A DNA stretch of 64,000 bases from Stegostoma tigrinum (Eukaryota). The position numbers were made by a program, and so were the translations under genes. Positions 1-64,000 of the stretch are shown here, piece by piece. The notes under the pieces were generated by a model. That model ran no database searches. It was not told the origin of the DNA and saw only the letters and a program-made list of their open reading frames with translations. Position 1 is the stretch's first letter. The number at the start of each line of letters is the position of its first letter. The stretch covers positions 10,206,035-10,270,034 of the forward strand of contig NC_081369.1 in NCBI RefSeq assembly GCF_030684315.1, in the 5' to 3' direction.

Positions 1-549
1 TAAAACACAGCAAAGCACTGTGATTATTTTTAAAAACTTTGGGTAGGGCAAGGAAGTAGGTGCTAAATTTACCCCATTCAGCAAGGATGTAACTGACGGA
101 ACCAAATGCAGAGGAGATCTATTGAAATGGTATCAATAATGAAGAACATCAGTTACACAGTTTAGACTAGACAATTTATGATTGTTTTGCTCAGGGCAGA
201 GAAAGATAAGAGATGATTTATTAAAGTTATTCACAGTTATGTAAAGTTTCAAAAAATAAATAAGGGAAGTATGATTCCAATTGTGCATCTGTCAATATCC
301 AAAGGATACATGTATAATTACTGACAGAATAATCATGGGAAGATGAATGTTTATTTTATGGAGCTATCTGCTGTTCTTCAAAATATACTTCCTTAATAAG
401 TAGCAGAAGCAGAGTCAATTCAAAGTTAAAAAAGGAAGGAGACTTCCTTTAAAAAATGCAAAAAATATAGTGCTAGGGATTGCAACTCTCAGATGATTGC
501 AATACTTCTTGCTATTCGTACTCAACTGGTTTTCTGTTTAGAAACATGG

Positions 550-602
550 TCAGCTTATTGGCTGTTGAGCTTCACCATCCTCCACAGAATTTCTCATACA
601 AC
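550..602 (-). pseudogene. Copy C: degenerate cytoplasmic exon (homolog of gene A exon 32800-32852)
   Basis: Reverse complement reads (G)CMRNSVEDGEAQQPIS*, aligning to gene A GVRRYSAKVDEAQYLVK* with the same length and stop position. Upstream intron sequence matches 32740-32799. Acceptor is TAC instead of TAG. Confidence 0.75.
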
Positions 603-1697
603 GTAAAGAAAAGAAAAAAACACCTATATTGATTGTAAATTATTAAAATACAAATATAACAATAAATGTATGAATATATTGGAGCTGATTCGGAGCAACT
701 TCAGTCAATTGACACCTGGGATGATTGGATTGTCGTAGGAGGATAAGTTGGATGAGAGAGACTTCTTTCACTGGAGTTAGGATGAGAAAAAGATGACTTG
801 ATTGCAATGTGTTGCAGATTGCAAACTTTAAACGATTTGTCAGGTGGACGTAAAAAGAATGCTTTCTCATGCGGATATATCCAGAAACATGGAATACAAT
901 TAACCAATTGGATATTGTCCTTTATAGACAGAGAAAAAGAGGCCTTTTTTGAATCACAGAAGATTGTGCCAGTTTGGAATTCCCTGCAATAGAAGATGGT
1001 GGTGATGGCATGATTGAATATTCTAAAGGCAGAAATAATTAGGTTCTTGTTAGTTAAGTGGAATGAAAGGTTTATAGAGATAATTACGTATGTGGAATTC
1101 CAAACATTAATTGATCAACCATTATCTTATTGAATGATGGAGACGCTGAAGGGGCTGAAAGGTCCACTTGTGCTTTTAACTCATATGCATGCTTGTGTTA
1201 ATAATTCACTGAGGAATACCAGTGCCCTGCATTTCGAAGGTTTACAGCTCAATATGTAGTATATTAACATTGCAAACCCTGCCTTTGCTTTACCCATAAC
1301 AGAGCAGACATTTCCTCTTGTAGTATGGTGAATTGAAGTCTACTTTGTATTGCAAAATTACTTTGGAAAGACAATCTGGGAGTAAAGTGGAACAGTTTGG
1401 AGACTCTGATATCATTTCAAAATTAATACACTCGCGTTAGTAATGTTAGAAGTGGGAGGCCGGGTATAAAACGAGTAAAGAGTTCGAATGAGGAGATGAA
1501 ATAAATCCGGTTTATATTGACAAGTTAAACTGCTAATTATGTTATGCCATATGATAGCAATTCATTCTTTAAAGTTGTAGGAAAGTGGAAACTATTCCTT
1601 TATAGTTAATCACTATTCATCTGCTCTTAATGTCACCTAACAAGTATCATAGGACCCGGAAACTAAAAATATTCAGCGAAGTAGCCAAAGTTCTCAC

Positions 1698-1802
1698 CAG
1701 ATGATGCCTTTAACTCGATGCTCGTCCAAATGGTTATTAACTGTAAAATTACCAGCATGCTACCTGCCCATCTAGAGATGAGCAGATAATTGAGATCTTT
1801 AC
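1698..1802 (-). pseudogene. Copy C: transmembrane exon with TM Arg, acceptor mutated
   Basis: 105-nt exon, GKDLNYLLISRWAGSMLVILQLITIWTSIELKASS, same length and phase as the A/B TM exons. Donor GTGAG is intact; acceptor is TCG instead of TAG. Confidence 0.85.
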
Positions 1803-1989
1803 CGACAGGATCAATAACATTTGAACAGATTGAGGTATGTAAAATCGTGGATCAGACAGAGGATGCGGAGTGTGGTTGTGGTGGTGTTGGGAGAGGGGGA
1901 CGCGGCGCTGACGCGATCTGCAAATGATTATTAGAATGATTTCATCAAATAAATGTCAACAGGAACTTATCTGTTTTATTTCAATGGGA

Positions 1990-3760
1990 TGGAAGAAAAA
2001 GGGATGGAAGAAATCGTGTCAGGAAGAAAGAAAAGTTGACACTGGGGTCCATGCCTACATGAAAAAGTGTTGACCACGTTGAAAGCCTCTCAGGTCATTG
2101 GCAGGACCTGGTTGTGAGGGTGGGAAAAGGAAATGGAAGAAGGTTTTTCAGATCCTAAAATTATGGAACTCGATATTGAAACCTGAAGGAAGCAGGATTC
2201 CCAAAAGAGAAATGTGATGCTGTTCTTCCAGCGTGAACCAAGGATTGGTGGGACACAGCAGCATGCCCGAGTCAGAAATGTTAGCCAGAGATCATGGTGG
2301 TATGTTGAAGTGGCAGGCAACTGCAAGATCAGGGTTATATTTAAGAAGAGCATGAAGCAGTGCCCTGTCTGCGTTTTGTCTCCCTCGTACACAGGAGAAC
2401 ACACTATGTGCAGTGAATCTCATCGTTTAGATTGAGTGAAACGTAGGTAAATTGTAGCTTCACTTGGAAGGTGTGTCTGGTGACTTGGAGAGCTAGGACG
2501 GGGGAAGTAAATGGGCTGGGAATCTGACGATCTCCCCTCTGCAGACTTTAAACGCATTGTCCACCAGCAGCTTCTACCTTCTTCTCCAAATCCACCAACT
2601 GGACTGCCAGGGCAGACACATTATTTCTGATTGTTCCTGCCACACAGATCTTATCTCTTCCTACTGTAACTCAATGTTTTCTCCCCTTCCCAGGTCCATT
2701 CCAACCGACATCCACGATTCATGTGTTACTTCATATCAGTTTCAGAATTTCCAGTTTGTGGGCAGCAACCGCCTCATCTTCACCAACAATGTGTATTCGT
2801 TTTATGTGCTCATCAGTTCCCATCCACCATCACCCTCCTCTGTCATATCCTCACTTTGTACAACTGTCTCTTTGTAGGCACGTGAAACATTCCTTGTTCC
2901 AATCCAACTCAGGTACATCTACACACCTCTTTTTCTGTTTCATTGATGACTTCATTGCTGCTGCTTCCCTCTCTCATCCAAAATCGGAAATACTTATTAA
3001 TTTTGCTTTCAATTTCCATCCTGCTGTCACCTTTCCCTGGCACCTCCCTTTCCTTCTCGAAATTACTGTTTCCAACTCTGGGCATAGACCAGCCATGGAT
3101 ATTCATTACAACCCACTGACTCTCACGTTTATCAAGACTATACACCTTCAAACCCCATTTCCTGTTAGAAACTCAATTCCTTTCTCCCAGTAACTCCTCC
3201 TACATCACATCTGGTATGATGATGCTGTAATATGTAAGAGGCCTCAGAAATCTCCGCTATTTTTCTCAACCGAGGATTCCCTGCTCCCAATATTCAGACT
3301 TTGACTCATTTCCCCAACCTCTCCCCTCCCACAATACCGATAGGGAACTCTTGTCCTCAGCTGCCACCCTTCCTGCATTGAAATATCATAAGTCACGATT
3401 TCCAAGATCTCAAGTGGGATGCCATCACCCGACATACATATCTCTCTCCTCATTTGTAAGCATGTTGACTCCATTGTCTACTCATTCTCCACTGCCAACG
3501 CTCCCCTTCAATTCCACATTCCTGTGACATGCATTTGCAGAAGGTGCAACACTTCATCCATCCGCACTATCAAAGGTCGCAGTCACACTTTGCAGGTGAA
3601 GCAGCAATTTATATGCACTTCATTCAATTTAATCTACTGTTTTTGCTGCTCATTGTGCAGTCTGCTTTACATTGGCTAAAAAAACATAAACTGGGTGATT
3701 GTTTTATGGATCACCCACGTCTTGACTGCAAAAATGTCTCCTGAGGTTCCAACTACCTGC
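1990..3760. mobile_element. Decayed Penelope-like retroelement, two oppositely oriented parts (RT remnant on +)
   Basis: PLE RT-like remnants (FIDDFIAAAS, LINFAFNFHPAVTF, DIHYNP) with frameshifts. Mirror image of 21320-23850. Confidence 0.75.
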
Positions 3761-4350
3761 CACTTTGATGGAGCTGTCCCTATTTTTAAGAGGCACAAAA
3801 TGGTCAGAATTTAAAGAAAAGCTAATTGAATTGTCTATTTTTATAGACACAAAATGGTCAAAATTTAAAAAGCCTACTTCAGTTAAAAAAAAAGTGCCTT
3901 TGGGAAGGGGGCTTTCTCTGAGGCAAAAGAAAGCATTATCTGAATGACAACATTCCAAGGAATAGAAATGTAGCGATAAGGAGATTGAAAGAATTCTATT
4001 TGAAAGATTTGTAACAAACATCGGAGTAGTAATGATATCGTAGCTCATCAAAAAGTCTTTGAAAAATCACGAAACTGTGACAATTGATTAATTGTAGTCT
4101 TGTGAAGGAAAAACAATGCGCTCAACCATCAAAATAGCGGCTAAAGTTATGTTGCAGTAATTTGCTGTCTCTTTGAAGCTATTTAAAATATTAATACGCT
4201 CTACTTGAAGACTCTTTACGTAATCACAGGGATAGATTTCAATGTAATTATTAAAGGTTAAAGTGATGTCAACATATCTTGCCTGATTAGATAAAAGATA
4301 TTAGCAGTGGAAATAATTTTTTAAATTATCATTATTATTGATATTGTTTT

Positions 4351-4576
4351 ATTGATGACTTCATTGCTGCTGCTTCCCTCTCTCATCCAAAATCGGAAAT
4401 ACTTATTAATTTTGCTTTCAATTTCCATCCTGCTGTCACCTTTCCCTGGTTCCTCCCTTTCCTTCCTCGAAGTTACTGTTTCCAACTCTGGGCATAGACC
4501 AGCCATGGATATTCATTACAACCCACTGACTCTCACGTTTATCAAGACTGTCCACCTTCACACCCCATTTCCTGTT
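4351..4576 (+). repeat. Near-identical direct copy of 2942-3166 (PLE RT fragment)
   Basis: Both begin attgatgacttcattgctgctgcttccc and end ccccatttcctgtt, with only a few substitutions and one 1-nt indel. Confidence 0.9.
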
Positions 4577-6986
4577 TTAATAACAGAATCAATATTTTTA
4601 AATATAAAAAAAGTGTAATGGAATTTGATTAAGAAAAAACACATACAATGGACAATAGACTTCGAGCAGTCCTTAAAAATAATCACTGAAGGCATGACCT
4701 AAAGAGAACAGCCAGTAGCTTTGGAATGCAACAAAGATCCCAAGGTCTAAAGATTGCAATAATTGTAAGTCATCATTAAAGAAAAAACTAAGAGAAGCTC
4801 GGGTTGTCTATTGGAATACCCATCACTGATCAAGTGTTTTACGGGATTGGTCCCATTGAAGGGAAGAGAAGGGTACAACAAACACTTTTATATGATTATT
4901 GTAACTCAAAAAGTACAAAAAATACTTGTTTTTACTGTGAAATCAGTGTGTGTCATTGATCTCTCTTCTAGTTGGATCCGAAGATGAAGGGAATGATTCT
5001 GTTTCATGTCCAAGCCAGAATTGGGGAAGATCCTTCGGTCTGCTCCCTGCATTAACCAGTTTTTGCTTGAATAAAAGTCCACAACATGCCTGAATCCTAT
5101 CTATCTCTTGAGTCTTTGTCCCTGGCCAGGGTGGGGAGCGGTGCGGGGGTTGCCTCTCTCCCACACACTTCAACAGACCACCAACCTCCTTTGCCAACAA
5201 ACCCTACCCCCCAATAAAATGTGAGTAATACTTCCAGGTCCACTTTACGGTCCTATCCTTAGGAATTGAGTGAGGACTGTGGGTCTTTAGGAAACATAAA
5301 TGCTGAAGACATGACAAGTGAAATAGTTAGCAGTGCAGTCATGGGTATTATATTATGCGCATTTGCAATAGCAGTGAATGCAAGTTCACGCTTCTTGTGA
5401 CATAGGTTATAGTGCAATCAATCAGATGCTATTCCACTTGGTTGCAAACTTGTTCTGAAGGAGCGACTTCATGGCAAAAGTTTGGTAGTGAAGATTGTCC
5501 AACTCAAATATACACCTTCAATGAACCCCAGCACTAACTAGCTTCTACTTTGAATGTGAATCTGTTATTCTCACAATGATGTTTCCTTCAAAAATCATAA
5601 GGATCTCATGATATTCATCACTGGAAGGGAGACAGCACTTCATATGAACAGGCTGTGAGTATATCAATTGTTTGAGGTGCGTGCCATGTTTGCTATTGAG
5701 AAAGCTTGTGCATTGACGACAATCCTTGCAGCAACACTGTTGACTTGTTTTCCTAAACGAGGCAGGCCCTGTCGCCAAGAATTATCTGCTAAGGTACAAA
5801 ACTGACGTGAACAGAGGAGTATAAAAAGTGGCTTTGGTATGCTCCCTCCATAAAAAGCAACTCAAAGGAGATATGAGCAATTAACGCTCTACTCTTTGGT
5901 TTTCGCAAAGAGATGAAATTTCATGAACAGTGCTATCAGGTAAAATTTGCACAAATGTAATCTGCTCACGGAGGTTGGACTTGAGATTCTTTATATCTTT
6001 GTTTGCTCACTTGTGTGATGTGGATGTCACTGGCTGTCCATTGTTTATTATCCGTTGTTAGATGCACCTGAGAATGTGGTGGTGAGCTGCCTTCTTGAAT
6101 TGCTCCATTCTGCGTGATATTGGTCGATCAAAAATACTGTTAGGGAAGGTGTTGCAGAAATTTGAATGAACCACAGTGTAGGAACTTCTGGAAGTACTAT
6201 AGCATTGGTTCAAGCACCGAACGAAGAGCTGAACACCAGCTGTGAGGTGAAAGTGTCTGCTCTTAACATTAATGGAGTGTTCGAACAAGTATGCTGCTAA
6301 GGAGCCCGAGAGAAATTGGAGTCAATGGGAATAGGGTAGGATGGGGAGGGGGTGAGTCGCAGGTGATGGAAGTGGTTAGTACCTACCACCTATATCTCAC
6401 ACAAAGGAAGATTTATTTTCTGGATGTCAGTTACATCATTACTGGATGTTACTGTGTAACAGTAGGACAATGTCCATTCGCAAACATCATGTCTGCTTCT
6501 TTATGATCTTGCCTCCGACATAAAGCCAACAACGTGCATGTTCACTGATAATTGCAGAAGCTTCAGCACCATTTAAAACTCCTCAGAAAATGAAATAATT
6601 CATGAACAAATGCAGGAAAACCAAAGCACAATTCTATCTTGGCTGATAAGATACACTTAACATTTACAACACACAAGTACCAGGCTATGGCCATTTCAAA
6701 CAAGAGAATATCAAGCTATTTTACTTGATATTTACTGATATCTCATTGCTGGATTTCGCACAACATGCTGGGGTTACATTAACAAGAAAATGTTGTCATA
6801 TCCTTAACTAAAACAGAGGCTAGGAATTCTGCAGTCTAGTAATTCCTCAAAATCTGCCCAGTCTTTACAGGGCAGAATTCAGAAGTGTGATAAAGTATTC
6901 ACCACTTGCCTGAAAGAATCCGTATCTAGCAACACACTACAAACTGGATGTGATCTGGGGAAAAGAAGCACTCTTGTTTTGAAATG

Positions 6987-7510
6987 AGATAATGGGAACT
7001 GCAGATGCTGGAGAATCCAAGATAAAGTGTGAAGCTGGATGAACACAGCAGGCCAAGCAGCATCTCAGGAGCACAAAAGCTGACATTTCAGGCCTAGACC
7101 CTTCATCAGAGAGGGGGATGAGGAGAGGGAGCTGGAATAAATAGGGAGAGGGGGGGAGGCGGACCGAGGATGGAGAGAAAAGAAGATAGGTGGAGAGGAG
7201 AGTATAGGTGAGGAGGTAGGGAGGGGATAGGTCAGTCCAGGGAAGACGGACAGGTCAAGGAGGTGGCATGAGGTTAGTAGGTAGGAAATGGAGGTGCGGC
7301 TTGAGGTGGGATGAAGGGATGGGTGAGAGGAAGAACAGGTTAGGGAGGCAGAGACAGGCTGGGCTGGTTTTGGGATGCAGTGGGGGGAGGGGACGAACTG
7401 GGCTGGTTTTCGGATGCGGTGGGGGAAGTGGAGATTTTGAAGCTGGTGAAGTCCACATTGATACCATTGGGCTGCAGGGTTCCCAAGCGGAATATGAGTT
7501 GCTTGTTTTG
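6987..7510 (-). mobile_element. Penelope-like element terminal repeat and 3' fragment
   Basis: gagataatgggaactgcagatgctggagaatcc terminus shared with 34257, 35707 and 56329. Purine-rich block. Hammerhead-like motif on the minus strand at about 7083-7109. Confidence 0.7.
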
Positions 7511-10135
7511 AACCTAATTCACCACTGTAAATATTCATCACCCCACCATTCATTGAGATGGTAACAGTGTCTACCATCCACAAGACACTTCACAGCTACT
7601 CATATTCTTTCCAGTTGAGCAGTCAGACACACCATTGTTCTGCCATTTTCACATTCTAATTGGTTAATCTGAACTGTCAACATCCTTTCTCTCCCTGCAT
7701 TACAACCCTCCGCTCCACTATTGCATAAATTCTGCCTGCTCCACACTTTACTTCAGTTCCGTCGAAGAGTCTTCTAGACTCAAAATATTAGCTTGCCTTC
7801 TCTCGATGGATGTTACCTGACCCGCTGTGATCTCCAGCATTTGCTGTCATCAGTTCAGATTCCAACATCCACAGTAATTTGCTCTTGCAGCTACCTACTA
7901 AGCCTTATTTGACAGCACCATCCAAACCTCCTCCTCTTATCGTCTAGAAGAGCAGGGCGACAGAAGCAAGGGAAGGCCAAAATCTTCTGTTACCCTTCAA
8001 ACCATTCACCATTCTTACTTGGAACTATGTCACTGTCCCTTCATTGTTTCTGGATCCAAGTCCTCTCTGACAACATGATAGTACAGTCAATAGCATTGAC
8101 TGCATTGGTTCTATGAGGCAGGTCACTATTACCTTCAGTCCGGTCATGGATTTACAATAAGTATGATTTGTCAGAAACTCCCAAATCATATTCAAAAAAG
8201 GAATAAAATTCTGGGAGCAAAGAAAACAAATTGATTATAGTTTCCATTGTGAAACGATTGTCTTAGTGTTACTAAATATTAAAGAACACAGTAATGGACC
8301 AGAGACATATATTTCATTCAGAATAAATTTTAATTGAAGAAAATGAAATTCGAAATATTGGAAACGTGACAGTAAGATTAAGACACTGAAAATTCATTAA
8401 TAACCGCTTTGTATCTATGGAATATTACTGAGTCACAATAGTATTGGTAACTCGATTTTGTTTTATTCTTGGAGATTCTACTGTAAGACAGTACTCATCT
8501 CATACTCAATCTCTTCGGAATAAAAGAGTCAGTTATTTTACTCTTCTAGCATATTTTGAAATTGAGTGACATTTCAGATGATTACTTTATGCATGATATT
8601 TTGTTACGTGCCCATTTGATGACATGTGTAAACATTAATGTGTTTACATGGAGAAGCCTCTTAATTGTGTCCAAGCACAATACAACATATTTGACATTTT
8701 GGATTTTTTAGTGAGATGAACAATTTAACTTGTAAATCAAAGAAAATACTTTCAAGAATAGAAAGACTCACTTGTGTTAACATTTAAACAGATGCCAATT
8801 CTTTAGCTTCTTATGCTTTCAGTAAGGCTGATATCACCTTTTTAAGAATAGTGCCATTCGATAAAATAACTCTCAAATAACTTCCTGTAATATCATTACT
8901 TTGTAGACTACCTGTTAATGTTCATCTGACACATCTCTGGTACAGAGTGGGATTTGACTCCAGATAGCCTGTTCAATGCTGAGGGGTACTACCATTTCAC
9001 GACAAGAAAAACCGTAATTCATACGTATTCAACCTCGCTTAAATATGATCACCTGATAATTACGACAGTGACGTTTGGGGTATTCTGTTAAAGACAAGCT
9101 GTTGTCTGTTCCTCAGTGCTTACGTATTTTGAATACTTAGTTATTTCAATTATAATACTTTACAACGTCTCAAGATCATGAAAGGTGCTATATAAACGTT
9201 CTTTATTATCTTCAAATTATGTTTATTAAGAGCAAAGCGGGTTCACACTATCTTTTAGACAGACTTAACTTATATTTTTGGTTTCCTTTACATTCCTTTG
9301 CTTATAAACTCCAGTGTATTTTACTATTTAAGATTTTCCGAAAAATAAAATTTCAAGTGAACAAATATATAAATACGTAAAAGAATTTTTAAATAAATCA
9401 GAGCAGTTGTAAATGAAAAGTTGCATCTTTAGTTTTAATATAAGCGATAATCCTCATAATTTAAAATTGATATGACAACAATGCAACCACTCATGCGCAG
9501 TTTATCCTGCAAGTGCCGATCAACCACTCTAGAGTTGTTCTTTTGACCAAGAGCCAAACACCCTGGATCGCTGCCTCGTCAGGTAGTCTTGAAACTGTCA
9601 CGTACAGTCTGTCACGTGCATTACTCCCGCAAAAATGAAACTAGCTTCAAATTTCCTGATGTTTTACATCATTGCTATTTTCAGTTTTTCTCTTTGGTTC
9701 TTGCTGTGTTATAACATTGACTGCAGTTTTAAAAGCCGTCTCTGGTTGTGGTGCTTTTCAGTATTTCGTCGTATTCAACAACCACGTGTTTTTTATTTTC
9801 TCTGCTGCTATGAGCGGATGATGCTATACGCAAAATTTCTTCCAGATTTGCGTTTCCCGAAACAATCAGTGTGATACATTTTGAGACTGTTCGTTGGCGA
9901 GGTAATGAGGTGTAATATATGAACGTGTGTCAGTCTTCCTTTCGTCAAAACAGTATATGTGAACACCTGTAAATATGGTGGGATTTGGAATTTGGGTTTA
10001 GACGTAGGTCATGCACCCGTTACTAAGACAGATGCAAAGTGTGGAACACAGCGGGTCATATCCTTAGAACATTAAGCAATGGATGATAATTTACGATAGT
10101 GTCTCCCCGGATAAACCCACATTTAGCCAAGTTGT

Positions 10136-10288
10136 TTCAGGGATATTAAGAACTGCAGATGCTGAGAATCTGAGATAACAAGTTGTAGAGCTGGATGAAC
10201 ACAGCAGGTCAGGCAGCATCAGAGGAACAGGAAGGCTTCCTGCTCCTCTGATGCTGCTTGGCCTGCTGTGTTCATCCACTCTATACCT
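10136..10288. mobile_element. Short palindromic PLE-derived insertion with 15-bp flanking duplication
   Basis: atttagccaagttgt at 10121-10135 and 10289-10303. Internal inverted PLE terminal sequence. Confidence 0.8.
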
Positions 10289-10854
10289 ATTTAGCCAAGT
10301 TGTACCATTCTAATTTTGGTAGGAATTTTAATTTTGATACAAGGCCCTTAATGAAAATCAGAGGACATCAACTGCAGCTATGGAGGAAACGTATTCCATG
10401 ACGTAAAGGCGTGGCAGACTTTTCTCTGTTTAGGAGGGTTGTTTTCCATGAGTAAAGGAATTTGCACTCATTTACTCATTTGTCTTAAGATAGACTAATA
10501 AACGACAGCTGCATGATTGGCAAAGCTTTCAAGCCCAAACCACGGCTGGCAAGGAACAGAAACAGCAGGAGCAGGGGTAGATATCGGGACCCTGGTGCAC
10601 GCACCAGCATTCAACGAGATCACGATTGATCTTCCTCGGCGCTATTTTCCCACATTATCTACATATCATTGAATGTCTGGAATACAACTGATCCCAGTAG
10701 TTCGTACTGTTAGTGACTGAGTCTTTCCCAGTATTCTTGGGTGGAGAATTCAAACGATTCACCACCCCCTGGTTTTCCTCACTACCTCGGTTCTCGGTGA
10801 CCTGCGTCTTATTCTGTAACTGTGTTCTCTGGTTCGAGACCATCAGCCAGGAGA

Positions 10855-11180
10855 ATCATAGATTCCCAACAGAGTGGAAACAGGCCATTTTGCCCAACAT
10901 ATCCGCACAGCCACACCAAAGAGCATCCCACCTAGACTAATTCCCCACGTGTAACCCTCCTAACCTAAACATCACTCGGCACTCTGGTCAATTTAGCATG
11001 CCAATCCACCTCCACTGCGCATGTTTGGACTGTGGGAGGAAATTGGAGCTCCCGGAGGAAACCCACAGAGACACAGGGAGAATGTGCAAACTTCTCACAG
11101 TCCGTTAGCCAAGGCTGGCATCGAACCCAAGTCCCTGGTGTTATGAGATAGCAGTGCTAACCACAGAGCCACCGCACCGG
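10855..11180 (-). mobile_element. HE1-type (V-SINE) tRNA-derived SINE
   Basis: Reverse complement has a tRNA-like head (gtggctctgtggttagcactgct...ggttcgatgcc), the V-domain core tttgcacattctccctgtgtctctgtgggtttcctccggg and a CR1/HER1-like tail. Confidence 0.8.
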
Positions 11181-11917
11181 CCAAATGCAGAAACATCTTT
11201 TCCTCACTGCCGTGTGGAGACCTCGAAGGATTTTTAAATACTTTGCAACACTGTCCTCCAGTCTTCCCAGACAGCACTGACCGCAGTGTTTTGGATATAT
11301 AACAAGAAGAACTTGCAATTGTGTTGGATCTTTCACCAGGTTAAAAATAATTTTAAGGCACTTCACAGAGCATTATCAGCAAAACATGACGTCATCTTAG
11401 GACAGAGGAAAAAGTGAAGTTCAAGAATTGCCTTGATGAAGGTATGACCCAGTGTGAGCGAGAGAGGTAGGAATTTTGCCAGTGTAATTTACAGGCAACT
11501 GAGTATGCTTTAGGTGGAGTTCAGTTAAACAGGATAAAAGTATAAAAACAGATGTTGTTGGAAATGGTCAGCAGGGTTAGCGCATACTGCACAAGTTGTA
11601 TGTTATTTGGGTGGAACAGATGCATTTCATTTGTATGTTCATTTCATTTCACTGAAAAAAAATCGAGTTATCAACTTTTAAACAGTTTTCACAACGACTT
11701 ACCATTTCAAATAATTCCAGGGAACTATTCGTCTTCCTGCACCTGCAATCGACCTTAGAATATTTTATGGTCTTTCCAGTTCTGCAGCATTGAGAAAGAA
11801 CACTGGTCACATTAACATGATACCCTCGAGTTTGAACAGCTAGCCAATGAATTAAAAATATGCATTCAATAGTTTGCCCCCAGCAGGAGGTCCATTTCCG
11901 TATATTTTTAATCTTAC

Positions 11918-12214
11918 CTCGATTGAGGGTGCAGCTTTCGCTTACAGGCAGCTTAAGGCAGGCCTGCGATACCTGGCAGGTATAAACTGCACCGCTTTGC
12001 ACCGGCTGTGCTTCTTCCAACGAAGTAGTAACTTCATAAAGTCCATCCACAGTCTTGTTATTCACAGTTTCTATTCTGGCCAGATTTTCGAAAGCATCCC
12101 TTGGTCAGGCTATTCCTAAACTTTCCGGATAAAGGGCTGTCGTTTTGCACCTGAATTTCCAACAAATCCCTGAAAATCATGCCCACGGAAGGGATTTCAG
12201 GATAGTTGGCCGAG
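11918..12214 (-). pseudogene. Copy C: Ig C1-set exon with two in-frame stops
   Basis: 297 nt reading xRPTILKSLPWA*FSGICWKFRCKTTALYPESLGIA*PRDAFENLARIETVNNKTVDGLYEVTTSLEEAQPVQSGAVYTCQVSQACLKLPVSESCTLNR, colinear with the A/B C1 exon. Stops at 12179-12177 and 12107-12105 (the latter at the conserved C-strand Trp). Acceptor is TAA; donor GTAAG is intact. Confidence 0.9.
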
Positions 12215-12964
12215 TTACAACAGAAAGTAAAATAAATTTTAAAAATCAATTTACATTCTCTTTTATGTGCCTTCCACCTCTCCTTCCTAATCCCAAATTA
12301 TGCTGATTCATTCTTAATGCAGCAAATTTCCTTTGTAATCGTATTTTAAACTTGGTCTTTGCATTTCTGTTTAAAAATCCAGGGCAAAATGTTGGGATGC
12401 TCTGCACCAATGCACAACGAAAAAGAACCTAGGGTTGAAAATCTTCGATAAAGTGCAGGAGTTATATAATCCGGGGGGTTTTTTTTGCCCTTTTATTAGT
12501 GAATTTCGGTTTGTTGAACTTTTTTTGACCCGAGAGGATTTTCTGTTTGAAGGCAGGATATGAATTAGGAGCTGATATAGGCCGTTCCAAAAGGTAGTCA
12601 TTTCGACCCTTTGAATCCAATCCAACAGTTAATATGATAATGGCTGCGTTTTTTGCATTCCTGGTTCTCATTCCCGTCTATGTCTGAAACCACACCCTCC
12701 ACCTTGAAACAACTATTCTACATTAACCGTTCACTAAAATGAGCGCGTGCTGTCTCCATCTGCTATACAAACATAGGAACGTAGAAGATAGGAGCAGGAC
12801 GAGGCCATTCGGCCCTTTGAGCCTGCTCCACTATTACTCACGACCATGGCTGATTGTCCAACTCAGGAGCCTAATCCTGCTTTCTCCCCATAACCTTTCA
12901 TCCTATTCACACCAAGTACTATACCGAGCCACCTTTTGAATAGATTCGATGTTTTGGCATCAAC

Positions 12965-14425
12965 TGTGAAATTCAAATGCCTCTGGGTCTTTTAAAAATC
13001 TAATAACAGAGTCTGCTGCCAGGATGTAGTTAATATTTAGTAATTTATAACATTAAAACCTTTTTTGTTCGTACCATTACATGTTTTCATAACCTTGAAC
13101 ATCACCATCCCTCTCGGTCAGGAGAATAACACATCACTGAATTTTCTCAGTCCTAATATCCTTCCAGTAAACATCATCTAACGCCTCCTCTGAGGCCTTA
13201 ATATCGCTGAAGGTTGGGGAAAAAAAACACCAGGCTGAGGCTACTTCATGGTTTGCAAAACTTGCTTACCTTTCTTTTAGGTCCCAGTTGTCCTCCTATC
13301 TTCAAAATATTGCAGACACACCCTGACCTTTACTTTGAATTAATCTATTCTCTTTGCAATCACAAAAACGTGGATTATTTATCCATTTTTTAAAGATAGT
13401 TTATGAGCATTAAGGGCAAAGCAGGATTGTTTTCCATCCATCATTGTCCTTGAGGGAATCTTCGTTGTTCATTTTAATATGGTTCATTTTAAAGGTGATA
13501 GGTCTTGTTATTTTCAAATCAACCTGTTTAGAGATGTTATGATACATTAGTAGAGTTTGTGTGGCTATGGTCTGTTGGTATAAAAGTAGGGACACGGTTA
13601 ACCCACACCACAACAACTCTTGAGGGGAGAGGAGGTACTCACGGAGCAAGGTGACCTACCCCTCTAAGTAATTAGGGGCAGTGTTCTGGAAGTTTTGTAA
13701 TAAATGGTCCATTTACACACTAGTCATAGCTGTGCGATCTGTAATATTGCAAGACAGAGATGGAATTCCTATTGTCTTCAGCTGGATCTGAAGGGAATTT
13801 CAGTTGGCAATTTCATTGTTCAGGAATGATTAGTCAGCTCAATTATTTACTTCATGAAATCGCAGTCATTGAGAGTTTTTCACATCTAAGCATAACACGG
13901 TTATTCCTGTTCCGACTTACCATAAAGAATTTCTGCAGAAATTAATGACAGATACCAATGGAGCAGAGATGAATCACGACACACTGGTGCAAATGAATGT
14001 CGAAAGCAGAAATTTCCAAGTTGAAGAACAAAGCCGCATGACAATTTCCAACAATTAATTGCTACTCAGAATCAGAGTGTAATGACAGGTATCGACATTG
14101 TCGCATACAAAGGTAAATTTGCTTCAATGGAATTAAAACCCCGACTATTGAGACATGACGTTAAATATGAAATAATTGAAAAACATTCATGATCTTTCAG
14201 TAACTATTGACAATATTTATGAATCACAATAGGGTTAATGCTTGGAGATTTGATTATGCTTCGTCACACCGAGAGGGATGGTGATACTTAAGGTTATGAA
14301 AACATTTAATGGTACGAACAAAAAATATTTTAATATTATAAATTACTAAAGATTAACTACATCCTGTCAACAAAGTCGGTTATTAGACAGATTTTTGAAA
14401 GACCCAGAGGCATTTGGATTTCACA
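12965..14425. repeat. Diverged inverted repeat pair of about 155 bp (12965-13117 / 14269-14425)
   Basis: aaatgcctctgggtctttt...catcaccatccctctcgg is the reverse complement of ccgagagggatggtgat...aaagacccagaggcattt. Confidence 0.8.
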
Positions 14426-14494
14426 AGTGAGGAAACCCAAGTTCTCTGTTTCACTCTCCGTTTTGTTCCACTTAATGAAATCATAACTAATCTG

Positions 14495-15190
14495 GAATGT
14501 TACACCTAGCACTTGATATGTGAGCAAGTGGCATTTCCCTGCTGCATACAATGTACCAGAGCTGCAAACTCTTAGCAGATCAGTCAGCGCAGATGGAAGA
14601 TAAATCCGAGTACCTTTCCAAAGACTGCGTTCTTTGATTGAAACTTGCTAAAGTTCAAAAGTGTAACATTTTGAGACAGAGAGTGGAAAAAATGAGGTCG
14701 ATGATGGGTGGAACACAGAGGAGATGAAGATATTGGAAAGTTACTGGTACGGAGTGAAAGATACTGCTGATGGGTGAAAAGAAACAATGATGCAGATTAT
14801 GTGCCATTGATCATGGGCACTGCTGAAAAACTGTAACAAAAACGAATGTTACACCTAGCACTTGATATGTGAGCAAGTGGCATTTCCCTGCTGCATACAA
14901 TGTACCAGAGCTGCAAACTCTTAGCAGATCAGTCAGCGCAGATGGAAGATAAATCCGAGTAACTTTCCAAAGACTGCGTTCTTTGATTAAAACTTGCTAA
15001 AGTTCAAAAGTGTAACATTTTGAGACAGAGAGTGGAAAAAATGAGGTCGATGATGGGTGGAACACAGAGGAGATGAAGATATTGGAAAGTTACTGGTACG
15101 GAGTGAAAGATACTGCTGATGGGTGAAAAGAAACAATGATGCAGATTATGTGCCATTGATCATGGGCACTGCTGAAAAACTGTAACAAAA
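14495..15190 (+). repeat. Tandem duplication, 347-bp units (14495-14841 / 14844-15190), period 349
   Basis: Both units start gaatgttacacctagcacttg. Two substitutions seen. Confidence 0.92.
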
Positions 15191-15830
15191 TACAAGGTTG
15201 TTTTCAAGAATTCTTAAACTCCATTTTATGCCTGGGAGCATGGAAAATGTCCAACGAACTTGCTTGGAGCACAAGGACATTCTGAACGTTAACAGGTCAG
15301 TGTGAAGGTCAAGTGCACGATTGATTTTCCAGATATCCGTGGTTTCGTACTTCACATTATTTGCATTACTTAGTAGTATTGAGTCCAGCATAAAATGTTT
15401 GTTTTTTTTTAGAGATGAACTCGTACATTGAAGAAGTCAAGATTTACTCTTAAGCAATGCAAAACAACATTTGTTTTTGCACAGAGTATTGATTCAGTGA
15501 AAACGCTATGGTAAAAGTATCTCACACATCATTTGCAGAAATAAAGGAAGCTTTCGTTATTTTCTGAAGCCATGATTATTCAATTTCCAAATACCGCTGA
15601 AAATTAAACCTGGAGATTATCTGCATTAATTGTGATCCTCTGGCGGGCAGACATTGTTAACAGCTTACTGAAATAGCGACTACACTTGAAAAATATATTG
15701 GTAGTACTGACCCCAGCAGAGGTGGTGGCACTCTAGTATACAATCTGGATGGAATTGATATGGGAATCCTCAACCTTGACTCCAGGCCCCACAAGGTCTC
15801 GTGGCTTCCGGTTAAACACGGACATGGAAC

Positions 15831-18150
15831 TACAGCAACTAAATGTACCTGACCAAATTATGCCAAGTAGAGTCACGTACTGTACTGGAACAGTTATGAA
15901 CATCGTCAGACATAAACGAAAAGTTCGTTGGCTTCTTGTTGTAAATGAGAATGGTGTCCTGAATGGTTTGGTCGGAAAGACTTATCAAGCCTATGACCGT
16001 GACCTGCGACATCACATGACGAACATTGAGTTCCAGAAGTCTGAGAAGTGAGAGGTTCCTTGACCACTGATAGCTGAGAAATTTCCATCTGAAGACAATG
16101 TGTTTCTGACACTACCGGCGCGTTGCTTTCTAATCAGTTATGATCAACAACTTTCCAGCCTTGATTCGATCTGAAAATAATGATTCAAGTCGCAGGCATG
16201 GCCATTTTCCCAGTAACTCACCTAAAGTATTCACCTATATGCAAGACGTTAGGAGTGGTAAAATATTTAGACCTGGGAACTTCAAATCCATGATGATGTC
16301 AAGCAGTAGTAAATGGAGTTAGGGCTATTAATCTTGATGAATTCCCTTTCTCCGCTTTAGGATTGTCGAATGTGATATTATTTTGACTCGCGGTAGAAGT
16401 GACATTCGAGACCCCTGTTCATCTGGTTCACAGTTACTAGCCTTAATTTCGCAGCATGAAAAACACAACGTATTATTCAGGGTGCTGTGTGTCGGCCTTT
16501 CCGGATGGACGTGCGAGGAGAAGCGGAATAAAGAGACCATCATTTGCTGATAGTGATGAAAAGAAAAGATAACAATGCAAGTGGGAACAAAAACAGAAAT
16601 TGCTGGAGAAACTCCGGGTCTGGAATCATCTGTGAGAAGAACGCAAAGTTAACGTTTCAAGTTCGACTCTTCATCAAATTGAAGTGGCACTTTGCTTATT
16701 CACAGTATTCAGCTTTTAGTATTAGCCATGTCTAATCCAACTTGAAACTCCTTTCATTTATTTCTGTTTTGTTTACTTATTAAACTCTCTTTTCAATTTC
16801 GCTATGACTATTCATGTTTATGTCCTCTTGTTATACATTCTATCACAAGCGGAAACATTTTCTCTGGAAATGATCCACACAGCTAGATCCTTTCATAATA
16901 TCAATTACCTTGCTCAGGTCATCCGTAGCATTTCGTTGTTCTTCAAATTAATTTCAAAGCTAGCCATTGATAAGATGGTAGCACCCTCACACCTGCCTAA
17001 GGGTAAGGTTGTCGAGAGTCCCATTTCAAGACGAGAGTAACAGATATCTGAGTTGACGTTCCAGTGTATGACTGAGGAAGTCCTGCTGTAGGAAACGTTG
17101 TTTTTCCGATGGTATGTTAAGCCAAATCCCAGTCCACCCTCCTGTGTTATTGCGAAGGATCCAATGCCACCGCTTTGAAGTCGAGGTAAGGAGTTAACCC
17201 AAGTGTCTTAAATGTTCAAGGACCGCAACACCAGCACCCCACCCCTCCCCCGATACTAAAAGCTGAATACTGTGAATAAGCAAAGTGCCACTTCAATTTG
17301 ATGAAGAGTCGAACTTGAAACGTTAACTTTGCGTTCTTCTCACAGATGATTCCAGACCCGGAGTTTCTCCAGCAATTTCTGTTTTTGTTCCCACTTGCAT
17401 TGTTATCTTTTCTTTTCATCACTATCAGCAAATGATGGTCTCTTTATTCCGCTTCTCCTCGCACGTCCATCCGGAAAGGCCGACACACAGCACCCTGAAT
17501 AATACGTTGTGTTTTTCATGCTGCGAAATTAAGGCTAGTAACTGTGAACCAGATGAACAGGGGTCTCGAATGTCACTTCTACCGCGAGTCAAAATAATAT
17601 TACATTCGAAAATCCTAAAGCGGAGAAAGGGAATTCATCAAGATTAATAGCCCTAACTGCAATTCCATTTACTACTGCTTGACATCATCATGGATTTGAA
17701 GTTCCCAGGTCTAAATATTTTAACACTCCTAATGTCTTGCATATAGGTGAATATTTTAGGTGAGTTACTGGGAAAATGGCCATGCCTGCGACTTGAATCA
17801 TTATTTTCAGATCGAATCAAGGCTGGAAAGTTGTTGATCACGACTGATTAGAAAGCAACGCGCCGGTAGTGTCAGAAACACATTGTCTTCAGATGGAAAT
17901 TTCTCAGCTATCAGTGGTCAAGGAACCTCTCACTTCTCAGACTTCTGGAACTCAATGTTCGTCATGTGATGTCGCAGGTCACGGTCATAGGCTTGATAAG
18001 TCTTTCCGACCAAACCATTCAGGACACCATTCTCATTTACAACAAGAAGCCAACGAACTTTTCGTTTATGTCTGACGATGTTCATAACTGTTCCAGTACA
18101 GTACGTGACTCTACTTGGCATAATTTGGCCAGGTACATTTAGTTGCTGTA
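15831..18150. repeat. Large near-perfect inverted repeat: arms 15831-16722 and 17253-18150, 530-bp spacer
   Basis: Mirror-image ORFs in the ORF track (e.g. 15906-16112 minus = 17869-18075 plus). A few substitutions and one 6-nt indel. Confidence 0.95.
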
Positions 18151-18484
18151 TGCTTCTGTATCAAAATCCGTGGTATCCTTTCTTACAAGATAGTGCAATG
18201 GTATTGCTTCGTATATTTAAATACTGTGCTGCTCCACTTCGCATGCTAAAACTTTCAACAGCTCTTGCATTTTACTTCGCGAAGTTCTTTTCCTGATGTA
18301 ATTTTGTTAAGCAGGGGACTGAAAGCTTGTCGGCTTAAGAGAGGAAGGCAGATTTGTGGCTACAATTAGAACAGCGATTACTGAATAGCCGAATAGGTGC
18401 GAGGGTCAGAACGGCCTACTCTTTCTCTGTGTGGTGTACACTGGTTTGCAAATATTATCATCGCTCTTCTTTCTCTTCTGATAG

Positions 18485-18790
18485 CCCCCGAAGCAACTTC
18501 GAGTAAAGTGAAACAGTTCCCCAAATTTGAGAACGTTAACAGAGGTGGGAATGTTTCCATGTTCTGCACATTTCCTATCTTTGAAGAAGCTCCTGATGTT
18601 TATTGGCGGAGACGGGGTGAGGAGTCGGTTCTGGAGCCAGACAGCAGAAAGCAATTCAATGCAAAAAGGGGAACAAGTTCTTTTTCAATCCTAAACGTGA
18701 GTTTCGCTGATGCCGGAGTGTATTTTTGTGAAGTAAAGCACCAGGGAAGGTGGATTGGAGATGGAGGTGGCACGCAGCTGACTGTTTATG
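18485..18790 (+). CDS. Gene A exon: germline-joined VJ-type Ig V domain (NKp30/NCR3- or SIRP-like IgSF receptor)
   Basis: Acceptor ttctttctcttctgatAG and donor GTAAG, phase 1/1. MFC(B strand), VYW(C strand), DAGVYFC(F strand) and J-like GDGGGTQLTV. Confidence 0.92.
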
Positions 18791-19621
18791 GTAAGGATCA
18801 TTGTGCCGGACAGGCTACTTTTCAGCTTTATTAGATACTTTATATCGCGGGACGAAAATTGTCCGAATTGCTTTTACTTGGGTTTGTACTTTCTTTGTCA
18901 TTGTACTTGTGTTAAATAGCAATTGATTCAGTCTCACAATATGAACACATGTCTGAGACCAATTTCACTTGCTTGCTGTCCTGATATTTGCAAGGGTTCT
19001 ACCTCGAAAAGTTTTATTTTTGTCCAGTTACAACTATTATCAAGCCAAGATACCGAAATAAAATAAAAGTTCAAATTTAGGTTTGAAATGAATCAATGCG
19101 CTAAGAGGACAACGTCAATTCAACGGGGCCAATGTGCGACAGTGGGATCAATTCTAACATCTCTTGGGTCTTATCTTTCTCCCTCCTTTATTTACACAAA
19201 TCCAGGGCTAAGGAATGATAGAATTCTGATTCTTGACTACGCACTTAATGCAGTTCTGATGGCCATAATATGTAATGAATCTTGCAAATTGATAATGATT
19301 TTAATTTATACTTGGAAAATTTCTGAAAAGTGTGATCGTAAAGAAAGCATTGAAATTGTTCTCAAGAGTTTCACAAATGATGGAAATTTAACATGGTCCC
19401 ATATATCAGGTTACATGACGCCTATACACAGATTTTCATCTATTAGAGGTAAAAATAGGGCTGATAAAAGCAGAGGGGGAAACGAGCCCAATAGGCAGAA
19501 TGAACTTAGATAAATTCAAAAACTCTGGAACTTCATAATGCCTCAGAGTTAGAATTTTCCATGTTGAATTCTGCATCTGTGCAGTTGTTATGAACTTCAC
19601 ACTGATCAGCAATTCATAAAA

Positions 19622-19960
19622 GCTACAGGGGAGGCGATGGCCTCGTAGTATTATGGCTGGCGTATTCATCCGGAGACCCAGATGAACGTTTGGGGACACA
19701 TGTTCAAATCCTGACACTGCAGACCACTCCAGCAATAAACATCAGGCATTAAGAATCAATTGTTAATTTTTGTGAAAATTCCATCTGTTTCACAATTTTT
19801 TTAGAGCAGCGACTGCCAACCTTTCCTGGTCTGACCTACATGTGACTCCAGCCCCACTGCAAAGTGGTTGACTCTTAACTGTCCTCTGGGCAGTTAGTGA
19901 TGGGCAATAGATACTGCCTGGCCAGCGAAGCCCTCGTCCCGTGAATGAGTAAAGAATAGG
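19622..19960 (+). mobile_element. tRNA-derived SINE in gene A intron, absent from the corresponding gene B intron
   Basis: gggaggcgatggcctcgtagtatta...gttcaaatcc head and LINE-type tail. Same family on the minus strand at about 34155-34590. Confidence 0.6.
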
Positions 19961-20641
19961 ATAGAGCCAGAGAAGCCGTTCCGATTAGTGGAGAGCAAGC
20001 ACAGGATGCGGATTTCAGATAATTTGCAAAATAGTAAGGTACCACGGTCGGAAAATCTTCCAAAGAAGCTGTTCGAGGATCTGGAGCGCACTGCGGAAGA
20101 ATCCGGTGCAATTGTGGTGTTCAAAAGGCAAAGTTAAGAAAGGGATGGAACCAACAACGTCAATTGCAGTGGGGTCTGGCAGCATTTGTGGAGAGAAATG
20201 GAGTTAAGGTTTCCAGTTTGGTTAGACTCTTCTTCACGAGATGTTTTGAGCATTGTGTGAGACAAAATATTTCGTACCACAAACCATCATACATGCAGTA
20301 TGGAGAGAGAGACTTCAGTGACAGACTGGCGTGTACTGCCTCCAATAGTTTGGTCAGGAATGCGACTGTCGCTAACCCCAACCCGGCTCCAGGATGTCAT
20401 TCAGAACACTGCCCCGGCCTCCCTCGTGTAACCAATCCTGGGAGATCCAACATCTTAGTTTATCATTTCACAAATTCCCACTATTTTGTTGTCCGGCTGC
20501 AACACTTCAACATTTCAAATTAAACGATAAAGAGCATGAGTATTGTCACTCTATGAACGTAACAGCGTCGCGGGTGCAGTCAAATGAGGATGTGCTCAAT
20601 TAAATTTAAACAAAACAGAAACTGTTTCTTTTTCCTTCAAG

Positions 20642-20935
20642 TGTCACCGTTGCCACTGAAAGTCGTTCAAGTTGAAGGGGTTTCTGCGGCTTCTGTGAAA
20701 CTGGTGTGTAAAACTGCTGCCTGTTACCCTGAACCTATCGGTATCTCCTGGCGAAGCGATGCTGCCGAAAATCTGACCGGAATACAAACGGTTATAAAGA
20801 CGGCAGATGGACTGTATGAGGTTTCCAGCTCTTTGGAAGAAACGCAGCCTGTGCGGAGCGGAGAGGTTTATACCTGTCTGGTGTCACATGTTTCCCTTCC
20901 TGAACCCGCCAGTGTCAACTTCACCGTCAATCCAG
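20642..20935 (+). CDS. Gene A exon: Ig C1-set domain
   Basis: Acceptor ttccttcaAG and donor GTAAG, phase 1/1. LVCKTAACYPEPIGISW, DGLYEVSSSL and YTCLVSHVSL are C1-set hallmarks. Confidence 0.92.
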
Positions 20936-21319
20936 GTAAGGCAGGAAACACTGGCAGCAGTGAGAGGGACCAGTGCTCCAAGCAGCGTTTAGAGAGGCAG
21001 CATGCAGCTGAGCAGCTTCCAAACCAGAGGGAGGGGTTGAGCGTGGAAAGTATCAACTCGCAAAGCGCCACAAATGGGAAAAGAATCAAGATATTCCTCA
21101 ATTTTTTAATCGAGTAAAATGAAATTACAACTAAAATGTTCTGTGATAATCCCTCCTAGGTCCTATGCCACATATCCTGAATATGTGAAAATATAGATAC
21201 GTTCAGCTGGTTTCTCAGCACTGTGAACTCTAACTCTCTCGCCCTAAACGCCTACGCCTCTCTAACTGTCTCGTTTCACACGCTCCCTAAAATCTGCCTT
21301 AACTTTTTCTGACTCATAA

Positions 21320-23850
21320 TGAAAACTGCAGATGCTATAAATTTGAACTAAAACGAGAATTTTCTGGAGAAACTCAGCAGTACTGCCAGCATCTCTGGAG
21401 AGAACGCACAGTTAATATTTCGAATCCAGTGACCGTTTTTCAGAACTAATGACAGCTAGAAAAAGATAGTGTTTACGCTGAAGGCAGGTTTAGGGTGGGG
21501 GCGGAGACGGAGCCTAAAGGAATTGACAGTTGGCCAGGCAAACGGGTGGATGATAACATGCCAGGGAGAGTGAAAAGCTGAAAATGAGGACCGTAAGTCC
21601 GTGAAATTCTCTTGGCTGTGTTGAAAGCAGCTCATGTGACGGCAGGACGTGGGGTGTGGGGATGGGTAAAGGACATGGAAGGAATACTCAGGCCCTAAAA
21701 TTATTGAATTCATTGTTCAGTCCCGAAAGCTGCAGTTCCTCGTGCGGAAAATGAGTTTCTGTTCCTCCAGCTTGCACTGAGCTTCATTGGAGCAGTTCAG
21801 CAGTCCCGAGGTGGAAATGTTAGCTGCGAGCATGACAGTCTGCTGCAGACGCAAAAGGTTGGCAGATCAGCGGACAGTTTTGGAGACAGACCATAAGTGT
21901 TCTGCAAACCAGTCTGTGTTTCGTCTCCACAGTGTAGGGGTGACCACATTATGAGCAACGAATATGATTGAGTGAAGAGCAGGAAAATCCCTGTTCCACC
22001 TGCAAGGTGCATCTGAGACCTTGGATAATGATGGTGGAGAAAGTAAACAGGAAAGTGTTCCACCTTCTTTGTTTGCATGGCAAGGTGACGTGGGAGTGTA
22101 AGGGACTATTGTGAGTGGAGGATGAGTGGGCTGGGGTGACAATGTCCTGACAAAGGAGGGAGGCTGAATGTTTGTCTGCTGGTTGCATCCACAGATGGTA
22201 CCATAAATGATGAGTTTTGATCTTTCTCTTGGAAATTGAGGACAAATAGAACCCTATCATTATTGAGGGAGTGAAGAAGATGAGTGAGGCAGATGTGGGG
22301 GAGATGCATCAGACATGGTTGAGGGCTGTCTTAAGCATGGGAGCAGGGAATCCTCAGTTGAAAAAACATGGTGGACATTTCTGTGATATGAAAGTAGCAT
22401 CATCACAACAGACATGCTGTACATGGAAAAACTGAGAGAACAGAATGAAGTATTTACAGGAATTGACATGTGAAGATAAATAGCCAGAGTAATTGGGCTT
22501 GTACTGAATACTGGTGCCCAGACTAAGCCGGAATGGAAACACAAATGTTGAGAAAGTGATGCGGGGAATAAGAGATGGACCAGCTTAAAGTGAGAGCAGG
22601 GTGGAAATTGAAAGCAAAATTGATAACTTTTTCCAGGTTTGGATGAGAGAGGGGAGCAGCACCAATGAAGTCATCGATGAACTGGAAAAAGAGTTGTGGG
22701 AGGGACCTGAGTGGGATTGGAACATGGAATGGCCCGAGTATCCATCAAGGACACAGGCAAAACTGAAGATTATGCCAGTGTCAATGGCCAAACATTTGAT
22801 TTGAAGAAGCTCAGAGGAATTAAAGGAGAAGATGTTCAAAGTGAGGACGAGATTGCCAGGTGGAGGGTGTGATGGATGATTATGGTTCAGTCTTTTTCTC
22901 CAAGAAGAAGGGGTTTCCCTAAAACCATCATAATAGTGAAGAATGTGTAAAGGGATTGCACATCCGTTGTGAAGATGAGGTAGTTGCTGCCACAAACTGG
23001 AAATTCCGAACTGATGTAAAGTGTCAAATGAATCAGTGGGAAGGGACCTGAGAAAGGGGTCAAGGTAGGAAAGCATAAAATCTGTGTGGCAGTAACAGGC
23101 AGAAACAATTGTTCTCCCCAGCAAGTTATATTGCTGGATTTGAGTTAGAAGATAGAAGCAGGCTCTATATGTTGGTGGAGCATACGTTTTAAGTCTATGG
23201 CAAGGAGACTACCAGATTCCCAGCCCAGTCACTTCCTCCCTCCTCACCAGCTAATCCTCCAGACACAACTTCCAAGTGAAGCAGTGATTTACCTTCTTGT
23301 TACTCTGTTCACTGGTCAGTGTCGTCTCCTGTACACTGTGGAGACAAAACACGGATTGGGCAATTGCTTTGCAGAAAACCTTCATTCTGTCCTCAAAAAT
23401 GACATTGAACTTCCAACTGCCTGCTATTCAACACACCTCCATGCTCCATGGTCAACATTTCTGCCTCAGGCCTGCTGTAGTGTTCTAGCAAGCCTCAGTA
23501 CAAGCTGGAAGAACAGTTTAATTTTCAAACTGGGGACATTGCAGCCGTCAGAATCAACATCGAGTTCAATAATTTTAGTGTCGGAATACTACGTCCATGT
23601 CCTTTACCCACCCTCGCACCCCAGGTCCTGCCAATGACATGAACCGCTTTCAGCAGAGCCAAGCCATTTTCATCTAGTTATGATCACAATTTTCCGTTTT
23701 TCTGCCTTCCTGACATGTTGTCATCCATCCCTTTGTTTGTCCAGCTGTTGTTTTCTCTTTTTTGGGCTCTATCGCTGCCTATTCGCTCACTTTTTCCCCA
23801 CTCCCACTTCCTACACCATCTGAGTTTCTCCAGCAGTTTCTGTTTCTGAT
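21320..23850. mobile_element. Decayed Penelope-like element, RT remnant on minus plus an inverted terminal part
   Basis: PLE RT remnants (LVLTLNIFSFNSS..LQIKCLAIDT; FTTDVQSLYT) and GIY-YIG-like remnants. PLE termini at both ends in opposite orientation. Confidence 0.75.
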
Positions 23851-24346
23851 CCACAAGTTCTAATGCGCTTTGTGTGGCTGGTTTATGTTTGATGACGGTA
23901 CTCTGGAGTGCAATGGACAGTTTGTCATGGTAAAGGAGTTAAATAAATGCAAGGTGCGTGTTTCAATTGCCAAAAGTTACAGTAGGTGTTAAACCTGATT
24001 ACGTGTTTCAGCTGGCGCTGACCTAACACAACAAGATTAATAACGTGTAAGAGTTTTTCCTCTTAAGAAACAAACCGAAGTGAAGATTTCTGAGTCTCTG
24101 TGGAATTGTTGCCTCCACATATTTTATTGTGGGTTAGGGGCTAGTTTGTCATTTCAGACACATTATAATTCTTGTACACATGCTACCCATTGAAATAATA
24201 GAGATCAATCTCTATTGACATTTATTGAACATTATCGTCCTGGGATACCACTTTGCAGACCACCCTCCTGTATCTGACCCACGATTCTCTCTGTTCAAAT
24301 CTCGCTGTATTCTGCAGTTCTTACTCAAATATTATTGATCCTGTAG

Positions 24347-24451
24347 GTGAAGATCTCAACTATGTGCTGATCGCTCGATGGGCAGGTGGCATGCTGGCAA
24401 TCTTACTATTGATAATCATTTTGACAAGCCTCGAAGTGAAGGCATCAGCTG
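24347..24451 (+). CDS. Gene A exon: transmembrane segment with Arg (activating-type)
   Basis: cctgtAG...G/GTAAG, 105 nt, GEDLNYVLIARWAGGMLAILLLIIILTSLEVKASA. Arg codon at 24376-24378. Confidence 0.88.
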
Positions 24452-24869
24452 GTAAGAACTTTTGCTGCTTTGCTGACTATTTTTATTTTCCAAATACAAT
24501 CGTACTTGTTAGAGACATAAAGAGCAGATGAAAGTGATTAACTATAGAGGAATAGTGAGCACTTTCCGACAGCTTTAAATACTGAAATTGATATCACAAG
24601 TAGTTATGTGATTAGCGATTCAACATGGTTATATAAACCGGATTTATTTCAAACCCACGTTTGACTGTTTACTCGAACCCTCCAGTTCTACAACTGGCAG
24701 TGTAACTGTATTCATTTTAAAGTGATATCAGAGTAGCCAACTGGAATAACTGCACAGAGGCTGGCATCCCGTTACAGAGTCACCCTTTATTCACATGTGC
24801 ACCGCACCCTAACTGTGGCCATCCAGCTCAGAGACAGTCCCTGAAGTGAGGAGATCCTGAATCCCTTGG

Positions 24870-26090
24870 TTTTTTTTAATTTTTATAGGTGTGCAAACAA
24901 CATTTTTTTACCTGCCACCACCAGGAAAAAACACAAATGTGACGAAAGCACCAAGATCAAGCAGAGCCCCAAGGGGCAATGCCTGTGTGAGAGAAAAAAT
25001 AAAGTGATGGTGGGTGTAAATCAAAATGGAGCTTGTGTGGGGAAATAAGGCACTGCACAGTCCGCGGTGCCCACCTCTCCCGAAAGGCATCAAGAGCACG
25101 GGTGCGCACCACGTACTCCTTCACCAGAGTCACCCAGGCACGGACGCAGCCACAGAACAGGGACAGGCGGTTGGACATAACGACTACCTCCACATCCGGC
25201 TGCCTGGATCTATTAATGGCCAGCTTCGCCAGGGCTAGGAGCAAACCCACGAAAATTTCCTATGGCAGGCTTCGTCTCCCTCTGCAACTGATGCCCAAAG
25301 ATCAGGAGCGTGGGGCTGAAGTGCAGCCCAAAAACACAAAAGGAGGTCTTTCAGGTAATTCAAAAAGGTGTGGAAGCGCCCACATGCAACATATACATGA
25401 CCCACGGGCTCCACAGCGCAGAAAAACAGACAGTTGGTCCAGGAGTCCATGAACCAACACAACCTGCGTTTTACACGGGACCGCTGCATGCAACACCTTC
25501 CACCACCGATCCCCGAGGGAAAGAGGAAGGACGCCTGCGTAGAGGGCCTTCCAATGGGGATCCCCGCCGCCCGGTGACAAATGAGCATTGCAAGGCGTTT
25601 CCGGGTGTGGGATGAAGGAGAAGAGGTGGATGGTGTGCATCAGCTGTCTGTGCACGGTTTGCCGTTTCACATCTTCTTAGGATACAAATGTGAAATTCCG
25701 GAAGTGGCTCATGTTGTGGGGCACAGGCTCCCGGGGGAGGTACGGGATTCTTGGGCCAGCATGAAATTCCATCTGAGGAGCGGTACCCACAGATGGGATC
25801 TAAACGCACACTTGAGAGTCCACCAACTGGTGCACAATGGAAGAGTCCGAGCACCGCCGTTTTAAGGCATTGAATGACGGCCGCGAATCGGATGTCCACC
25901 ACAGTTCTGCATGCCAATCCCTGTGGCAGCATCCAGCCCAGATCCCTGCCACCTAGCACATCCCCGACGCTTGTCACTCCCGCAGCCACGGCCCTCCCCT
26001 CCAACAGACAATCGACCTGGCGACCACGAAGGTGCTAATTCCTTAGCAGTGGCACTCCTACCGGTGGTAGGCGCGATGTGACTCAACCAT
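24870..26090 (-). mobile_element. Tx1/L1-clade LINE, 3' part
   Basis: ORF2 C-terminal-like peptides GLLLALAKLAINRSRQ and ALDAFRERWAP, a Cys/His region, and a T-rich (polyA) end near 24870. Confidence 0.7.
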
Positions 26091-29000
26091 GATCCAGACA
26101 GTGATCAAATCATAAGACCAGATGCAGGGGCAGAAACTAGATCTATCAGCCCATTGAGTCTGCTCCGCCATTGAATCATGGCTGATAAGTTTCTCAACCC
26201 CATTCACCCGCTGTCTCCCAGTAATCCTTGATCCCCTTAACAACCAAACCACCTATTTATCTCCATATAATTATGCTCAATGACCTGGCATCCACACCCT
26301 CTGTGGCAGTCATTTCCATGGATTCACCCCCGTCTGACTAAAGAAGTTTCTCCTTATCTCGGTTCTAAAATACTTTAAAGCTGTGCCATCAGGTCCTCAT
26401 CTCTCCTACCAATGGAAACATTTTCCCAACATTCATTCACTGTTCTGTAACATTAACTTAGATCCCCCCTCATCCTTCTAAATTCCATTGAGTATAGACC
26501 CAGAGTCCTCAAACGCTCCCCATATGTTAAGTTGTTCATTCCTGGCACCATTCTCACGAACCTCCTCTGAACATGTTCCAGGGCCAGGACATCTTTCCTG
26601 TGATATAGAACCCAAATCTGCGCATAATACTCCAAATGTGGTATGGCCAGATCCTTTTGGAGCCTCAGAATTACATCCGTGCTTTATATTCAAATCCTCT
26701 CAAAATAAATACCAAAGTTCTATTTGGCTTCCTAACTACTGATTCAACCTACAAATGTATCTGAAGAGAATCCTGGATAAGAACTCCCAAGTGTCTTTGC
26801 ACTTCAGACTTGTGAATTTTCTCCCCATTTAGAAAATATTCTATTCCTCTCCTTACCAAAGTGCATGAGCTCACAATTTTCCACATTGTACTCTATCTGC
26901 CATTTCTTTGCCCATTCTCCTAACCTGCCCAAATCTTTCTTCAGCCTCCCTGCCACCCCAACACTACCTGTCTCTTTACCTATATTTGTGTCATCTGCAA
27001 ACTTAACCAGAATGCCCTCAGTTCCTTCATATAGATCATTAATGTATAAAGTGAAAAGTTGTGGTCCCAACACTGGCCCTTATGGAACACCACTTGTCAC
27101 CAGATGCCATTCTAAGAAAGACCCTTTTAACCCCATTCTCTGCTTTCTGCCAGACAGCCAATCTTCTATTCATGCTAATACCTTGCTTCGAACACCATGG
27201 GCCCTTATCTTACTCAGCAGCCTCCTGTGCAGCACCTTGTCAAAGCACTTCTTGAAGTCCAGATAGTTGACATCTTTTGGCTGTCCTTGGTCTAATCTGC
27301 TCGTTATTTCCACAAAGAATTCTAACAGATTTTTCAGGCATGACCTCCCCTTGACAAAACTGTCCTGACTTTGTCCTATTTTACCAAGCACTTGCAAGTA
27401 TTCAGAAATCTCATCCTTCACAATAGGCTGTATAATCTAACCCACAACAGAGGTTACGTTAATCAGCCTGTAATTTTTAGCCTTTTTCCTGAGTCCCTTT
27501 TTAAACAGGAGTGTCACAGTGATTTTCCAGTCCTCTTGGGATCATCCCTGACCCTAGCGATTCCCAAAAGATCACTCCTAATGATGATGCACTACCTCTT
27601 CAGCTATCTCCTCAAGAACTCTGGGGTGTAGTGCATCTGGTCCTGGTTATTTACTTATCCTCAGGCCATTCAGTTTTTCACACACCTTGTTCTGGGTGAT
27701 GGCCACCATTCTCAGCTCTATTCCATGAATCTCTCAAATTTTTTGGAGATTACTCCTGTCTTCCACTGTGAGCAGAGACTTGGCTGCAAGGGGATCAGAA
27801 TTGGGAGCTGAATATCAAAGGATGTACATCTTATTGAAAACATAGGCAGGCAGGTGGTGGTGTTGCCTTATTAGCAGAAATGAAAGTAAATCAATCTTAA
27901 GAAATGAAGTAGGGTCAGATGGCATAGAATCTATGTGGGTAGAGTTGACGAATCACAGGTGTAAAAAGAAATCACGGTAGGAATTATGTATAGGCCTACA
28001 AACAGTCATCAGTATTTTGCAGTAATTATTCAATTCCTCAGCCATTTCCTTATTCCTCACTACTTTCTCCCCAGCGCCATTTTCCAGCCGCCCAATGTCC
28101 ACTTTTGCCTCTCTTTTGCTCTTTATATATTTAAAGAAACTCTTACAGCCCCCCTTCATATTATTGGTAGCTTACTCTCATGTTTAAATTTCTCCCTCCT
28201 TATTTCTTTTTTTGTTGACTTCTATTGATCTTTGGAGGCTTCCCATTTCTCTGGTCTCCCATTGCCCCTTGCCACATTATTTCCTTTCTCGCTTGCTTTA
28301 TGCTATTCTGACTTCCCTAGTCAACCATGTTTGCCTCTTCATCTGTGAACCATGCTTCTTTTGCTTAGGGGTGATTATTTTGCTGTATCCTCTGAATTAC
28401 TCCTAGAAACTCCTGACATTGCCATTCCACTGTCTTTACTGCTGGGGTCTTCTCCCAGATAATTCTGCCCAGCTCCTCCCTCATGACTCTGTAGTTGCCT
28501 TTATTTGGCTGTAATACCATTATCTCTGATTCTATCTTCTCTCTCTCAAACTTCAGACTAAGTTCAATCATATTGTGATCACTAAGGCTTCCTTCACCTT
28601 AGGCACATTGAAATCCTGCATGATCAGCATAACTTTGATTTTTGTTACATACCTTCTCCATCTCCTTGTGTATTTTGTGCTTCAACTCCTGACTACAGTT
28701 TGGATGCCTGAAGATAATTCCAGCAATGATTTTTATTTGCCTCTGTGGTTCATCAACAGTACCCACACAGATTCTACACCATCCAACCCTACTTCATTTC
28801 TTGCGATTGATTTAATTTCATTTCTGATGAATAAGCCAACTCCATTCTCTCTGCCCACCTGTCTATCTTTTCAAAAAGATGTATATTCTTTGACATTCAG
28901 CTCCCAATCCCGACCCCCTTGCAGCCATATCTCTGTCATGCCCACCACGTAATATCGATCAGCACTGCAAGCTCATTTACCTTATTTCTTACATTGTTTG

Positions 29001-29989
29001 CATTCAGGTATAACACCTTCAGTCCTGTATTAACTGTCCCACTTTTCATTGTTACTCATTTAACCAGTGTGCTTGAAGTTTGATTTCTAACCCCTTACAA
29101 ACATTCTGTCCTATTTGTGTCTATGTTGGAGACTTCAATAACCTCTCCTAAGTTTTCCTTTCCCGTCATTTTTATTTTTCATATTTTTCCACGCAGTGGA
29201 ATCTACCCCTGCAGATGTTAGTCTGCTGCTTTGTTCCCCACTGGGACAAGTTTTATCCTTCCCTTCCCTTCACACCCCACTTTCTAGTTTAATGTCCCAT
29301 TGACCAGTCTATTTACCCTTTTCGCTAGAACATTGGTCTCAGCTTGGCTCAGGTGAAGACCATCCCAGCGGTACAGATCCCTCATGTTCCAAAACTGATG
29401 CCAGTGCCACATGAAAAGGAACCCCTCTTTCCTGCACCACACTTTTACCCACGTGTTTATTTCCCATATTCTCGGGTCCCCATGGCAATTTGCACATGGC
29501 TCTGGCAGTAAGTCAGAGACTATAACCTTGAGGGCCTGTTCTTTAATTTCATGTATAGCTCCTGATTCGCAGTGAACAGGACCTCTTTCCTAATCTTGCC
29601 TATGCTGTTTGTTTGGTGTAGACCACAACAACTGGATCCTCTCCCTTCTTCTCCAATATCCTTTCAAGGTGGTCATAGATATCCCTTACCCTGGCAATGG
29701 GCAAGCAACACACCATACAGGACTGTTGAGCCTGCTTACAAAGTATACTATTTATTCCCCTGACTATAGATTCCCCTACAACTACCACTTGTATTTTTGC
29801 TACCCCCCATGCATGGCATCCTGAGCCACGTTGCAGTGGTCAGATGGGTCATCCTCCCTGCAGCCCTTTGCCTCATCCACAATGGGAACAAATAGCTCAC
29901 ACCTGGTGGACAAGGTCAAGAGCTGAGGCTTCTTTGTTCCTGAATGCAGGATCAGTCTACCTGCTTCACTTGCAGTCATACCCTGCTGT

Positions 29990-30477
29990 GGATGTGAGTT
30001 TGCTCGCTGAGCTGGAAGGTTAGTTTTCAGACGTTTCATCACCATTCTACGTAACATCATCAGTGAGCCTCCGACGAAACGCTGGTGTTATGTCACTATC
30101 ACTCGTATCCTTACATACAGATGAGGAAGGACACCACTTTGATTGGGACAACACATCCATCCTAGGACAAGCCAAACAGAGACACGCACGAGAATTCCTA
30201 GAAGCATGACATTCCAACCGGAACTCCATCAACAAACACATTGATTTGGAGCCCATCTACCATCCTCTGAGAAAAAGAACAGGAAATGACATCACCAACC
30301 CAAGGAAACCTAAACATATAAATAGAAAGCGGGATATAACACCAGCGCTTCGTCGGAGGCTCACTGATGATGTTACCTAGAATGGTGACGAAACGTCTGA
30401 AAACTAACCTTCCAGCTCAGTGAGCAAACTCACATCTAGAACCTCAACCTGAGCTACAAATCTTCTCTAAACTCGCT
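29990..30477 (+). mobile_element. Young 5'-truncated PLE with inverted terminal copy and 12-bp flanking duplication, inserted in CR1 ORF1
   Basis: ataccctgctgt at 29978-29989 and 30478-30489. GIY-YIG C-terminal-like peptide HTDEEGHHFDWDNTSILGQAKQRHAREFLEA. Terminal segments are inverted copies. Confidence 0.85.
30361..30400 (+). ncRNA. Minimal hammerhead ribozyme motif (PLE-type)
   Basis: tca-CTGATGA-t-GTTACC-tagaat-GGTGAC-GAAAC-GTC-tga: intact core, 6-bp stem II, 3-bp stem I, palindromic ACGT helix III. Confidence 0.75.
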
Positions 30478-30839
30478 ATACCCTGCTGTCCTTGACCACT
30501 GACCAAATTTGAAGCTCTTAATCTACCAGGTGTGACTGCCTCCTGAAACATAGCGCCCAGTTACTTCTCCCCCTCCCATATATGTCACAGTATTTGAAGC
30601 TCAGGTTCCAGCTCATCAACACTGAGCTGAAGTTCCTCGAACAGCCAACATTTGTTGCAAATATGGCCACCATTGTTCACAATGGGATCAGCCAGCTCCC
30701 ACATCATACAGCGACAACACGTCACCTGCCAGCCATTTCCAGTTTGTTAATTACTTTATTGAATTCATTAAATTTATTGATACTTCTTGGCTGTGTTCTT
30801 TTCCAAATTTAGTGCAAATTCAGATACTGGTAAAAGACA

Positions 30840-31910
30840 TGCAGCATCCTGAGAGTGACCTCCAAACCAGCACAGTTGATAAATAAGAACTGTGTGTTGT
30901 AGTTGAGGTTACACACCCAGCAGAAAAAATATGTTGCCAGGGCACAACCCCTAGGAGGACGCTCAATACAAAGGTAAGGCTGTAAGGTCTGAAGGCAAAA
31001 AAATCACCATCTAGGTGTGGAAGCTCACCAACAACTGACTGCCCTGCTCAGTAGGCATATTCAGAACATGTGCTGCAACCCCGTGTATCTTTTTGTCCTA
31101 GGAGAAGTGGACCAACGTTCTCTGGATGTCAGCAACAAAACCAGGAAAATGGACCAAAGGGACAAGACAGTACCACAACATAGAGGCCACCAGCTGGTTT
31201 ATGACTACCACTCCGAACAGCCCTGTCCAGCGGCCTAGACAAGATGAGACTTTGACCTCCAGCTCCTGCTAATTCGCCAGTCAGGGTTCCACGGCCCAGC
31301 TAAGGTGGATCCCCAGACAGAAGAAATGGATGGCGCTCCAGCTGAACCCCATAGATCCTCCGGCAGAGAGCCCACCCACCATGGACCAACCAGGAGTCTG
31401 GAACATTTAGCCCAGTTAATCCCCGCAGGAGACCAGCCACTGAAAGCACCACCTGGCACTCGCTCATCCTCCCCAGTTCAAATGGGTCAGTGAGAGTGAG
31501 GAGCACATCAACAGTGTAAACCAAAAGGACCATGTCGGTAACCAGCCGGTGCAGAACCAGTCCCAACAACCACCTCGGCAAGAGGCACAGGAAAGGCTCC
31601 ACGCACAGGGAACACTAGTGGCTGGACAAAGGGCAGAGCCTGACTCACACCTCTCTTGAAGCAAAGGATTTGCTTCATTGCCTGAATCCGACCTTGGTAT
31701 ACCACCGCAGAGTACCTGGTTAAAGATAAAGGGCCCCTGTTTTTGAGACAACGTGGGTCACCCTTCTTTGGCAGCAGCACGATGACTGTCCTGGAAAGGG
31801 ACAGCTGTCCGGCCTTAATGCAGTCTGCCAGGACCCACACGTAGTCACCCTACAGGACATCCCAGAATGCCCTGAAGAACACCACACTCAGCCCGTACAG
31901 CCTGGGGACT
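30840..31910 (-). mobile_element. Tx1/L1-clade LINE, RT part, separated from 24870-26090 by the CR1 insertion
   Basis: PGLYGLSVVFFRAFWDVL and TVIVLLPKKGDPRCLKNRGPLSL resemble RT domain 0/1 motifs. Confidence 0.7.
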
Positions 31911-32799
31911 TGGCCTTCACACCTGTTTATATTGGTCAGCCAGGGCTCCTTTATTGGAACAGGTTAACAATGCCAAACAAAGATCACAGTCAATATGATC
32001 CACCTAGTTCCAATCACTACGCCAACCCATTTCACCTTATTACTAGACTTTATCTTGAAAGTAATTTCACAATGCAAACAGGACTGTCAATTCACTGTAC
32101 CATGAGAGAAAGGGTCTACCCTGTTGTGAGTAGCACCAAGGCAACATTTGGGAAGATAATGTACTCCTCACTGAACTGTAACCCTTGGTAATGCAGATCA
32201 CCCTTGTAGCCTGTACACTCAGTAAATTATTCCCATAAACATTCATATTAGATAAAGCAGAGGTCATCCAAACAGTCCCTCCAGGCTCTGCATCATTCAA
32301 TAAGGTTATGGCTGATCACTTAGTGTTTCGAATTTCATGTTTGAAAATATCCCCATTTCATTCCTCTTGTCTAACAAGAATCTCAGTACTCCTGCTTTAA
32401 AAATATTCAAACATCATCTTCTGGATCAGAGTTCCAAACTGGCACTATTTTCTTAGTCAAAAGAAACCCTCCTCATCTATGTCCCTAAAGTGCAAACTCG
32501 AATTGCTGGACCGTATCAAATGGTTCTGGATGCACCCAAAAGAGAAAATATTCTTTCTATGTCCACCTTGTCAAAATGGTTCAGCATCTGACACACTGCA
32601 ATCAAGTGACCCCCCACTCTTCCAAAATCCAATGGAAAGAAGCACAGTCTATATAACTTATCTTCATAACACAACCCATTCATTACGAGTGTCAATCGAG
32701 TAAAACTCCTCAGACCGGCTCCAACATAGTAATTTATTTGTTGTTATATTTGTGTTTTTACAATTTACAATCAATATAATGTTCTTTTCTTTCCTTTAG

Positions 32800-32852
32800 G
32801 CGTTAGAAGATATTCTGCAAAAGTGGATGAAGCTCAATACCTGGTAAAGTGA
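32800..32852 (+). CDS. Gene A short cytoplasmic, probably terminal, exon GVRRYSAKVDEAQYLVK*
   Basis: Acceptor ttcttttctttcctttAG has the same context as the gene B exon at 56570, phase 1. Homologous to B GISAEVNQAEKA. Possible donor GTAAAG after 32843, or read-through to TGA at 32850-32852. Confidence 0.72.
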
Positions 32853-33210
32853 CAATATGTTTTTCATTGAAGACAGTTAAATGAATATTGCAATCAACAG
32901 AAAGGTTTTATTAAATCATAGGCTAAAGGAGACTATTACTTCTGTGTAGGTCTTTGAAAATAACTATTCAATCAGCTCAATTCCTCACTCGATTTTCCCT
33001 AACCCTGTACTTTTTGCACTTATAAGATAATCTCGCCTTCCTTTGTGTTTTAAAATAATTTATATTGACTCTCCTTCCGCCAGATACTCAAGAAGAGTAT
33101 TTTAAAGTATAGCAACGGTTTCCACAAAATAAATCCTCATATTCCCATGATTATTCTGTCAGTTATTATAAATATAACCCTCTGGGTGCTCAACGATCCA
33201 CAATTGAAAA

Positions 33211-33842
33211 TGTTGTGAGATGTTACTGGGATAACATCCCATTCTCTGTAAATTAATGCTCTTTATCTGCTCACACAGAGGTACGTAGACATTGCCTTAA
33301 AACCTCCTGCCTCAATAGAATTAGGTATAAACTTTGAAGTCTTTATCTTCCTGCACAGAGCTATGTGGAAACTGTCTCAAATAAGATTAGGTGGGCAGCG
33401 TTTGCAAAGGTTTGAGACTTCTGAGATCCTGTAAAGAATGTAACTTCTGTTTCTGCTAAAGGGGCCAGAGCACTGACTTTTGTTCACGCCAGACACTTCG
33501 GCAGCTTGAAATTGCCTCCTGCCGTTAGCAATCACTTCACAAACAATCAATACTGTATCCTGCTCTCTTTATGTTTTCAGTTTAGTAATTGTTTTTGTAT
33601 CATGCCATTGTGAGATGTAAAATCGCTTGATGTGTTATGCACTCGATAAGGCATAAAAAGCGGGGACTCTCCGCTGCTCAGAGAGAATCGCTTACGAGAC
33701 TCTGCATCCTGTGTCGGGTTGAGTACAGTGATCCTCCACAGCTTGTACTTGCTTTGTAATAAAGGATTTGCGTTTTTTCTGAACAGGTCAGTGTCTTGTC
33801 ATTGTCTCAAGTCCGTGAAGCTCTCCGAAAATGAACCCAACA
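33211..33842 (+). mobile_element. Solo LTR-like element
   Basis: TGTTG...CAACA termini, TATA-like gcataaaaag and AATAAA. Second copy at about 44848-45708. Confidence 0.65.
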
Positions 33843-35706
33843 ATAGTGTACTAATTAACTTTGAAATAACTGCGCAGAGGCTGGTATCCCGTCACCAAGG
33901 CCCGCTTGGTTTAAATGTGCACAGTACACTGGCTGTGGTCATGAGCACAAAGTCAGTCCTGGTTCCAAACACTATGCCAACCTGTTTCGTGTTATTCACA
34001 GACCTATCCCCAAAGTAATTTTGCAATGCAAACTGGACTGCCAATTCACTGTCCCAAAAGAGAAAAGGTCTACTCTTTTGAGAATAGCATCAAGGCGCGA
34101 TTTGAGAAGACAATACACACTCCGCATAGAGCTGTAACTCGTCGTATTTTTCCCCCTTTATTCATTCATGGGTTGATGGCGTTGCTGGCTAGGCAGCATG
34201 CACTGCCCATCCCTAATGGCCTAGAGGGCAATTAAGAATCAACCACATTGTTGTGAGAGATAATGGAAACTGCAGATGCTGGAGAATCCGAGATAACAAA
34301 GTGTGGAGCTGGATGAACACAGCAGGCCAAGCAGCATCTTAGATTGTTGTGAGTCTGGAGTCACATCTCGCCTAGATGGCAGTTTCCTTCCCTAAAGGAT
34401 TTCCCTCCCCCCACACCCGAACCACTCGGCAATGAATTCTCGGTCATCATTAGACTCTTAATTCCAGACGTGTATTCAATTCAAATTCCAACATCTGCCG
34501 CGGCAGGATTTGAACCCAGGTCCCCAGACCGTTAACTGGGCCAGTGGATTAACAGCCCACTGAAAATACCATTAGGCCATCTCATCCACCTCATACAGGC
34601 CACACGCGACTAAATGAGACTATTACGGCTATGTTGCCCTTTGAAACTAACTATGCAATCAGCTTAGTTCCTCACTCTTTCTCCCTAGCCCTGTTTTTGC
34701 ATTTAGAAGGTAATCTCTCCTTCCTGAGATCATGGGAACTGCAGATGCTGGAGAATCCAAGATAACAAAGTATGGAGCTGGATGAACACAGCAGGCCAAG
34801 CAGCATCTTAGGAGCACAAAAGCTGACGTTTGGGGCCTAGACCCTTTTCGCTTTTAAAAAAAATTCTATTGACTCTCCTGCCAGGTACTCAAGAAGTGCA
34901 TTTTAACGTCGAGCAGCGGTTTCCACAAATAAATCCTCGTATTCTCCTGATTATCCTGTCAGAAATGGTAATGTACCCTCTGGATACTGATCGATCCACA
35001 ACTGAAAATATACTTTGTTTATGTACTTTATTGAAACTCCCCATAATTGCGAACAACTTTACGAAAGCATCCCTCGTCTTTCACTGCCCTGCAAAAAACA
35101 ATCATAAATTGCCTGGCCTATCCAGGGTAACTGAAGCTCCTTATCTCGGATACCATTCTCATTAATCTCCGCTGCTTGCCCTTCTGACTGTTATATACTT
35201 CCTGTATGCAGATTCTAAAAGAGGTAAACGCAAGACACACTGCCTTATCCTGCCCATAGTTTGAAAAAATCAAATCAAAACCAAATTGCTTTTGTAATTA
35301 ACTAGGACCTGCTCTCTGGCAGATAAATTAAACACGAGAGGAGAATTCTGATTCTGAGCCTTTATAATTCAAACGGATTTTTAAAATAGGCAATTCGCAG
35401 GCGATAAAATTGCTAAATTGAAGCAAAGGCAGAAGTCGGTGGAAAAGCTCAGCATCTGTGAGGAGAAATCAGAGTTAACGTTTCAGGTCCAGTGACCTTC
35501 GTCAGAACGGCCAAGTTGAAGCACTTGTACAGCACAACCTGCAAAATTATGATTCACCTTTGCCAGCTTACGCTGGGAACTTCAAATGCTGTTCCTCCCA
35601 AGTTCCAATGTTAAGGTTATGACTCTTGGCTTAACAGGAATCTGAAGTGGAAGAGGAGAATCGAGTTTTCACGAGAACCAATGACGTAGGTTCAACATAG
35701 AATGAT

Positions 35707-35908
35707 AGAGATAATGGGAACTGCAGATGCTGGAGAATCCAAGATAATAAAATGTGAGGCTGGATGAACACAGCAGGCCAAGCAGCATCTCAGGAGCACA
35801 AAAGCTGACGTTTCGTCTGATGAAGGGTCTAGGCCCGAAACGTCAGCTTTTGTGCTCCTGAAATGCTGCTTGGCCTGCTGTGTTCATCCAGCCTCACATT
35901 TTATTATC
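35707..35908. mobile_element. Palindromic PLE terminal-repeat insertion with 14-bp flanking duplication
   Basis: caacatagaatgat at 35693-35706 and 35909-35922. Arms 35743-35815 / 35836-35908. Confidence 0.88.
35817..35844 (+). ncRNA. Minimal hammerhead ribozyme motif (PLE-type)
   Basis: CTGATGA-a-GGGT-ctag-GCCC-GAAAC-GTC. Confidence 0.7.
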
Positions 35909-35999
35909 CAACATAGAATGATGTTCCGTTGAGAGAGTTTTAGAAGCAAACGTCCAAATTAAAAGTGGAGAAAGTATAAAGTAATCACCTCTGGATTGT

Positions 36000-38900
36000 T
36001 ATCTGAGCCATGTGCCAGTTGGTATAGGATGGCTCAAACTATGTTGTAGGAAGAAAGGATATTGATTATTTGGGAAACAGGAAGCCATTTCGTTTACTTG
36101 GATGCTACTTAAACTCAGTGGGGCAATTCTACAACGAAAACTGCGCTCAGGTATTAAAATGGTGGAATGAACAAAATGGTGAAGCAAAATTTAACAATCC
36201 AAAGAGATAGAAGAGGACACGAACACAATAGAACAATACAGTGACAGAGGTGTGAAAAGATAAAGCAGAATGTGACTGTGAGTTTACCATTAGTTCTGCA
36301 TCTATGAATAAAGTCAATGTAGGGAAGAAAAATAAAACGGTGCAATTAAAGGTCTGTTTTTTTCGAAATACATGGAGCATCATCAAGAAAATAAGTATGT
36401 TAATTATACGATTATAGCTATTGCAAATATTTTAAATTTGATCACTGCTATTGAGACATGAATACAAAGTGATCGACGGGAAATAAATATTCCAGGGCAC
36501 ATACACTTAGAAAGGAATTCAGCATAGTAAAAGAGAAGGGTGACTCTGATAATAAGGGACGATGCAGCAACATTAGAAAGAAACTCACTAAACAGATTCA
36601 CTCTCCCTGGTAAATGGGAATACGTGAATTCAGAACATGATAGCTGGAACAGTTTGTAGGACTCATAAAAGAAAGTATATTGTGAACTGAGAATTGAACT
36701 AAAACTTTGCAGCTTAATACGAAGGAAATTGGGCGAATTTAATCTTCGCATCGGTTGCATCATTTAGATTGGTAAGCATGATCTGGAAGCGAAGTTTGTA
36801 ATCTTTTTTGTAGTACTTTCAGGCAGCAATATATTTTAGAGTTGCCTCTGAATGAAGTTTTCACAGATTTAATGTTGTATAATCAAATAATATTAAGTAA
36901 TAATGTTATAATGTCAGGTCTGCTGGGAAATGGTGATCACAGAACTATTTATTTCCATGTTAGGTTTTAAAGTTGCAATCATGAGGAAGAGTCTTAACCT
37001 CAGACAAAATCAATTACACCAGTATGAATTGAAAATAGATTGATTATATAATTAAGCTGAATATTTTGCGTTTAATTTAATGCACAGTGAAAAAGACTTC
37101 AAAGCACAATTCAAAATACCCAAAAATTCAATTCGTTCGATAATAAAAACTCAGAAAAACAGTCATCTGTGGCTCACTCAAGAATTTAAATATGGAATCA
37201 AACTTTAGAAAGAAGACTATTTTGCAAAGAATGGAAACAAAACTTAGATTTGAAGGTGCCTTAAGAACTAACAACACAACATTGGAAAGCTGATAAAATT
37301 CGAAACAAATAAAAATAAGCTAGCTAAAATTATTAAAACAGATTGGAAAAGCATTATTAAGGATACAAAATGAAACTTGTCAAAGTATATATTAGTACCT
37401 CAGAAACAGAAGCAACAGAAATTTTCACAGGGAATGAAGAAAGCTATCCAAGTTATAATCTAACAACCTTTCTTATTTGCAAAAGCATTCACATCAGATT
37501 GGGAGCTGGAAAATATAATTTCACTTACAAGGAAAAAAGAAAGAGAAAACAGAGAACTGCAGGGCGATTAATTTGACAACATTCCTTATCAAAATTCGGC
37601 AATATATTTTCAAATATGTGTAAACAATGAGCTTAAAATTGTGTAATATATTTAGAACAAGATAACATAGTTCGACAAAAGAGAAATCATGTTTGACGAA
37701 AATATTAGAGAGTTTGGAAGCTTTGTATTTCAATTGTATTGTGTGCATGGATTTCCAAAATGCATTCAACAAGTTCAAGAGAAAGCTAAGAACTGATGGA
37801 TTTCAGGGAATTAACATAAATAGAGAGCTGTTTAACTGATACGAAGCAAAGAATGCGTGAAAACTGAACATTTTCAAGTTGGCATTACTGCATGCTGGAC
37901 TCTGTGCTATATACAATCTATGTTAATGATTTAGATTAAGAGAGAGAGTAGCAGATCTACATTTTCTGATTATGTAAAGCTATGTGAAAAGATACATAGT
38001 CAGATGTAGGACACTTCTGTTGAATGCCACCACAATCCGGAACAAGCTTGATGAATTGATCATGTGAACACAAAGGAATAGCTATGAAATGATAGACATT
38101 TCAGAAATACGGTTGCAAGGTAACCATGACTGAATATTGCATGTTATAGGGTGTGTGGCAATACATTAGGATAGCATCAAAGGAAAAATGTTCTGTGAAT
38201 AAATGAGTATTCAGTACAGGAACGCTATAGTACCCTTGTTCAGAAATTAAATATTTAAAACTTACGTGGGTGGCGATAAGAAACAACAAGAAGAGTTTAC
38301 AAGAGGAAGTAATTTATAGTCCCCCAGTCAGTAACTATGCTTAAAGAAATCAATAAATGCTATCATTGCAAAAAAAATTGCAATAACTGTGGATGATTTT
38401 AATCTTAATCGAGAATGGAAACAGAATGTGAGCAGGCAAATAGAGCAGAGATAGTAGGAGCTGCTGATGCTGGAGAATCTGAGGTAACACGGTGTGAAGC
38501 TGAATGAACACAGCGGGCCAAGCAGCATCAGAGAAGCAGGAAGGTTGACGTTTCGGGTCGAGACCCTTCTTCAGAAATGATCGCAAATAGAGCAAGTTGT
38601 TAAGAAGCTTTAAGGCACACTGTATTTTATTCTGAGAGGCTTGGAGCAAAAGAAGTAAAGAAATTTTGTTCCAGTCGTGCCAGGCTTTCTCTTAGCAATT
38701 TCTGGAAACTGTGCACTTGGCTTTCAACATTTAAGGAAGGATGAAACATAAACTGAAATTGCTGGAGAAACATTTCTAAAGAAGGGTCACAGGATCCAAA
38801 ATGCTAACTGTGTTCTCCATCTCCACAGATACTGCTCGACCTGCTGAACTTCTCCAGAAATTTCTATTTTTTGTTTCAGGTTTCCAGCATCTGCACTTCT

Positions 38901-40440
38901 TTGGTTTATTTTCTAACGCAGGATGCATTCATAGTGGAGACTGCACTGTGAATCTTAAGTAAATTTGTCCCTGAGTTAAGGTGGATGTCCAAAGATGAGA
39001 GGCTTAGTCAATTTAGCCTTTCTTCTCTGAAGTTGCAATGAATGAAAAGTTATTTGATTTGAGAAGCAGCTCATAGGATGTATTCATGACTGTTTCGAAG
39101 AGCAATAATTTGTGGAACGTAATTATTTAGTAAATGTACTGTTGAATGAGAAAAGTTGTTTGATGTTACCATAAATGAACCACCAAGGAAAGTGATAATA
39201 CCATAAAGGACACTCATATTTTGTTTGAAAACAAAACTGTTGAGTCTAAAACATCTGTTTGAAATTTAAATAAAAGAAAATTTGCAAAAATGCAAAGACA
39301 GAATTGTCTAAGTTGAACTGGGAAGTTATCTTGAAAAGAAAAACTGTGCAAAGCATTGCTACATATTTAAAAGGTCAACAGAGATATATTCCATTCAGAA
39401 TGAAAGATACTGCCTGCTATTGCCGTTGAAGTATTAACCTGCTTCTTTGAATAGGTCATAATAGCATACAAACACTTTTCATACCAAGATTCAACCAGGA
39501 CAGCAACAGAATACCAGGAAGGAGAAGACAGAAACACTGAGACAAACTAAACCAATAAAGTAAATTTGTAGCTAAAATCTATTTTTGCTGCTGTATGTAA
39601 ATGAATATTAGAATGCATAATCAAATTCACAAATTTGCTGATGAACCCAAAGTTGGAGTGGCAAACAGAAGGTGACATTAATGGATTATGGTTGGATACA
39701 GGCTAGTGAGTAGAAGATCTAATTTTGGAAAATGGAGGTGATGAGGTGTCGAGGATGTGTAAGGAAAAACAATACAATCTTACTGGCCCCATTCTAATGA
39801 GTGCGAAAGAACAGATGGGCTCTGCTGGCACTCGTGAATTTATCTTTGAATGTGACAGGACTTAATAAGAGTATAGTTTCCAATTCATAAATGGAGGCAT
39901 TGAGTACTACTGCAGGGAAGTAATGAGAACCTTTATAGATATGATTAGGTCACCACTAGGATAATGAACCTAGTTCTGGTCATCACAGCTGACAAAAATT
40001 GGGTCATGGAAAGGAAGCATATGATATAATTAGGAAGGTATTTGAGATCAGTGATGGTACATTTGTGGATCCAGTTGGAAAAGCTAGTTTGTTGGCCTTG
40101 GTAAAAGGAGATTGAGGGTGTGGCATTATACAGGTCTTCAAGATTATGGCAGATTTAGGTAAGGTAGACAAAGAAAATCTTAACTAAATAATTGAGAGCA
40201 CAACATCCATTCAACACAACTTAAGATATTGGAGAAGAGATGCAGAGGAAATGCAAGGAGTCATGGGTGATATTGGCCTGGAACATACAGCATATTAGTG
40301 TGATGGAGGCAGCGACTATAAATGAATTCAAGAAGGAATTGGACAGGCATTTGAAGAAAATGAACTTGCAAGGCGACAGTGATCAAATAAGGGAGTGTGA
40401 CTGGCTGAGCTGCCTTAAGAAAAGTCTGTTGACTTGATAG
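36000..40440 (+). mobile_element. Several heavily decayed CR1-type LINE fragments interrupted by PLE termini
   Basis: Remnants of MDFQNAFNK, YVNDLD and KFADEPKVG motifs and CR1 3' tails, with many stops. Confidence 0.55.
38547..38574 (-). ncRNA. Minimal hammerhead ribozyme motif (PLE-type)
   Basis: Reverse complement CTGAAGA-a-GGGT-ctcg-ACCC-GAAAC-GTC. Confidence 0.65.
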
Positions 40441-41258
40441 GCCATATGCTGTCTTTAGTATCTCTAAATTGCTCTAATTTAAAGTTGTTTGTATTTTTTC
40501 ACTCATGCCATGTGTGTAGCACTGATGAGGTCAACACTTCTTGGCCTTCCTAATTGATCTTGAGAAAGTGATGGTCACTTGCCTTCTGAAACTACTGCTG
40601 TCTATGTGGTTCTAGTACATCCATAATGCTATTAGGAAAGGAGTTATATTACATTGACCAGCAACAGTGAAATGACAATGGTGTAATTCCAAGTCAGTTG
40701 GGACATGGTGACATTCCAAGTCTTCTATTCCTCTTGTCCCCCAGCATGGTGGAAATCGTCTATTTAAGAACTACTGACAAGTTGGGAACTGATGAGATGA
40801 AATTTCATAACAGCCTATATTTACAAGCTTGAGAATCTCAAGCAGTGAGCGAAAACTGGAACTGGGACTCTATCAAACAGCACGCTTCAGTGATAAATTA
40901 AAAGTTAAAATTGCTTTCGAGCGCTTATCATTCCACAGCGGAGAGACGTAAGACTGCCAACTGTCACTCTTCAGACTCCAAAGTCAACTCCATTTCTTGG
41001 CTTTTTAAAAATATTTTAAACATGTTTATATATTAAAGGTTAGACACGCGGTTATGACCACAATAATCATCGTTCTGCAATAAATCAGTGAAGTTGCGTT
41101 AAAAGTCAAACTTCAATTTACAGCTTCAAAGTAATGGCAACAGATGGCATACTTTTCCGCCGGTTACACATCTGCGACCTCTTCTGGTCAGTCTGCTTTA
41201 GCATTTGGCGAAGACATTTGAAGGATTTCCCGTTTTGGGGAAATAAAAAAGTCCACAC

Positions 41259-42504
41259 GATATATCACGAGAAAAAAAAGCCTAAGGAAAGTTTCGAATT
41301 TACGAATTGGCAATAAAATGCCACCTGCCTTGATGTCAGGCAAATGTTTCGTCACAGAAAAATATATTCATATCGTGCCTTTCACAGACACTGGACTTCC
41401 CAAAGCGGGTGCGGCCTACATTTTAAGTGTAGTCACATTGTGATACAGGAGAGGCCGCAGCCAATTCGTCCGCAATGCAAACTTCCCAAATTCGCATTCT
41501 GATAGTGACCAGGCAAACATTTGCTCGTGTGTGTGTTTGTGCACGTTTATCTGTGTGTGGTTTTGTGTATGCGCGCGTGTGAGAAACAGACTGAGATGCA
41601 GACTAAATGGGAAACATTTAAGACACTTGGCTTAACTCCTTATCTCGACTTCAAAGCGGTGGCATTGAATCCTTCACGTTGACATAGGAGGGTGGACTGG
41701 GACTTGGCTTAACATCCATTGGACAAGCCAGAATATATAAGATAGGCTGAGCAGTGTTTGTCCAAGCTGCAGTCTGTATGAGGTTGTCAGTCATGGGAAA
41801 CAAAACATGATCGGATCACAAAATGCGTTGACCAATATCGGCCAAGGAAGAAAGAAATTCACGATTCAGTCACAGTCCTTCGTCAGAAGGAGAAAGGTAA
41901 GAAAGTGAACTTTAATGACAACTTACATTTATGTAAAAGTTTTGAAACACAAAGATGTAGCGGTGTTTTTTGAAGATTAAACAAAACCAAACCCTGTCAA
42001 AGAAATGCGAACAGAAAGAAAGGAATAAAAGCCATTGTTGAGGTGGATTTAAAGAAGAATTCTCATTGAAAGGGACGAATGGAGGAGCAGGGACGTTTAG
42101 GGAGAGGATTTTGAAGCATGGATTCTAGGCAATGGTGGCAAAGAGCTCGGAGTATGCAATATTCCACAGATAGGAGAATAAGGGGCAGAATTCTTGGCTG
42201 AAAGGATACTGAATTTGGGAATGACACAGCCAAGAAGAAATTTAAATCGGTATCTGGATTTTAAATTTGAGCCAACAGTGCACAGAGAACAATTGTAGGT
42301 CAACCAGGATCGGAGAGATGGGCGAGCACGAATTTGAGTAGGATTGCCTATGGGTAGCAACATTTCGGATGGAAGTCGTTTTCTGCGAATTGGATGTAGG
42401 TGGTGGTGCAATGTCGGAAAGTCTGACATCAAGGCAGGTGGCATTTTATTGCCAATTCGTAAATTCGAAACTTTCCTTTGGCTTTTTTTTTCTCGTGATA
42501 TATC
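41259..42504. repeat. Near-perfect inverted repeat pair of about 81 bp (41259-41339 / 42423-42504)
   Basis: gatatatcacgagaaaa...ccacctgccttgatgtcag versus ctgacatcaaggcaggtgg...tctcgtgatatatc, with one substitution and one A-run indel. Confidence 0.9.
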
Positions 42505-44761
42505 TTGATATATATTGGTGAAAACGGTTAAAGTGTGATTTGTTTGGTGCTGTAACTTTGTCCACAGTCTGTTTACATTTTTTTCAGATTACTTATTTCT
42601 TTAATTTCTTTCGCTCATATTGGTATTTAGAGGATTGAGATAAGGTGAATACAGGTAGTGTTGCAGAGGTAGAAGGAAACAACCTGACTGCCGTCATTCT
42701 CGATTCCAAGAGATAGCCACGGAGACCATGCCTACATCTCCGCGCCTGTTCGTTTACATGTGCCACCAGGCTGCATGTGTCTTTGAAATCTTGTAACATA
42801 ACAGCGGCTTTACCTGATTGGCTTTGGAAACTCTTGGCTCCTATTGTTATAGATAGAAGTCATTTAATTTGTAAGTGTGTGTGAACTTGTGAACGCGCCG
42901 TTTTCTGTATGCGTCATTGTCTTTATGTGTTTTATTTCTAGTGCATGCTCAGGTGTATGTACGTATAACTCATCCAAAGTCCAATTCGTTCATTGCTCCA
43001 CGTTCGTTGAGTCACATTGCTTTCTGATTCTGCAACGTCTGACGTTTGAATTCCTCTTTAATATTTTTAAACCGTCCATTGCCTTTGGCGGCAATGTCTT
43101 GAACCACACGTTGGAAGTTCATCCCATACCAAGTCTGGTTTTGTCTCCTATTTTAAAATCTGCCTCTCTCACCAAGCTTTTTTCATCAATACATCAATTT
43201 GTTCAGTCCATAATATTCCCCGCAAATCACCATTTTATTATTTTGCAGGCGCCGTATGCCTATGTCTGTTTCATTCTGCTTACGTGTTGGAGCGCCTCCA
43301 TTTTCATTTGCTCCCTTACTCAGTGTTATTTTTATTTGTTACGCGTTCTCCGTTGACGGAGAGTTCTACCCACTCAGGCATCTATTTTCGATTTATGCTT
43401 CGGATGAGCGATTGTCGCTGCACAACTTTGAACGTTTAGAACTTATTTAAAGAAAGGTTCCGCACAGTTGAAGAGAATGGAAACTCTTGTGGTTAGATGC
43501 TGAGCCCGTATCAGGGCGTGCAGAGTTACTAACTGAACAGAGTGTAATTTTTAAAAATGCATTTCAAGCCTGGCAACTACCAAAACAAGCTTCTCCTAAC
43601 ACGTTTTGCACGTGTTACGTTTAGCAATGCCCCAGTGCGCTAACTCTGAAAAATAAATGCAATCCGAAGCAATTGTCTTTACATCACCTATCTTTGAACG
43701 CTGCATATAACTAACTTTAGACACGTGTAGCTCTTTGAAAACGCCCTATTGCGGGGGCGGGGGGAGGAGAAAGGGGGTAATCTATGAATTACGGAGAGCC
43801 ATCATTCTGTGTATTGGTCTCTCCACTGTTTTTAGCTGCATCATCCAACAGTTCTCATGGTGCATAAAGTTATAGAACAGTGAATTATATATTTGAACTG
43901 AGAGATGTCCTCACTGATGTCCTTAGACTGGTAACAGCACTGGTGAATAAGTGAATTCAAACGAAACATGCATTTGTGGTTAAAAAGCAATTACCGTTTC
44001 GAGTCCAGTGGCCCTTCTTCCACCAAAAATGTACTTATATGGTTCACTTCATGACTTCTTAAGATTCCAAAAGTTTCGCAACCAGATTAACACTCTCAGC
44101 AAGTCCCACAACAGAAACATTACAACAAACAGATACAAAGAGCTGAGAAGAGCTGGAAATCAGAAACAAAAATGAGAAATTGCTGGAAAAACCCTGTAGA
44201 CCTGGCAACATCTACGGAAAGAAAGCATAGTTGACATTTCGGGTCCAGTGAACCTTGTTCAGAACGCCAACTCTGCTTTCTTGCCAAATATGACTTGGGG
44301 ACTTATCTATCTTCATTCTTTATATGACACACAACACCTCTATTTTATTTAGCAACTTGGCTTAGAAACTCGCCACTCCCTTCCCTCCACCAATTGTTTC
44401 TCTTTGGTGAACACCAACACAAAGTATTCGTTGAGGGCCTCACCTAGCTCTTCTGGCTCCACACATAGACTCCATCCTTTGTCCTTCAGTGGGCTAAACC
44501 GTTCCCTGGCTACCCTCTTGCTTTTTATATATGTACAAAAAGCCTTGGGGTTCTCCTTAATCCAGTTTGCTAACAACTTTTCATGACCCCTTTTAAAGCC
44601 CTTCGAATTCCTTGCTTCAGGTTCTTTCCTGCTTTCCTTATATACTTCAAAGACCTCATGAGTTCCCATCCACCTAGGCATTACGTATGCTTGAACAGAA
44701 ACAGAAGTTGCCTGAAAAACTCAGCAGGTCTGGCAGCATCTGTGAAGAAAAAGTCGTCGTG

Positions 44762-44791
44762 GACGTTTCGGATCCGTTGACCCTTCCTCAG
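44762..44791 (-). ncRNA. Minimal hammerhead ribozyme motif (PLE-type)
   Basis: Reverse complement CTGAGGA-a-GGGTC-aacg-GATCC-GAAAC-GTC. Confidence 0.65.
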
Positions 44792-44847
44792 AACGTATGT
44801 CTTCCTTTGTCTTCCTGATCAAGGTCACAAGATCCCTGGCCATCCAA

Positions 44848-45708
44848 GTGAGATGTTATTGGGATAACATCCCATTTATTTCTATATTCTCCATAAATTA
44901 TTGACTTTTTTATCTGCTTACGGAGGTATGTAGACACTGCCTTATAACTTCCTGCCTGATTAGAATTAGGTGTAAAACTTTGTAAATCCTTACCTTCCTA
45001 TACCTAGGTAGAAAGACACTGCCTTAAGCTTCCTGCCTGAATAAAATTAGGTGTAAAACTTATAAGTCTTTATCTTCCTGCACAGGGCTATGTGGAAACT
45101 GTCTCAAATAAGATGAGGTGGACAGCGTTGTAAAGGTGTGAGACTTCTGAGATCTTGTAAAGAATGTAACTTCTGTTTCTGATAAAGGGGCCAGAGCACT
45201 GACTTTTGTTCAAGCCAGACACTTCGGCAGCTTGAAATTACATTCTGTCACTTCGGCAACTTGAAATCGTCATCAGCAGTCACTTCACGAATGATCGATA
45301 CTGTATCCTGGATAAAAAAAAGTGTGGAGCTGGATGAACACAGCAGGCCAAGCAGCATTTTAGGAGCACAAAAGCTAGACCCTTCACGTCCTGCTCTCTT
45401 TATGTTTTCGATGTAGTAATTGTTTGTGTATGATGTCATTGTCCGATGTAGTGACTGTTTCATGTATCATGCCATTGTGAGATGTACAATTGCTTTATGT
45501 ATTATGCACTCGATAAGGTATAAGAAGAGGGGACGGTCCGCTGCTCAGGGAGAATGGCTTACGAGGCTCCGCACTCTGCGCCGGGTTGAGTACAGTGATT
45601 CTCCACAGCTTGCACTTGCTTGGTAATAAATGGATTTGTGTTTTTCTAAACAGGTCAATGTCTTGTCATTGCATCAAGTCCGTGAGGGTCTCCGAAAACG
45701 AACCTAAC
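44848..45708 (+). mobile_element. Solo LTR-like element, same family as 33211-33842, with internal duplication and PLE insert
   Basis: Colinear similarity from gtgagatgttattgggataacatccc to ccgaaaacgaacctaac. PLE piece at about 45309-45388. Confidence 0.65.
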
Positions 45709-48700
45709 GCAAGGATCACGTAATTTGCTATAGCTATCCGGCACTCTCGCAGGAATTAGCCGTTCCTGAACTCTTATCAACTGCCGTTTGAAATACTCCC
45801 AAATGTCCGATGTAAATGTACACTTAAACAGCTACCTCCAATCAAAATTCTCCAGTTCCTCCTTACTATTGTTGCAGTTCGTCATCTCCTAATTTAACAC
45901 CTTCACCCGAGGACTCCTCTTATCCCTGCCCATGAGTGTCTCAAGACTCACGGTAACGCTACTCCAAAAATGTTCACTCACTGGAACGTCGGTCACCGAG
46001 CTGGGCCCATTTCCCAAAGCAAGGTGCAGTATAACGCCTTCTTTGGTTGGACTGTTTATATGTTGTGTCAAGAATGTCTCCTGAATGCTCCTTACAAATT
46101 CTGCCCCATCCAAGTCTCTAGCACTTGGAGACTAGGCAATCTCGCGTAAGTTAAAATCACCCACCACAACGATCTTGCTGTTTTTACATCTCTCCAAAAC
46201 CTGTCGACATATTCGCTCATCTATCTCTAGCTGGCTGTTGGGAGGCCTGCGGTATACCCCAAGCATTATGATTTCACTCTTCCTATACCCACCATTGCAT
46301 CGCAGGAGTCCTCTGACATATCCTCCTTCAGAGCAGCTGTGAGATTCTCGTTTATCAGTAACGCAACTTCCCCAACCCTTTTCCTGCCTTTCTGTCACAC
46401 TTGAAATTGATGGTGCTTGGACGAAGGCTGTAATATGCTCTGAGGAGGAATAATAGGTGAATCTCAAATCGAATATTACCGAGCAGATTATTATCATGCA
46501 AGTTTCGTTTCAAAGCACTATGGATCGCAAATTTCAGACCTCTGCTGAAATAGGGAGTAGGCTGATGGAACGTTACTTGCCCAGTTTGATTTCTGCTGCC
46601 TTCTTTTTCTGGACGGGGGGACATTTAAGTGGGCTACGTTACAAATTATTGGGTAGACGCCACCTTTGTGGGTGCGCTGAAGAAGCTTGGCTAGGGCTCT
46701 TCCACGTTCCGGAACGCGCGTCTTTCGTATTAATATAAGGAGGCTGTCTGAGTCCACAGTTTCTGCAGTAGCTGTGGCGATATACACCTCAACAGCCGAG
46801 ATACTCACAGCCTGGTGTTATGAAGCTACAGCACTGCTCTGGCGAAAACTATCGTGAGATTCTTCCGCTTTTTTTTTCATGAGAACTACTACTGAGAATA
46901 AGCGAATGGTATATGTGGTGTACTGTTGACCAGTTGCTGGGGTTGATAGAGGAGTGTGGCTGGAGGCGGTTGGTGCATCTGAGGTAGCAATCGTGCTTCA
47001 TGATCAAACTGTAACTGCACTTCTTCAGAATAGAGTCGCTTCTTCAAAATAGAATCGTCTCAAATTCTTTGCATTGTCGCACACCTCGCAAAAGCCTACA
47101 CCTTTACATTCATATTGTTATCCAAGAATGGCATTAGGCATAGCTATGACCTCCAACACGGTGTCGTTAATTAGATCAGATGTCAGGGCTTCTATACTTA
47201 TGCTTCTGAAACAGCTGCAGTCGTAACTAACCTATCTAAAGATGAAACTGTGATAAAAAAGATAAATAATGGAATTACTCACATTTTACAATTGCTAAAA
47301 GTTAGGAGATATCGATGGAAGTTAAAATCTGGGGTACATGTATGTTTTTTGAGAGCAACAGGACAAATGAAAAGGCTGAGAGGCCCAACGAAGATTCCTG
47401 ACATCACTGGAGAGATTAGAGGTAAATAAAGCAAGGAAGTTACACAACACATTTGTTGAGAACTGTATTGGTCTCAGCTGGGATCTTCTGTACAAATCTG
47501 TCACCACCCTTTAGGGAGATTTCACGAAAATGGAAACAACGCAGAAGATGTTGGCCAGAATGTAAACACAGTCGTGGAATTTAACTATGTGATGAGACTT
47601 GAGAAGCAAAGGATTTTCTCGTTGCAGTTGGGGAGGATGAAATAAATGCGGTGCAGAGTTCACAATAGCTTTAAAAGGCAAATTGAAGAAAACTATTCCC
47701 AGTTACATAAGGGTTGGAAACCAAATTTCAAAGAGTTAAGGCGATTGACAAAAGCACTAGTGGCTACAGGGAAGAAGTGTTGTACCAATCTAGTCCTGTC
47801 CCGTTGTTACCCATACTACGACGAACAAAACTCCTGAATGATTTGCACCTACAGGTTTACATTAAAGTTAATAGAAGACATAACTAATTTGGAAACTACA
47901 AGCAGCTGAACACTGTAAGTAAGCAAAGTCCTATTTTATGTGATGAACATTCGTACTCGAAACGTTAACTTTGTGTCCTTCTCACAAAAGATGCAAGACC
48001 TTGAGCTGCTCCAGCAATTTCTGCTGTTGCTCCCATTTTCATTGTCTTCTTTTAATTGCTTTTACCAGCAAAATGATAGTCTCTTTATCCGCTTCTCCTC
48101 GCACTTCCATCTGGAAATGCCAGGACAGCACCCTGAAAAATGTTTGTTGCTTTTCAGGCCGCTGAATTAATGGCAGTAACTGTGAACTAGATGAACAGGG
48201 GTCTCGAACTTCACATCTGCAGTGAGTGAAAATAATATTATTGTCGAAATTCCTAGGCCGGAGAAAGGGAATTGAGCAACGTTATCAATCCTAACTGCTA
48301 TTCCAATGATTTCTGCTTGAGATCGAAATGGACGTGGAGATCCCAATTCTAAATATTTTACCACTCATTGTCTTGCATATAGGTGAATACTTTAGGTGTG
48401 ATACTGGAAAAACAGCGATGCTTGCGACCTGAATCATCATTTTCAGAACGTACCAAGGCTCGAAAGTTGTTGTTTATAACTGATCGGAAAGCATTGTTCC
48501 GGCAGTGTCAGAAATATATTGTCTTCAGATAGAAATTTCTCAACGAGCAGCGAGCAAGGAACCTCCCACTTCCCAGACTTCAGGGACTCAACTCTCGTCA
48601 TGTGATGTCTCAGGTCATGGATCATAGGCTTGATAAGTTTTTTTCCGCCAAACCATTCAGGACACCATCCTCATTTACAACAAGAAACCAACAAACTTTT

Positions 48701-49119
48701 CTTTTATGTCTGAAATATGTTTGTGATAGTTCCAGTACAGTACATGACTCTACTTGGAATAATTTGGTCAGGTACATTTCGTTGCTGTATGCCCCTTGTC
48801 AAAATCCGTTATATCCTATTTTAGAAGATAATGAAATGCATCTGTAATGTTCTGCATCAGTAAACACTGTGCTGCTCCACTTCGCATGCTAAAACTTTCA
48901 ATAGCTCTTGCATTTTACTTCGCGAAGTTCTTTTCCTGATGTAATTTTGTTAAGCAGGGGACTGAAAGCTTGTCGGCTTAAGAGAGGAAGGCAGATTAGA
49001 ATTAGAACAGCTACTATTGAATAGCCGAGAGGTGCGAGGGACAGAACGGCCTACTCTTTCTCTGTGTGGTGTACACTGGTTTGCAAATATTATCATCGCT
49101 CTTCTTTCTCTTCTGATAG

Positions 49120-49425
49120 CCCCCGAAGCAACTTCGAGTAAAGTGAAACAGTTCCCCAAATTTGAGAGCGTTAACAGAGGTGGGAATGTTTCCATGTTCT
49201 GCACATTTCCTATCTTTGAAGAAGCTCCTGATGTTTATTGGCGGAGACGGGGTGAGGAGTCGGTTCTGGAGCCAGACAGCAGAAAGCAATTCAATGCAAA
49301 ACGGGGAACAAGTTCTTTTTCAATCCTAAAAGTGAGTTTCGCTGATGCCGGAGTGTATTTTTGTGAAGTAAAGCACCAGGGAAGGTGGATTGGAGATGGA
49401 GGTGGCACGCAGCTGACTGTTTATG
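49120..49425 (+). CDS. Gene B exon: germline-joined VJ-type Ig V domain
   Basis: 306 nt, AG/GTAAG, phase 1/1. Three nt differences from the gene A V exon. Confidence 0.92.
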
Positions 49426-49555
49426 GTAAGGATCATTGTACCGGACAGGCTACTTTTCAGCTTTATTAGATACTTACGCTTTTTCTAAATCTCGAACTTT
49501 CTTCGAATTGCTTTTACGCGGGTTTATATTTTCGTTGTCATTGAGCACGTGTTAA

Positions 49556-49772
49556 AACTGCAGATGTTGGAGTCAGAGTAGATACAATGTGGAGCTGGAG
49601 GAAGACAGCAGGTCAGGCAGCTTCAGAGAAGGGCCGACGTTTCGGGCCTAGACCCTTCATTAGAACTTCACGAGTCTTTTTGAAGGATCTCGGCCCGAAA
49701 CGTCGACTCTCCTACTCCTCTGATGCTGCCTGACCTGCTGTGTTCGTCCAACTCCACGCTGTATGGATTCCA
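49556..49772. mobile_element. Older palindromic PLE terminal insertion specific to the gene B V-C1 intron
   Basis: Inverted PLE termini flanked by gttaaa. The corresponding gene A site (about 18910, gtgttaaatagc) is empty. Confidence 0.7.
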
Positions 49773-51078
49773 GTTAAATAACAACTGGTTCACTTTCGCC
49801 ATTTGACCATTTTTGTCTAGAAGCAATTTCACTCGCTTGCTCTCCTGATGGTTGAAAGGGTTCTATCTCCAACAGTTTTATTATAGTCCAGTTGCAATTG
49901 TTTTCAAACCATGATACCGGTAGAATAAAAGTTTAAATTTTGGTTTCAAAAGAACCAGTGAGCGAAGAAAACAAAATCCCTTCTTGCCAAAGTAACGACG
50001 CCAGTATGTGACAATGAATTTATGCAAATCGAGGGTTAAAGAATGACGGAATTCTGAGTCTTAGCTATGCACTTAATGCAGTTCTGTTGGCCATAAGATT
50101 TAAGGAAACTTACAAATTGGTAATGACCTTAATTGATATTTCGAAAATTTCGGGAAGATCTGCATGTAAAGAAAACATTCAAATTGTTTTCAATAATATC
50201 ACAAACAATTCAAAGTTAACAGATCCATATATCAGGTACATAACGCCTATAGATTGTGTGGACACTGTTTCACATCTGTGAGAGGGAAAAATAGGCCGGT
50301 TAAAAGCAGGTTAGAAAAGAGTCCAAGAGACGGAAAGAATTAATAAAAGCTAAGGGTAGTGTGACGCCAGAGAAGCCGTTCAGATTGGTGAAAGGAAAAA
50401 CAGAGGACACACATTTATGATAACGTGCTATACTGTTAGGCACGACAGTCGGAAATATTTAAGTAAAGCTTTTCAAGGATGTGGATTGCACTGCGGGAGC
50501 CTCCGGTGCAACCGTGGCGTTCAAAGGCAAATTTATAATTTCCTAAAAAACAGATTAAAAGCTGTTAAGGATGTGGTGAAAAAGATGAAACCAACAACCA
50601 GAGCGGCAGTAGATCTGGCTGCATTTGTGGGGAGAAATGGAATTAACGTTTCCAGTTTGGTGTGACTCTTCTTCACGAGATGTTTTGAGCAGTGTACGAA
50701 GCAAAATATTTAGTGCCGCAAAGCTTTATTACTGCAGTCAGGAGAGAGAGGATTCAGTGACAGACTGGCGTGTACTGCCTCCGATAGATTTGCTCAGGAA
50801 TCCGACTGTTGCTAGCACCAATCCCGCTCCACGACCTCATTCAGAACAATGTCCCTGCCTCCCTACATGTAACCAGTCCTGGGAGATCCAACCTTTTTGT
50901 TTATCTTTTCAAATATTCGTACAATTTTGCTACAATTTAAAATTTTAATTTTAAAATTAAACGATAAAGAGCATGAGTATTGTCACTGTATGAACGTAAC
51001 AGCGTCGCGGGTGCAGTCAAATGAGGATGTGCTCAATTAAATTTAAACAAAACAGAAACTGTTTCTTTTTCCTTCAAG

Positions 51079-51372
51079 TGTCACCGTTGCCACTGAAAGT
51101 CGTTCAAGTTGAAGGGGTTTCTGCGGCTTCTGTGAAACTGGTGTGTAAAACTGCTGCCTGTTACCCTGAGCCTATTGGTATCTCCTGGCGAAGAGATGCT
51201 GCCGAAAATCTGACCGGAATACAAACGGTTATAAAGACGGCAGATGGACTGTATGAGGTTTCCAGCTCTTTGGAAGAAACGCAGCCTGTGCGGAGCGGAG
51301 AGGTTTATACCTGTCTGGTGTCACATGTTTCCCTTCCTGAACCCGCCAGTGTCAACTTCACTGTCAATCCAG
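51079..51372 (+). CDS. Gene B exon: Ig C1-set domain
   Basis: 294 nt, AG/GTAAG. Four nt differences from gene A C1, giving one amino acid change (S/R). Confidence 0.92.
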
Positions 51373-51559
51373 GTAAGGCAGGAAACATTTGCAGTAGTGA
51401 GAGGGATCAGTGCTCCAACTTGGATTTATAGAGCAGATATATGGCTGAACAGCTGTCCAAATCAAAGAGAGGGGGTGTATGTGGACTTCATTAATTCCAG
51501 AGCAGTATAATGGAAAAGAAATTACAATGTTCAAAATGATTTTCAGTGTAGGATAGAAA

Positions 51560-53190
51560 ATATTCCCCTGAGGAGGTCTGAAAGGGAAGTGATGTGTGAG
51601 CTGCTCGAAAGTTAAAGATCATTCTTCATCAAAATCTTAGCGAGTAAAATGGAATTATACCTACAAATATATTGTAGGAACTTAGGGAAGAAATTGCCCA
51701 GCGTGGGAGAGATCTCCATATCATCTATAACCACTGGTGAGGTGCTGATGGACGAGCGGGTGGATAATATTGTGCCTTTACTTAAGAAAAGAGAAGCCTG
51801 GGAATTATAGACCATTGAATGTGATATCAGTTGAGTAAGTTGTTGGAGGGGGTTTTGAGAGACAGGGTTTGCATGCATTTGGAAAGGCAAGGACTGATTA
51901 GGGATAGTCAGCCGGACTTTGTGTCCGAGAAAATGTGGGCTACTTGGCCAAGAAGATAGATGGAGGGCAGAGTGGTAAATGTTCTGCTTGGTAGACTGGT
52001 CACTAAAGTTAGATTGCATAGCGGGGATCTTGCCCATTGGATACAAAATTGGCTTGATGGTAAAATAGACAGAGGGTAGAGTTGGAGGGTTGTTTTCAGA
52101 CTAGAGATCTGTCACCAATGGTGTTCCACTAGCATTGATGTTGGATCCACTGTTGTTTGTTGTTTATATAAAAAATTTTGATGAAAACTTAGAAAGCATG
52201 ATAAATTTGCAGATGGCATCAAAATTGGTGGTTTCATGGGCAGTGAAAATGGTTATCTAAGATTACAAAGGGATCATGATCAATTGAGCCAATGGGGTAA
52301 TGAATGGCAGATGGAGTTTAATTTCGGTAAATGCAATGTTTTTTACTTGGCAAGACGAACAATTGCAGGATTTATACAATTAATTAGTAGGACCCTGTGG
52401 ATTGTTGCCAAACAAAGATACCTAGGGGTTATGGTATATATTTCTTTGAAAGTTGCATTGCATGAACACAGAGTGGTAAAGAAGGCATTTGGCATGCTTG
52501 TCTTCATTGCTCAGACTATTGAATAAAGAAGTTGGGACATCATGTCATGGTTGTACAGAAGATGGTGAAGCTGCTTTAGAAGTATTGTGCACAGTTCTGG
52601 TCACCCAGTTATAGCAAGGATATTATTAAATTAGAGAGGGCGCTGGAAAGATTTATAAGGATATTACCTGGACCGGGGGATTTGAGTGAAAGGGAGAGGG
52701 TGGATAAACTTGGATTTTTTTTCACTACAGCATAGGTGGTTGAGGGATGACCTTACAGATTAGATTAGATTAGATTCCCTACAGTGTGAAAACACGCCCT
52801 TCGGCCCAGCAAGTCCACACTGTCCTTTGGAGCATCCCACCCAGACCCATCCCCCTATAACACACACACCCCTGAACACTACTGGAAGAAATTGATTAAA
52901 TCATGAGCAGTGTCGATAATGTGAATTGCAAACCTCGTTTTCTTGTGATTGGGGAGTTTGAGCCTGGAGGGCATATTTTTCAGGTCTTAGAGTCTACATT
53001 TTCACACAGGGTGTGGTTGGTATGGAATGAACTGTTGGGGAAATGGCAGATGCAGGCACAATTACAATATTTGGACAGGTGAATGAATAGGAAATTGTTA
53101 GACACAGGTAAATGAGATTAGTTTAGTTTGGGAAACTTGGTCGGTATAGATAATTTGTACTGAAGGGTCTGTTTCCATGTTGTATGGTCC
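51560..53190 (+). mobile_element. Decayed CR1 LINE 3' part in gene B intron
   Basis: LDPLLFVVYI, KFADG and WQMEFNFGKCNV remnants plus a CR1 3' tail. Confidence 0.75.
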
Positions 53191-53239
53191 AAAACTTAAT
53201 AAAAGCTGAATAAGTGATAATAGGATCTATGAGTAGGAG

Positions 53240-54745
53240 CGAATATGTGAGATGCAATTGAAAACAACACATGTCAGGACAAGTGAGGTGGGTAAAAAAA
53301 AATGGAAGGACGAATCAGACTCTAAAGTTCTTTCACTCCATGTTGAGTCCCTGAATGTTTCAGGGTCCCCAAGCAGAAAACTAAATGTTGTTCTTCAAGC
53401 TTGTGCTGAGGTTCACTGGAACACTGCAGCAAGTATGTATTGAAGTGATCGGCAACTCTAGGTCATATTTGTAGAAAGAATGTAAATATTCTGCAAAACT
53501 GTCACACAGCCTGCAATTCGACTCCACAGTGTAGAAGAGACCACATTGTGAGAAATGATACAGTCGGCTATAGTGAGTCAAGTGCAGATAAATCTGCTTC
53601 ACCAAGAATAATATAATTCATAGAACATGGAAGCTACTTCTGGAGCTTTGGATAGTGAGGAGGAAGGGAGAAAACATCCATAAACATGCAGTCATCACAC
53701 CTTTTGCCATTGCATGTGAAGGAGTGGGCCAAAGTGTCCCAGAGGCAATGGTCCAGCAGAAGGCTGGCAAGGGAGGGGAGGGTACATGTGTCTGATGGTG
53801 GCTAATGATCTTTTGAATGTGGATGCTGGTGAAATGGTAGGTGAGCACCAGGAGGCCCTTGACATTGTTGAACAACGGAGAGGTAAGACTGAGGGTCAAA
53901 GTGCAAAAGATGGGTCAAATGCAGCTAAAGGCTCTGAGGACTACAGTGGCAGACATCCACCTTGAGGAGAAAGGTGGCTTTTCTGAAACCCCTGCAGAAG
54001 TTGGCACATCAGAACAAATGTGTTGGAGATAGAGGAAGTGGGTGAATGTGTTGGAGTCCTGGCAGAAGCAGGGTATGAGGATGTAAAGATGAGGTAATTG
54101 TGGGAGTGATGGATTTGTAACAGATATCAGTGGCCAACCCATTCCCAGAAATTGATGTGTTTCCAGTTCAGAGCCAGAAAGGGAAGCAGCACTGATAATT
54201 TCCATCAATATGCTAAAGAAAGAGTTGTGGGTGGGAACTGCAATAGGATTGGAACAAGGAATGTTCCATGTATCCCACAAAGTGACAGGCATAACTGGAG
54301 CCCGTTCAGGTATCCATGGCCACATTACGTTAAGGTATGGGTTGTTTTTAATACAGTAACACGTTCTCAACTACTTTTTGGCTTACTATCACATTATATG
54401 GATTGCTTTCAGTGCAGCTCACCCATTTTTCCTGTTCTTAGTTCGTATTATCATTTTGTCAGCTTTCCGTCTTTCCTAGCCTCCTCTCCATAATGTTCCA
54501 GTTGACTTACCCCATTCACATCTCTCTTTTTGGGCTCCATCTTCACGCATCCACTCACCTATCTCTTCGCCAATTTCGACTTTAGCATAAATGCCACGTG
54601 TTCCTAGCTGCCGACAGTACTGGTGGAGAGCTACAGGGCCGAAATGTCATTCTGCTTTCTTCCCCCAGATGTTGCCAGACCTGCTGAACTTCGCCCGCAA
54701 TTTGTTTTTGTTTCAGATTTCCAGCACCCGTAATTATTTGTGTTG
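53240..54745. mobile_element. Decayed Penelope-like element, positionally equivalent to those upstream of the A and C TM exons
   Basis: PLE RT/GIY-YIG remnants on minus and a terminal repeat remnant on plus. Confidence 0.65.
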
Positions 54746-55364
54746 TTAAGATATATCAGTGCGAGGAGTTAGGTTTAGACCTCTGTTTAAGCACTTAAAG
54801 TATGGAAATGTACGTGTCCATCTGGTATCTCCGCATTATAAACTTCAGATTTCCGGCCCGAAGAACCTTCGCACGTCTTTGCCCCTCTCTCCACTTCCAC
54901 ACTCCCGAACTGTCTCCACCTCCTATTATTACTTTTTGGATCAGGATTGCATTTGATAACGCTGCCATGGAGTCCTCTGGGACGTTTTGCCATGTCATCG
55001 GGTTTTTAGAAAAATGTAATTAACTGCAGAAGGCTGATGAAGGGAAGTCCCATGTAGCACAGCACGTTAATTTTGAAGTAAGTAGGACCTTTTACTGTTG
55101 ACAAACAGTCCAGAGAGAAGCTTCTTGTGTCCTTCTGAAATTGTTCCCTCCATAAATTTGCATTACCGGCCTATAACTGGTTTGTCATTTGAAACACATT
55201 GTCATCCTTGTATATTTACTACCCACAGAAAAGATATTTATGGAACGCTGTGGTCCTGGGATACTCTTTTGCATCTCACCGTCCTGTGTCTACTCCACGA
55301 TGCTCTGCATGTAAGTCCCACTGCGCTATACAGTTTCTTATTCAAATATTTATCAATTCTGTAG

Positions 55365-55469
55365 GTAAAGCTGGCACACTTCCTTTGGTGTTTGGATGGA
55401 CAGGTGGCGTGTTGACAATTTTACTGTTGATATTCGTTTTGACAAGACTCAAATTAAAGACATCATCTG
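55365..55469 (+). CDS. Gene B exon: uncharged transmembrane segment
   Basis: tctgtAG...G/GTAAG, 105 nt, GKAGTLPLVFGWTGGVLTILLLIFVLTRLKLKTSS. Gly (55394-55396) at the position of the gene A Arg. Confidence 0.88.
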
Positions 55470-55599
55470 GTAAGATTCTTTATTATTTCGCCGAATATTG
55501 TCAGTTTCTAAGGCCCTATGTCTTTTTATCTTTATTTTTAAAAATGATTTTAGCGTCTATAAAAAGTCAAAGCGCAGATGAACAGTGATTAACTATTTG

Positions 55600-55911
55600 A
55601 TCAGATTCTCTACAATTCAGAAACAGGCCCTTTGGCTCAATAAGTCCACGCCGACCCTCATAGCATCCCACCCAAACCCATACCCTATTACCCACCTAAC
55701 CTACACATCCACTAACACTACGGGCAATTTAGCATGGCCAATCCACCCAGCCTACACATTTTGGACTGTGGGAGGAAACCGGACCATCCGAAGGAAACCC
55801 ATGCAGGCACGGGGAAAATGTGCAAACTTCCCACGGACAGTCGCCCAACGGTGGAATCAAGTCTGGGTTCCTCGCGCTGTGAGCTTGCTAACCACTGAAT
55901 CACCGTGCCAC
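55600..55911 (-). mobile_element. HE1-type V-SINE
   Basis: Same structure as 10855-11180. Confidence 0.8.
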
Positions 55912-56328
55912 CTTTTTTTTCAAAACCTCATCTTCTGTTTCTCAACTTCTGTTTGTAGAAATTGTAGAGGAATAACGAGCATTTTAAAGAATGAAGTTAC
56001 TATTACAAGACCGCTATGCGGTAGTTCAATAGGACATTATAAACCAAATATGTGGTTTTCTATGTGGATATTTCACCTTCCGATTCAAGATATTTACTCG
56101 ATTTGTACACAAACTCCTGTACTTAAATTAGTAGAGTCCAGGCCTTGAAATATGTTAATTGTGGAATGGTACAGCTTCAATAGCAGTCCAGATTTTCTTT
56201 CAAACGTAACTTTGCAAATGCAAAACGGTCAGTCGACTTATTAACAGTTGGCCACCATCCCTCAGAAGTCTGTTCGATTGAGTATAGCGTCACAAGAGAC
56301 ACTAGAGATACTAGGTTAAAATTGTATC

Positions 56329-56495
56329 AGAGATAATGGGAACTGCAGATGCTGGAGAATCCAAGATAATAAAATGTGAGGCTGGATGAACACAGCAGGC
56401 CAAGCAGCATCAGGTCTAGGCCCGAAATGTCAGCTTTTGTGCTCCTGAGATGCTGCTTGTCCTGCTGTGTTCATCCAGCCTCACATTTTATTATC
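56329..56495. mobile_element. Palindromic PLE terminal insertion with 14-bp flanking duplication
   Basis: agagatactaggtt at 56304-56317 and 56496-56509. Confidence 0.8.
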
Positions 56496-56569
56496 AGAGA
56501 TACTAGGTTGCTGGTTTCGCGTGTACTCTCAGCAAATGATTCAAGTCAGGCTCCTTTTGTTTCCTTTAG

Positions 56570-56604
56570 GCATTTCGGCGGAAGTGAATCAAGCTGAAAA
56601 GGCG
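56570..56604 (+). CDS. Gene B cytoplasmic exon 1 (GISAEVNQAEKA)
   Basis: ttttgtttcctttAG acceptor and GTAGG donor, phase 1/0. Joins the TM exon in frame to the terminal exon. Confidence 0.78.
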
Positions 56605-58065
56605 GTAGGATAACAATGCCTTTTATGTTTTGATAAGAGTGGTTAAGAAAAAATAGCAAGAGTGACTGCAACATCTGAGAACATTAATTAAAACCCACGG
56701 AATCGTAGAACTCAAACAGCCTGTGCGGTACTTTGAAAATAACAATCTAATCAGTGCAATTTCTCACTCTTTACACCGAACCCCTTATTCTTGCGAATAT
56801 TTAATCGCCCGTATTCGTTCTCGATCCGAAGGAAAGAAGTCGCACGTTGTCTAGTCTCTCCAACGGACGGCAGTCCCTCACCCACAATTGCAGAAAATCT
56901 CTTCTGCATCCTTTCCCCTCACCCTTCAAAATGTAGCGGTCAGTATGCAGCACGATGGTTCAACTGAGTTTTAACCAATGGCTTACAGTGCTAAACATAA
57001 ATGATTTGCTTTGGCATACTATAGCATTATTTATAAAGGTCAAGATAACCCTTTGCATTTAGTGAAACATACACTTCCGATTAGGGTACCAGTTGGGTCA
57101 ATCGGCTGGCCTGTGTCAGATTAATGAACACAGCATGGAATTTGAACACTTTCTGACCTGTTCAGGCAGGGCCTGCTGGCTTGCCACACTTTAGGATGAT
57201 TGTATAGGCCATTGAGAAAAGATGATTCTAGGGATCGGTGATCTTATCTATGAAATTAGGTTGTAAGAGTTGCATTGGTCACTGTCACGCAAAGGAGAGT
57301 GAGGATGTGATACAGGGGTCCAAGAGTGTGACAGGTTTAGGTATAATAGACAAGTGAAAAAAACTAATCTCAGTCATTGTACAGAGACTACATGCTAGAG
57401 GTTTTGGGAAAGAGGTTGTGGAATGCTGGGATTTTGGTTTTAAAACTACCTGTGATAACGATACAGAACTTAACGGCCAAGAGGTTACAAGAAACTGAGC
57501 TGAACGCTGATTACAAAAGGAAATCAGAGGGGCACTTTAAATAAATTTGCAGACCTTCACTGCTGAAGCATAGGAGTGGGACAGACTGAAGCGCGCAGGG
57601 GAAAGAGACGAAAAGCTTGATTGACTGTTCCCTCTGCCTCCAACTGACTCCACATATTTTTAAAAGTTGATTGTAACTTATTGAGGGGATGTGGGTGTCA
57701 CTGGCTGGCCAGCATTTAATCTCCATACACAATGACCCTGAAACTGTAGCAGCTCCTTTGGTAGAGGTACATGCATCGTGATATTAAGAAGTCAGTTCTA
57801 TAATCGACCCAGCAACAGTGCAAGAAAAGTTACATTAAAAACCAGCTCTGGATAGTGTGCAACTGGGAAGTGAATGTGCAGGTGATAGCAGTTTCATGGA
57901 ACAACTGTTTGCATGCTTGCTGATGAAAGATGGCACAGGCTTAGGTGGTGCTTTCAAAGTGGTGATTGACAGCAGGAAATTTCATTCCATTCTTATTATT
58001 AAGCTTAATTGCGTCAAGCGATGAACTGATGAACTAACGCATTATATTAAATTTTACTTTCACAG

Positions 58066-58185
58066 ATAGAACAAAGCTATGAAGATAATACAGTGTCTTA
58101 TGCCAAGTTGGATCTTGGTAATTTGAAGCAAGGAACAAAACCTAAACAAGCAGACAACTGTACAGTATATGCAGATGTTAAGTGA
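58066..58185 (+). CDS. Gene B terminal exon with ITIM and ITSM
   Basis: ttttactttcacAG acceptor, phase 0. IEQSYEDNTVSYAKLDLGNLKQGTKPKQADNCTVYADVK*; VSYAKL at 58093-58110 and TVYADV at 58162-58179. Confidence 0.85.
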   Translation: MEQSYEDNTVSYAKLDLGNLKQGTKPKQADNCTVYADVK

Positions 58186-58359
58186 CAGAAGGAAGATGGA
58201 AGCAGAGAATCTAAAAAAAAAATCTGAAGATGTGAACTATTTAAATGGTACAGGGCCAGGATACTTGCTTATACATAATAGATCATGCGATTTTTTGCAG
58301 CTAGTCCAAAGACAAGAGCTGGGAAATTCACAGGCAACGTATTGAGTGGTGAGAGCAGA

Positions 58360-58365
58360 AATAAA
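58360..58365 (+). promoter_or_regulatory. Possible polyadenylation signal of gene B
   Basis: First AATAAA I noticed downstream of the stop. Motif only. Confidence 0.25.
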
Positions 58366-61300
58366 TATCACCTTCAAACAGCAGGGCAGTAAACTGGCAG
58401 AATCAGTTCCATTAACATGTGCTGAAAGCCAAATTAAGATAACAGATTGAAGGATCACAGGCTAGACATCAGTACATCTATTGTACATGAGACTGCTTGC
58501 TCATTATTAACTTCACAACCTTAAGTATGGTTACACTCATCTATTTACATCTGTGCCCAGTACATTCTCAAATACAGCTCTCCAGTGCAATGTCAAAGAC
58601 CGGCTCACGTGTCCACTTGGTACTGGTGATGTTTTCTTACTGTTGTCAATTATGTGATGCTGATTTACACAGATCTCATTATACCACCTTACTAGCATAA
58701 TAGAGAGTCAGACCAATATCAAGCACTTTTGTACATCAAGGAGAGTTTAAGAGTTTGCAAAGCAGGTTTTTTTGGTCCACCTGGAATCCCATCCCCACTC
58801 CAGGCAACATGTCCACAATTTGCTTTAGATCACAGTTGGCATTTCAAAACACTTATCTTATCACCCGAGTCATCCAAACAGCCCAGCAGCAGCTTGCAAT
58901 AGTTCTTAAAGTATGATGCAAGGCTTGAGACTTCATAGCTCCAAAAGGCAACCTTGAAGTCCAAAGGAAGTGGCACCCAATTGAACTAAACGAAAGCAAG
59001 GTTCCCTTCAGGAGAAGAAAAAGGCCTTCCACATGCTGTCTGGCAATTATTTACAGTACTGCCTTTACAAGTTGCATTGTCCTTCATCAGCAACATTTAC
59101 CAAATTTTATTATTTGATCCTATTTTGAGGTTGGTTAGCTCCCCGAGCTAGTTTGTTGTTCCGCTGATGTTTCGTTGCTGTACTCTGTAACATCCTCAGC
59201 GCAGCCTCTGATTAAGCGTTAGTGTGTTTTCCCACCTGGTTTTTGAACTCGGGGGTCCGTTGCGATGGATTGCCTCACTTCCAGGTTTCCTCCGTAGTGG
59301 AATGTATATAGGGTTGAGTTCAATGAGTTCAAACCAACCTCAACACCCACAACCCGAGCTATAAATCTACTCCAAAACTTTTGTGATCCTATTTTAAAAT
59401 AGGCATGTTTCCACAGTGTAGGTCTCACCAGGGAGTGTACACACACGCACACCTACATCATTTAACCCAACAATTATTTGCTGCAGACGACTTTGGGGTG
59501 GAAAGAGGGAATAAACTGCAAACAAAGACAGCAAGGTGAATACAAATTCTGTTGGGCTACTCAAGTTATAGACAGAGACTAGCAATGGCCAGAGTGTTCA
59601 GGGAACCATGTTTGAAATAAAGCACTTGGCTTAAACAAGTTCAATTCCACCGCCCACCAGAGGCAAAATCAATTTTGCTAATGACAGTGTTCACAACTAT
59701 CACTTGTCTATACTTATCACATTTGCCTAGTGCTAGGAAGCCTCTTTCAGCAACATACCTTGATTTCTAATGATTGCAGTAGCATGTCTAGTGTAGTTGA
59801 CCCAGTAATTAAATCCACACCTACTTATAGAATGCCCAGTATTTCCTAGATCTATCAATGGGCCCTGGCCAAGCTGTTTCATGATAGCTACAATATAGGT
59901 AAGTGCCATGTGTAAAATTGCCCAGCTATGTCAAGGCCACAAAAAAAAGGACAAATTCAATTATTGCCCTATTATCAACCCCCATCACAAGATATAGTAG
60001 CAGCTCAAAAGCATTATCAATCAGCACCCGATCAATAACTAAGTGACTGAGCTCAGTGTGAATGGGGTGTAGTGCAGCCACTTCACTTCAGGCTTACTTA
60101 TTGCCATGGTTACAAAAGTCAAAAAAGGACAACGGTACTTTCCACTGGTTTAAATGTCATTCCTAGCGCAAAAGGATGATGGTTGAGATGATTAACCTCC
60201 AGCCACAAAGTGCAGCAGAACAAGAGTTCTTCAGGAAGATACTTTCTAAATCAATTTGTCTAGAGACATTATTACACACTTCTGAAGTAGGTGAGGCTTG
60301 AACACATGCCTTCTGGCTCAAAATACAGCGTCTAACACGAAGGCACAAGATTAGCCACCACCAGTCCTCCAGCACCTCAGCCCTATTTGAAACAGAATCT
60401 CTCGAGTCCCGCAACTTCTTTCTGAATTGCCCGCAATGTCCTGGGATACAGGTGATCACGTTGTGGAGATCCACTTTTTACTGTTTTCTTTTAAAAGGAG
60501 AGAGAGGTGGGGGAGGAGAGAGAGGTGGGGGGGGAGAGAGAGACTGTTGAAAGAAATCACTAATTATTTTCCGAATTCCCCAGCTTTCATATATTTTGTC
60601 AGCCTTTACTTACAAAATATTAGTTTCTCACGCATCACCTGTGGTTCCACACAGATGATGTGGGTGCCCTGTTCTCTCTAGTTGCTCTCATACTGGAAGT
60701 CTTGCAGAATTACATTGCGTTATCCTTAATTGTGTGTCAAGGGCATCTCTTATCCTTTTTGCCCGTCTGATTTCCCTCTTAAAATGCACTCCTGATATTC
60801 GTCACAGGATTCCAGAGCCTGAATATCTTTATATATCCAATGTTCCCTACTTTTACCAGTCCTCCTCTTTACTGAGGAATAACATAATGCCTCTGAACTC
60901 ACATTAGGTCACAAACAAAAAAAAAGAGGCAGGAATTGCTGCGAAAGTTCAGCAAGTCTGGCAGCATCTGTGGAGAGAAATCAGTTAACGTTTCAGGTTG
61001 AGTGACCTTTCCTCAGAACAGATGAAGGGTCAGTCTACCTGAAACATTAACTCTGATTTCTCGCCGCAGATGGTCCTAGACCTGCTGAGCCTGTACAGCA
61101 ATTTCAGTTTTTGGCTTCCAATTTACAGCATCCACAGTTCTGTTGGTTCTTATCAGCTCACGTTTGACAGCCTCTCATTTGCCAGTCATCCCTTTACCTG
61201 CAAACAGACTGCCTCAATCAACTTTTGGAAATTACAGCCTCATGGTCTAAATTGGCCCTATTCCAAATAAGAACCTGAACTTTTATACATGGTCTCTCTA

Positions 61301-63329
61301 AAACTAATAAAATTATGATCGCTGGTCCCAAAGTACTTCCCCCACTGACTTGTCGCACCTTATTTCCAAAGAGATCAAGTTTTGCTCCTTCTCTAGCAGG
61401 TGCATGTAGATGCTGATAAATGTGTTCCAGAAAATTTTCTTGAACAAATTCCTCCCCACTAAAGCCCTTAACACTACAGCAGTCCCAGTCAATGTTACTC
61501 TCCATTTGCCTGGATGAGTCCAGCTCAACAACACTCCAGAAGTTTGACACCATCCAAGACAAAGCTGCCATCTCATCATTGATGCCAGTCAAATGTGCAT
61601 CATTTGCAAGATGCACTGTGGCATCTCACCACAGTTTCTCTGACTGTATATTCCACAAATACACAATCTCTACCGTTTGGGATAAGGGCAGCAAACGCCT
61701 GGAAACTCAGCAGCGACAAGTTATCTTCCAAGCCACACTGACAGGAACAGTTACTATTCCTTGCTGTTGTTGGATCATTACCCTGGACTCACCTCTCCGT
61801 AAGCAGCCAAAAGGGCTGCAGTAGTTCAGAGAGACAGCTCACCATCAACAAAGGCAATTAGAGATAGGTAATAATTACCAAGTAAGCCTCTCTTGTCTTG
61901 GTTAGAATGATTTCAGCTAACTTCTTGCAGAGAGATTATGCAAAAAAAGAACACAGAAAGAACCAGGTGGTGCAGTGGCATGAAGATACAAGAAAACCCC
62001 TAAATCTGTATGTGGTTCATTTGCTGTCAGGACCGTGATTTTTTTCAGAACCCATGCAAACTTCAATGGCTTACTCCACTTCAAAATTGCCCATCACCCC
62101 CATTTGTAATTAAATTTCCTTTGTCAAAAAAAATGTTGTTCATATATGAACATAGTTTGATGACAGTCTATTTGACCTTTACTGTGGCACTGGTTGAAAA
62201 TAATTTTAATGTTCAGAATAACAAACAAACATTTTAAGTTATACACAGACCCCGCAGCAACTTGCAAAGTTCCACAAACAGACAGATCATTTACACACTT
62301 CAAAAACGCTGCCTGAAGCAGCAGATAGGTGTTTGTAAAATAGACAAGCATTAACATCCCAACCAACAAGGTAAAACCTGAGTAAGAGCCCCAAAACTGA
62401 TCATAAATCAGACAATATCTCTACAAGGCTAAAGATGACCAAGAAAACTACTGTTTCAAAAGGGTAGACGATGAAACCAAGTTCCTATCATAGAAACTAA
62501 ACAGCAGAATCAGTTGAGTGTTATAAGTCCAAAGGTTGAATGCTGCGTCCATTTACAAAACAGGATGAAATACAAAAAAAAAAGTCATGAATCTTAGTCA
62601 ATTAAAAACACATTACGTATCCTTCTCCTTTTAATAAAGTAGAAAATGCAAACAGTTACACAAGAGCAGAAATTTTCTAAAAAATGTGCTAGTTAAGTTG
62701 TCTTCAATTATTGTAAAATTGAACAAACCATCAGCCAAATCAGGGCAAGTGCTGCAGAGGAAAAAAAAATACGACTGACACGGACTCTAATCGTCAATGG
62801 CTGATAGAATTCATAGTTGAAGATGTTCAAGGAAACTTGACCTACTTGGGCCATCATGATCGCACGTTGTGTATTTCCATAAACTTCAGTTATAAATAAA
62901 ATTAAACCTAGAATGCAAATGAAAAATGTTTCAGATACATTGAAATTGCAAGCAAAGAATTTTCTTTACTTTAAGTAAGAACAAGTTAAAGATCTTAAAG
63001 AATAAACCCATGTGTGTTTTTAAACTGATTCTGAAGTCTTGGAAGTTGCCTGACTACAAGCTCTGTAAAAGCCAACCTGACTTGAAATGGAAACCTGAAT
63101 CAGCTAAACTACTTACAGGAATGGTTTTAAACTTTGACAAGAAAGAAGTTTAAAGGGTAGCAAAATACTTTGATTTTGGAAATTGGAAACATATGCAGAA
63201 TGCTGTAACTCTTTAAATATGTCAAAACTCAAAAAAGGGGCTACTGTTTCTCTCCAAAGATATGACTAGACCTGCTGAATTTCTCCAGCACTTGTTTATT
63301 ACAAGTTTTAAAAAAATGTTTTCCACTTG

Positions 63330-64000
63330 CACAAGAAATGGACGGTTAAAGGTTGATGACTCGCTCGCCGAGCTGGCTTGTTTTCGTTCAGACATTTCAT
63401 CACATGCTAGGTGACAAATCAGTGAGGCTGCCAATGAAACAATGTTATTCTACTTCATTTGGAATTTATACTACCTAGTCCATTGTGGCGAGCAGTGTCA
63501 TTTCTGGTTTTGACTTGTATGGATTTATATCTAGGATCCAATTCGATAGGTTGGTTGATTCAAGTATGGATGGAGAACCACGCCTCTGAGAATTTCCATG
63601 CGTGGCTATGTTTGGCTTGGGCTACTAATGGTTACGTTTTCCCAGTTAAACAAATGGCCTTCATTTGTCCAACTGTACTGATAGTAGTGAACATTTGTCA
63701 TGTCATTTTGCTGCTAGCTGATGTTCATGCATTCTGACAGCGAGTTTCCTTCCTGTCCATCAGATGTAATGTTTGTTGCAGACGTTGCATCATATTTTAC
63801 AAACCAAGTTGGCTCCACGTGAAGTGGGAATGGGATCTTAAATTCTGGAGTGTTTTTCATAGATGGGCATGGGCATGTAGACCACCATGATTCCTAGTGG
63901 TCTTAGGTATAGGTGGACCTATGCCGATACAAATTCTCCGCTATGAACAGATATCCCTGCAACTTCATCTGCAGATGCCTACTAAACAGACAATAACAGG
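63330..64000 (-). mobile_element. Penelope-like element 3' part (family of 29990-30477), runs off the window
   Basis: Terminus gactcgctcgccgagctggcttgttttcgttcagacatttc and GIY-YIG-like coding remnant on minus. Confidence 0.7.

What the first reader, a model, noticed from the sequence alone, without database searches (positions are those of the whole stretch)
18223..51386. Exon-centred gene-conversion tracts keep A and B ectodomains nearly identical
Near-identity is confined to two tracts: about 18223-18840 vs 48867-49475 (V) and about 20517-20949 vs 50954-51386 (C1). By eye the V exons differ at 3/306 nt and the C1 exons at 4/294 nt, and synonymous sites and adjacent intron bases are homogenised too. 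Immediately outside, the introns are alignable but full of substitutions, indels and copy-specific insertions (SINE 19622-19960 in A; PLE 49556-49772 and CR1 51560-53190 in B). The TM exons share only 16/35 aa. Purifying selection alone would not homogenise silent and intronic sites. Inference: an old duplication with recent conversion that keeps the activating receptor matched to the ligand specificity of the inhibitory one, as known for Siglec-5/14.
Basis: partly seen in the sequence, partly recalled or inferred. Interest (0 to 1): 0.82.

Follow-up and report, generated by a model that had tools for sequence, protein, structure and literature searches.

The report
Shark paired receptors homogenised by conversion
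Two neighbouring shark immune-receptor genes, one with an inhibitory tail and one of activating type, have had the exons for their outer domains recently copied between them, as is known for mammalian Siglec and CEACAM receptor pairs; here it is seen in a shark antibody-like V-C1 gene family.

Summary
Genes A (18078-32843) and B (48717-58185) are tandem V-set + C1-set receptor genes. Their introns are 78-81% identical. Two tracts stand out: 18223-18839 / 48867-49475 at 98.2% and 20517-20950 / 50954-51387 at 98.8%. Each holds a whole exon plus 49-262 nt of intron (binomial P 1e-35 to 1e-44). The exon counts are right: V 3/306, C1 4/294, TM 16/35 aa. Independent per-run contigs break exactly at the tract edges, show about twofold depth inside, and carry both A and B letters. 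This is not an assembly artefact.

B ends in an ITIM + ITSM exon. A has an arginine in its membrane span and no ITIM was found.

The best explanation is interlocus gene conversion. A is a chimera: its ectodomain half is B-like, and its TM half is closest to a dead inverted third copy, C. Promoter and leader are 98.4% identical between A and C, a third tract.

The mechanism is well known (Siglec-5/14, Siglec-11/16, CEACAM1/3), so this is a new member of a known kind. The scan noted a similar nectin-like pair elsewhere in this genome. Selection for ligand matching is inferred, not shown. No DNA of other sharks could be fetched.

The parts
18078..18132 (+). Gene A leader exon (MFITVPVQYVTLLGIIWP, phase-1 donor)
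   Evidence: ATG, hydrophobic peptide and a GT donor, conserved in B. Matches family leaders by tblastn. Lies outside the A-B tract (85.5% to B) but inside the A-C inverted repeat.
18223..18839 (+). V conversion tract in A (partner 48867-49475 in B). 98.2% identical, with an unconverted island at 18354-18406.
   Evidence: The Logan contig spans exactly 18223-18840 at about twofold depth in run X1; runs X3 and X4 also break at 18840, while the X2 contig starts at 18223 and runs on to 19849.
18485..18790 (+). Gene A V exon (306 nt, phase 1-1). V-set domain with a germline-joined J-like GGGTQLTVY motif.
   Evidence: Pfam V-set E 1.9e-10. Splice sites read. 3/306 differences from B.
20517..20950 (+). 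C1 conversion tract in A (partner 50954-51387 in B). 98.8% identical.
   Evidence: The Logan contig spans 20517-20924 at about twofold depth in runs X1-X3; X4 breaks only at 20924.
20642..20935 (+). Gene A C1 exon (294 nt, phase 1-1)
   Evidence: Pfam C1-set E 1.8e-9. 4/294 differences from B.
24347..24451 (+). Gene A TM exon (105 nt) with an arginine in the span (YVLIARWAGG)
   Evidence: 74/105 nt identical to B and 85/105 to dead copy C.
32800..32843 (+). Gene A first cytoplasmic exon (GVRRYSAKVDEAQYL, phase 1 to 0). No ITIM. A stop follows two codons after the donor if the donor is read through.
   Evidence: Homology to the matching exon of copy C (75% over 151 nt), a polypyrimidine-AG acceptor and a GTAAAG donor.
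48717..48771 (+). Gene B leader exon
48867..49475 (+). V conversion tract in B
49120..49425 (+). Gene B V exon. K at 49331 removes an N-x-S sequon that relatives keep.
50954..51387 (+). C1 conversion tract in B
51079..51372 (+). Gene B C1 exon
55365..55469 (+). Gene B TM exon, uncharged span (PLVFGWTGGVLTILLLIFVLT)
56570..56604 (+). Candidate gene B first cytoplasmic exon (GISAEVNQAEKA, phase 1 to 0)
   Evidence: Splice-pattern scan and resemblance to the family's SAE..QAE segment. Weak evidence.
58066..58185 (+). Gene B last exon with ITIM (VSYAKL) and ITSM (TVYADV)
   Evidence: Homologous to the terminal exon of the family's inhibitory members, E 1e-6.
17253..18150 (+). A arm of an inverted repeat (promoter plus leader), 98.4% identical to 16722-15831
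   Evidence: The C-arm letters at 17733, 17754, 17841 and 17842 appear in Logan contigs.
15831..16722 (-). C arm of the inverted repeat, with the leader exon of dead copy C (15903-15849)
11922..12227 (-). Copy C C1 pseudo-exon (two in-frame stops)
   Evidence: Groups with Chiloscyllium P0197 and not with A/B.
1698..1802 (-). Copy C TM exon, with the same R-W as A. Its acceptor AG is mutated to CG.

Best explanation
A and B are linked paralogs of a cartilaginous-fish family of germline-joined V(J)-C1 membrane receptors, which annotation pipelines label 'SIRP-alpha-like'.

**The two genes**
- B is the inhibitory member. It has an uncharged TM and a terminal ITIM + ITSM exon.
- A is of activating type. 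It has an arginine in the TM, a short tail, and no ITIM was detected.

**The tracts**
- Two short tracts, 617 and 434 nt, each cover one whole ectodomain exon plus some flanking intron.
- They were recently copied non-reciprocally between the two loci (interlocus gene conversion, or an equivalent double crossover).
- That reset divergence from about 0.21-0.26 to about 0.01-0.02 substitutions per site.

**Inferred history (not shown)**
1. An old split separated the inhibitory lineage from an R-TM lineage.
2. The R-TM gene duplicated in inverted orientation, giving A and C.
3. The 5' half of A, from promoter to just past C1, was replaced from the B lineage. That half is now about 80% identical to B.
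4. More recently came the two exon-centred A-B tracts and an A-C exchange of promoter and leader across the inverted repeat.

The net flow of ectodomain sequence is therefore from the inhibitory lineage into the activating-type gene.

**Consequence (inferred).** A presents essentially the same V-C1 surface as B while signalling oppositely. This is the decoy or counterbalance arrangement described for Siglec-5/14, Siglec-11/16 and CEACAM1/3.
For: **Shown**
- Sharp-edged tracts of 98-99% identity in a collinear 78-81% background, covering silent and intronic sites.
- Contigs from separate runs break at the tract edges. Depth is about twofold inside, and both sets of diagnostic letters are present.
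- Gene anatomy is intact in both genes, with phase-1 Ig exons.
- B's last exon is homologous to the family's ITIM exon. A has an R in its TM, and no ITIM exon was found downstream.

**Chimerism of A**
- 3' half: A-C 72% against A-B 58% over 1612 shared columns. Site patterns: AC|B 433, AB|C 215, BC|A 130. TM exon: 85/105 identical to C against 74/105 to B.
- C1 exon: A-C 66.7%, about the same as B-C 66.0%.
- C1 tree: (C, Chiloscyllium P0197) 99/98 and (Chiloscyllium P0185, (A, B)) 100/94. An AU test rejects an A+C clade, p = 0.012.
- A-C inverted repeat: 98.4% over 898 nt.

**The same domain-wise mosaic in catshark proteins**
- Leader + V is 92% identical between genes with different TM types, and 52% between genes with the same TM type.

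**Precedents:** PMC4042635, PMC5701461, PMC2832619.
Against: - No transcript evidence for A or B. No RNA run was listed.
- Adaptor pairing of the TM arginine is untested. The arginine lies in the outer third of the span and could simply snorkel.
- The direction of the two recent tracts themselves cannot be read, because the copies are too alike.
- The B-to-A direction rests on the older stratum and on a pseudogene outgroup. It assumes similar rates in the C1 and TM exons.
- Selection for ligand matching is not needed to explain exon-centred tracts. Conversion needs high identity to start, and exons keep more of it.
- All reads come from one study. It may be the sample from which the window's genome was assembled.
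- The cross-species support is at protein level only.
Confidence: 0.82

Rival explanations
1. The conversion is real but neutral. Tracts sit on exons because recombination between diverged paralogs can only start where identity is still high, and that is in the exons. Homogenisation is then self-reinforcing and says nothing about ligand matching. A may even be on its way to pseudogenisation, as copy C was.
For: - Introns are only about 80% identical, too low for efficient heteroduplex formation.
- Copy C shows that members of this cluster die.
- A third tract, A-C promoter and leader, involves a dead gene, so it cannot be maintained for ligand matching.
- There is no expression data.
Against: - All five recognised A exons keep open frames and canonical splice sites.
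- Both Ig exons are covered in full. A rough post-hoc chance estimate for two random tracts of these lengths is about 0.01.
- The same ectodomain-against-TM mosaic is seen in catshark proteins.
Confidence: 0.3
2. Purifying selection on the exons, together with conserved intronic regulatory or splicing elements, keeps the two copies alike without any exchange.
For: The tracts are centred on coding exons, and Ig-domain exons are constrained.
Against: - Silent sites are homogenised: 4 silent differences in 600 coding nt, against about 20% in introns.
- 254, 49 and 125 nt of intron are 97-99% identical, with step-like edges.
- The leader and TM exons, which are also coding, are only 85% and 70% identical.
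- The C1 tree places A with B, while the TM half places A with C.
Confidence: 0.02
3. Assembly or polishing artefact: the two exons were collapsed or consensus-corrected between paralogs, and the real copies differ more.
For: Near-identical paralogous segments are a classic site of polishing errors. All read data come from one study.
Against: - Per-run de Bruijn contigs, built independently of the assembly, branch exactly at 18223, 18840, 20517 and 20924.
- Their depth is about twofold inside the tracts in three of four runs.
- In different runs they carry either the A or the B letter at 18259, 18363-18406, 18533, 18805, 20551, 20733, 20739 and 20757. No third, more divergent version appears.
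Confidence: 0.03
4. A single hybrid-gene event is the main story. An unequal crossover joined a B-like 5' half to a C-like 3' half, and the two 98-99% tracts are its most slowly evolving remnants, not later conversions.
For: A is indeed a 5'-B-like and 3'-C-like chimera, with the switch just after the C1 exon.
Against: - One event gives one divergence level. Instead, introns inside the same 5' half differ about 15-fold in divergence (0.008-0.028 against 0.21-0.26), with sharp steps.
- An unconverted island at background divergence lies inside the V tract.
Confidence: 0.05

Closest known systems
CEACAM1 / CEACAM3-type paired receptors of mammals (and Xenopus CEACAMs)
   Same: An ITIM/ITSM receptor and an activating or decoy paralog are kept alike in the ligand-binding Ig exon by gene conversion or recombination. 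The highest similarity lies in the N-domain exon and 'barely extends into the flanking intron'. In the dog pair it also covers the leader and upstream sequence (PMC2832619; PMC5112662).
   Different: - A different IgSF family: here V(J)-set plus C1-set with a J-like motif.
- Two separate exon tracts, not one.
- The activating partner uses a TM arginine, not an ITAM-like tail.
- The host is a shark.
Siglec-5/Siglec-14 and Siglec-11/Siglec-16
   Same: Adjacent inhibitory and activating genes. Partial conversions are restricted to the segment encoding the first two domains. The activating member has a charged TM residue that pairs with DAP12 (PMC4042635; PMC5701461).
   Different: - Siglec tracts are contiguous, kilobase-scale 5' segments that include introns. 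Here the recent tracts are 0.4-0.6 kb islands separated by a 1.7-kb intron at 78% identity.
- The ligand, sialic acid for the Siglecs, is unknown here.
- There is no evidence yet for adaptor pairing.
SIRP-alpha / SIRP-beta (the name given to relatives by annotation pipelines)
   Same: A non-rearranging V domain followed by C1-set domain(s), an inhibitory tyrosine-motif tail, and an activating partner with a basic TM residue. SIRP-alpha (2wng) is the second-best PDB hit to a family member.
   Different: - One C1 domain, not two.
- The similarity to SIRP-alpha (E 1.4e-10) is no better than to Ig light chains.
- Orthology was not tested. CD47 binding is unknown.
UrIg / UrIg2 of cartilaginous fish
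   Same: Non-rearranging VJ plus C1-type domains in sharks. Within-species homogenisation of UrIg2 C-domain exons by gene conversion is reported (PMC12227049). The UrIg2 structure 9dmx is among the top PDB hits for the C1 exon.
   Different: - No ITIM or inhibitory tail is mentioned in the UrIg paper ('ITIM' and 'inhibitory' occur 0 times), UrIg protein is reported in the extracellular matrix, and UrIg2 has up to nine C domains.
- Conversion there is between tandem exons of one gene, not between two receptor genes.

Membership tests
Paired inhibitory/activating receptors homogenised by interlocus gene conversion | Two linked paralogs with near-identical ligand-binding ectodomain exons | tested here: met
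   V exon 303/306 and C1 exon 290/294 identical. The genes lie 30.6 kb apart on the same strand.
Paired inhibitory/activating receptors homogenised by interlocus gene conversion | Identity confined to tracts with sharp edges that include silent and intronic sites, in an older diverged background | tested here: met
   98.2% and 98.8% against a 78-81% background. Intron parts of the tracts are 97-99% identical. P is 1e-11 to 1e-44. Contig break points fall at the edges.
Paired inhibitory/activating receptors homogenised by interlocus gene conversion | One member carries ITIM/ITSM motifs in its tail | tested here: met
   B exon 58066-58185 has VSYAKL and TVYADV. It is homologous to the family's terminal ITIM exon, E 1e-6. 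Phosphatase recruitment cannot be tested here.
Paired inhibitory/activating receptors homogenised by interlocus gene conversion | The other member has a charged TM residue, a short tail without ITIM, and pairs with an ITAM adaptor | tested here: inconclusive
   There is an arginine in the A TM. The first cytoplasmic exon, 32800-32843, has no ITIM, and no homolog of B's ITIM exon lies downstream. The end of the A transcript is unknown, and adaptor binding cannot be tested.
Paired inhibitory/activating receptors homogenised by interlocus gene conversion | Ectodomain and TM/tail give conflicting phylogenies | tested here: met
   Inside the window, A groups with B for C1 (100/98) and with C for the TM half. 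An AU test rejects an A+C clade for C1, p = 0.012.
Paired inhibitory/activating receptors homogenised by interlocus gene conversion | Across species, ectodomain exons cluster by species while TM exons and introns cluster by paralog | tested here: inconclusive
   Proteins only. The two C1 lineages (Chiloscyllium P0185 and P0197) predate the split from the bamboo shark, and A and B are sisters inside the P0185 lineage. Catshark shows the same mosaic.
Paired inhibitory/activating receptors homogenised by interlocus gene conversion | Same ligand, and co-expression in the same cells | not testable with these tools
   No RNA run was listed for this stretch. The ligand is unknown.
SIRP family | Ectodomain of one V-set and two C1-set domains | tested here: not met
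   Only one C1 exon lies between the V and TM exons in A, in B and in the relatives.
SIRP family | Specific sequence kinship to SIRP above other V-C1 proteins | tested here: inconclusive
   SIRP-alpha 2wng scores E 1.4e-10 to relative P0152, which is similar to Ig light chains. It is not among the top 60 hits for the window's own V or C1 exon.
Rearranging antigen receptors (Ig/TCR) | V and J are separate germline segments flanked by recombination signals | tested here: not met
   The V and the J-like GGGTQLTVY motif are contiguous in one 306-nt exon, followed directly by a splice donor.

The most novel reading that the evidence does not exclude
In this shark family of antigen-receptor-like V(J)-C1 genes, ectodomain exons are repeatedly and directionally copied from inhibitory genes into genes of activating type. 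They move as exon-sized cassettes: leader/promoter, V and C1 each behave as separate units. The pathogen-driven 'inhibitory receptor plus matched activating decoy' arrangement, and the exon-scale conversion that maintains it, would then already have operated in the earliest jawed vertebrates, on a scaffold close to the precursors of Ig and TCR.
Probability: 0.35. Interest if true: 0.7.

Novelty: new member of a known kind. Interest (0 to 1): 0.55.

Why it matters
**What it extends.** Paired receptors kept alike by gene conversion are a textbook signature of host-pathogen conflict in mammals (Siglec, CEACAM, KIR/LILR). In the paper library searched here, the only non-mammalian case that turned up was Xenopus CEACAM.
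- A clean case in a shark extends the phenomenon to cartilaginous fish.
- It is read-supported and has base-pair boundaries. It sits in a germline-joined V(J)-C1 family on which I found no paper.
- It marks this 'SIRP-alpha-like' family as a likely target of pathogen exploitation.

**Testable material.**
- Two ectodomains differ at only three residues. One difference removes a conserved N-glycan site in B.
- A has a TM arginine that can be tested for adaptor pairing.

**For annotators.**
- A is a three-way mosaic, so single-gene trees of this family will mislead.
- Short-read assemblies will break at these exons.

Tried and rejected
**Cross-species DNA**
Protein trees were used instead.

**Expression**
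- No RNA run was listed. Reads were laid on DNA contigs.
- The bisulfite runs X5-X7 were not used. Only about 1% of each would be read, and C-to-T changes confound the diagnostic sites.

**Names of the insertions**
- Not confirmed: 0 Rfam matches in the window, 0 tRNAs in 19400-20300, and no Pfam match in the two longest ORFs of the B insert.
- One search failed because the requested frame held stop codons.

**Direction of the two recent tracts**
- Copy C and the Chiloscyllium proteins were tried as outgroups at the seven differing sites. They only show which gene mutated afterwards: A has R to S in C1, and B has N to K in V. They do not show who donated.

**GC bias**
- GC content of the tracts against the flanks is uninformative.

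**Literature**
- 'PRARP' receptors, named in another agent's note, were not found in the paper library, so that link is untested.
- No paper on SIRP-like paired receptors in sharks was found. One search failed because a search term was too short.

Exons were searched separately by reference, or as separate rows of alignment A2.

Full report
**1. The observation**

A self-comparison of the window finds a collinear direct repeat about 30.6 kb apart. I aligned A 17200-25200 with B 47843-56300.

- Alignable intron and flank are 75-87% identical in 100-nt windows.
- Two blocks reach 97-100%: 18223-18839 against 48867-49475, and 20517-20950 against 50954-51387.
- The edges are abrupt. On the 5' side of the V tract identity goes from 79% to 99% within about 50 nt. 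After 20981 it falls to 67%.

- The V exon, 18485-18790, differs at 3 of 306 nt.
- The C1 exon, 20642-20935, differs at 4 of 294 nt.
- The TM exons share 16 of 35 residues and 74 of 105 nt.
- Four of the seven coding differences are silent.

The intron parts of the tracts are homogenised as well: 7/254, 1/49 and 1/125 mismatches. Six of the seven in the first stretch fall in one 53-nt island, 18354-18406. That island also has a 7-bp indel and sits at roughly background divergence. It looks like a patch that escaped conversion, or a gap between two events.

Against a background mismatch rate of 20.5%, the tracts have binomial P of 1e-44 and 1e-35. Their intron parts alone give 6e-17 and 1e-11. 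The longest identical run is 181 nt, against a maximum of 95 in 10,000 permutations.

**2. Not an artefact**

I laid Logan's per-run contigs from four runs (two samples, one study) on 17700-21500.

- Contigs end at 18223, 18840, 20517 and 20924. That is expected of a de Bruijn graph in which two loci with different flanks share these stretches.
- Depth inside the tracts is about twice that of the flanks in three of the four runs. In X1 it is 18.9 against 9.3-10.3, and 16.5 against 8.4-11.4. In X2 the C1 tract is 35.2 against 18.2-20.8.
- Every 'other letter' inside the tracts is the B letter: 18259, the island, 18533, 18805, 20551, 20733, 20739 and 20757. Different runs picked different branches.

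So two copies with just these few differences exist in the reads. The limit is that all runs belong to one study. It may be the sample from which the window's genome was assembled.

**3. What the genes are**

Both exons have phase-1 borders. They match Pfam V-set (E 2e-10) and C1-set (E 2e-9). The V exon ends in a germline-joined J-like motif, GGGTQLTVY.

Gene models:

| Exon | A | B |
|---|---|---|
| Leader | 18078-18132 | 48717-48771 |
| V | 18485-18790 | 49120-49425 |
| C1 | 20642-20935 | 51079-51372 |
| TM | 24347-24451 | 55365-55469 |
| First cytoplasmic | 32800-32843 | 56570-56604 (candidate) |
| Last | not found | 58066-58185 |

These rest.

- B's last exon carries an ITIM (VSYAKL) and an ITSM (TVYADV). 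It is homologous to the terminal exon of inhibitory relatives (E 1e-6).
- A has an arginine in its membrane span (YVLIARWAGG). Its 44-nt cytoplasmic exon has no ITIM. No DNA or protein homolog of B's ITIM exon lies downstream.

Calling A 'activating' is an inference from these features.

Relatives were found with an exhaustive HMMER search and two word-indexed searches.

- They are V-C1-TM proteins of sharks, rays and chimaera.
- NCBI labels them 'tyrosine-protein phosphatase non-receptor type substrate 1-like' (SIRP-alpha-like), among several other mismatched names.
- SIRP-alpha is no closer to them than Ig light chains are, and they have one C1 domain, not two. I treat 'SIRP-like' as a description, not as membership.

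Other notes of this scan call the genome zebra shark. I did not test that.

**4. A is a mosaic of three relationships**

A third copy, C, lies inverted upstream. It is dead.

- Its leader is at 15903-15849.
- No V exon is detectable.
- Its C1 pseudo-exon, 12227-11922, has two stops.
- Its TM exon, 1802-1698, has the same R-W as A but has lost its acceptor AG.

How A relates to B and C depends on the segment.

- **3' half (A 21900-24800).** A is closer to C (72%) than to B (58%) over 1612 shared columns. Site patterns are AC|B 433, AB|C 215 and BC|A 130. The TM exon is 81% identical to C and 70% to B.
- **C1 exon.** A is no closer to C (66.7%) than B is (66.0%). A protein tree gives (C, Chiloscyllium P0197) 99/98 and (Chiloscyllium P0185, (A, B)) 100/94. 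An AU test rejects an A+C clade, p = 0.012.
- **Background levels.** Where alignable, A-B identity is about 80% in the 5' half and only 68-74% in the 3' half.
- **Promoter and leader.** A 17253-18150 is 98.4% identical to C 16722-15831, as an inverted repeat with a 530-bp spacer. The C-arm letters appear in the contigs.

My reading, which is inferred:

1. Two lineages, inhibitory and R-TM, predate the split from the bamboo shark.
2. A and C are duplicates of the R-TM gene.
3. A's 5' half was replaced from the B lineage.
4. The two exon tracts (A-B) and the promoter/leader tract (A-C) are later exchanges. They are similar in age, at 1-2% divergence, which is 5-8% of the background.

Net flow of ectodomain sequence is from the inhibitory lineage into the R-TM gene. 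The direction of the two recent tracts themselves cannot be read.

**5. Recurrence in the family**

In Scyliorhinus canicula, P0166 and P0033 share a TM type (86% identical) but only 52% of leader + V. P0166 and P0165 have unrelated TM segments (25%) but 92% identical leader + V. All three share 91-94% of C1. That is the same domain-wise mosaic, at protein level only.

P0165 also has an arginine one position away from A's, in the same TM exon type, and it has a truncated tail. A Scyliorhinus torazame relative, P0209, keeps the uncharged TM and a long ITIM tail. Derivatives with an R in the TM and a short tail therefore seem to arise repeatedly.

**6. Mechanism and function**

- The mechanism is interlocus gene conversion, or double crossover, in a collinear paralogous context. 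I hold this with high confidence.
- The tracts are exon-centred. My rough post-hoc estimate that two random tracts of these lengths each cover a whole Ig exon is about 0.01.
- That fits selection for a matched ectodomain. It fits equally well a mechanistic bias, in which exchange starts where identity is highest. The A-C tract involves a dead gene, which shows that conversion in this cluster does not need selection.
- Since the last exchange each gene has gained its own changes. Judged against relatives, A has R to S in C1, and B has N to K, which removes a conserved N-x-S sequon in V.

**7. Comparison with what is known**

- In CEACAM1/CEACAM3-type pairs the highest similarity lies in the N-domain exon and barely extends into the introns (PMC2832619).
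- Siglec-5/14 and Siglec-11/16 convert only the segment for the first two domains (PMC4042635; PMC5701461).
- UrIg2 shows exon homogenisation by conversion in sharks, but within one gene (PMC12227049).
- I found no paper on this family or on paired receptors of this kind in sharks.
- Another follow-up of this scan reports a nectin-like pair with the same behaviour elsewhere in this genome.

**8. Limits**

- There is no RNA.
- The TE names are unverified.
- The end of transcript A is unknown.

**9. Verdict**

The history is richer than proposed. Functional matching is plausible but unproven. This is a new member of a known kind.

Noticed in passing
window 15831-16722 (-) and 17253-18150 (+): An inverted repeat, 98.4% identical over 898 nt with a 530-bp spacer. 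It carries the promoter region and leader exon of gene A and of dead copy C. It ends 18 nt after the leader donor, only 73 nt before the A-B V tract starts. B is 81% identical to both arms.
   Followed up: yes
window 550-16722 (-): Dead third copy C. It has a leader, no V exon, a C1 pseudo-exon with two stops (12227-11922), a TM exon with a lost acceptor (1802-1698) and a cytoplasmic exon remnant near 594-556. Its C1 is orthologous in type to Chiloscyllium chiPu_0004843 (P0197), which is intact.
   Followed up: partly
window 14495-14794 and 14844-15143: A tandem duplication of about 300 nt at 99% identity, inside the region where copy C should have its V exon.
   Followed up: no
window 2936-3166 and 4345-4576: A direct repeat of about 230 nt (93-98% identical) within the C1-TM intron of copy C. 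One unit also matches A 22570-22681 at 83%.
   Followed up: no
window 6983, 10139, 34257, 34726, 35708, 38448, 45278, 56330 and B insert 49556-49772: A short interspersed element of about 106-200 nt with hits on both strands (palindromic, MITE-like). It has at least 8 copies in the window. One copy is the B-specific insert just 3' of the V tract.
   Followed up: partly
window 19732-19985 and 20113-20239: Contig depth is 10,000-60,000 in the first stretch and 900-4,200 in the second, in all four runs. These are very high-copy repeats inside the A V-C1 intron. Neither has a tRNA or Rfam match.
   Followed up: partly
window 19259: All four runs (both samples) read T where the window has A. This is either an assembly error or the other allele.
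   Followed up: no
Proteins P0165, P0166, P0033 (Scyliorhinus canicula) and P0209 (S. torazame): Catshark relatives show V, C1 and TM segments with conflicting similarities. An arginine sits one residue away from A's in the same TM exon type. This suggests parallel evolution of derivatives with an R in the TM and a short tail.
   Followed up: partly
window 49331 (B) / 18696 (A); 20757 (A) / 51194 (B): Changes since the last conversion. B has lost an N-x-S glycosylation sequon (N to K) that relatives keep. A has changed a conserved arginine of the C1 domain to serine.
   Followed up: partly

What the first reader, a model, noticed from the sequence alone, without database searches (positions are those of the whole stretch)
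18485..20935. Non-rearranging VJ + C1 architecture resembling a pre-RAG antigen receptor chain
A single exon encodes the whole V domain including the J-like G-x-G-T-x-L-T-V strand (YFCEVKHQGRWIGDGGGTQLTV), and I found no RSS. It is followed by one true C1-set exon (C..YP...W, DGLY..SSL, YTCxVxHxSL) and a TM, which is the layout of a TCR chain. C1-set domains are restricted to few families (Ig, TCR, MHC, B2M, tapasin, SIRP, some B7 members). Germline VJ-C1 genes are therefore candidate relatives of the gene invaded by the RAG transposon. No stalk Cys for interchain bonding is present.
Basis: partly seen in the sequence, partly recalled or inferred. Interest (0 to 1): 0.72.

Follow-up and report, generated by a model that had tools for sequence, protein, structure and literature searches.

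The report
Shark activating paired immune receptor
This shark gene encodes a non-rearranging, antibody-like surface protein whose two outer domains are 98-99% identical to those of a neighbour that carries inhibitory-type tail motifs, so it is likely the activating half of an on/off receptor pair from a large, little-studied shark family, and probably not a special relic of the antibody ancestor.

Summary
A single exon (18485-18790) encodes a V domain with a J-like end, followed by a C1-set exon (20642-20935). There is no RSS nearby. The leader (18078-18132) and TM exon (24347-24451) lie outside the given coordinates.

The gene (A) is not a lone pre-RAG relic. It is one of about 48 paralogs on contig C19, which is not the MHC contig, and close relatives were found only in sharks, rays and chimaeras. 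Its TM carries an arginine and no ITIM exon was found. Gene B, 30 kb downstream, has a neutral TM plus ITIM and ITSM motifs. The V and C1 exons of A and B are 99% identical, against 82-86% in flanking introns and 77% in the TM exon, which points to exon-limited gene conversion. Two more such pairs exist in the cluster.

Best reading: the activating half of a SIRP/CEACAM-style paired receptor. The V domain is shortened (Cys-Cys 54 against 64-77 in other V domains of this genome). Trees do not join the family to Ig, UrIg or NCR3, but do not reject that either (AU p 0.07 and 0.17). Nine literature searches found no description. Expression, ligand and adaptor are untested.

The parts
18078..18132 (+). 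Gene A leader exon (18 codons + 1 nt, phase-1 donor)
   Evidence: same position and motif as leaders of paralogs L004-L006; frame check
18485..18790 (+). Gene A single VJ exon; shortened V domain (Cys-Cys spacing 54), G-x-G-T-x-L-T-V end
20642..20935 (+). Gene A C1-set exon (extra Cys in place of the usual F of FYP, shared with the Chiloscyllium proteins P0001 and P0003)
24347..24451 (+). Gene A stalk/TM exon with Arg near the outer end of the TM (activating type); no stalk Cys
32800..32852 (+). Gene A short cytoplasmic exon (donor after 32843; stop at 32850-32852 if read through); no ITIM exon found between 20936 and 47900
   Evidence: its flanks align to those of gene B's first cytoplasmic exon
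18407..18804 (+). Tract nearly identical to gene B (3 differences), bracketing the V exon: inferred gene-conversion tract
20517..20950 (+). Tract nearly identical to gene B (5 differences), bracketing the C1 exon: inferred gene-conversion tract
48717..48771 (+). Gene B leader exon
49120..49425 (+). Gene B VJ exon, 303/306 nt identical to gene A
51079..51372 (+). Gene B C1 exon, 290/294 nt identical to gene A
55365..55469 (+). Gene B TM exon without a charged residue
56570..56604 (+). Gene B first cytoplasmic exon
58066..58185 (+). Gene B last exon with ITIM-type VSYAKL and ITSM-type TVYADV
   Evidence: matches the tail of Chiloscyllium P0003, E 2e-13
15831..16722 (-). Recent inverted copy (99% over 892 aligned nt) of gene A's upstream region and leader exon (17253-18150)
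   Evidence: about double contig depth in both runs laid
11922..12209 (-). Broken C1 exon (stops) of a third, opposite-strand family member; no V exon found for it in the window
1698..1802 (-). Arg-type TM exon, probably of the broken opposite-strand member (ends approximate)

Best explanation
Gene A encodes a germline, non-rearranging type I membrane protein (leader, shortened VJ domain, one C1 domain, arginine-bearing TM, short tail) that is likely the activating half of a paired innate immune receptor, whose likely inhibitory half is gene B, 30 kb downstream, with nearly the same two outer domains, a neutral TM and ITIM/ITSM-type motifs. Shown: exon structure, the TM Arg, B's tyrosine motifs, identity of A and B confined to the V and C1 exons, and about 48 paralogs in two clusters plus one outlier. 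Inferred: A signals through an ITAM adaptor of the FcR-gamma/CD3-zeta type; B recruits SHP phosphatases; gene conversion keeps both ectodomains on the same ligand, so that A would act as a counter-receptor when a microbe exploits B. Expression, ligand and cell type are untested.
For: (1) A vs B identity: V exon 303/306, C1 exon 290/294, flanking non-coding stretches 82-86%, leader 85%, TM exon 77.5%. Synonymous differences are 1 and 3, against about 10 and 12 expected at intron divergence (P 2e-4 and 2e-3), so purifying selection alone does not explain it. (2) Chiloscyllium P0003 is equally far from A and B in V (63 and 62 of 77) and C1 (78 and 79 of 97) but closer to B in the TM exon (24 vs 18 of 34), the incongruence expected from conversion. 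(3) Two more matched pairs: C19 9.917 Mb (Arg) vs 9.869 Mb (neutral TM, ITIM exon), V exon 95% vs 70% just upstream; and 9.30 Mb (Arg) vs 9.61 Mb (neutral TM, ITIM exon), V 99.7%, diverging to about 70% behind C1. (4) Of 37 genes whose downstream DNA I read, 9 have an Arg inside the TM (read by eye) and 13 have a tyrosine-motif tail exon (one weak, one with a stop); only 1 gene (L094) has both. (5) Two zeta/FcR-gamma-family TM exons with the Asp exist in the genome. TM Arg pairing with these adaptors is described for NKp30, NKp46 and LRC receptors (PMC6514059 and PMC6557307, passages). (6) Exon-limited conversion between ITIM and activating genes is described for Xenopus and human CEACAMs (PMC5112662, passages). 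(7) Run X1 contigs carry B's three C1 letters at half depth, so both copies exist as DNA.
Against: There are no RNA data. The TM lacks the NxxR motif of LRC-type activating TMs (PMC6557307), so the adaptor is a guess. Gene A's tail exon lies 8 kb behind the TM exon and its terminal structure is inferred. One family gene (L094) has both an Arg and tail motifs. A crude automatic tally of 123 database proteins gave 12 Arg-only, 5 Arg+motif, 47 neutral+motif, 28 neutral-only and 31 without TM, with visible misclassifications. dN/dS among five close paralogs is below 1 for V and C1 in all 10 pairs, so there is no domain-wide sign of a pathogen arms race. A and B lie in the same orientation, whereas PMC5112662 links conversion to opposite orientation. 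The third pair looks like an unequal-crossover hybrid rather than conversion. Only 10-20 kb behind each paralog's C1 was read, so tail exons may have been missed.
Confidence: 0.75

Rival explanations
1. The family descends from the same VJ-C1 gene lineage that the RAG transposon invaded; it is a germline sister group of Ig/TCR that later acquired paired signalling.
For: VJ and C1 architecture with phase-1 single-exon domains and a split leader. The family profile's top PDB matches are UrIg2 (116.8 bits over three stretches), Ig chains and SIRP-alpha (86.7). A clade of family + IgL + UrIg-like V domains is not rejected, AU p 0.074. The family is older than the shark/chimaera split (Callorhinchus members).
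Against: Not on the MHC contig C44 nor on the contigs carrying Ig/TCR/UrIg-type C1 domains. Flanked by NUDIX_2, gp78 (G2BR) and BBS2 genes, a block I recall as human 16q13. V Cys-Cys spacing is 54-59 in 25 of 25 family rows against 64-77 in 15 measurable outgroup rows; the fold model assigns no strand between C and D. No F/W before GxG, and the motif is lost in some members (L017, L024, L030). NCR3-like, not this family, falls next to IgL/UrIg in both V trees, at weak support. In the C1 tree the family is split from all Ig/TCR/UrIg/MHC/tapasin rows at 96/95. UrIg/UrIg2 are the published, synteny-backed candidates (PMC12227049).
Confidence: 0.1
2. The family is the cartilaginous-fish orthologue of the SIRP cluster, moved to another chromosome and reduced to one C1 domain.
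For: VJ + C1 + ITIM tail or charged TM. The ESM Atlas lists SIRP-alpha clusters at 0.95-0.96 for member P0004. SIRP-alpha and SIRP-gamma are among the family profile's PDB hits. RefSeq auto-names many members SIRPA-like.
Against: One C1 exon per gene in the members read, not two. Arg near the outer TM end instead of the mid-TM Lys of SIRP-beta1 (recalled). Not beside either SEP-domain (NSFL1C/UBXN2-type) gene, which lie on C23 and C5. No tetrapod SIRP among the 71 profile hits: the first non-chondrichthyan hits are tapasin-related and MHC II proteins at E >= 7e-11 (a word-limited search). RefSeq also names members B7H6-like, tapasin-like, IgL-like and MHC-II-like, so the labels carry little weight.
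Confidence: 0.12
3. Gene A is a decaying duplicate or a ligand-type molecule (B7H6-like) without its own activating function.
For: B7-H6 ties for the best structural match of the two-domain model (Z 15.8, rmsd 3.3, 187 aligned, 28% identity; tied with Rst, NCAM2 and Neph1). The region holds a broken third copy and a fresh inverted duplication of A's promoter and leader; 9 of 48 V hits contain stops.
Against: All five exons are open with canonical splice sites. Arg-type TM with short tail recurs in several shark species (P0008, P0009, P0011, P0049, P0080, P0101). B7H6-like genes of this genome group with tapasin and butyrophilin, not inside the family.
Confidence: 0.08

Closest known systems
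SIRP family (SIRP-alpha inhibitory, SIRP-beta1 activating)
   Same: Non-rearranging VJ-type domain plus C1-set domain, clustered paired genes, ITIM tail versus charged TM (SIRP features recalled; similarity).
   Different: One C1 rather than two; shortened V; TM Arg rather than Lys; different genomic neighbourhood; no orthology shown.
Paired receptors kept alike by gene conversion (CEACAM1/3, Xenopus ceacam pairs; PMC5112662, passages)
   Same: Near-identity limited to ligand-binding exons, few synonymous changes, opposite signalling ends.
   Different: Here both V and C1 exons are homogenised, the activating gene uses a TM Arg instead of its own ITAM, and A and B are in the same orientation.
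NCR3/NKp30
   Same: Single-exon VJ domain and TM Arg (PMC6514059, passages).
   Different: NCR3-like genes form a separate set of 14 strong hits on the MHC contig C44, with Cys-Cys 70 and no C1 exon found in about 15 kb downstream of the one examined.
UrIg / UrIg2 (PMC12227049, abstract to discussion read)
   Same: Non-rearranging shark VJ followed by C1 domains, split leader.
   Different: UrIgs have 3 or more C1 domains, are disulfide-linked homodimers, are single genes linked to the MHC or the antigen-receptor complex, and fall in a different clade in the V and C1 trees.
PRARP / tetrapod VJ-C1 genes (Fu et al. 2019; Ohta et al. 2019; not held, recalled; titles seen in reference lists)
   Same: VJ-C1-TM with ITIM/ITSM.
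   Different: No PRARP sequence was available for a direct test. Separate VJ-C1 genes on C14 are better candidates and do not group with this family.

Membership tests
Rearranging or germline-joined Ig/TCR | RSS-flanked segments, or a joined V closely related to rearranging Ig/TCR V | tested here: not met
   No RSS near the V exon; 18-24% identity to Ig light chains; separate from two joined IgL V exons of this genome in the trees
Rearranging or germline-joined Ig/TCR | Full-length V domain with C'/C'' region and F/W-G-x-G | tested here: not met
   Cys-Cys 54 versus 69-73 in IgL; I-G-D-G-G-G instead of F/W-G-x-G
C1-set IgSF | C1-set profile match above cut-off and above C2/I-set | tested here: met
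   Pfam C1-set 36.7 bits (cut-off 21) versus C2-set_3 29.6
UrIg/UrIg2 | Three or more C1 domains; linkage to MHC or antigen-receptor complex | tested here: not met
   One C1 exon per gene in the window; C19 is neither C44 nor a contig with Ig/TCR C domains
NCR3/NKp30 | Single V domain without C1, MHC-linked | tested here: not met
   C1 exon present; NCR3-like set lies on C44
NCR3/NKp30 | V-domain clade membership | tested here: inconclusive
   Not grouped in the best tree; forced clade not rejected, AU p 0.173
SIRP | V-C1-C1 ectodomain (recalled) | tested here: not met
   V-C1 only in genes A and B; the two near-identical C1 domains of RefSeq model P0002 may be a fused model
SIRP | Synteny with NSFL1C (recalled) | tested here: not met
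   SEP-domain genes on C23 and C5, none on C19; which of the two is NSFL1C was not settled
SIRP | Phylogenetic orthology with tetrapod SIRPs; CD47 binding | not testable with these tools
   No tetrapod SIRP sequence was returned by any search
PRARP | Orthology with chicken/Xenopus PRARP | not testable with these tools
   Papers not held; no sequence returned
Paired activating/inhibitory receptors (functional class) | Clustered genes with near-identical ectodomains and opposite signalling ends | tested here: met
Paired activating/inhibitory receptors (functional class) | Adaptor association and phosphatase recruitment shown by experiment | not testable with these tools
   Needs cell assays

The most novel reading that the evidence does not exclude
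Cartilaginous fish keep a roughly 50-gene germline VJ-C1 repertoire, sister to Ig/TCR, that is their main NK/myeloid recognition system and is still being edited by exon-limited gene conversion between activating and inhibitory genes; it would show what antigen-receptor-like genes did before RAG.
Probability: 0.1. Interest if true: 0.8.

Novelty: new variant of a known kind. Interest (0 to 1): 0.42.

Why it matters
None of the papers I could read describes a large paired receptor family like KIR, Ly49, SIRP or NITR in sharks. This cluster is a concrete candidate, older than the shark/chimaera split. The A/B pair, with 99% identical ectodomain exons and opposite tails, is a ready test case for the pathogen-decoy model of paired receptors in the oldest living lineage with adaptive immunity. 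It also shows that VJ-C1 architecture alone does not mark a gene as a relative of the RAG target. The principle is known from mammals and frogs, so this extends rather than overturns current views.

Tried and rejected
- Single-sequence fold of P0001 was unusable (pLDDT 42.6). The 19-row alignment fold of this Chiloscyllium relative gave 82.3; gene A's own joined protein was not folded.
- Foldseek returned only Fab chains, and PDB profile searches were dominated by multi-domain proteins; neither ranks families. NKp30 and SIRP did not appear among the 50 VIA rows, which excludes nothing.
- No RNA holder was listed; this is no evidence either way.
- An upstream leader candidate near 17690 and a hydrophobic ORF near 17340 were rejected: the first has an in-frame stop in A, and the second lies in a short repeat.
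- No Ig domain was found in 15 stretches (150 kb of C23:33.81-33.97 Mb) around the SEP gene; this is too small a window to exclude a shark SIRP.
- In the C1 tree the two butyrophilin rows attach to gene A's C1 on a branch of 1.82, which I treat as a long-branch artefact.
- Tree rows are a subset: 15 of 30 fetched V loci plus 10 database members, 9 family rows, and 11 C1 loci plus 7 database members. No tetrapod rows and no TCR V rows were included.
- Upstream flank exons mostly failed Pfam (only GST, and Ndr weakly, among 9 exons tried), and NCBIfam gave nothing useful.
- The X3 contig joining B-type letters to A's intron may be a graph chimera and was not used.
- No complex prediction was run, since no binding claim is made.
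- Literature: searches found no description of this family. Ohta 2019, Ohta and Flajnik 2015, Flajnik 2012 and Flajnik 2023 were not held. Fu 2019, Kinlein 2021 and Dornburg and Yoder 2022 were not read. They or their supplements could already list these genes.

Full report
Observation. The window is G000:C19:10206035-10270034 in a 3.2-Gb genome. The nearest protein is from Chiloscyllium, 77% identical over the V exon, so this is a shark, probably a carpet shark. The V exon (18485-18790) and C1 exon (20642-20935) are open, have canonical phase-1 splice sites and score as Pfam V-set and C1-set above cut-off. A leader exon lies at 18078-18132, placed by comparison with paralogs. The TM exon is at 24347-24451 and a short cytoplasmic exon at 32800-32843. 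The exons join in frame to 268 codons with no stalk cysteine. No RSS lies near the V exon.

The neighbour. A second gene (B) runs from 48717 to 58185 in the same orientation. It has an uncharged TM and a last exon with VSYAKL and TVYADV, ITIM- and ITSM-type motifs (consensus recalled), matching the tail of Chiloscyllium RefSeq model P0003. Gene A has an arginine near the outer end of its TM. A search with 37 family tail peptides found a tail exon behind B but none in the 27 kb behind A's C1.

Gene conversion. A and B share 303 of 306 nt in V and 290 of 294 in C1, but only 82-86% in the adjoining non-coding stretches, 85% in the leader, 77.5% in the TM exon and 71% in the first tail exon. The near-identical tracts are 18407-18804 and 20517-20950, ending about 15 nt past each donor. 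Synonymous differences are 1 and 3 where about 10 and 12 are expected at 15% divergence. P0003 is equidistant from A and B in both Ig domains but closer to B in the TM exon. Contigs of run X1 join A's V exon to A's own intron and show B's three C1 letters at half depth, which argues against an assembly artefact; short-read contigs cannot phase this fully. A whole-gene recent duplication is excluded by the intron divergence, so exon-limited conversion is the simplest reading (inferred).

The family. The V exon finds 48 matches, all on C19: 24 at 2.13-2.96 Mb, 23 at 9.18-10.26 Mb and 1 at 13.68 Mb; 9 contain stops. The C1 exon finds 58 matches, 47 on C19. These counts are lower bounds. I read 10-20 kb behind C1 for 35 paralogs. 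With A and B, 9 of 37 have a TM arginine, 13 of 37 a tyrosine-motif tail exon, and 1 has both. Two further Arg/ITIM pairs have matched V exons. A profile search gave 71 proteins: the best 66 (E down to 2e-22) are from sharks, rays or Callorhinchus, apart from one unnamed record; the other 5 are tapasin-related, MHC II and Astyanax Ig proteins at E 7e-11 or weaker (only the 7994 best word-sharing candidates were scored). Ten divergent hits of the exhaustive search that I looked up were 10 of 10 chondrichthyan; that list stops at E 4e-40 and is crowded by multi-domain proteins, so distant orthologues in bony vertebrates are not excluded. RefSeq already models these genes, under inconsistent automatic names.

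Genomic place. All 36 MHC class I matches are on C44. Immediately downstream of the window lie exons matching NUDIX_2, the gp78 G2BR motif and BBS2. I name these NUDT21, AMFR and BBS2 and place them at human 16q13 from recall. Three long forkhead ORFs cluster at 51 Mb of C19, consistent with the FOXF1/C2/L1 cluster of 16q24 (recalled, not identified by sequence). Ig-, TCR- and UrIg-type C1 domains lie on other contigs. The cluster is therefore not in the MHC or the antigen-receptor complex that PMC12227049 and PMC10751288 use to argue for UrIg/UrIg2 as relatives of the RAG target.

Domain relationships. The family V domain is short: Cys-Cys spacing is 54-59 in 25 of 25 rows against 64-77 in 15 measurable outgroup rows. 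The model of relative P0001 (pLDDT 82) assigns no strand between C and D. Structural matches are tied among Rst, B7-H6, NCAM2 and Neph1 (Z 15.8-16.0). In V trees the family is one clade (89/88 with 25 rows; 97/96 with 9 rows), apart from the NCR3-like, IgL, UrIg-like, C14 VJ-C1 and B7H6/tapasin rows. These outgroup labels are my own reading of sequence and position. Forcing the family with IgL+UrIg (p 0.074) or with NCR3 (p 0.173) is not rejected. In the C1 tree the family is split from all Ig, TCR, UrIg, MHC and tapasin rows (96/95), with butyrophilins attracted on a long branch. The deep origin is unresolved.

Mechanism. Most likely (0.75) A is an activating receptor. Its TM arginine would pair with the aspartate of an ITAM adaptor; two such adaptor TM exons are in the genome, and the pairing is described for NKp30, NKp46 and LRC receptors (PMC6514059, PMC6557307). 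B would inhibit through SHP phosphatases. Conversion would keep A binding whatever binds B, as proposed for CEACAM pairs (PMC5112662). Against this: the NxxR motif is absent, dN/dS is below 1 in 10 of 10 paralog pairs, there are no expression data, and one family gene carries both signatures.

Papers seen. PMC12227049: parts 1-4 of 8 (abstract through discussion) and one passage. Passages only: PMC10751288, PMC11599192, PMC6557307, PMC5112662, PMC6795676, PMC6514059. PMC3964593: listing plus a term search of its one held supplement, with no hit for SIRP, NKp30, NCR3, ITIM or B7H6. The nine searches named under Tried and rejected found no description of the family, but the key J Immunol and Immunogenetics papers were not held. 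Earlier AI notes of this scan reached a similar family-level reading; they are not independent support.

Verdict. A real, intact gene with the stated architecture. It works like a SIRP/CEACAM-style paired receptor and fails the tested defining features of Ig/TCR, UrIg, NCR3 and SIRP. It is best called a chondrichthyan variant of a known kind of system. Interest 0.42.

Noticed in passing
window 15831-16722 vs 17253-18150: Fresh inverted duplication (99%) of gene A's upstream region including the leader exon, with a 530-nt spacer; it faces the broken opposite-strand gene (C1 at 11922-12209, Arg-type TM near 1698-1802).
   Followed up: partly
window 14495-14841 vs 14844-15190: Tandem direct duplication of about 347 nt at 99.4% identity.
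   Followed up: no
L155, L158, L187, L188 (G000:C14 31.99-32.14 Mb) and L190 (C14 38.97 Mb): Separate non-rearranging VJ-C1 genes; the three at 32 Mb carry an (E/H)-I-P-P-P CDR3-like motif like that described for CD28H (PMC11599192) yet have a C1 exon. Possible PRARP-type genes.
   Followed up: partly
L178, L179, L182 (G000:C20 34.37-34.48 Mb): Genes with many tandem C1-like exons beside B7H6-like V-C1 genes; one of these C1 domains is the best non-family match to the family C1 profile (63.8 bits).
   Followed up: no
L153, L154 (G000:C15 76.96-76.98 Mb): Two opposite-strand UrIg-like genes (single-exon V with Cys in the G strand, several C1 exons) on a contig that is neither the MHC contig nor the IgH-rich C55.
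   Followed up: partly
L183 (G000:C19 32.49 Mb): A single B7H6/tapasin-like V-C1 gene on the same chromosome as the family, outside its clade.
   Followed up: partly
G000:C19 9.22-9.61 Mb: Tandem units about 77 kb apart, each with a nearly identical V-C1 gene and a partial V; three read carry Arg-type TMs and the last carries a neutral TM with ITIM exon.
   Followed up: partly
G000:C44 11.26-11.94 Mb and 20.16-20.32 Mb: Fourteen NCR3-like V matches in two groups on the MHC contig.
   Followed up: no

What the first reader, a model, noticed from the sequence alone, without database searches (positions are those of the whole stretch)
18485..58185. Paired activating/inhibitory VJ-C1 immune receptors in a shark genome
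Seen in sequence: two same-strand genes about 30.6 kb apart have virtually identical V and C1 exons but different signalling ends. Gene A has a TM Arg (LIARWAGG) and a short tail with no ITIM. Gene B has Gly at that position (LVFGWTGG) and a spliced tail carrying an ITIM (VSYAKL) and an ITSM (TVYADV). All splice phases join in frame, giving about 252 aa for A and 286 aa for B excluding the leader. Established knowledge: a TM Arg couples NKp30, NKp46 and LILRA-type receptors to FcRgamma/CD3zeta, and ITIM+ITSM tails recruit SHP-1/2 (PD-1, BTLA, CD33-related Siglecs). Inference: this is a paired-receptor system, logically like SIRPa/b, Siglec-5/14 or KIR-L/S, built on an antigen-receptor-like VJ-C1 scaffold in a cartilaginous fish. 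The exons that reveal the pairing are too small to stand out in ORF-level annotation. I cannot confirm that it is undescribed.
Basis: partly seen in the sequence, partly recalled or inferred. Interest (0 to 1): 0.93.

Follow-up and report, generated by a model that had tools for sequence, protein, structure and literature searches.

The report
Shark paired SIRP-like receptor genes
Two neighbouring shark genes encode almost the same antibody-chain-like outer part, but one ends in an inhibitory tail and the other has a charged membrane anchor with a stub tail. This is the layout of an on/off immune receptor pair, shown here from DNA only.

Summary
All four motifs, all splice phases and both protein lengths (252 and 286 aa without leader) were reproduced. 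I also found the leader exons.

- **Gene A:** leader, V(J), C1, a TM exon with Arg (LIARWAGG) and a 17-aa tail with no ITIM.
- **Gene B:** leader, V(J), C1, an uncharged TM exon, a 35-nt exon, and a last exon with an ITIM (VSYAKL) and an ITSM (TVYADV) 23 residues apart.
- **Gene conversion:** A and B introns are about 78-82% identical. Two tracts covering the V and C1 exons, and running into their upstream introns, are about 98-99% identical.
- **Assembly:** short-read contigs contain both V-exon versions at about double depth, so this is not a mis-assembly.
- **A's tail:** its exon is the homologue of B's 35-nt exon, with a stop three codons past a relic donor. The window holds only one ITIM exon, and it belongs to B.
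- **Family:** a multigene family found only in cartilaginous fish. RefSeq models in other species carry inconsistent automatic names (SIRPα-like, tapasin-related-like, NCR3LG1-like). Members with an Arg in the TM and a short tail recur in other sharks and rays.

The scan has noted other genes of this family elsewhere in this genome. No RNA data were available, so expression, the small-exon junctions and adaptor coupling remain inferred. This is a new member of a known kind, of moderate interest.

The parts
18078..18132 (+). Gene A leader exon. ATG at 18078, peptide MFITVPVQYVTLLGIIWP plus one carried base, donor CAG|GTACAT.
   Evidence: Found by a scan for ATG...GT in phase 1 with a hydrophobic core, and conserved in B. 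It matches the leaders of RefSeq homologues such as MSVRASVQYMALLGMVWP and MSIRVTAQYMALLGLIWS.
18485..18790 (+). Gene A V exon with a germline-joined J-like G strand (IGDGGGTQLTVY). Phase 1-1.
   Evidence: Sequence read. Pfam V-set E 1.9e-10. No RSS heptamer or nonamer in or after the exon.
20642..20935 (+). Gene A C1-set exon. Phase 1-1.
   Evidence: Sequence read. Pfam C1-set E 1.8e-9.
24347..24451 (+). Gene A transmembrane exon, GEDLNYVLIARWAGGMLAILLLIIILTSLEVKASA(G), with an intramembrane Arg. The Arg codon CGA corresponds to GGA (Gly) in B.
   Evidence: Family TM HMM E 4e-10.
32800..32852 (+). Gene A last exon, (G)VRRYSAKVDEAQYLVK followed by TGA at 32850-32852. It is the homologue of B's 35-nt exon. 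A relic donor CTG|GTAAAG lies at 32843/32844, and poly(A) signals lie at 32910 and 33128.
   Evidence: It has the best acceptor among phase-1 terminal-exon candidates. It aligns with B 56570-56604, including an identical acceptor TTTCCTTTAGGC.
48717..48771 (+). Gene B leader exon (MFVIVPVQYMTLLGIIWS).
49120..49425 (+). Gene B V(J) exon. It shares 303 of 306 nt with A, with amino-acid differences N16S and N70K.
51079..51372 (+). Gene B C1 exon. It shares 290 of 294 nt with A, with one amino-acid difference, S38R.
55365..55469 (+). Gene B transmembrane exon, GKAGTLPLVFGWTGGVLTILLLIFVLTRLKLKTSS(G). It is uncharged and keeps a basic stop-transfer sequence.
   Evidence: Family TM HMM E 1.3e-6. It shares 61% of its residues with the Heterodontus P0029 TM exon.
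56570..56604 (+). Gene B membrane-proximal cytoplasmic exon (35 nt, ISAEVNQAEKA). It converts phase 1 to phase 0.
   Evidence: Top-scoring candidate internal exon. It parallels the SKKNSEEAGQAKE exon of Heterodontus P0157.
58066..58185 (+). Gene B last exon, IEQSYEDNTVSYAKLDLGNLKQGTKPKQADNCTVYADVK followed by TGA. It carries the ITIM VSYAKL and the ITSM TVYADV, with the two tyrosines 23 residues apart. AATAAA lies at 58360.
   Evidence: Family last-exon HMM E 8.7e-8, the only such hit in the window.
18223..18838 (+). Conversion tract 1, matching B at about 48866-49473. It covers the V exon and about 260 nt of the upstream intron at about 98% identity, against about 80% in the flanks.
20517..20950 (+). 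Conversion tract 2, matching B at about 50954-51387. It covers the C1 exon and about 125 nt of the upstream intron, with 5 differences in 434 nt.
1698..1802 (-). Context: the TM exon of an inverted third copy, GKDLNYLLISRWAGSMLVILQLITIWTSIELKASS. It also carries the Arg and belongs to a pseudogene.
   Evidence: Family TM HMM E 4.8e-7. The C1 pseudo-exon at 12227-11925 has two stops. The tail-exon homologue has lost its acceptor, AG to AC.

Best explanation
The window holds a real tandem pair of genes from a multigene family of SIRP-like, non-rearranging V(J)-C1 membrane receptors found only in cartilaginous fish.

Shown: gene B (48717-58185, 304 aa) has the family's standard inhibitory layout. 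This is an uncharged TM, a small cytoplasmic exon, and a terminal exon with an ITIM and an ITSM 23 residues apart.

Inferred: once phosphorylated, this tail would recruit SHP-1/SHP-2-type phosphatases.

Shown: gene A (18078-32852, 270 aa) has the same ectodomain. Its TM exon carries an Arg about five residues into the helix, from a single G-to-C change relative to B. It has lost the basic stop-transfer residues. Its tail stops three codons past the former donor of the small cytoplasmic exon, so it has no tyrosine motif.

Inferred: A is the activating counterpart and signals through an ITAM adaptor with an acidic TM residue. A CD3zeta-, DAP12- or FcRgamma-like chain is possible, but its identity in sharks is open.

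Shown: the two ligand-binding exons are kept nearly identical by gene conversion, while the signalling halves stay apart. So both receptors should see the same ligand and give opposite outputs.
For: - **Gene models:** the exon models are reproduced with GT..AG introns and matching phases.
- **Domains:** Pfam V-set and C1-set. A family profile hits UrIg2 V-C1 (1e-33), SIRPalpha 2wng (6.5e-25) and Ig light chains. An AlphaFold model of a homologue has an ectodomain with pLDDT above 90, and its best Foldseek matches are Ig light chains and TCR beta chains over about 215 columns.
- **Gene conversion:** the two tracts are about 98-99% identical and extend into the introns, against a background of 73-82%.
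- **Assembly:** short-read DNA contigs tile gene A. The V and C1 tracts sit at about twice the flanking depth. One contig carries exactly the B variants.
- **A's tail:** its exon is homologous to B's 35-nt exon. The only ITIM exon in the window is B's.
- **Relatives with the same layouts:** Heterodontus P0157 has B's exon plan. S. canicula P0160 has an Arg in the TM (LIIGRVGG) and a tail ending after the small exon, like A. Hemitrygon P0101 and Mobula P0199 are further Arg-TM forms with short tails.
- **Constraint on the Arg-type TM exon:** dN/dS between A and the third copy is about 0.3, against about 1.3 between A and B.
- **From established knowledge, not tested here:** an Arg near the outer third of the TM is how NKp30, NKp46, LILRA, FcalphaRI and GPVI bind FcRgamma or CD3zeta. 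ITIM-ITSM pairs about 23-25 residues apart engage the tandem SH2 domains of SHP-2, as in PD-1 and SIRPalpha.
Against: - There is no RNA evidence. No RNA run was served, and the runs laid are DNA contigs. Expression and the small-exon junctions are therefore predictions.
- The intact V and C1 reading frames of A could have been refreshed by conversion from B, so they do not prove selection on A.
- The sister copy with the same Arg-type TM is a pseudogene.
- The dN/dS estimate rests on 105 nt.
- A's relic donor at 32843 could in principle splice to an unseen exon.
- A 2014 survey found no FcRgamma homologue in shark genomes (PMC4016189), so the adaptor is unknown.
- A also lacks the usual basic residues after the TM.
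Confidence: 0.6

Rival explanations
1. Gene A is a decaying or non-functional duplicate, a young pseudogene. The Arg, the lost stop-transfer residues and the truncated tail are damage. The ectodomain looks intact only because conversion from B keeps overwriting it.
For: The inverted third copy has the same Arg-type TM and tail region and is clearly dead. It has two stops in C1, a lost acceptor and no V exon. LINE fragments inflate A's last intron to 8.3 kb. A lacks the RLKLK stop-transfer sequence. There is no expression evidence.
Against: All five A exons are open with canonical splice sites, a poly(A) signal and a conserved leader. The Arg-type TM exon shows dN/dS of about 0.3 between A and the third copy. 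Forms with an Arg in the TM and a short tail are modelled as genes in catshark, stingray and devil ray. That recurrence is the pattern expected of selected activating partners.
Confidence: 0.25
2. Gene A is functional but not an ITAM-coupled activator. It could be a tail-less decoy that competes with B for ligand. It could also be a partner chain whose TM Arg pairs with an acidic TM residue of another family member, by analogy with TCR chains.
For: The ectodomain resembles an antigen-receptor chain. The family also has a second anchor type with both Arg and Asp in the TM (P0036, P0162, P0161, P0083). FcRgamma is reported absent from sharks.
Against: There is no membrane-proximal Cys for covalent pairing in A or B. 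The Arg depth and short tail match adaptor-coupled receptors, from established knowledge. Nothing here tests dimerisation.
Confidence: 0.12
3. A and B are an assembly artefact: collapsed or duplicated haplotypes, or paralogues made identical by polishing.
For: The V and C1 exons are 99% identical.
Against: The introns between and around the identical tracts are only 73-82% identical, with large indels. The TM exons are 70% identical. Short-read contigs cover A's unique parts without mismatches. They hold both V-exon versions, at about twice the flanking depth in the shared tracts.
Confidence: 0.02

Closest known systems
SIRPalpha / SIRPbeta (signal-regulatory proteins)
   Same: An N-terminal V domain with a J-like G strand is followed by C1-set domains. 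There are inhibitory members with ITIM/ITSM-type tyrosine pairs and activating members with a basic TM residue and a short tail. The ectodomains of the pair are very similar. SIRP is the closest named family by language-model features (0.95-0.96). It is also a strong profile hit (2wng, 6.5e-25), and it is NCBI's commonest automatic name for relatives.
   Different: There is one C1 domain, not two. B has two tail tyrosine motifs, not four. The basic residue is Arg near the outer leaflet, not the Lys that binds DAP12. The profile similarity is no better than to UrIg2 or Ig chains. Orthology and CD47 binding were not tested.
NKp30 (NCR3)
   Same: It has a germline-joined VJ-type domain with a GxGxGT..L.V G strand. 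Like gene A, it has a TM Arg and a short tail. A C1-skipped Callorhinchus isoform of this family is auto-named NCR3-like (P0191).
   Different: NKp30 has no C1 domain and no ITIM partner gene in mammals. It did not appear among the 60 best solved-structure sequence hits that the tool lists. MHC linkage and a B7H6-type ligand could not be tested.
UrIg / UrIg2 and PRARP (non-rearranging VJ-C1 genes)
   Same: These also have a non-rearranging VJ exon followed by C1. UrIg2 is the second-best solved-structure profile hit (1.1e-33). From memory, PRARPs are VJ-C1-TM proteins with ITIM tails.
   Different: UrIg has several C domains and is antibody-like (PMC12227049). No PRARP sequence was available to compare. 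All 45 close V-domain or profile relatives whose source I looked up were cartilaginous fish.
Other paired IgSF families kept matched by gene conversion (KIR, Siglec-5/14, LILR, NITR, skate MDIR)
   Same: The logic is the same: linked genes, homogenised ligand-binding exons and divergent signalling ends. Activating forms derive from inhibitory ones by a TM point change plus tail truncation.
   Different: The domain types differ (C2, I or V only), and these families are unrelated to this one. This comparison rests on established knowledge and was not tested here.

Membership tests
Paired activating/inhibitory IgSF receptors (functional class) | Linked genes with near-identical ectodomains | tested here: met
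   V exons share 303 of 306 nt and C1 exons 290 of 294 nt, 30.6 kb apart on the same strand.
Paired activating/inhibitory IgSF receptors (functional class) | One partner with ITIM/ITSM in its tail | tested here: met
   VSYAKL fits (S/I/V/L)xYxx(I/V/L) and TVYADV fits TxYxx(V/I). The tyrosines are 23 aa apart.
Paired activating/inhibitory IgSF receptors (functional class) | Other partner with a basic TM residue and a short tail without motifs | tested here: met
   LIARWAGG in the TM. The tail is 17 aa with no ITIM, ITSM or ITAM. Read-through of the TM donor would also give a motif-free tail.
Paired activating/inhibitory IgSF receptors (functional class) | Both genes expressed; the activating partner binds an ITAM adaptor; the inhibitory partner binds SHP-1/2 | not testable with these tools
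   No RNA run was served and there is no biochemistry.
Cartilaginous-fish SIRP-like VJ-C1 multigene family (unnamed; RefSeq 'PTPNS1-like', 'tapasin-related-like', 'NCR3LG1-like') | Leader, VJ, C1, a GCAGG-type TM, a small cytoplasmic exon and an ITIM/ITSM exon, with sequence similarity throughout | tested here: met
   The C1 exon is 83% identical to C. punctatum P0001. Over their aligned stretches the V exon is 66-67% identical to P0020 and Heterodontus P0029. HMM hits to the TM and last exons. Same exon plan as P0157.
SIRP family | V domain plus two C1-set domains | tested here: not met
   There is only one C1 exon between the V and TM exons in both genes.
SIRP family | Specific sequence relationship to SIRP rather than to Ig/TCR-like chains in general | tested here: inconclusive
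   2wng scores 6.5e-25, but UrIg2 (1e-33) and an IgA heavy chain (1e-34) score higher. Atlas features place SIRP clusters nearest among named ones. No tree with outgroups was built.
SIRP family | Activating member carries a TM Lys (DAP12 type) | tested here: not met
   Gene A has Arg, not Lys.
NKp30 / NCR3 | Single V(J) domain with no C domain | tested here: not met
   A C1-set exon is present.
NKp30 / NCR3 | TM Arg with a short tail | tested here: met
   Met by gene A only.
NKp30 / NCR3 | MHC linkage and a B7H6-type ligand | not testable with these tools
   The window has no framework genes, and the chromosome context is not available.
Rearranging antigen receptors (Ig/TCR) | Separate V and J segments flanked by recombination signal sequences | tested here: not met
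   V and the J-like strand lie in one exon that runs to a GT donor. There is no heptamer or nonamer in or after the exon.
PRARP | Sequence relationship to chicken or bony-vertebrate PRARP genes | not tested
   No PRARP sequence could be obtained by reference. The paper is not in the held library.

The most novel reading that the evidence does not exclude
In a family of SIRP-like VJ-C1 receptors found only in cartilaginous fish, activating partners have arisen repeatedly from inhibitory genes. Each time the route was a single-base TM change to Arg plus tail truncation. Examples are gene A and the third copy here, catshark P0160 at the neighbouring TM position, and ray forms. Exon-focused gene conversion then keeps each activating ectodomain matched to its inhibitory neighbour. 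That would place the full paired-receptor arms-race logic, on an antigen-receptor-shaped scaffold, at the base of jawed vertebrates. The adaptor may be something other than FcRgamma.
Probability: 0.4. Interest if true: 0.65.

Novelty: new member of a known kind. Interest (0 to 1): 0.5.

Why it matters
Paired activating and inhibitory receptors are thought to evolve under pressure from pathogens that exploit inhibitory receptors. Well-studied cases are mostly mammalian. A clean shark example would show that this evolutionary mechanism was already operating in the oldest living jawed vertebrates, on a V(J)-C1 scaffold like that of antigen receptors. This example has sharp conversion tracts confined to the ligand-binding exons and a one-base origin of the TM Arg. 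It also gives a concrete handle for asking which ITAM adaptor sharks use. Finally, it flags a large family that genome annotation currently scatters under four or five misleading names.

Tried and rejected
- **RNA support:** the one run search returned only four DNA-type runs of one sample. Laying them gave contigs only, with no transcripts.
- **Orthologous locus:** I could not test cross-species conservation of the A-type TM exon.
- **Literature:** searches for a description of this shark family found nothing in the held library (UrIg, NKp30/B7H6, PRARP, non-rearranging + ITIM, SIRP + shark, DAP12/FCER1G). The key papers were not held: Flajnik 2012 (PMC3709836), Ohta and Flajnik 2015 (PMC4594805) and UrIg 2023 (PMC10530332). 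This absence is not proof that the family is undescribed.
- **ITIM exon for gene A:** I searched with tblastn using 21 homologues, blastn with word size 7, family HMMs on all six frames, and a motif scan of 32850-47900. None was found.
- **Direct TM-to-last-exon splice in B:** rejected. The acceptor at 58070 scores poorly, and the 35-nt exon has homologues.
- **Haplotype duplication or polishing artefact:** rejected.
- **Joined spliced proteins:** Exons were searched one by one by reference, and lengths were computed from coordinates.

Full report
**Observation.**

Reading the sequence gives canonical exons for both genes.

| Exon | Gene A | Gene B | Size (nt) |
|---|---|---|---|
| V | 18485-18790 | 49120-49425 | 306 |
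| C1 | 20642-20935 | 51079-51372 | 294 |
| TM | 24347-24451 | 55365-55469 | 105 |

These exons are all phase 1-1. The V exons share 303 of 306 nt and the C1 exons 290 of 294 nt. Pfam assigns V-set (E 1.9e-10) and C1-set (E 1.8e-9). The V exon ends in a J-like G strand (IGDGGGTQLTVY) that runs straight to the donor. There is no recombination signal, so the gene does not rearrange.

**Completing the gene models.**

- **Leader exon.** A scan for ATG...GT in phase 1 found a conserved 55-nt exon about 350 nt upstream of each V exon. In A it is 18078-18132 (MFITVPVQYVTLLGIIWP). In B it is 48717-48771. It matches the leaders of RefSeq homologues, such as MSVRASVQYMALLGMVWP in Heterodontus.
- **B's small cytoplasmic exon.** The best candidate internal exon converting phase 1 to phase 0 is 56570-56604 (35 nt, ISAEVNQAEKA).
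- **B's last exon.** It starts at 58066 and encodes IEQSYEDNTVSYAKLDLGNLKQGTKPKQADNCTVYADVK and a stop. AATAAA lies at 58360.
- **A's last exon.** The best phase-1 terminal exon is 32800-32852, (G)VRRYSAKVDEAQYLVK and a stop. Poly(A) signals lie at 32910 and 33128.
- **Totals.** The coding sums are 810 nt (270 aa) for A and 912 nt (304 aa) for B. All introns are GT..AG.

Exons were searched one at a time by reference.

**How A's tail relates to B's.**

A's last exon aligns with B's 35-nt exon. The two share an identical acceptor (TTTCCTTTAGGC) and a matching core (SAKVDEAQ against SAEVNQAE). In A the former donor survives as CTG|GTAAAG, and the reading frame meets TGA three codons past it.

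I looked for an ITIM exon elsewhere in the window in four ways:
- tblastn with 21 homologues;
- blastn with short words;
- a motif scan;
- family HMMs on all six reading frames.

All of them found exactly one ITIM-bearing exon, B's (HMM E 8.7e-8). If A's TM donor were not used, read-through would still give a tail without motifs. So "A has no ITIM" does not depend on the choice of last exon. What cannot be excluded without RNA is long-range splicing from A's relic donor.

**Gene conversion.**

A global alignment of 17.2-21.3 kb with 47.85-51.75 kb shows a background identity of 73-82% with large indels. Two tracts stand out, and both extend well into the upstream introns.

| Tract | Position in A | Identity |
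|---|---|---|
| 1 (V exon) | about 18223-18838 | about 98% |
| 2 (C1 exon) | about 20517-20950 | 5 differences in 434 nt |

Synonymous sites and intron flanks are identical too, so this is conversion and not only purifying selection. The intron between the tracts is about 78% identical, so the two exons were converted separately.

The TM exons are only 70% identical, and dN/dS between them is about 1.3. The ligand-binding half is therefore homogenised while the signalling half is kept apart.

**Assembly check.**

Four runs of one sample hold the locus. All are DNA contigs.
- They tile gene A's unique parts without mismatches.
- The V and C1 tracts sit at about 14-24x, against about 8-12x in the flanks.
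- One 610-nt contig equals A, and another carries exactly the B variants (18533G, 18667C, 18696A).

Both copies exist in the reads. Together with the intron divergence, this rules out haplotype duplication. The runs may come from the same animal as the assembly.

**The family.**

The closest proteins are all from cartilaginous fish. They include Chiloscyllium, Heterodontus, Scyliorhinus, Heptranchias, Mustelus, Carcharodon, Cetorhinus, Mobula, Narcine, Hypanus, Hemitrygon, Pristis, Leucoraja and Callorhinchus. They occur as clusters on single chromosomes.

NCBI's automatic names are inconsistent:
- tyrosine-protein phosphatase non-receptor type substrate 1-like (that is, SIRPalpha-like);
- tapasin-related protein-like;
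- NCR3 ligand 1-like;
- Ig lambda-like;
- NCR3-like, for a C1-skipped isoform.

Three further results place the ectodomain:
- A family profile hits an IgA heavy chain (1.3e-34), UrIg2 V-C1 (1.1e-33), SIRPalpha (6.5e-25) and Ig light chains (about 1e-21).
- Language-model features put SIRP clusters nearest among named ones.
- An AlphaFold model of a homologue has a confident V-C1 ectodomain. Its best Foldseek matches are Ig light chains and TCR beta chains.

But SIRP itself is such a scaffold and is already a classic paired family.

**Does the family support the pairing idea?**

Heterodontus P0157 has B's exact plan: TM, small exon, ITIM/ITSM exon. Most members have an uncharged ..GCAGG.. TM and long tyrosine-motif tails.

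A minority have an Arg in the TM and short tails without motifs:
- catshark P0160 (LIIGRVGG, ending after the small exon like A, with the Arg one position away from A's);
- stingray P0101 (LLISRCVW);
- devil ray P0199 (LILERAAGG);
- a distinct anchor with both Arg and Asp (..ITRLVLGFLVILGLLGIIVDHV..) in several sharks.

In A the Arg is CGA where B has GGA. The inverted third copy in this window (TM exon 1802-1698, LLISRWAGS) shares A's Arg, its altered stop-transfer sequence and its 3' region. It is dead, with stops in C1 and AG changed to AC at the tail exon. Between A and that copy the TM exon has dN 0.15 and dS 0.48. This is weak evidence, from only 105 nt, that the Arg-type anchor was under constraint.

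**Mechanism.**

Shown:
- the gene structures;
- the motifs;
- the conversion tracts;
- family membership.

Inferred from established knowledge:
- B's ITIM and ITSM, 23 residues apart, recruit SHP-1/2 through tandem SH2 domains, as in PD-1 and SIRPalpha.
- A's Arg, about five residues into the helix, binds the TM Asp of an ITAM adaptor, as in NKp30, NKp46, LILRA, FcalphaRI and GPVI.

Caveat: one survey found no FcRgamma in shark genomes (PMC4016189), so the adaptor is open. From memory, CD3zeta exists in sharks, but I could not confirm this in the held library.

**Rivals.**

- A is a young pseudogene propped up by conversion (0.25).
- A is a tail-less decoy or a pairing chain (0.12).
- The pair is an assembly artefact (0.02).

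**Novelty and score.**

I found no paper describing this shark family or its paired organisation in the searchable library, but several key papers were not held. The scan has flagged other genes of the same family elsewhere in this genome.

The locus is a well-formed new member of a known kind, paired IgSF receptors, nearest to SIRP. It has an unusually clear conversion signature but no expression or functional data. Interest 0.5.

Noticed in passing
window 15831-16722 vs 17253-18150: A 98.4% inverted repeat holds a second leader exon on the minus strand (ATG at 15903, MFITVPVQYVTLLGIIWS). It lies head-to-head with gene A's leader and promoter region. It is far more similar to A than B's equivalent region is (about 81%).
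   Followed up: partly
window 550-12230, minus strand: This is the third family copy. It has a C1 pseudo-exon at 12227-11925 with two in-frame stops, an Arg-type TM exon at 1802-1698, and a tail-exon homologue near 600-700 that has lost its acceptor. No V exon was found. Its C1 resembles Chiloscyllium chiPu_0004843 and C. plagiosum P0158, whereas the A/B C1 resembles chiPu_0004844.
   Followed up: partly
window 14495-14841 and 14844-15190: A 347-nt tandem duplicate at 99.4% identity lies between the third copy's C1 remnant and the inverted leader.
   Followed up: no
window 26807-27436 (-), 46135-46509 (-): These are LINE reverse-transcriptase and endonuclease fragments. The first set lies in gene A's TM-to-tail intron, which is 8.3 kb against about 1.1 kb in the third copy.
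   Followed up: partly
window 18696 / 49331 (V exon residue 70): One of only two amino-acid differences between the A and B V domains (N70K) removes an N-x-S glycosylation sequon in B (ILNVSF against ILKVSF). This could tune ligand affinity between the partners.
   Followed up: no
window 20642-20935 and 51079-51372: Both C1 domains carry an extra Cys (KTAACYPEP) where the family consensus has Phe (KTAAFYPE). The C. punctatum orthologue P0001 has it too. A free or interchain cysteine is possible.
   Followed up: no
window 24420-24451 and 1698-1730: Gene A and the third copy have replaced the basic stop-transfer sequence RLKLK with SLEVK and SIELK. This is unusual directly after a TM helix.
   Followed up: no
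homologues P0036, P0162, P0161, P0165, P0083, P0138: A second membrane anchor in the family has both Arg and Asp or Glu in the TM (for example ITRLVLGFLVILGLLGIIVDHV) and a short tail. It is reminiscent of antigen-receptor TM motifs. No such exon is present in this window.
   Followed up: partly
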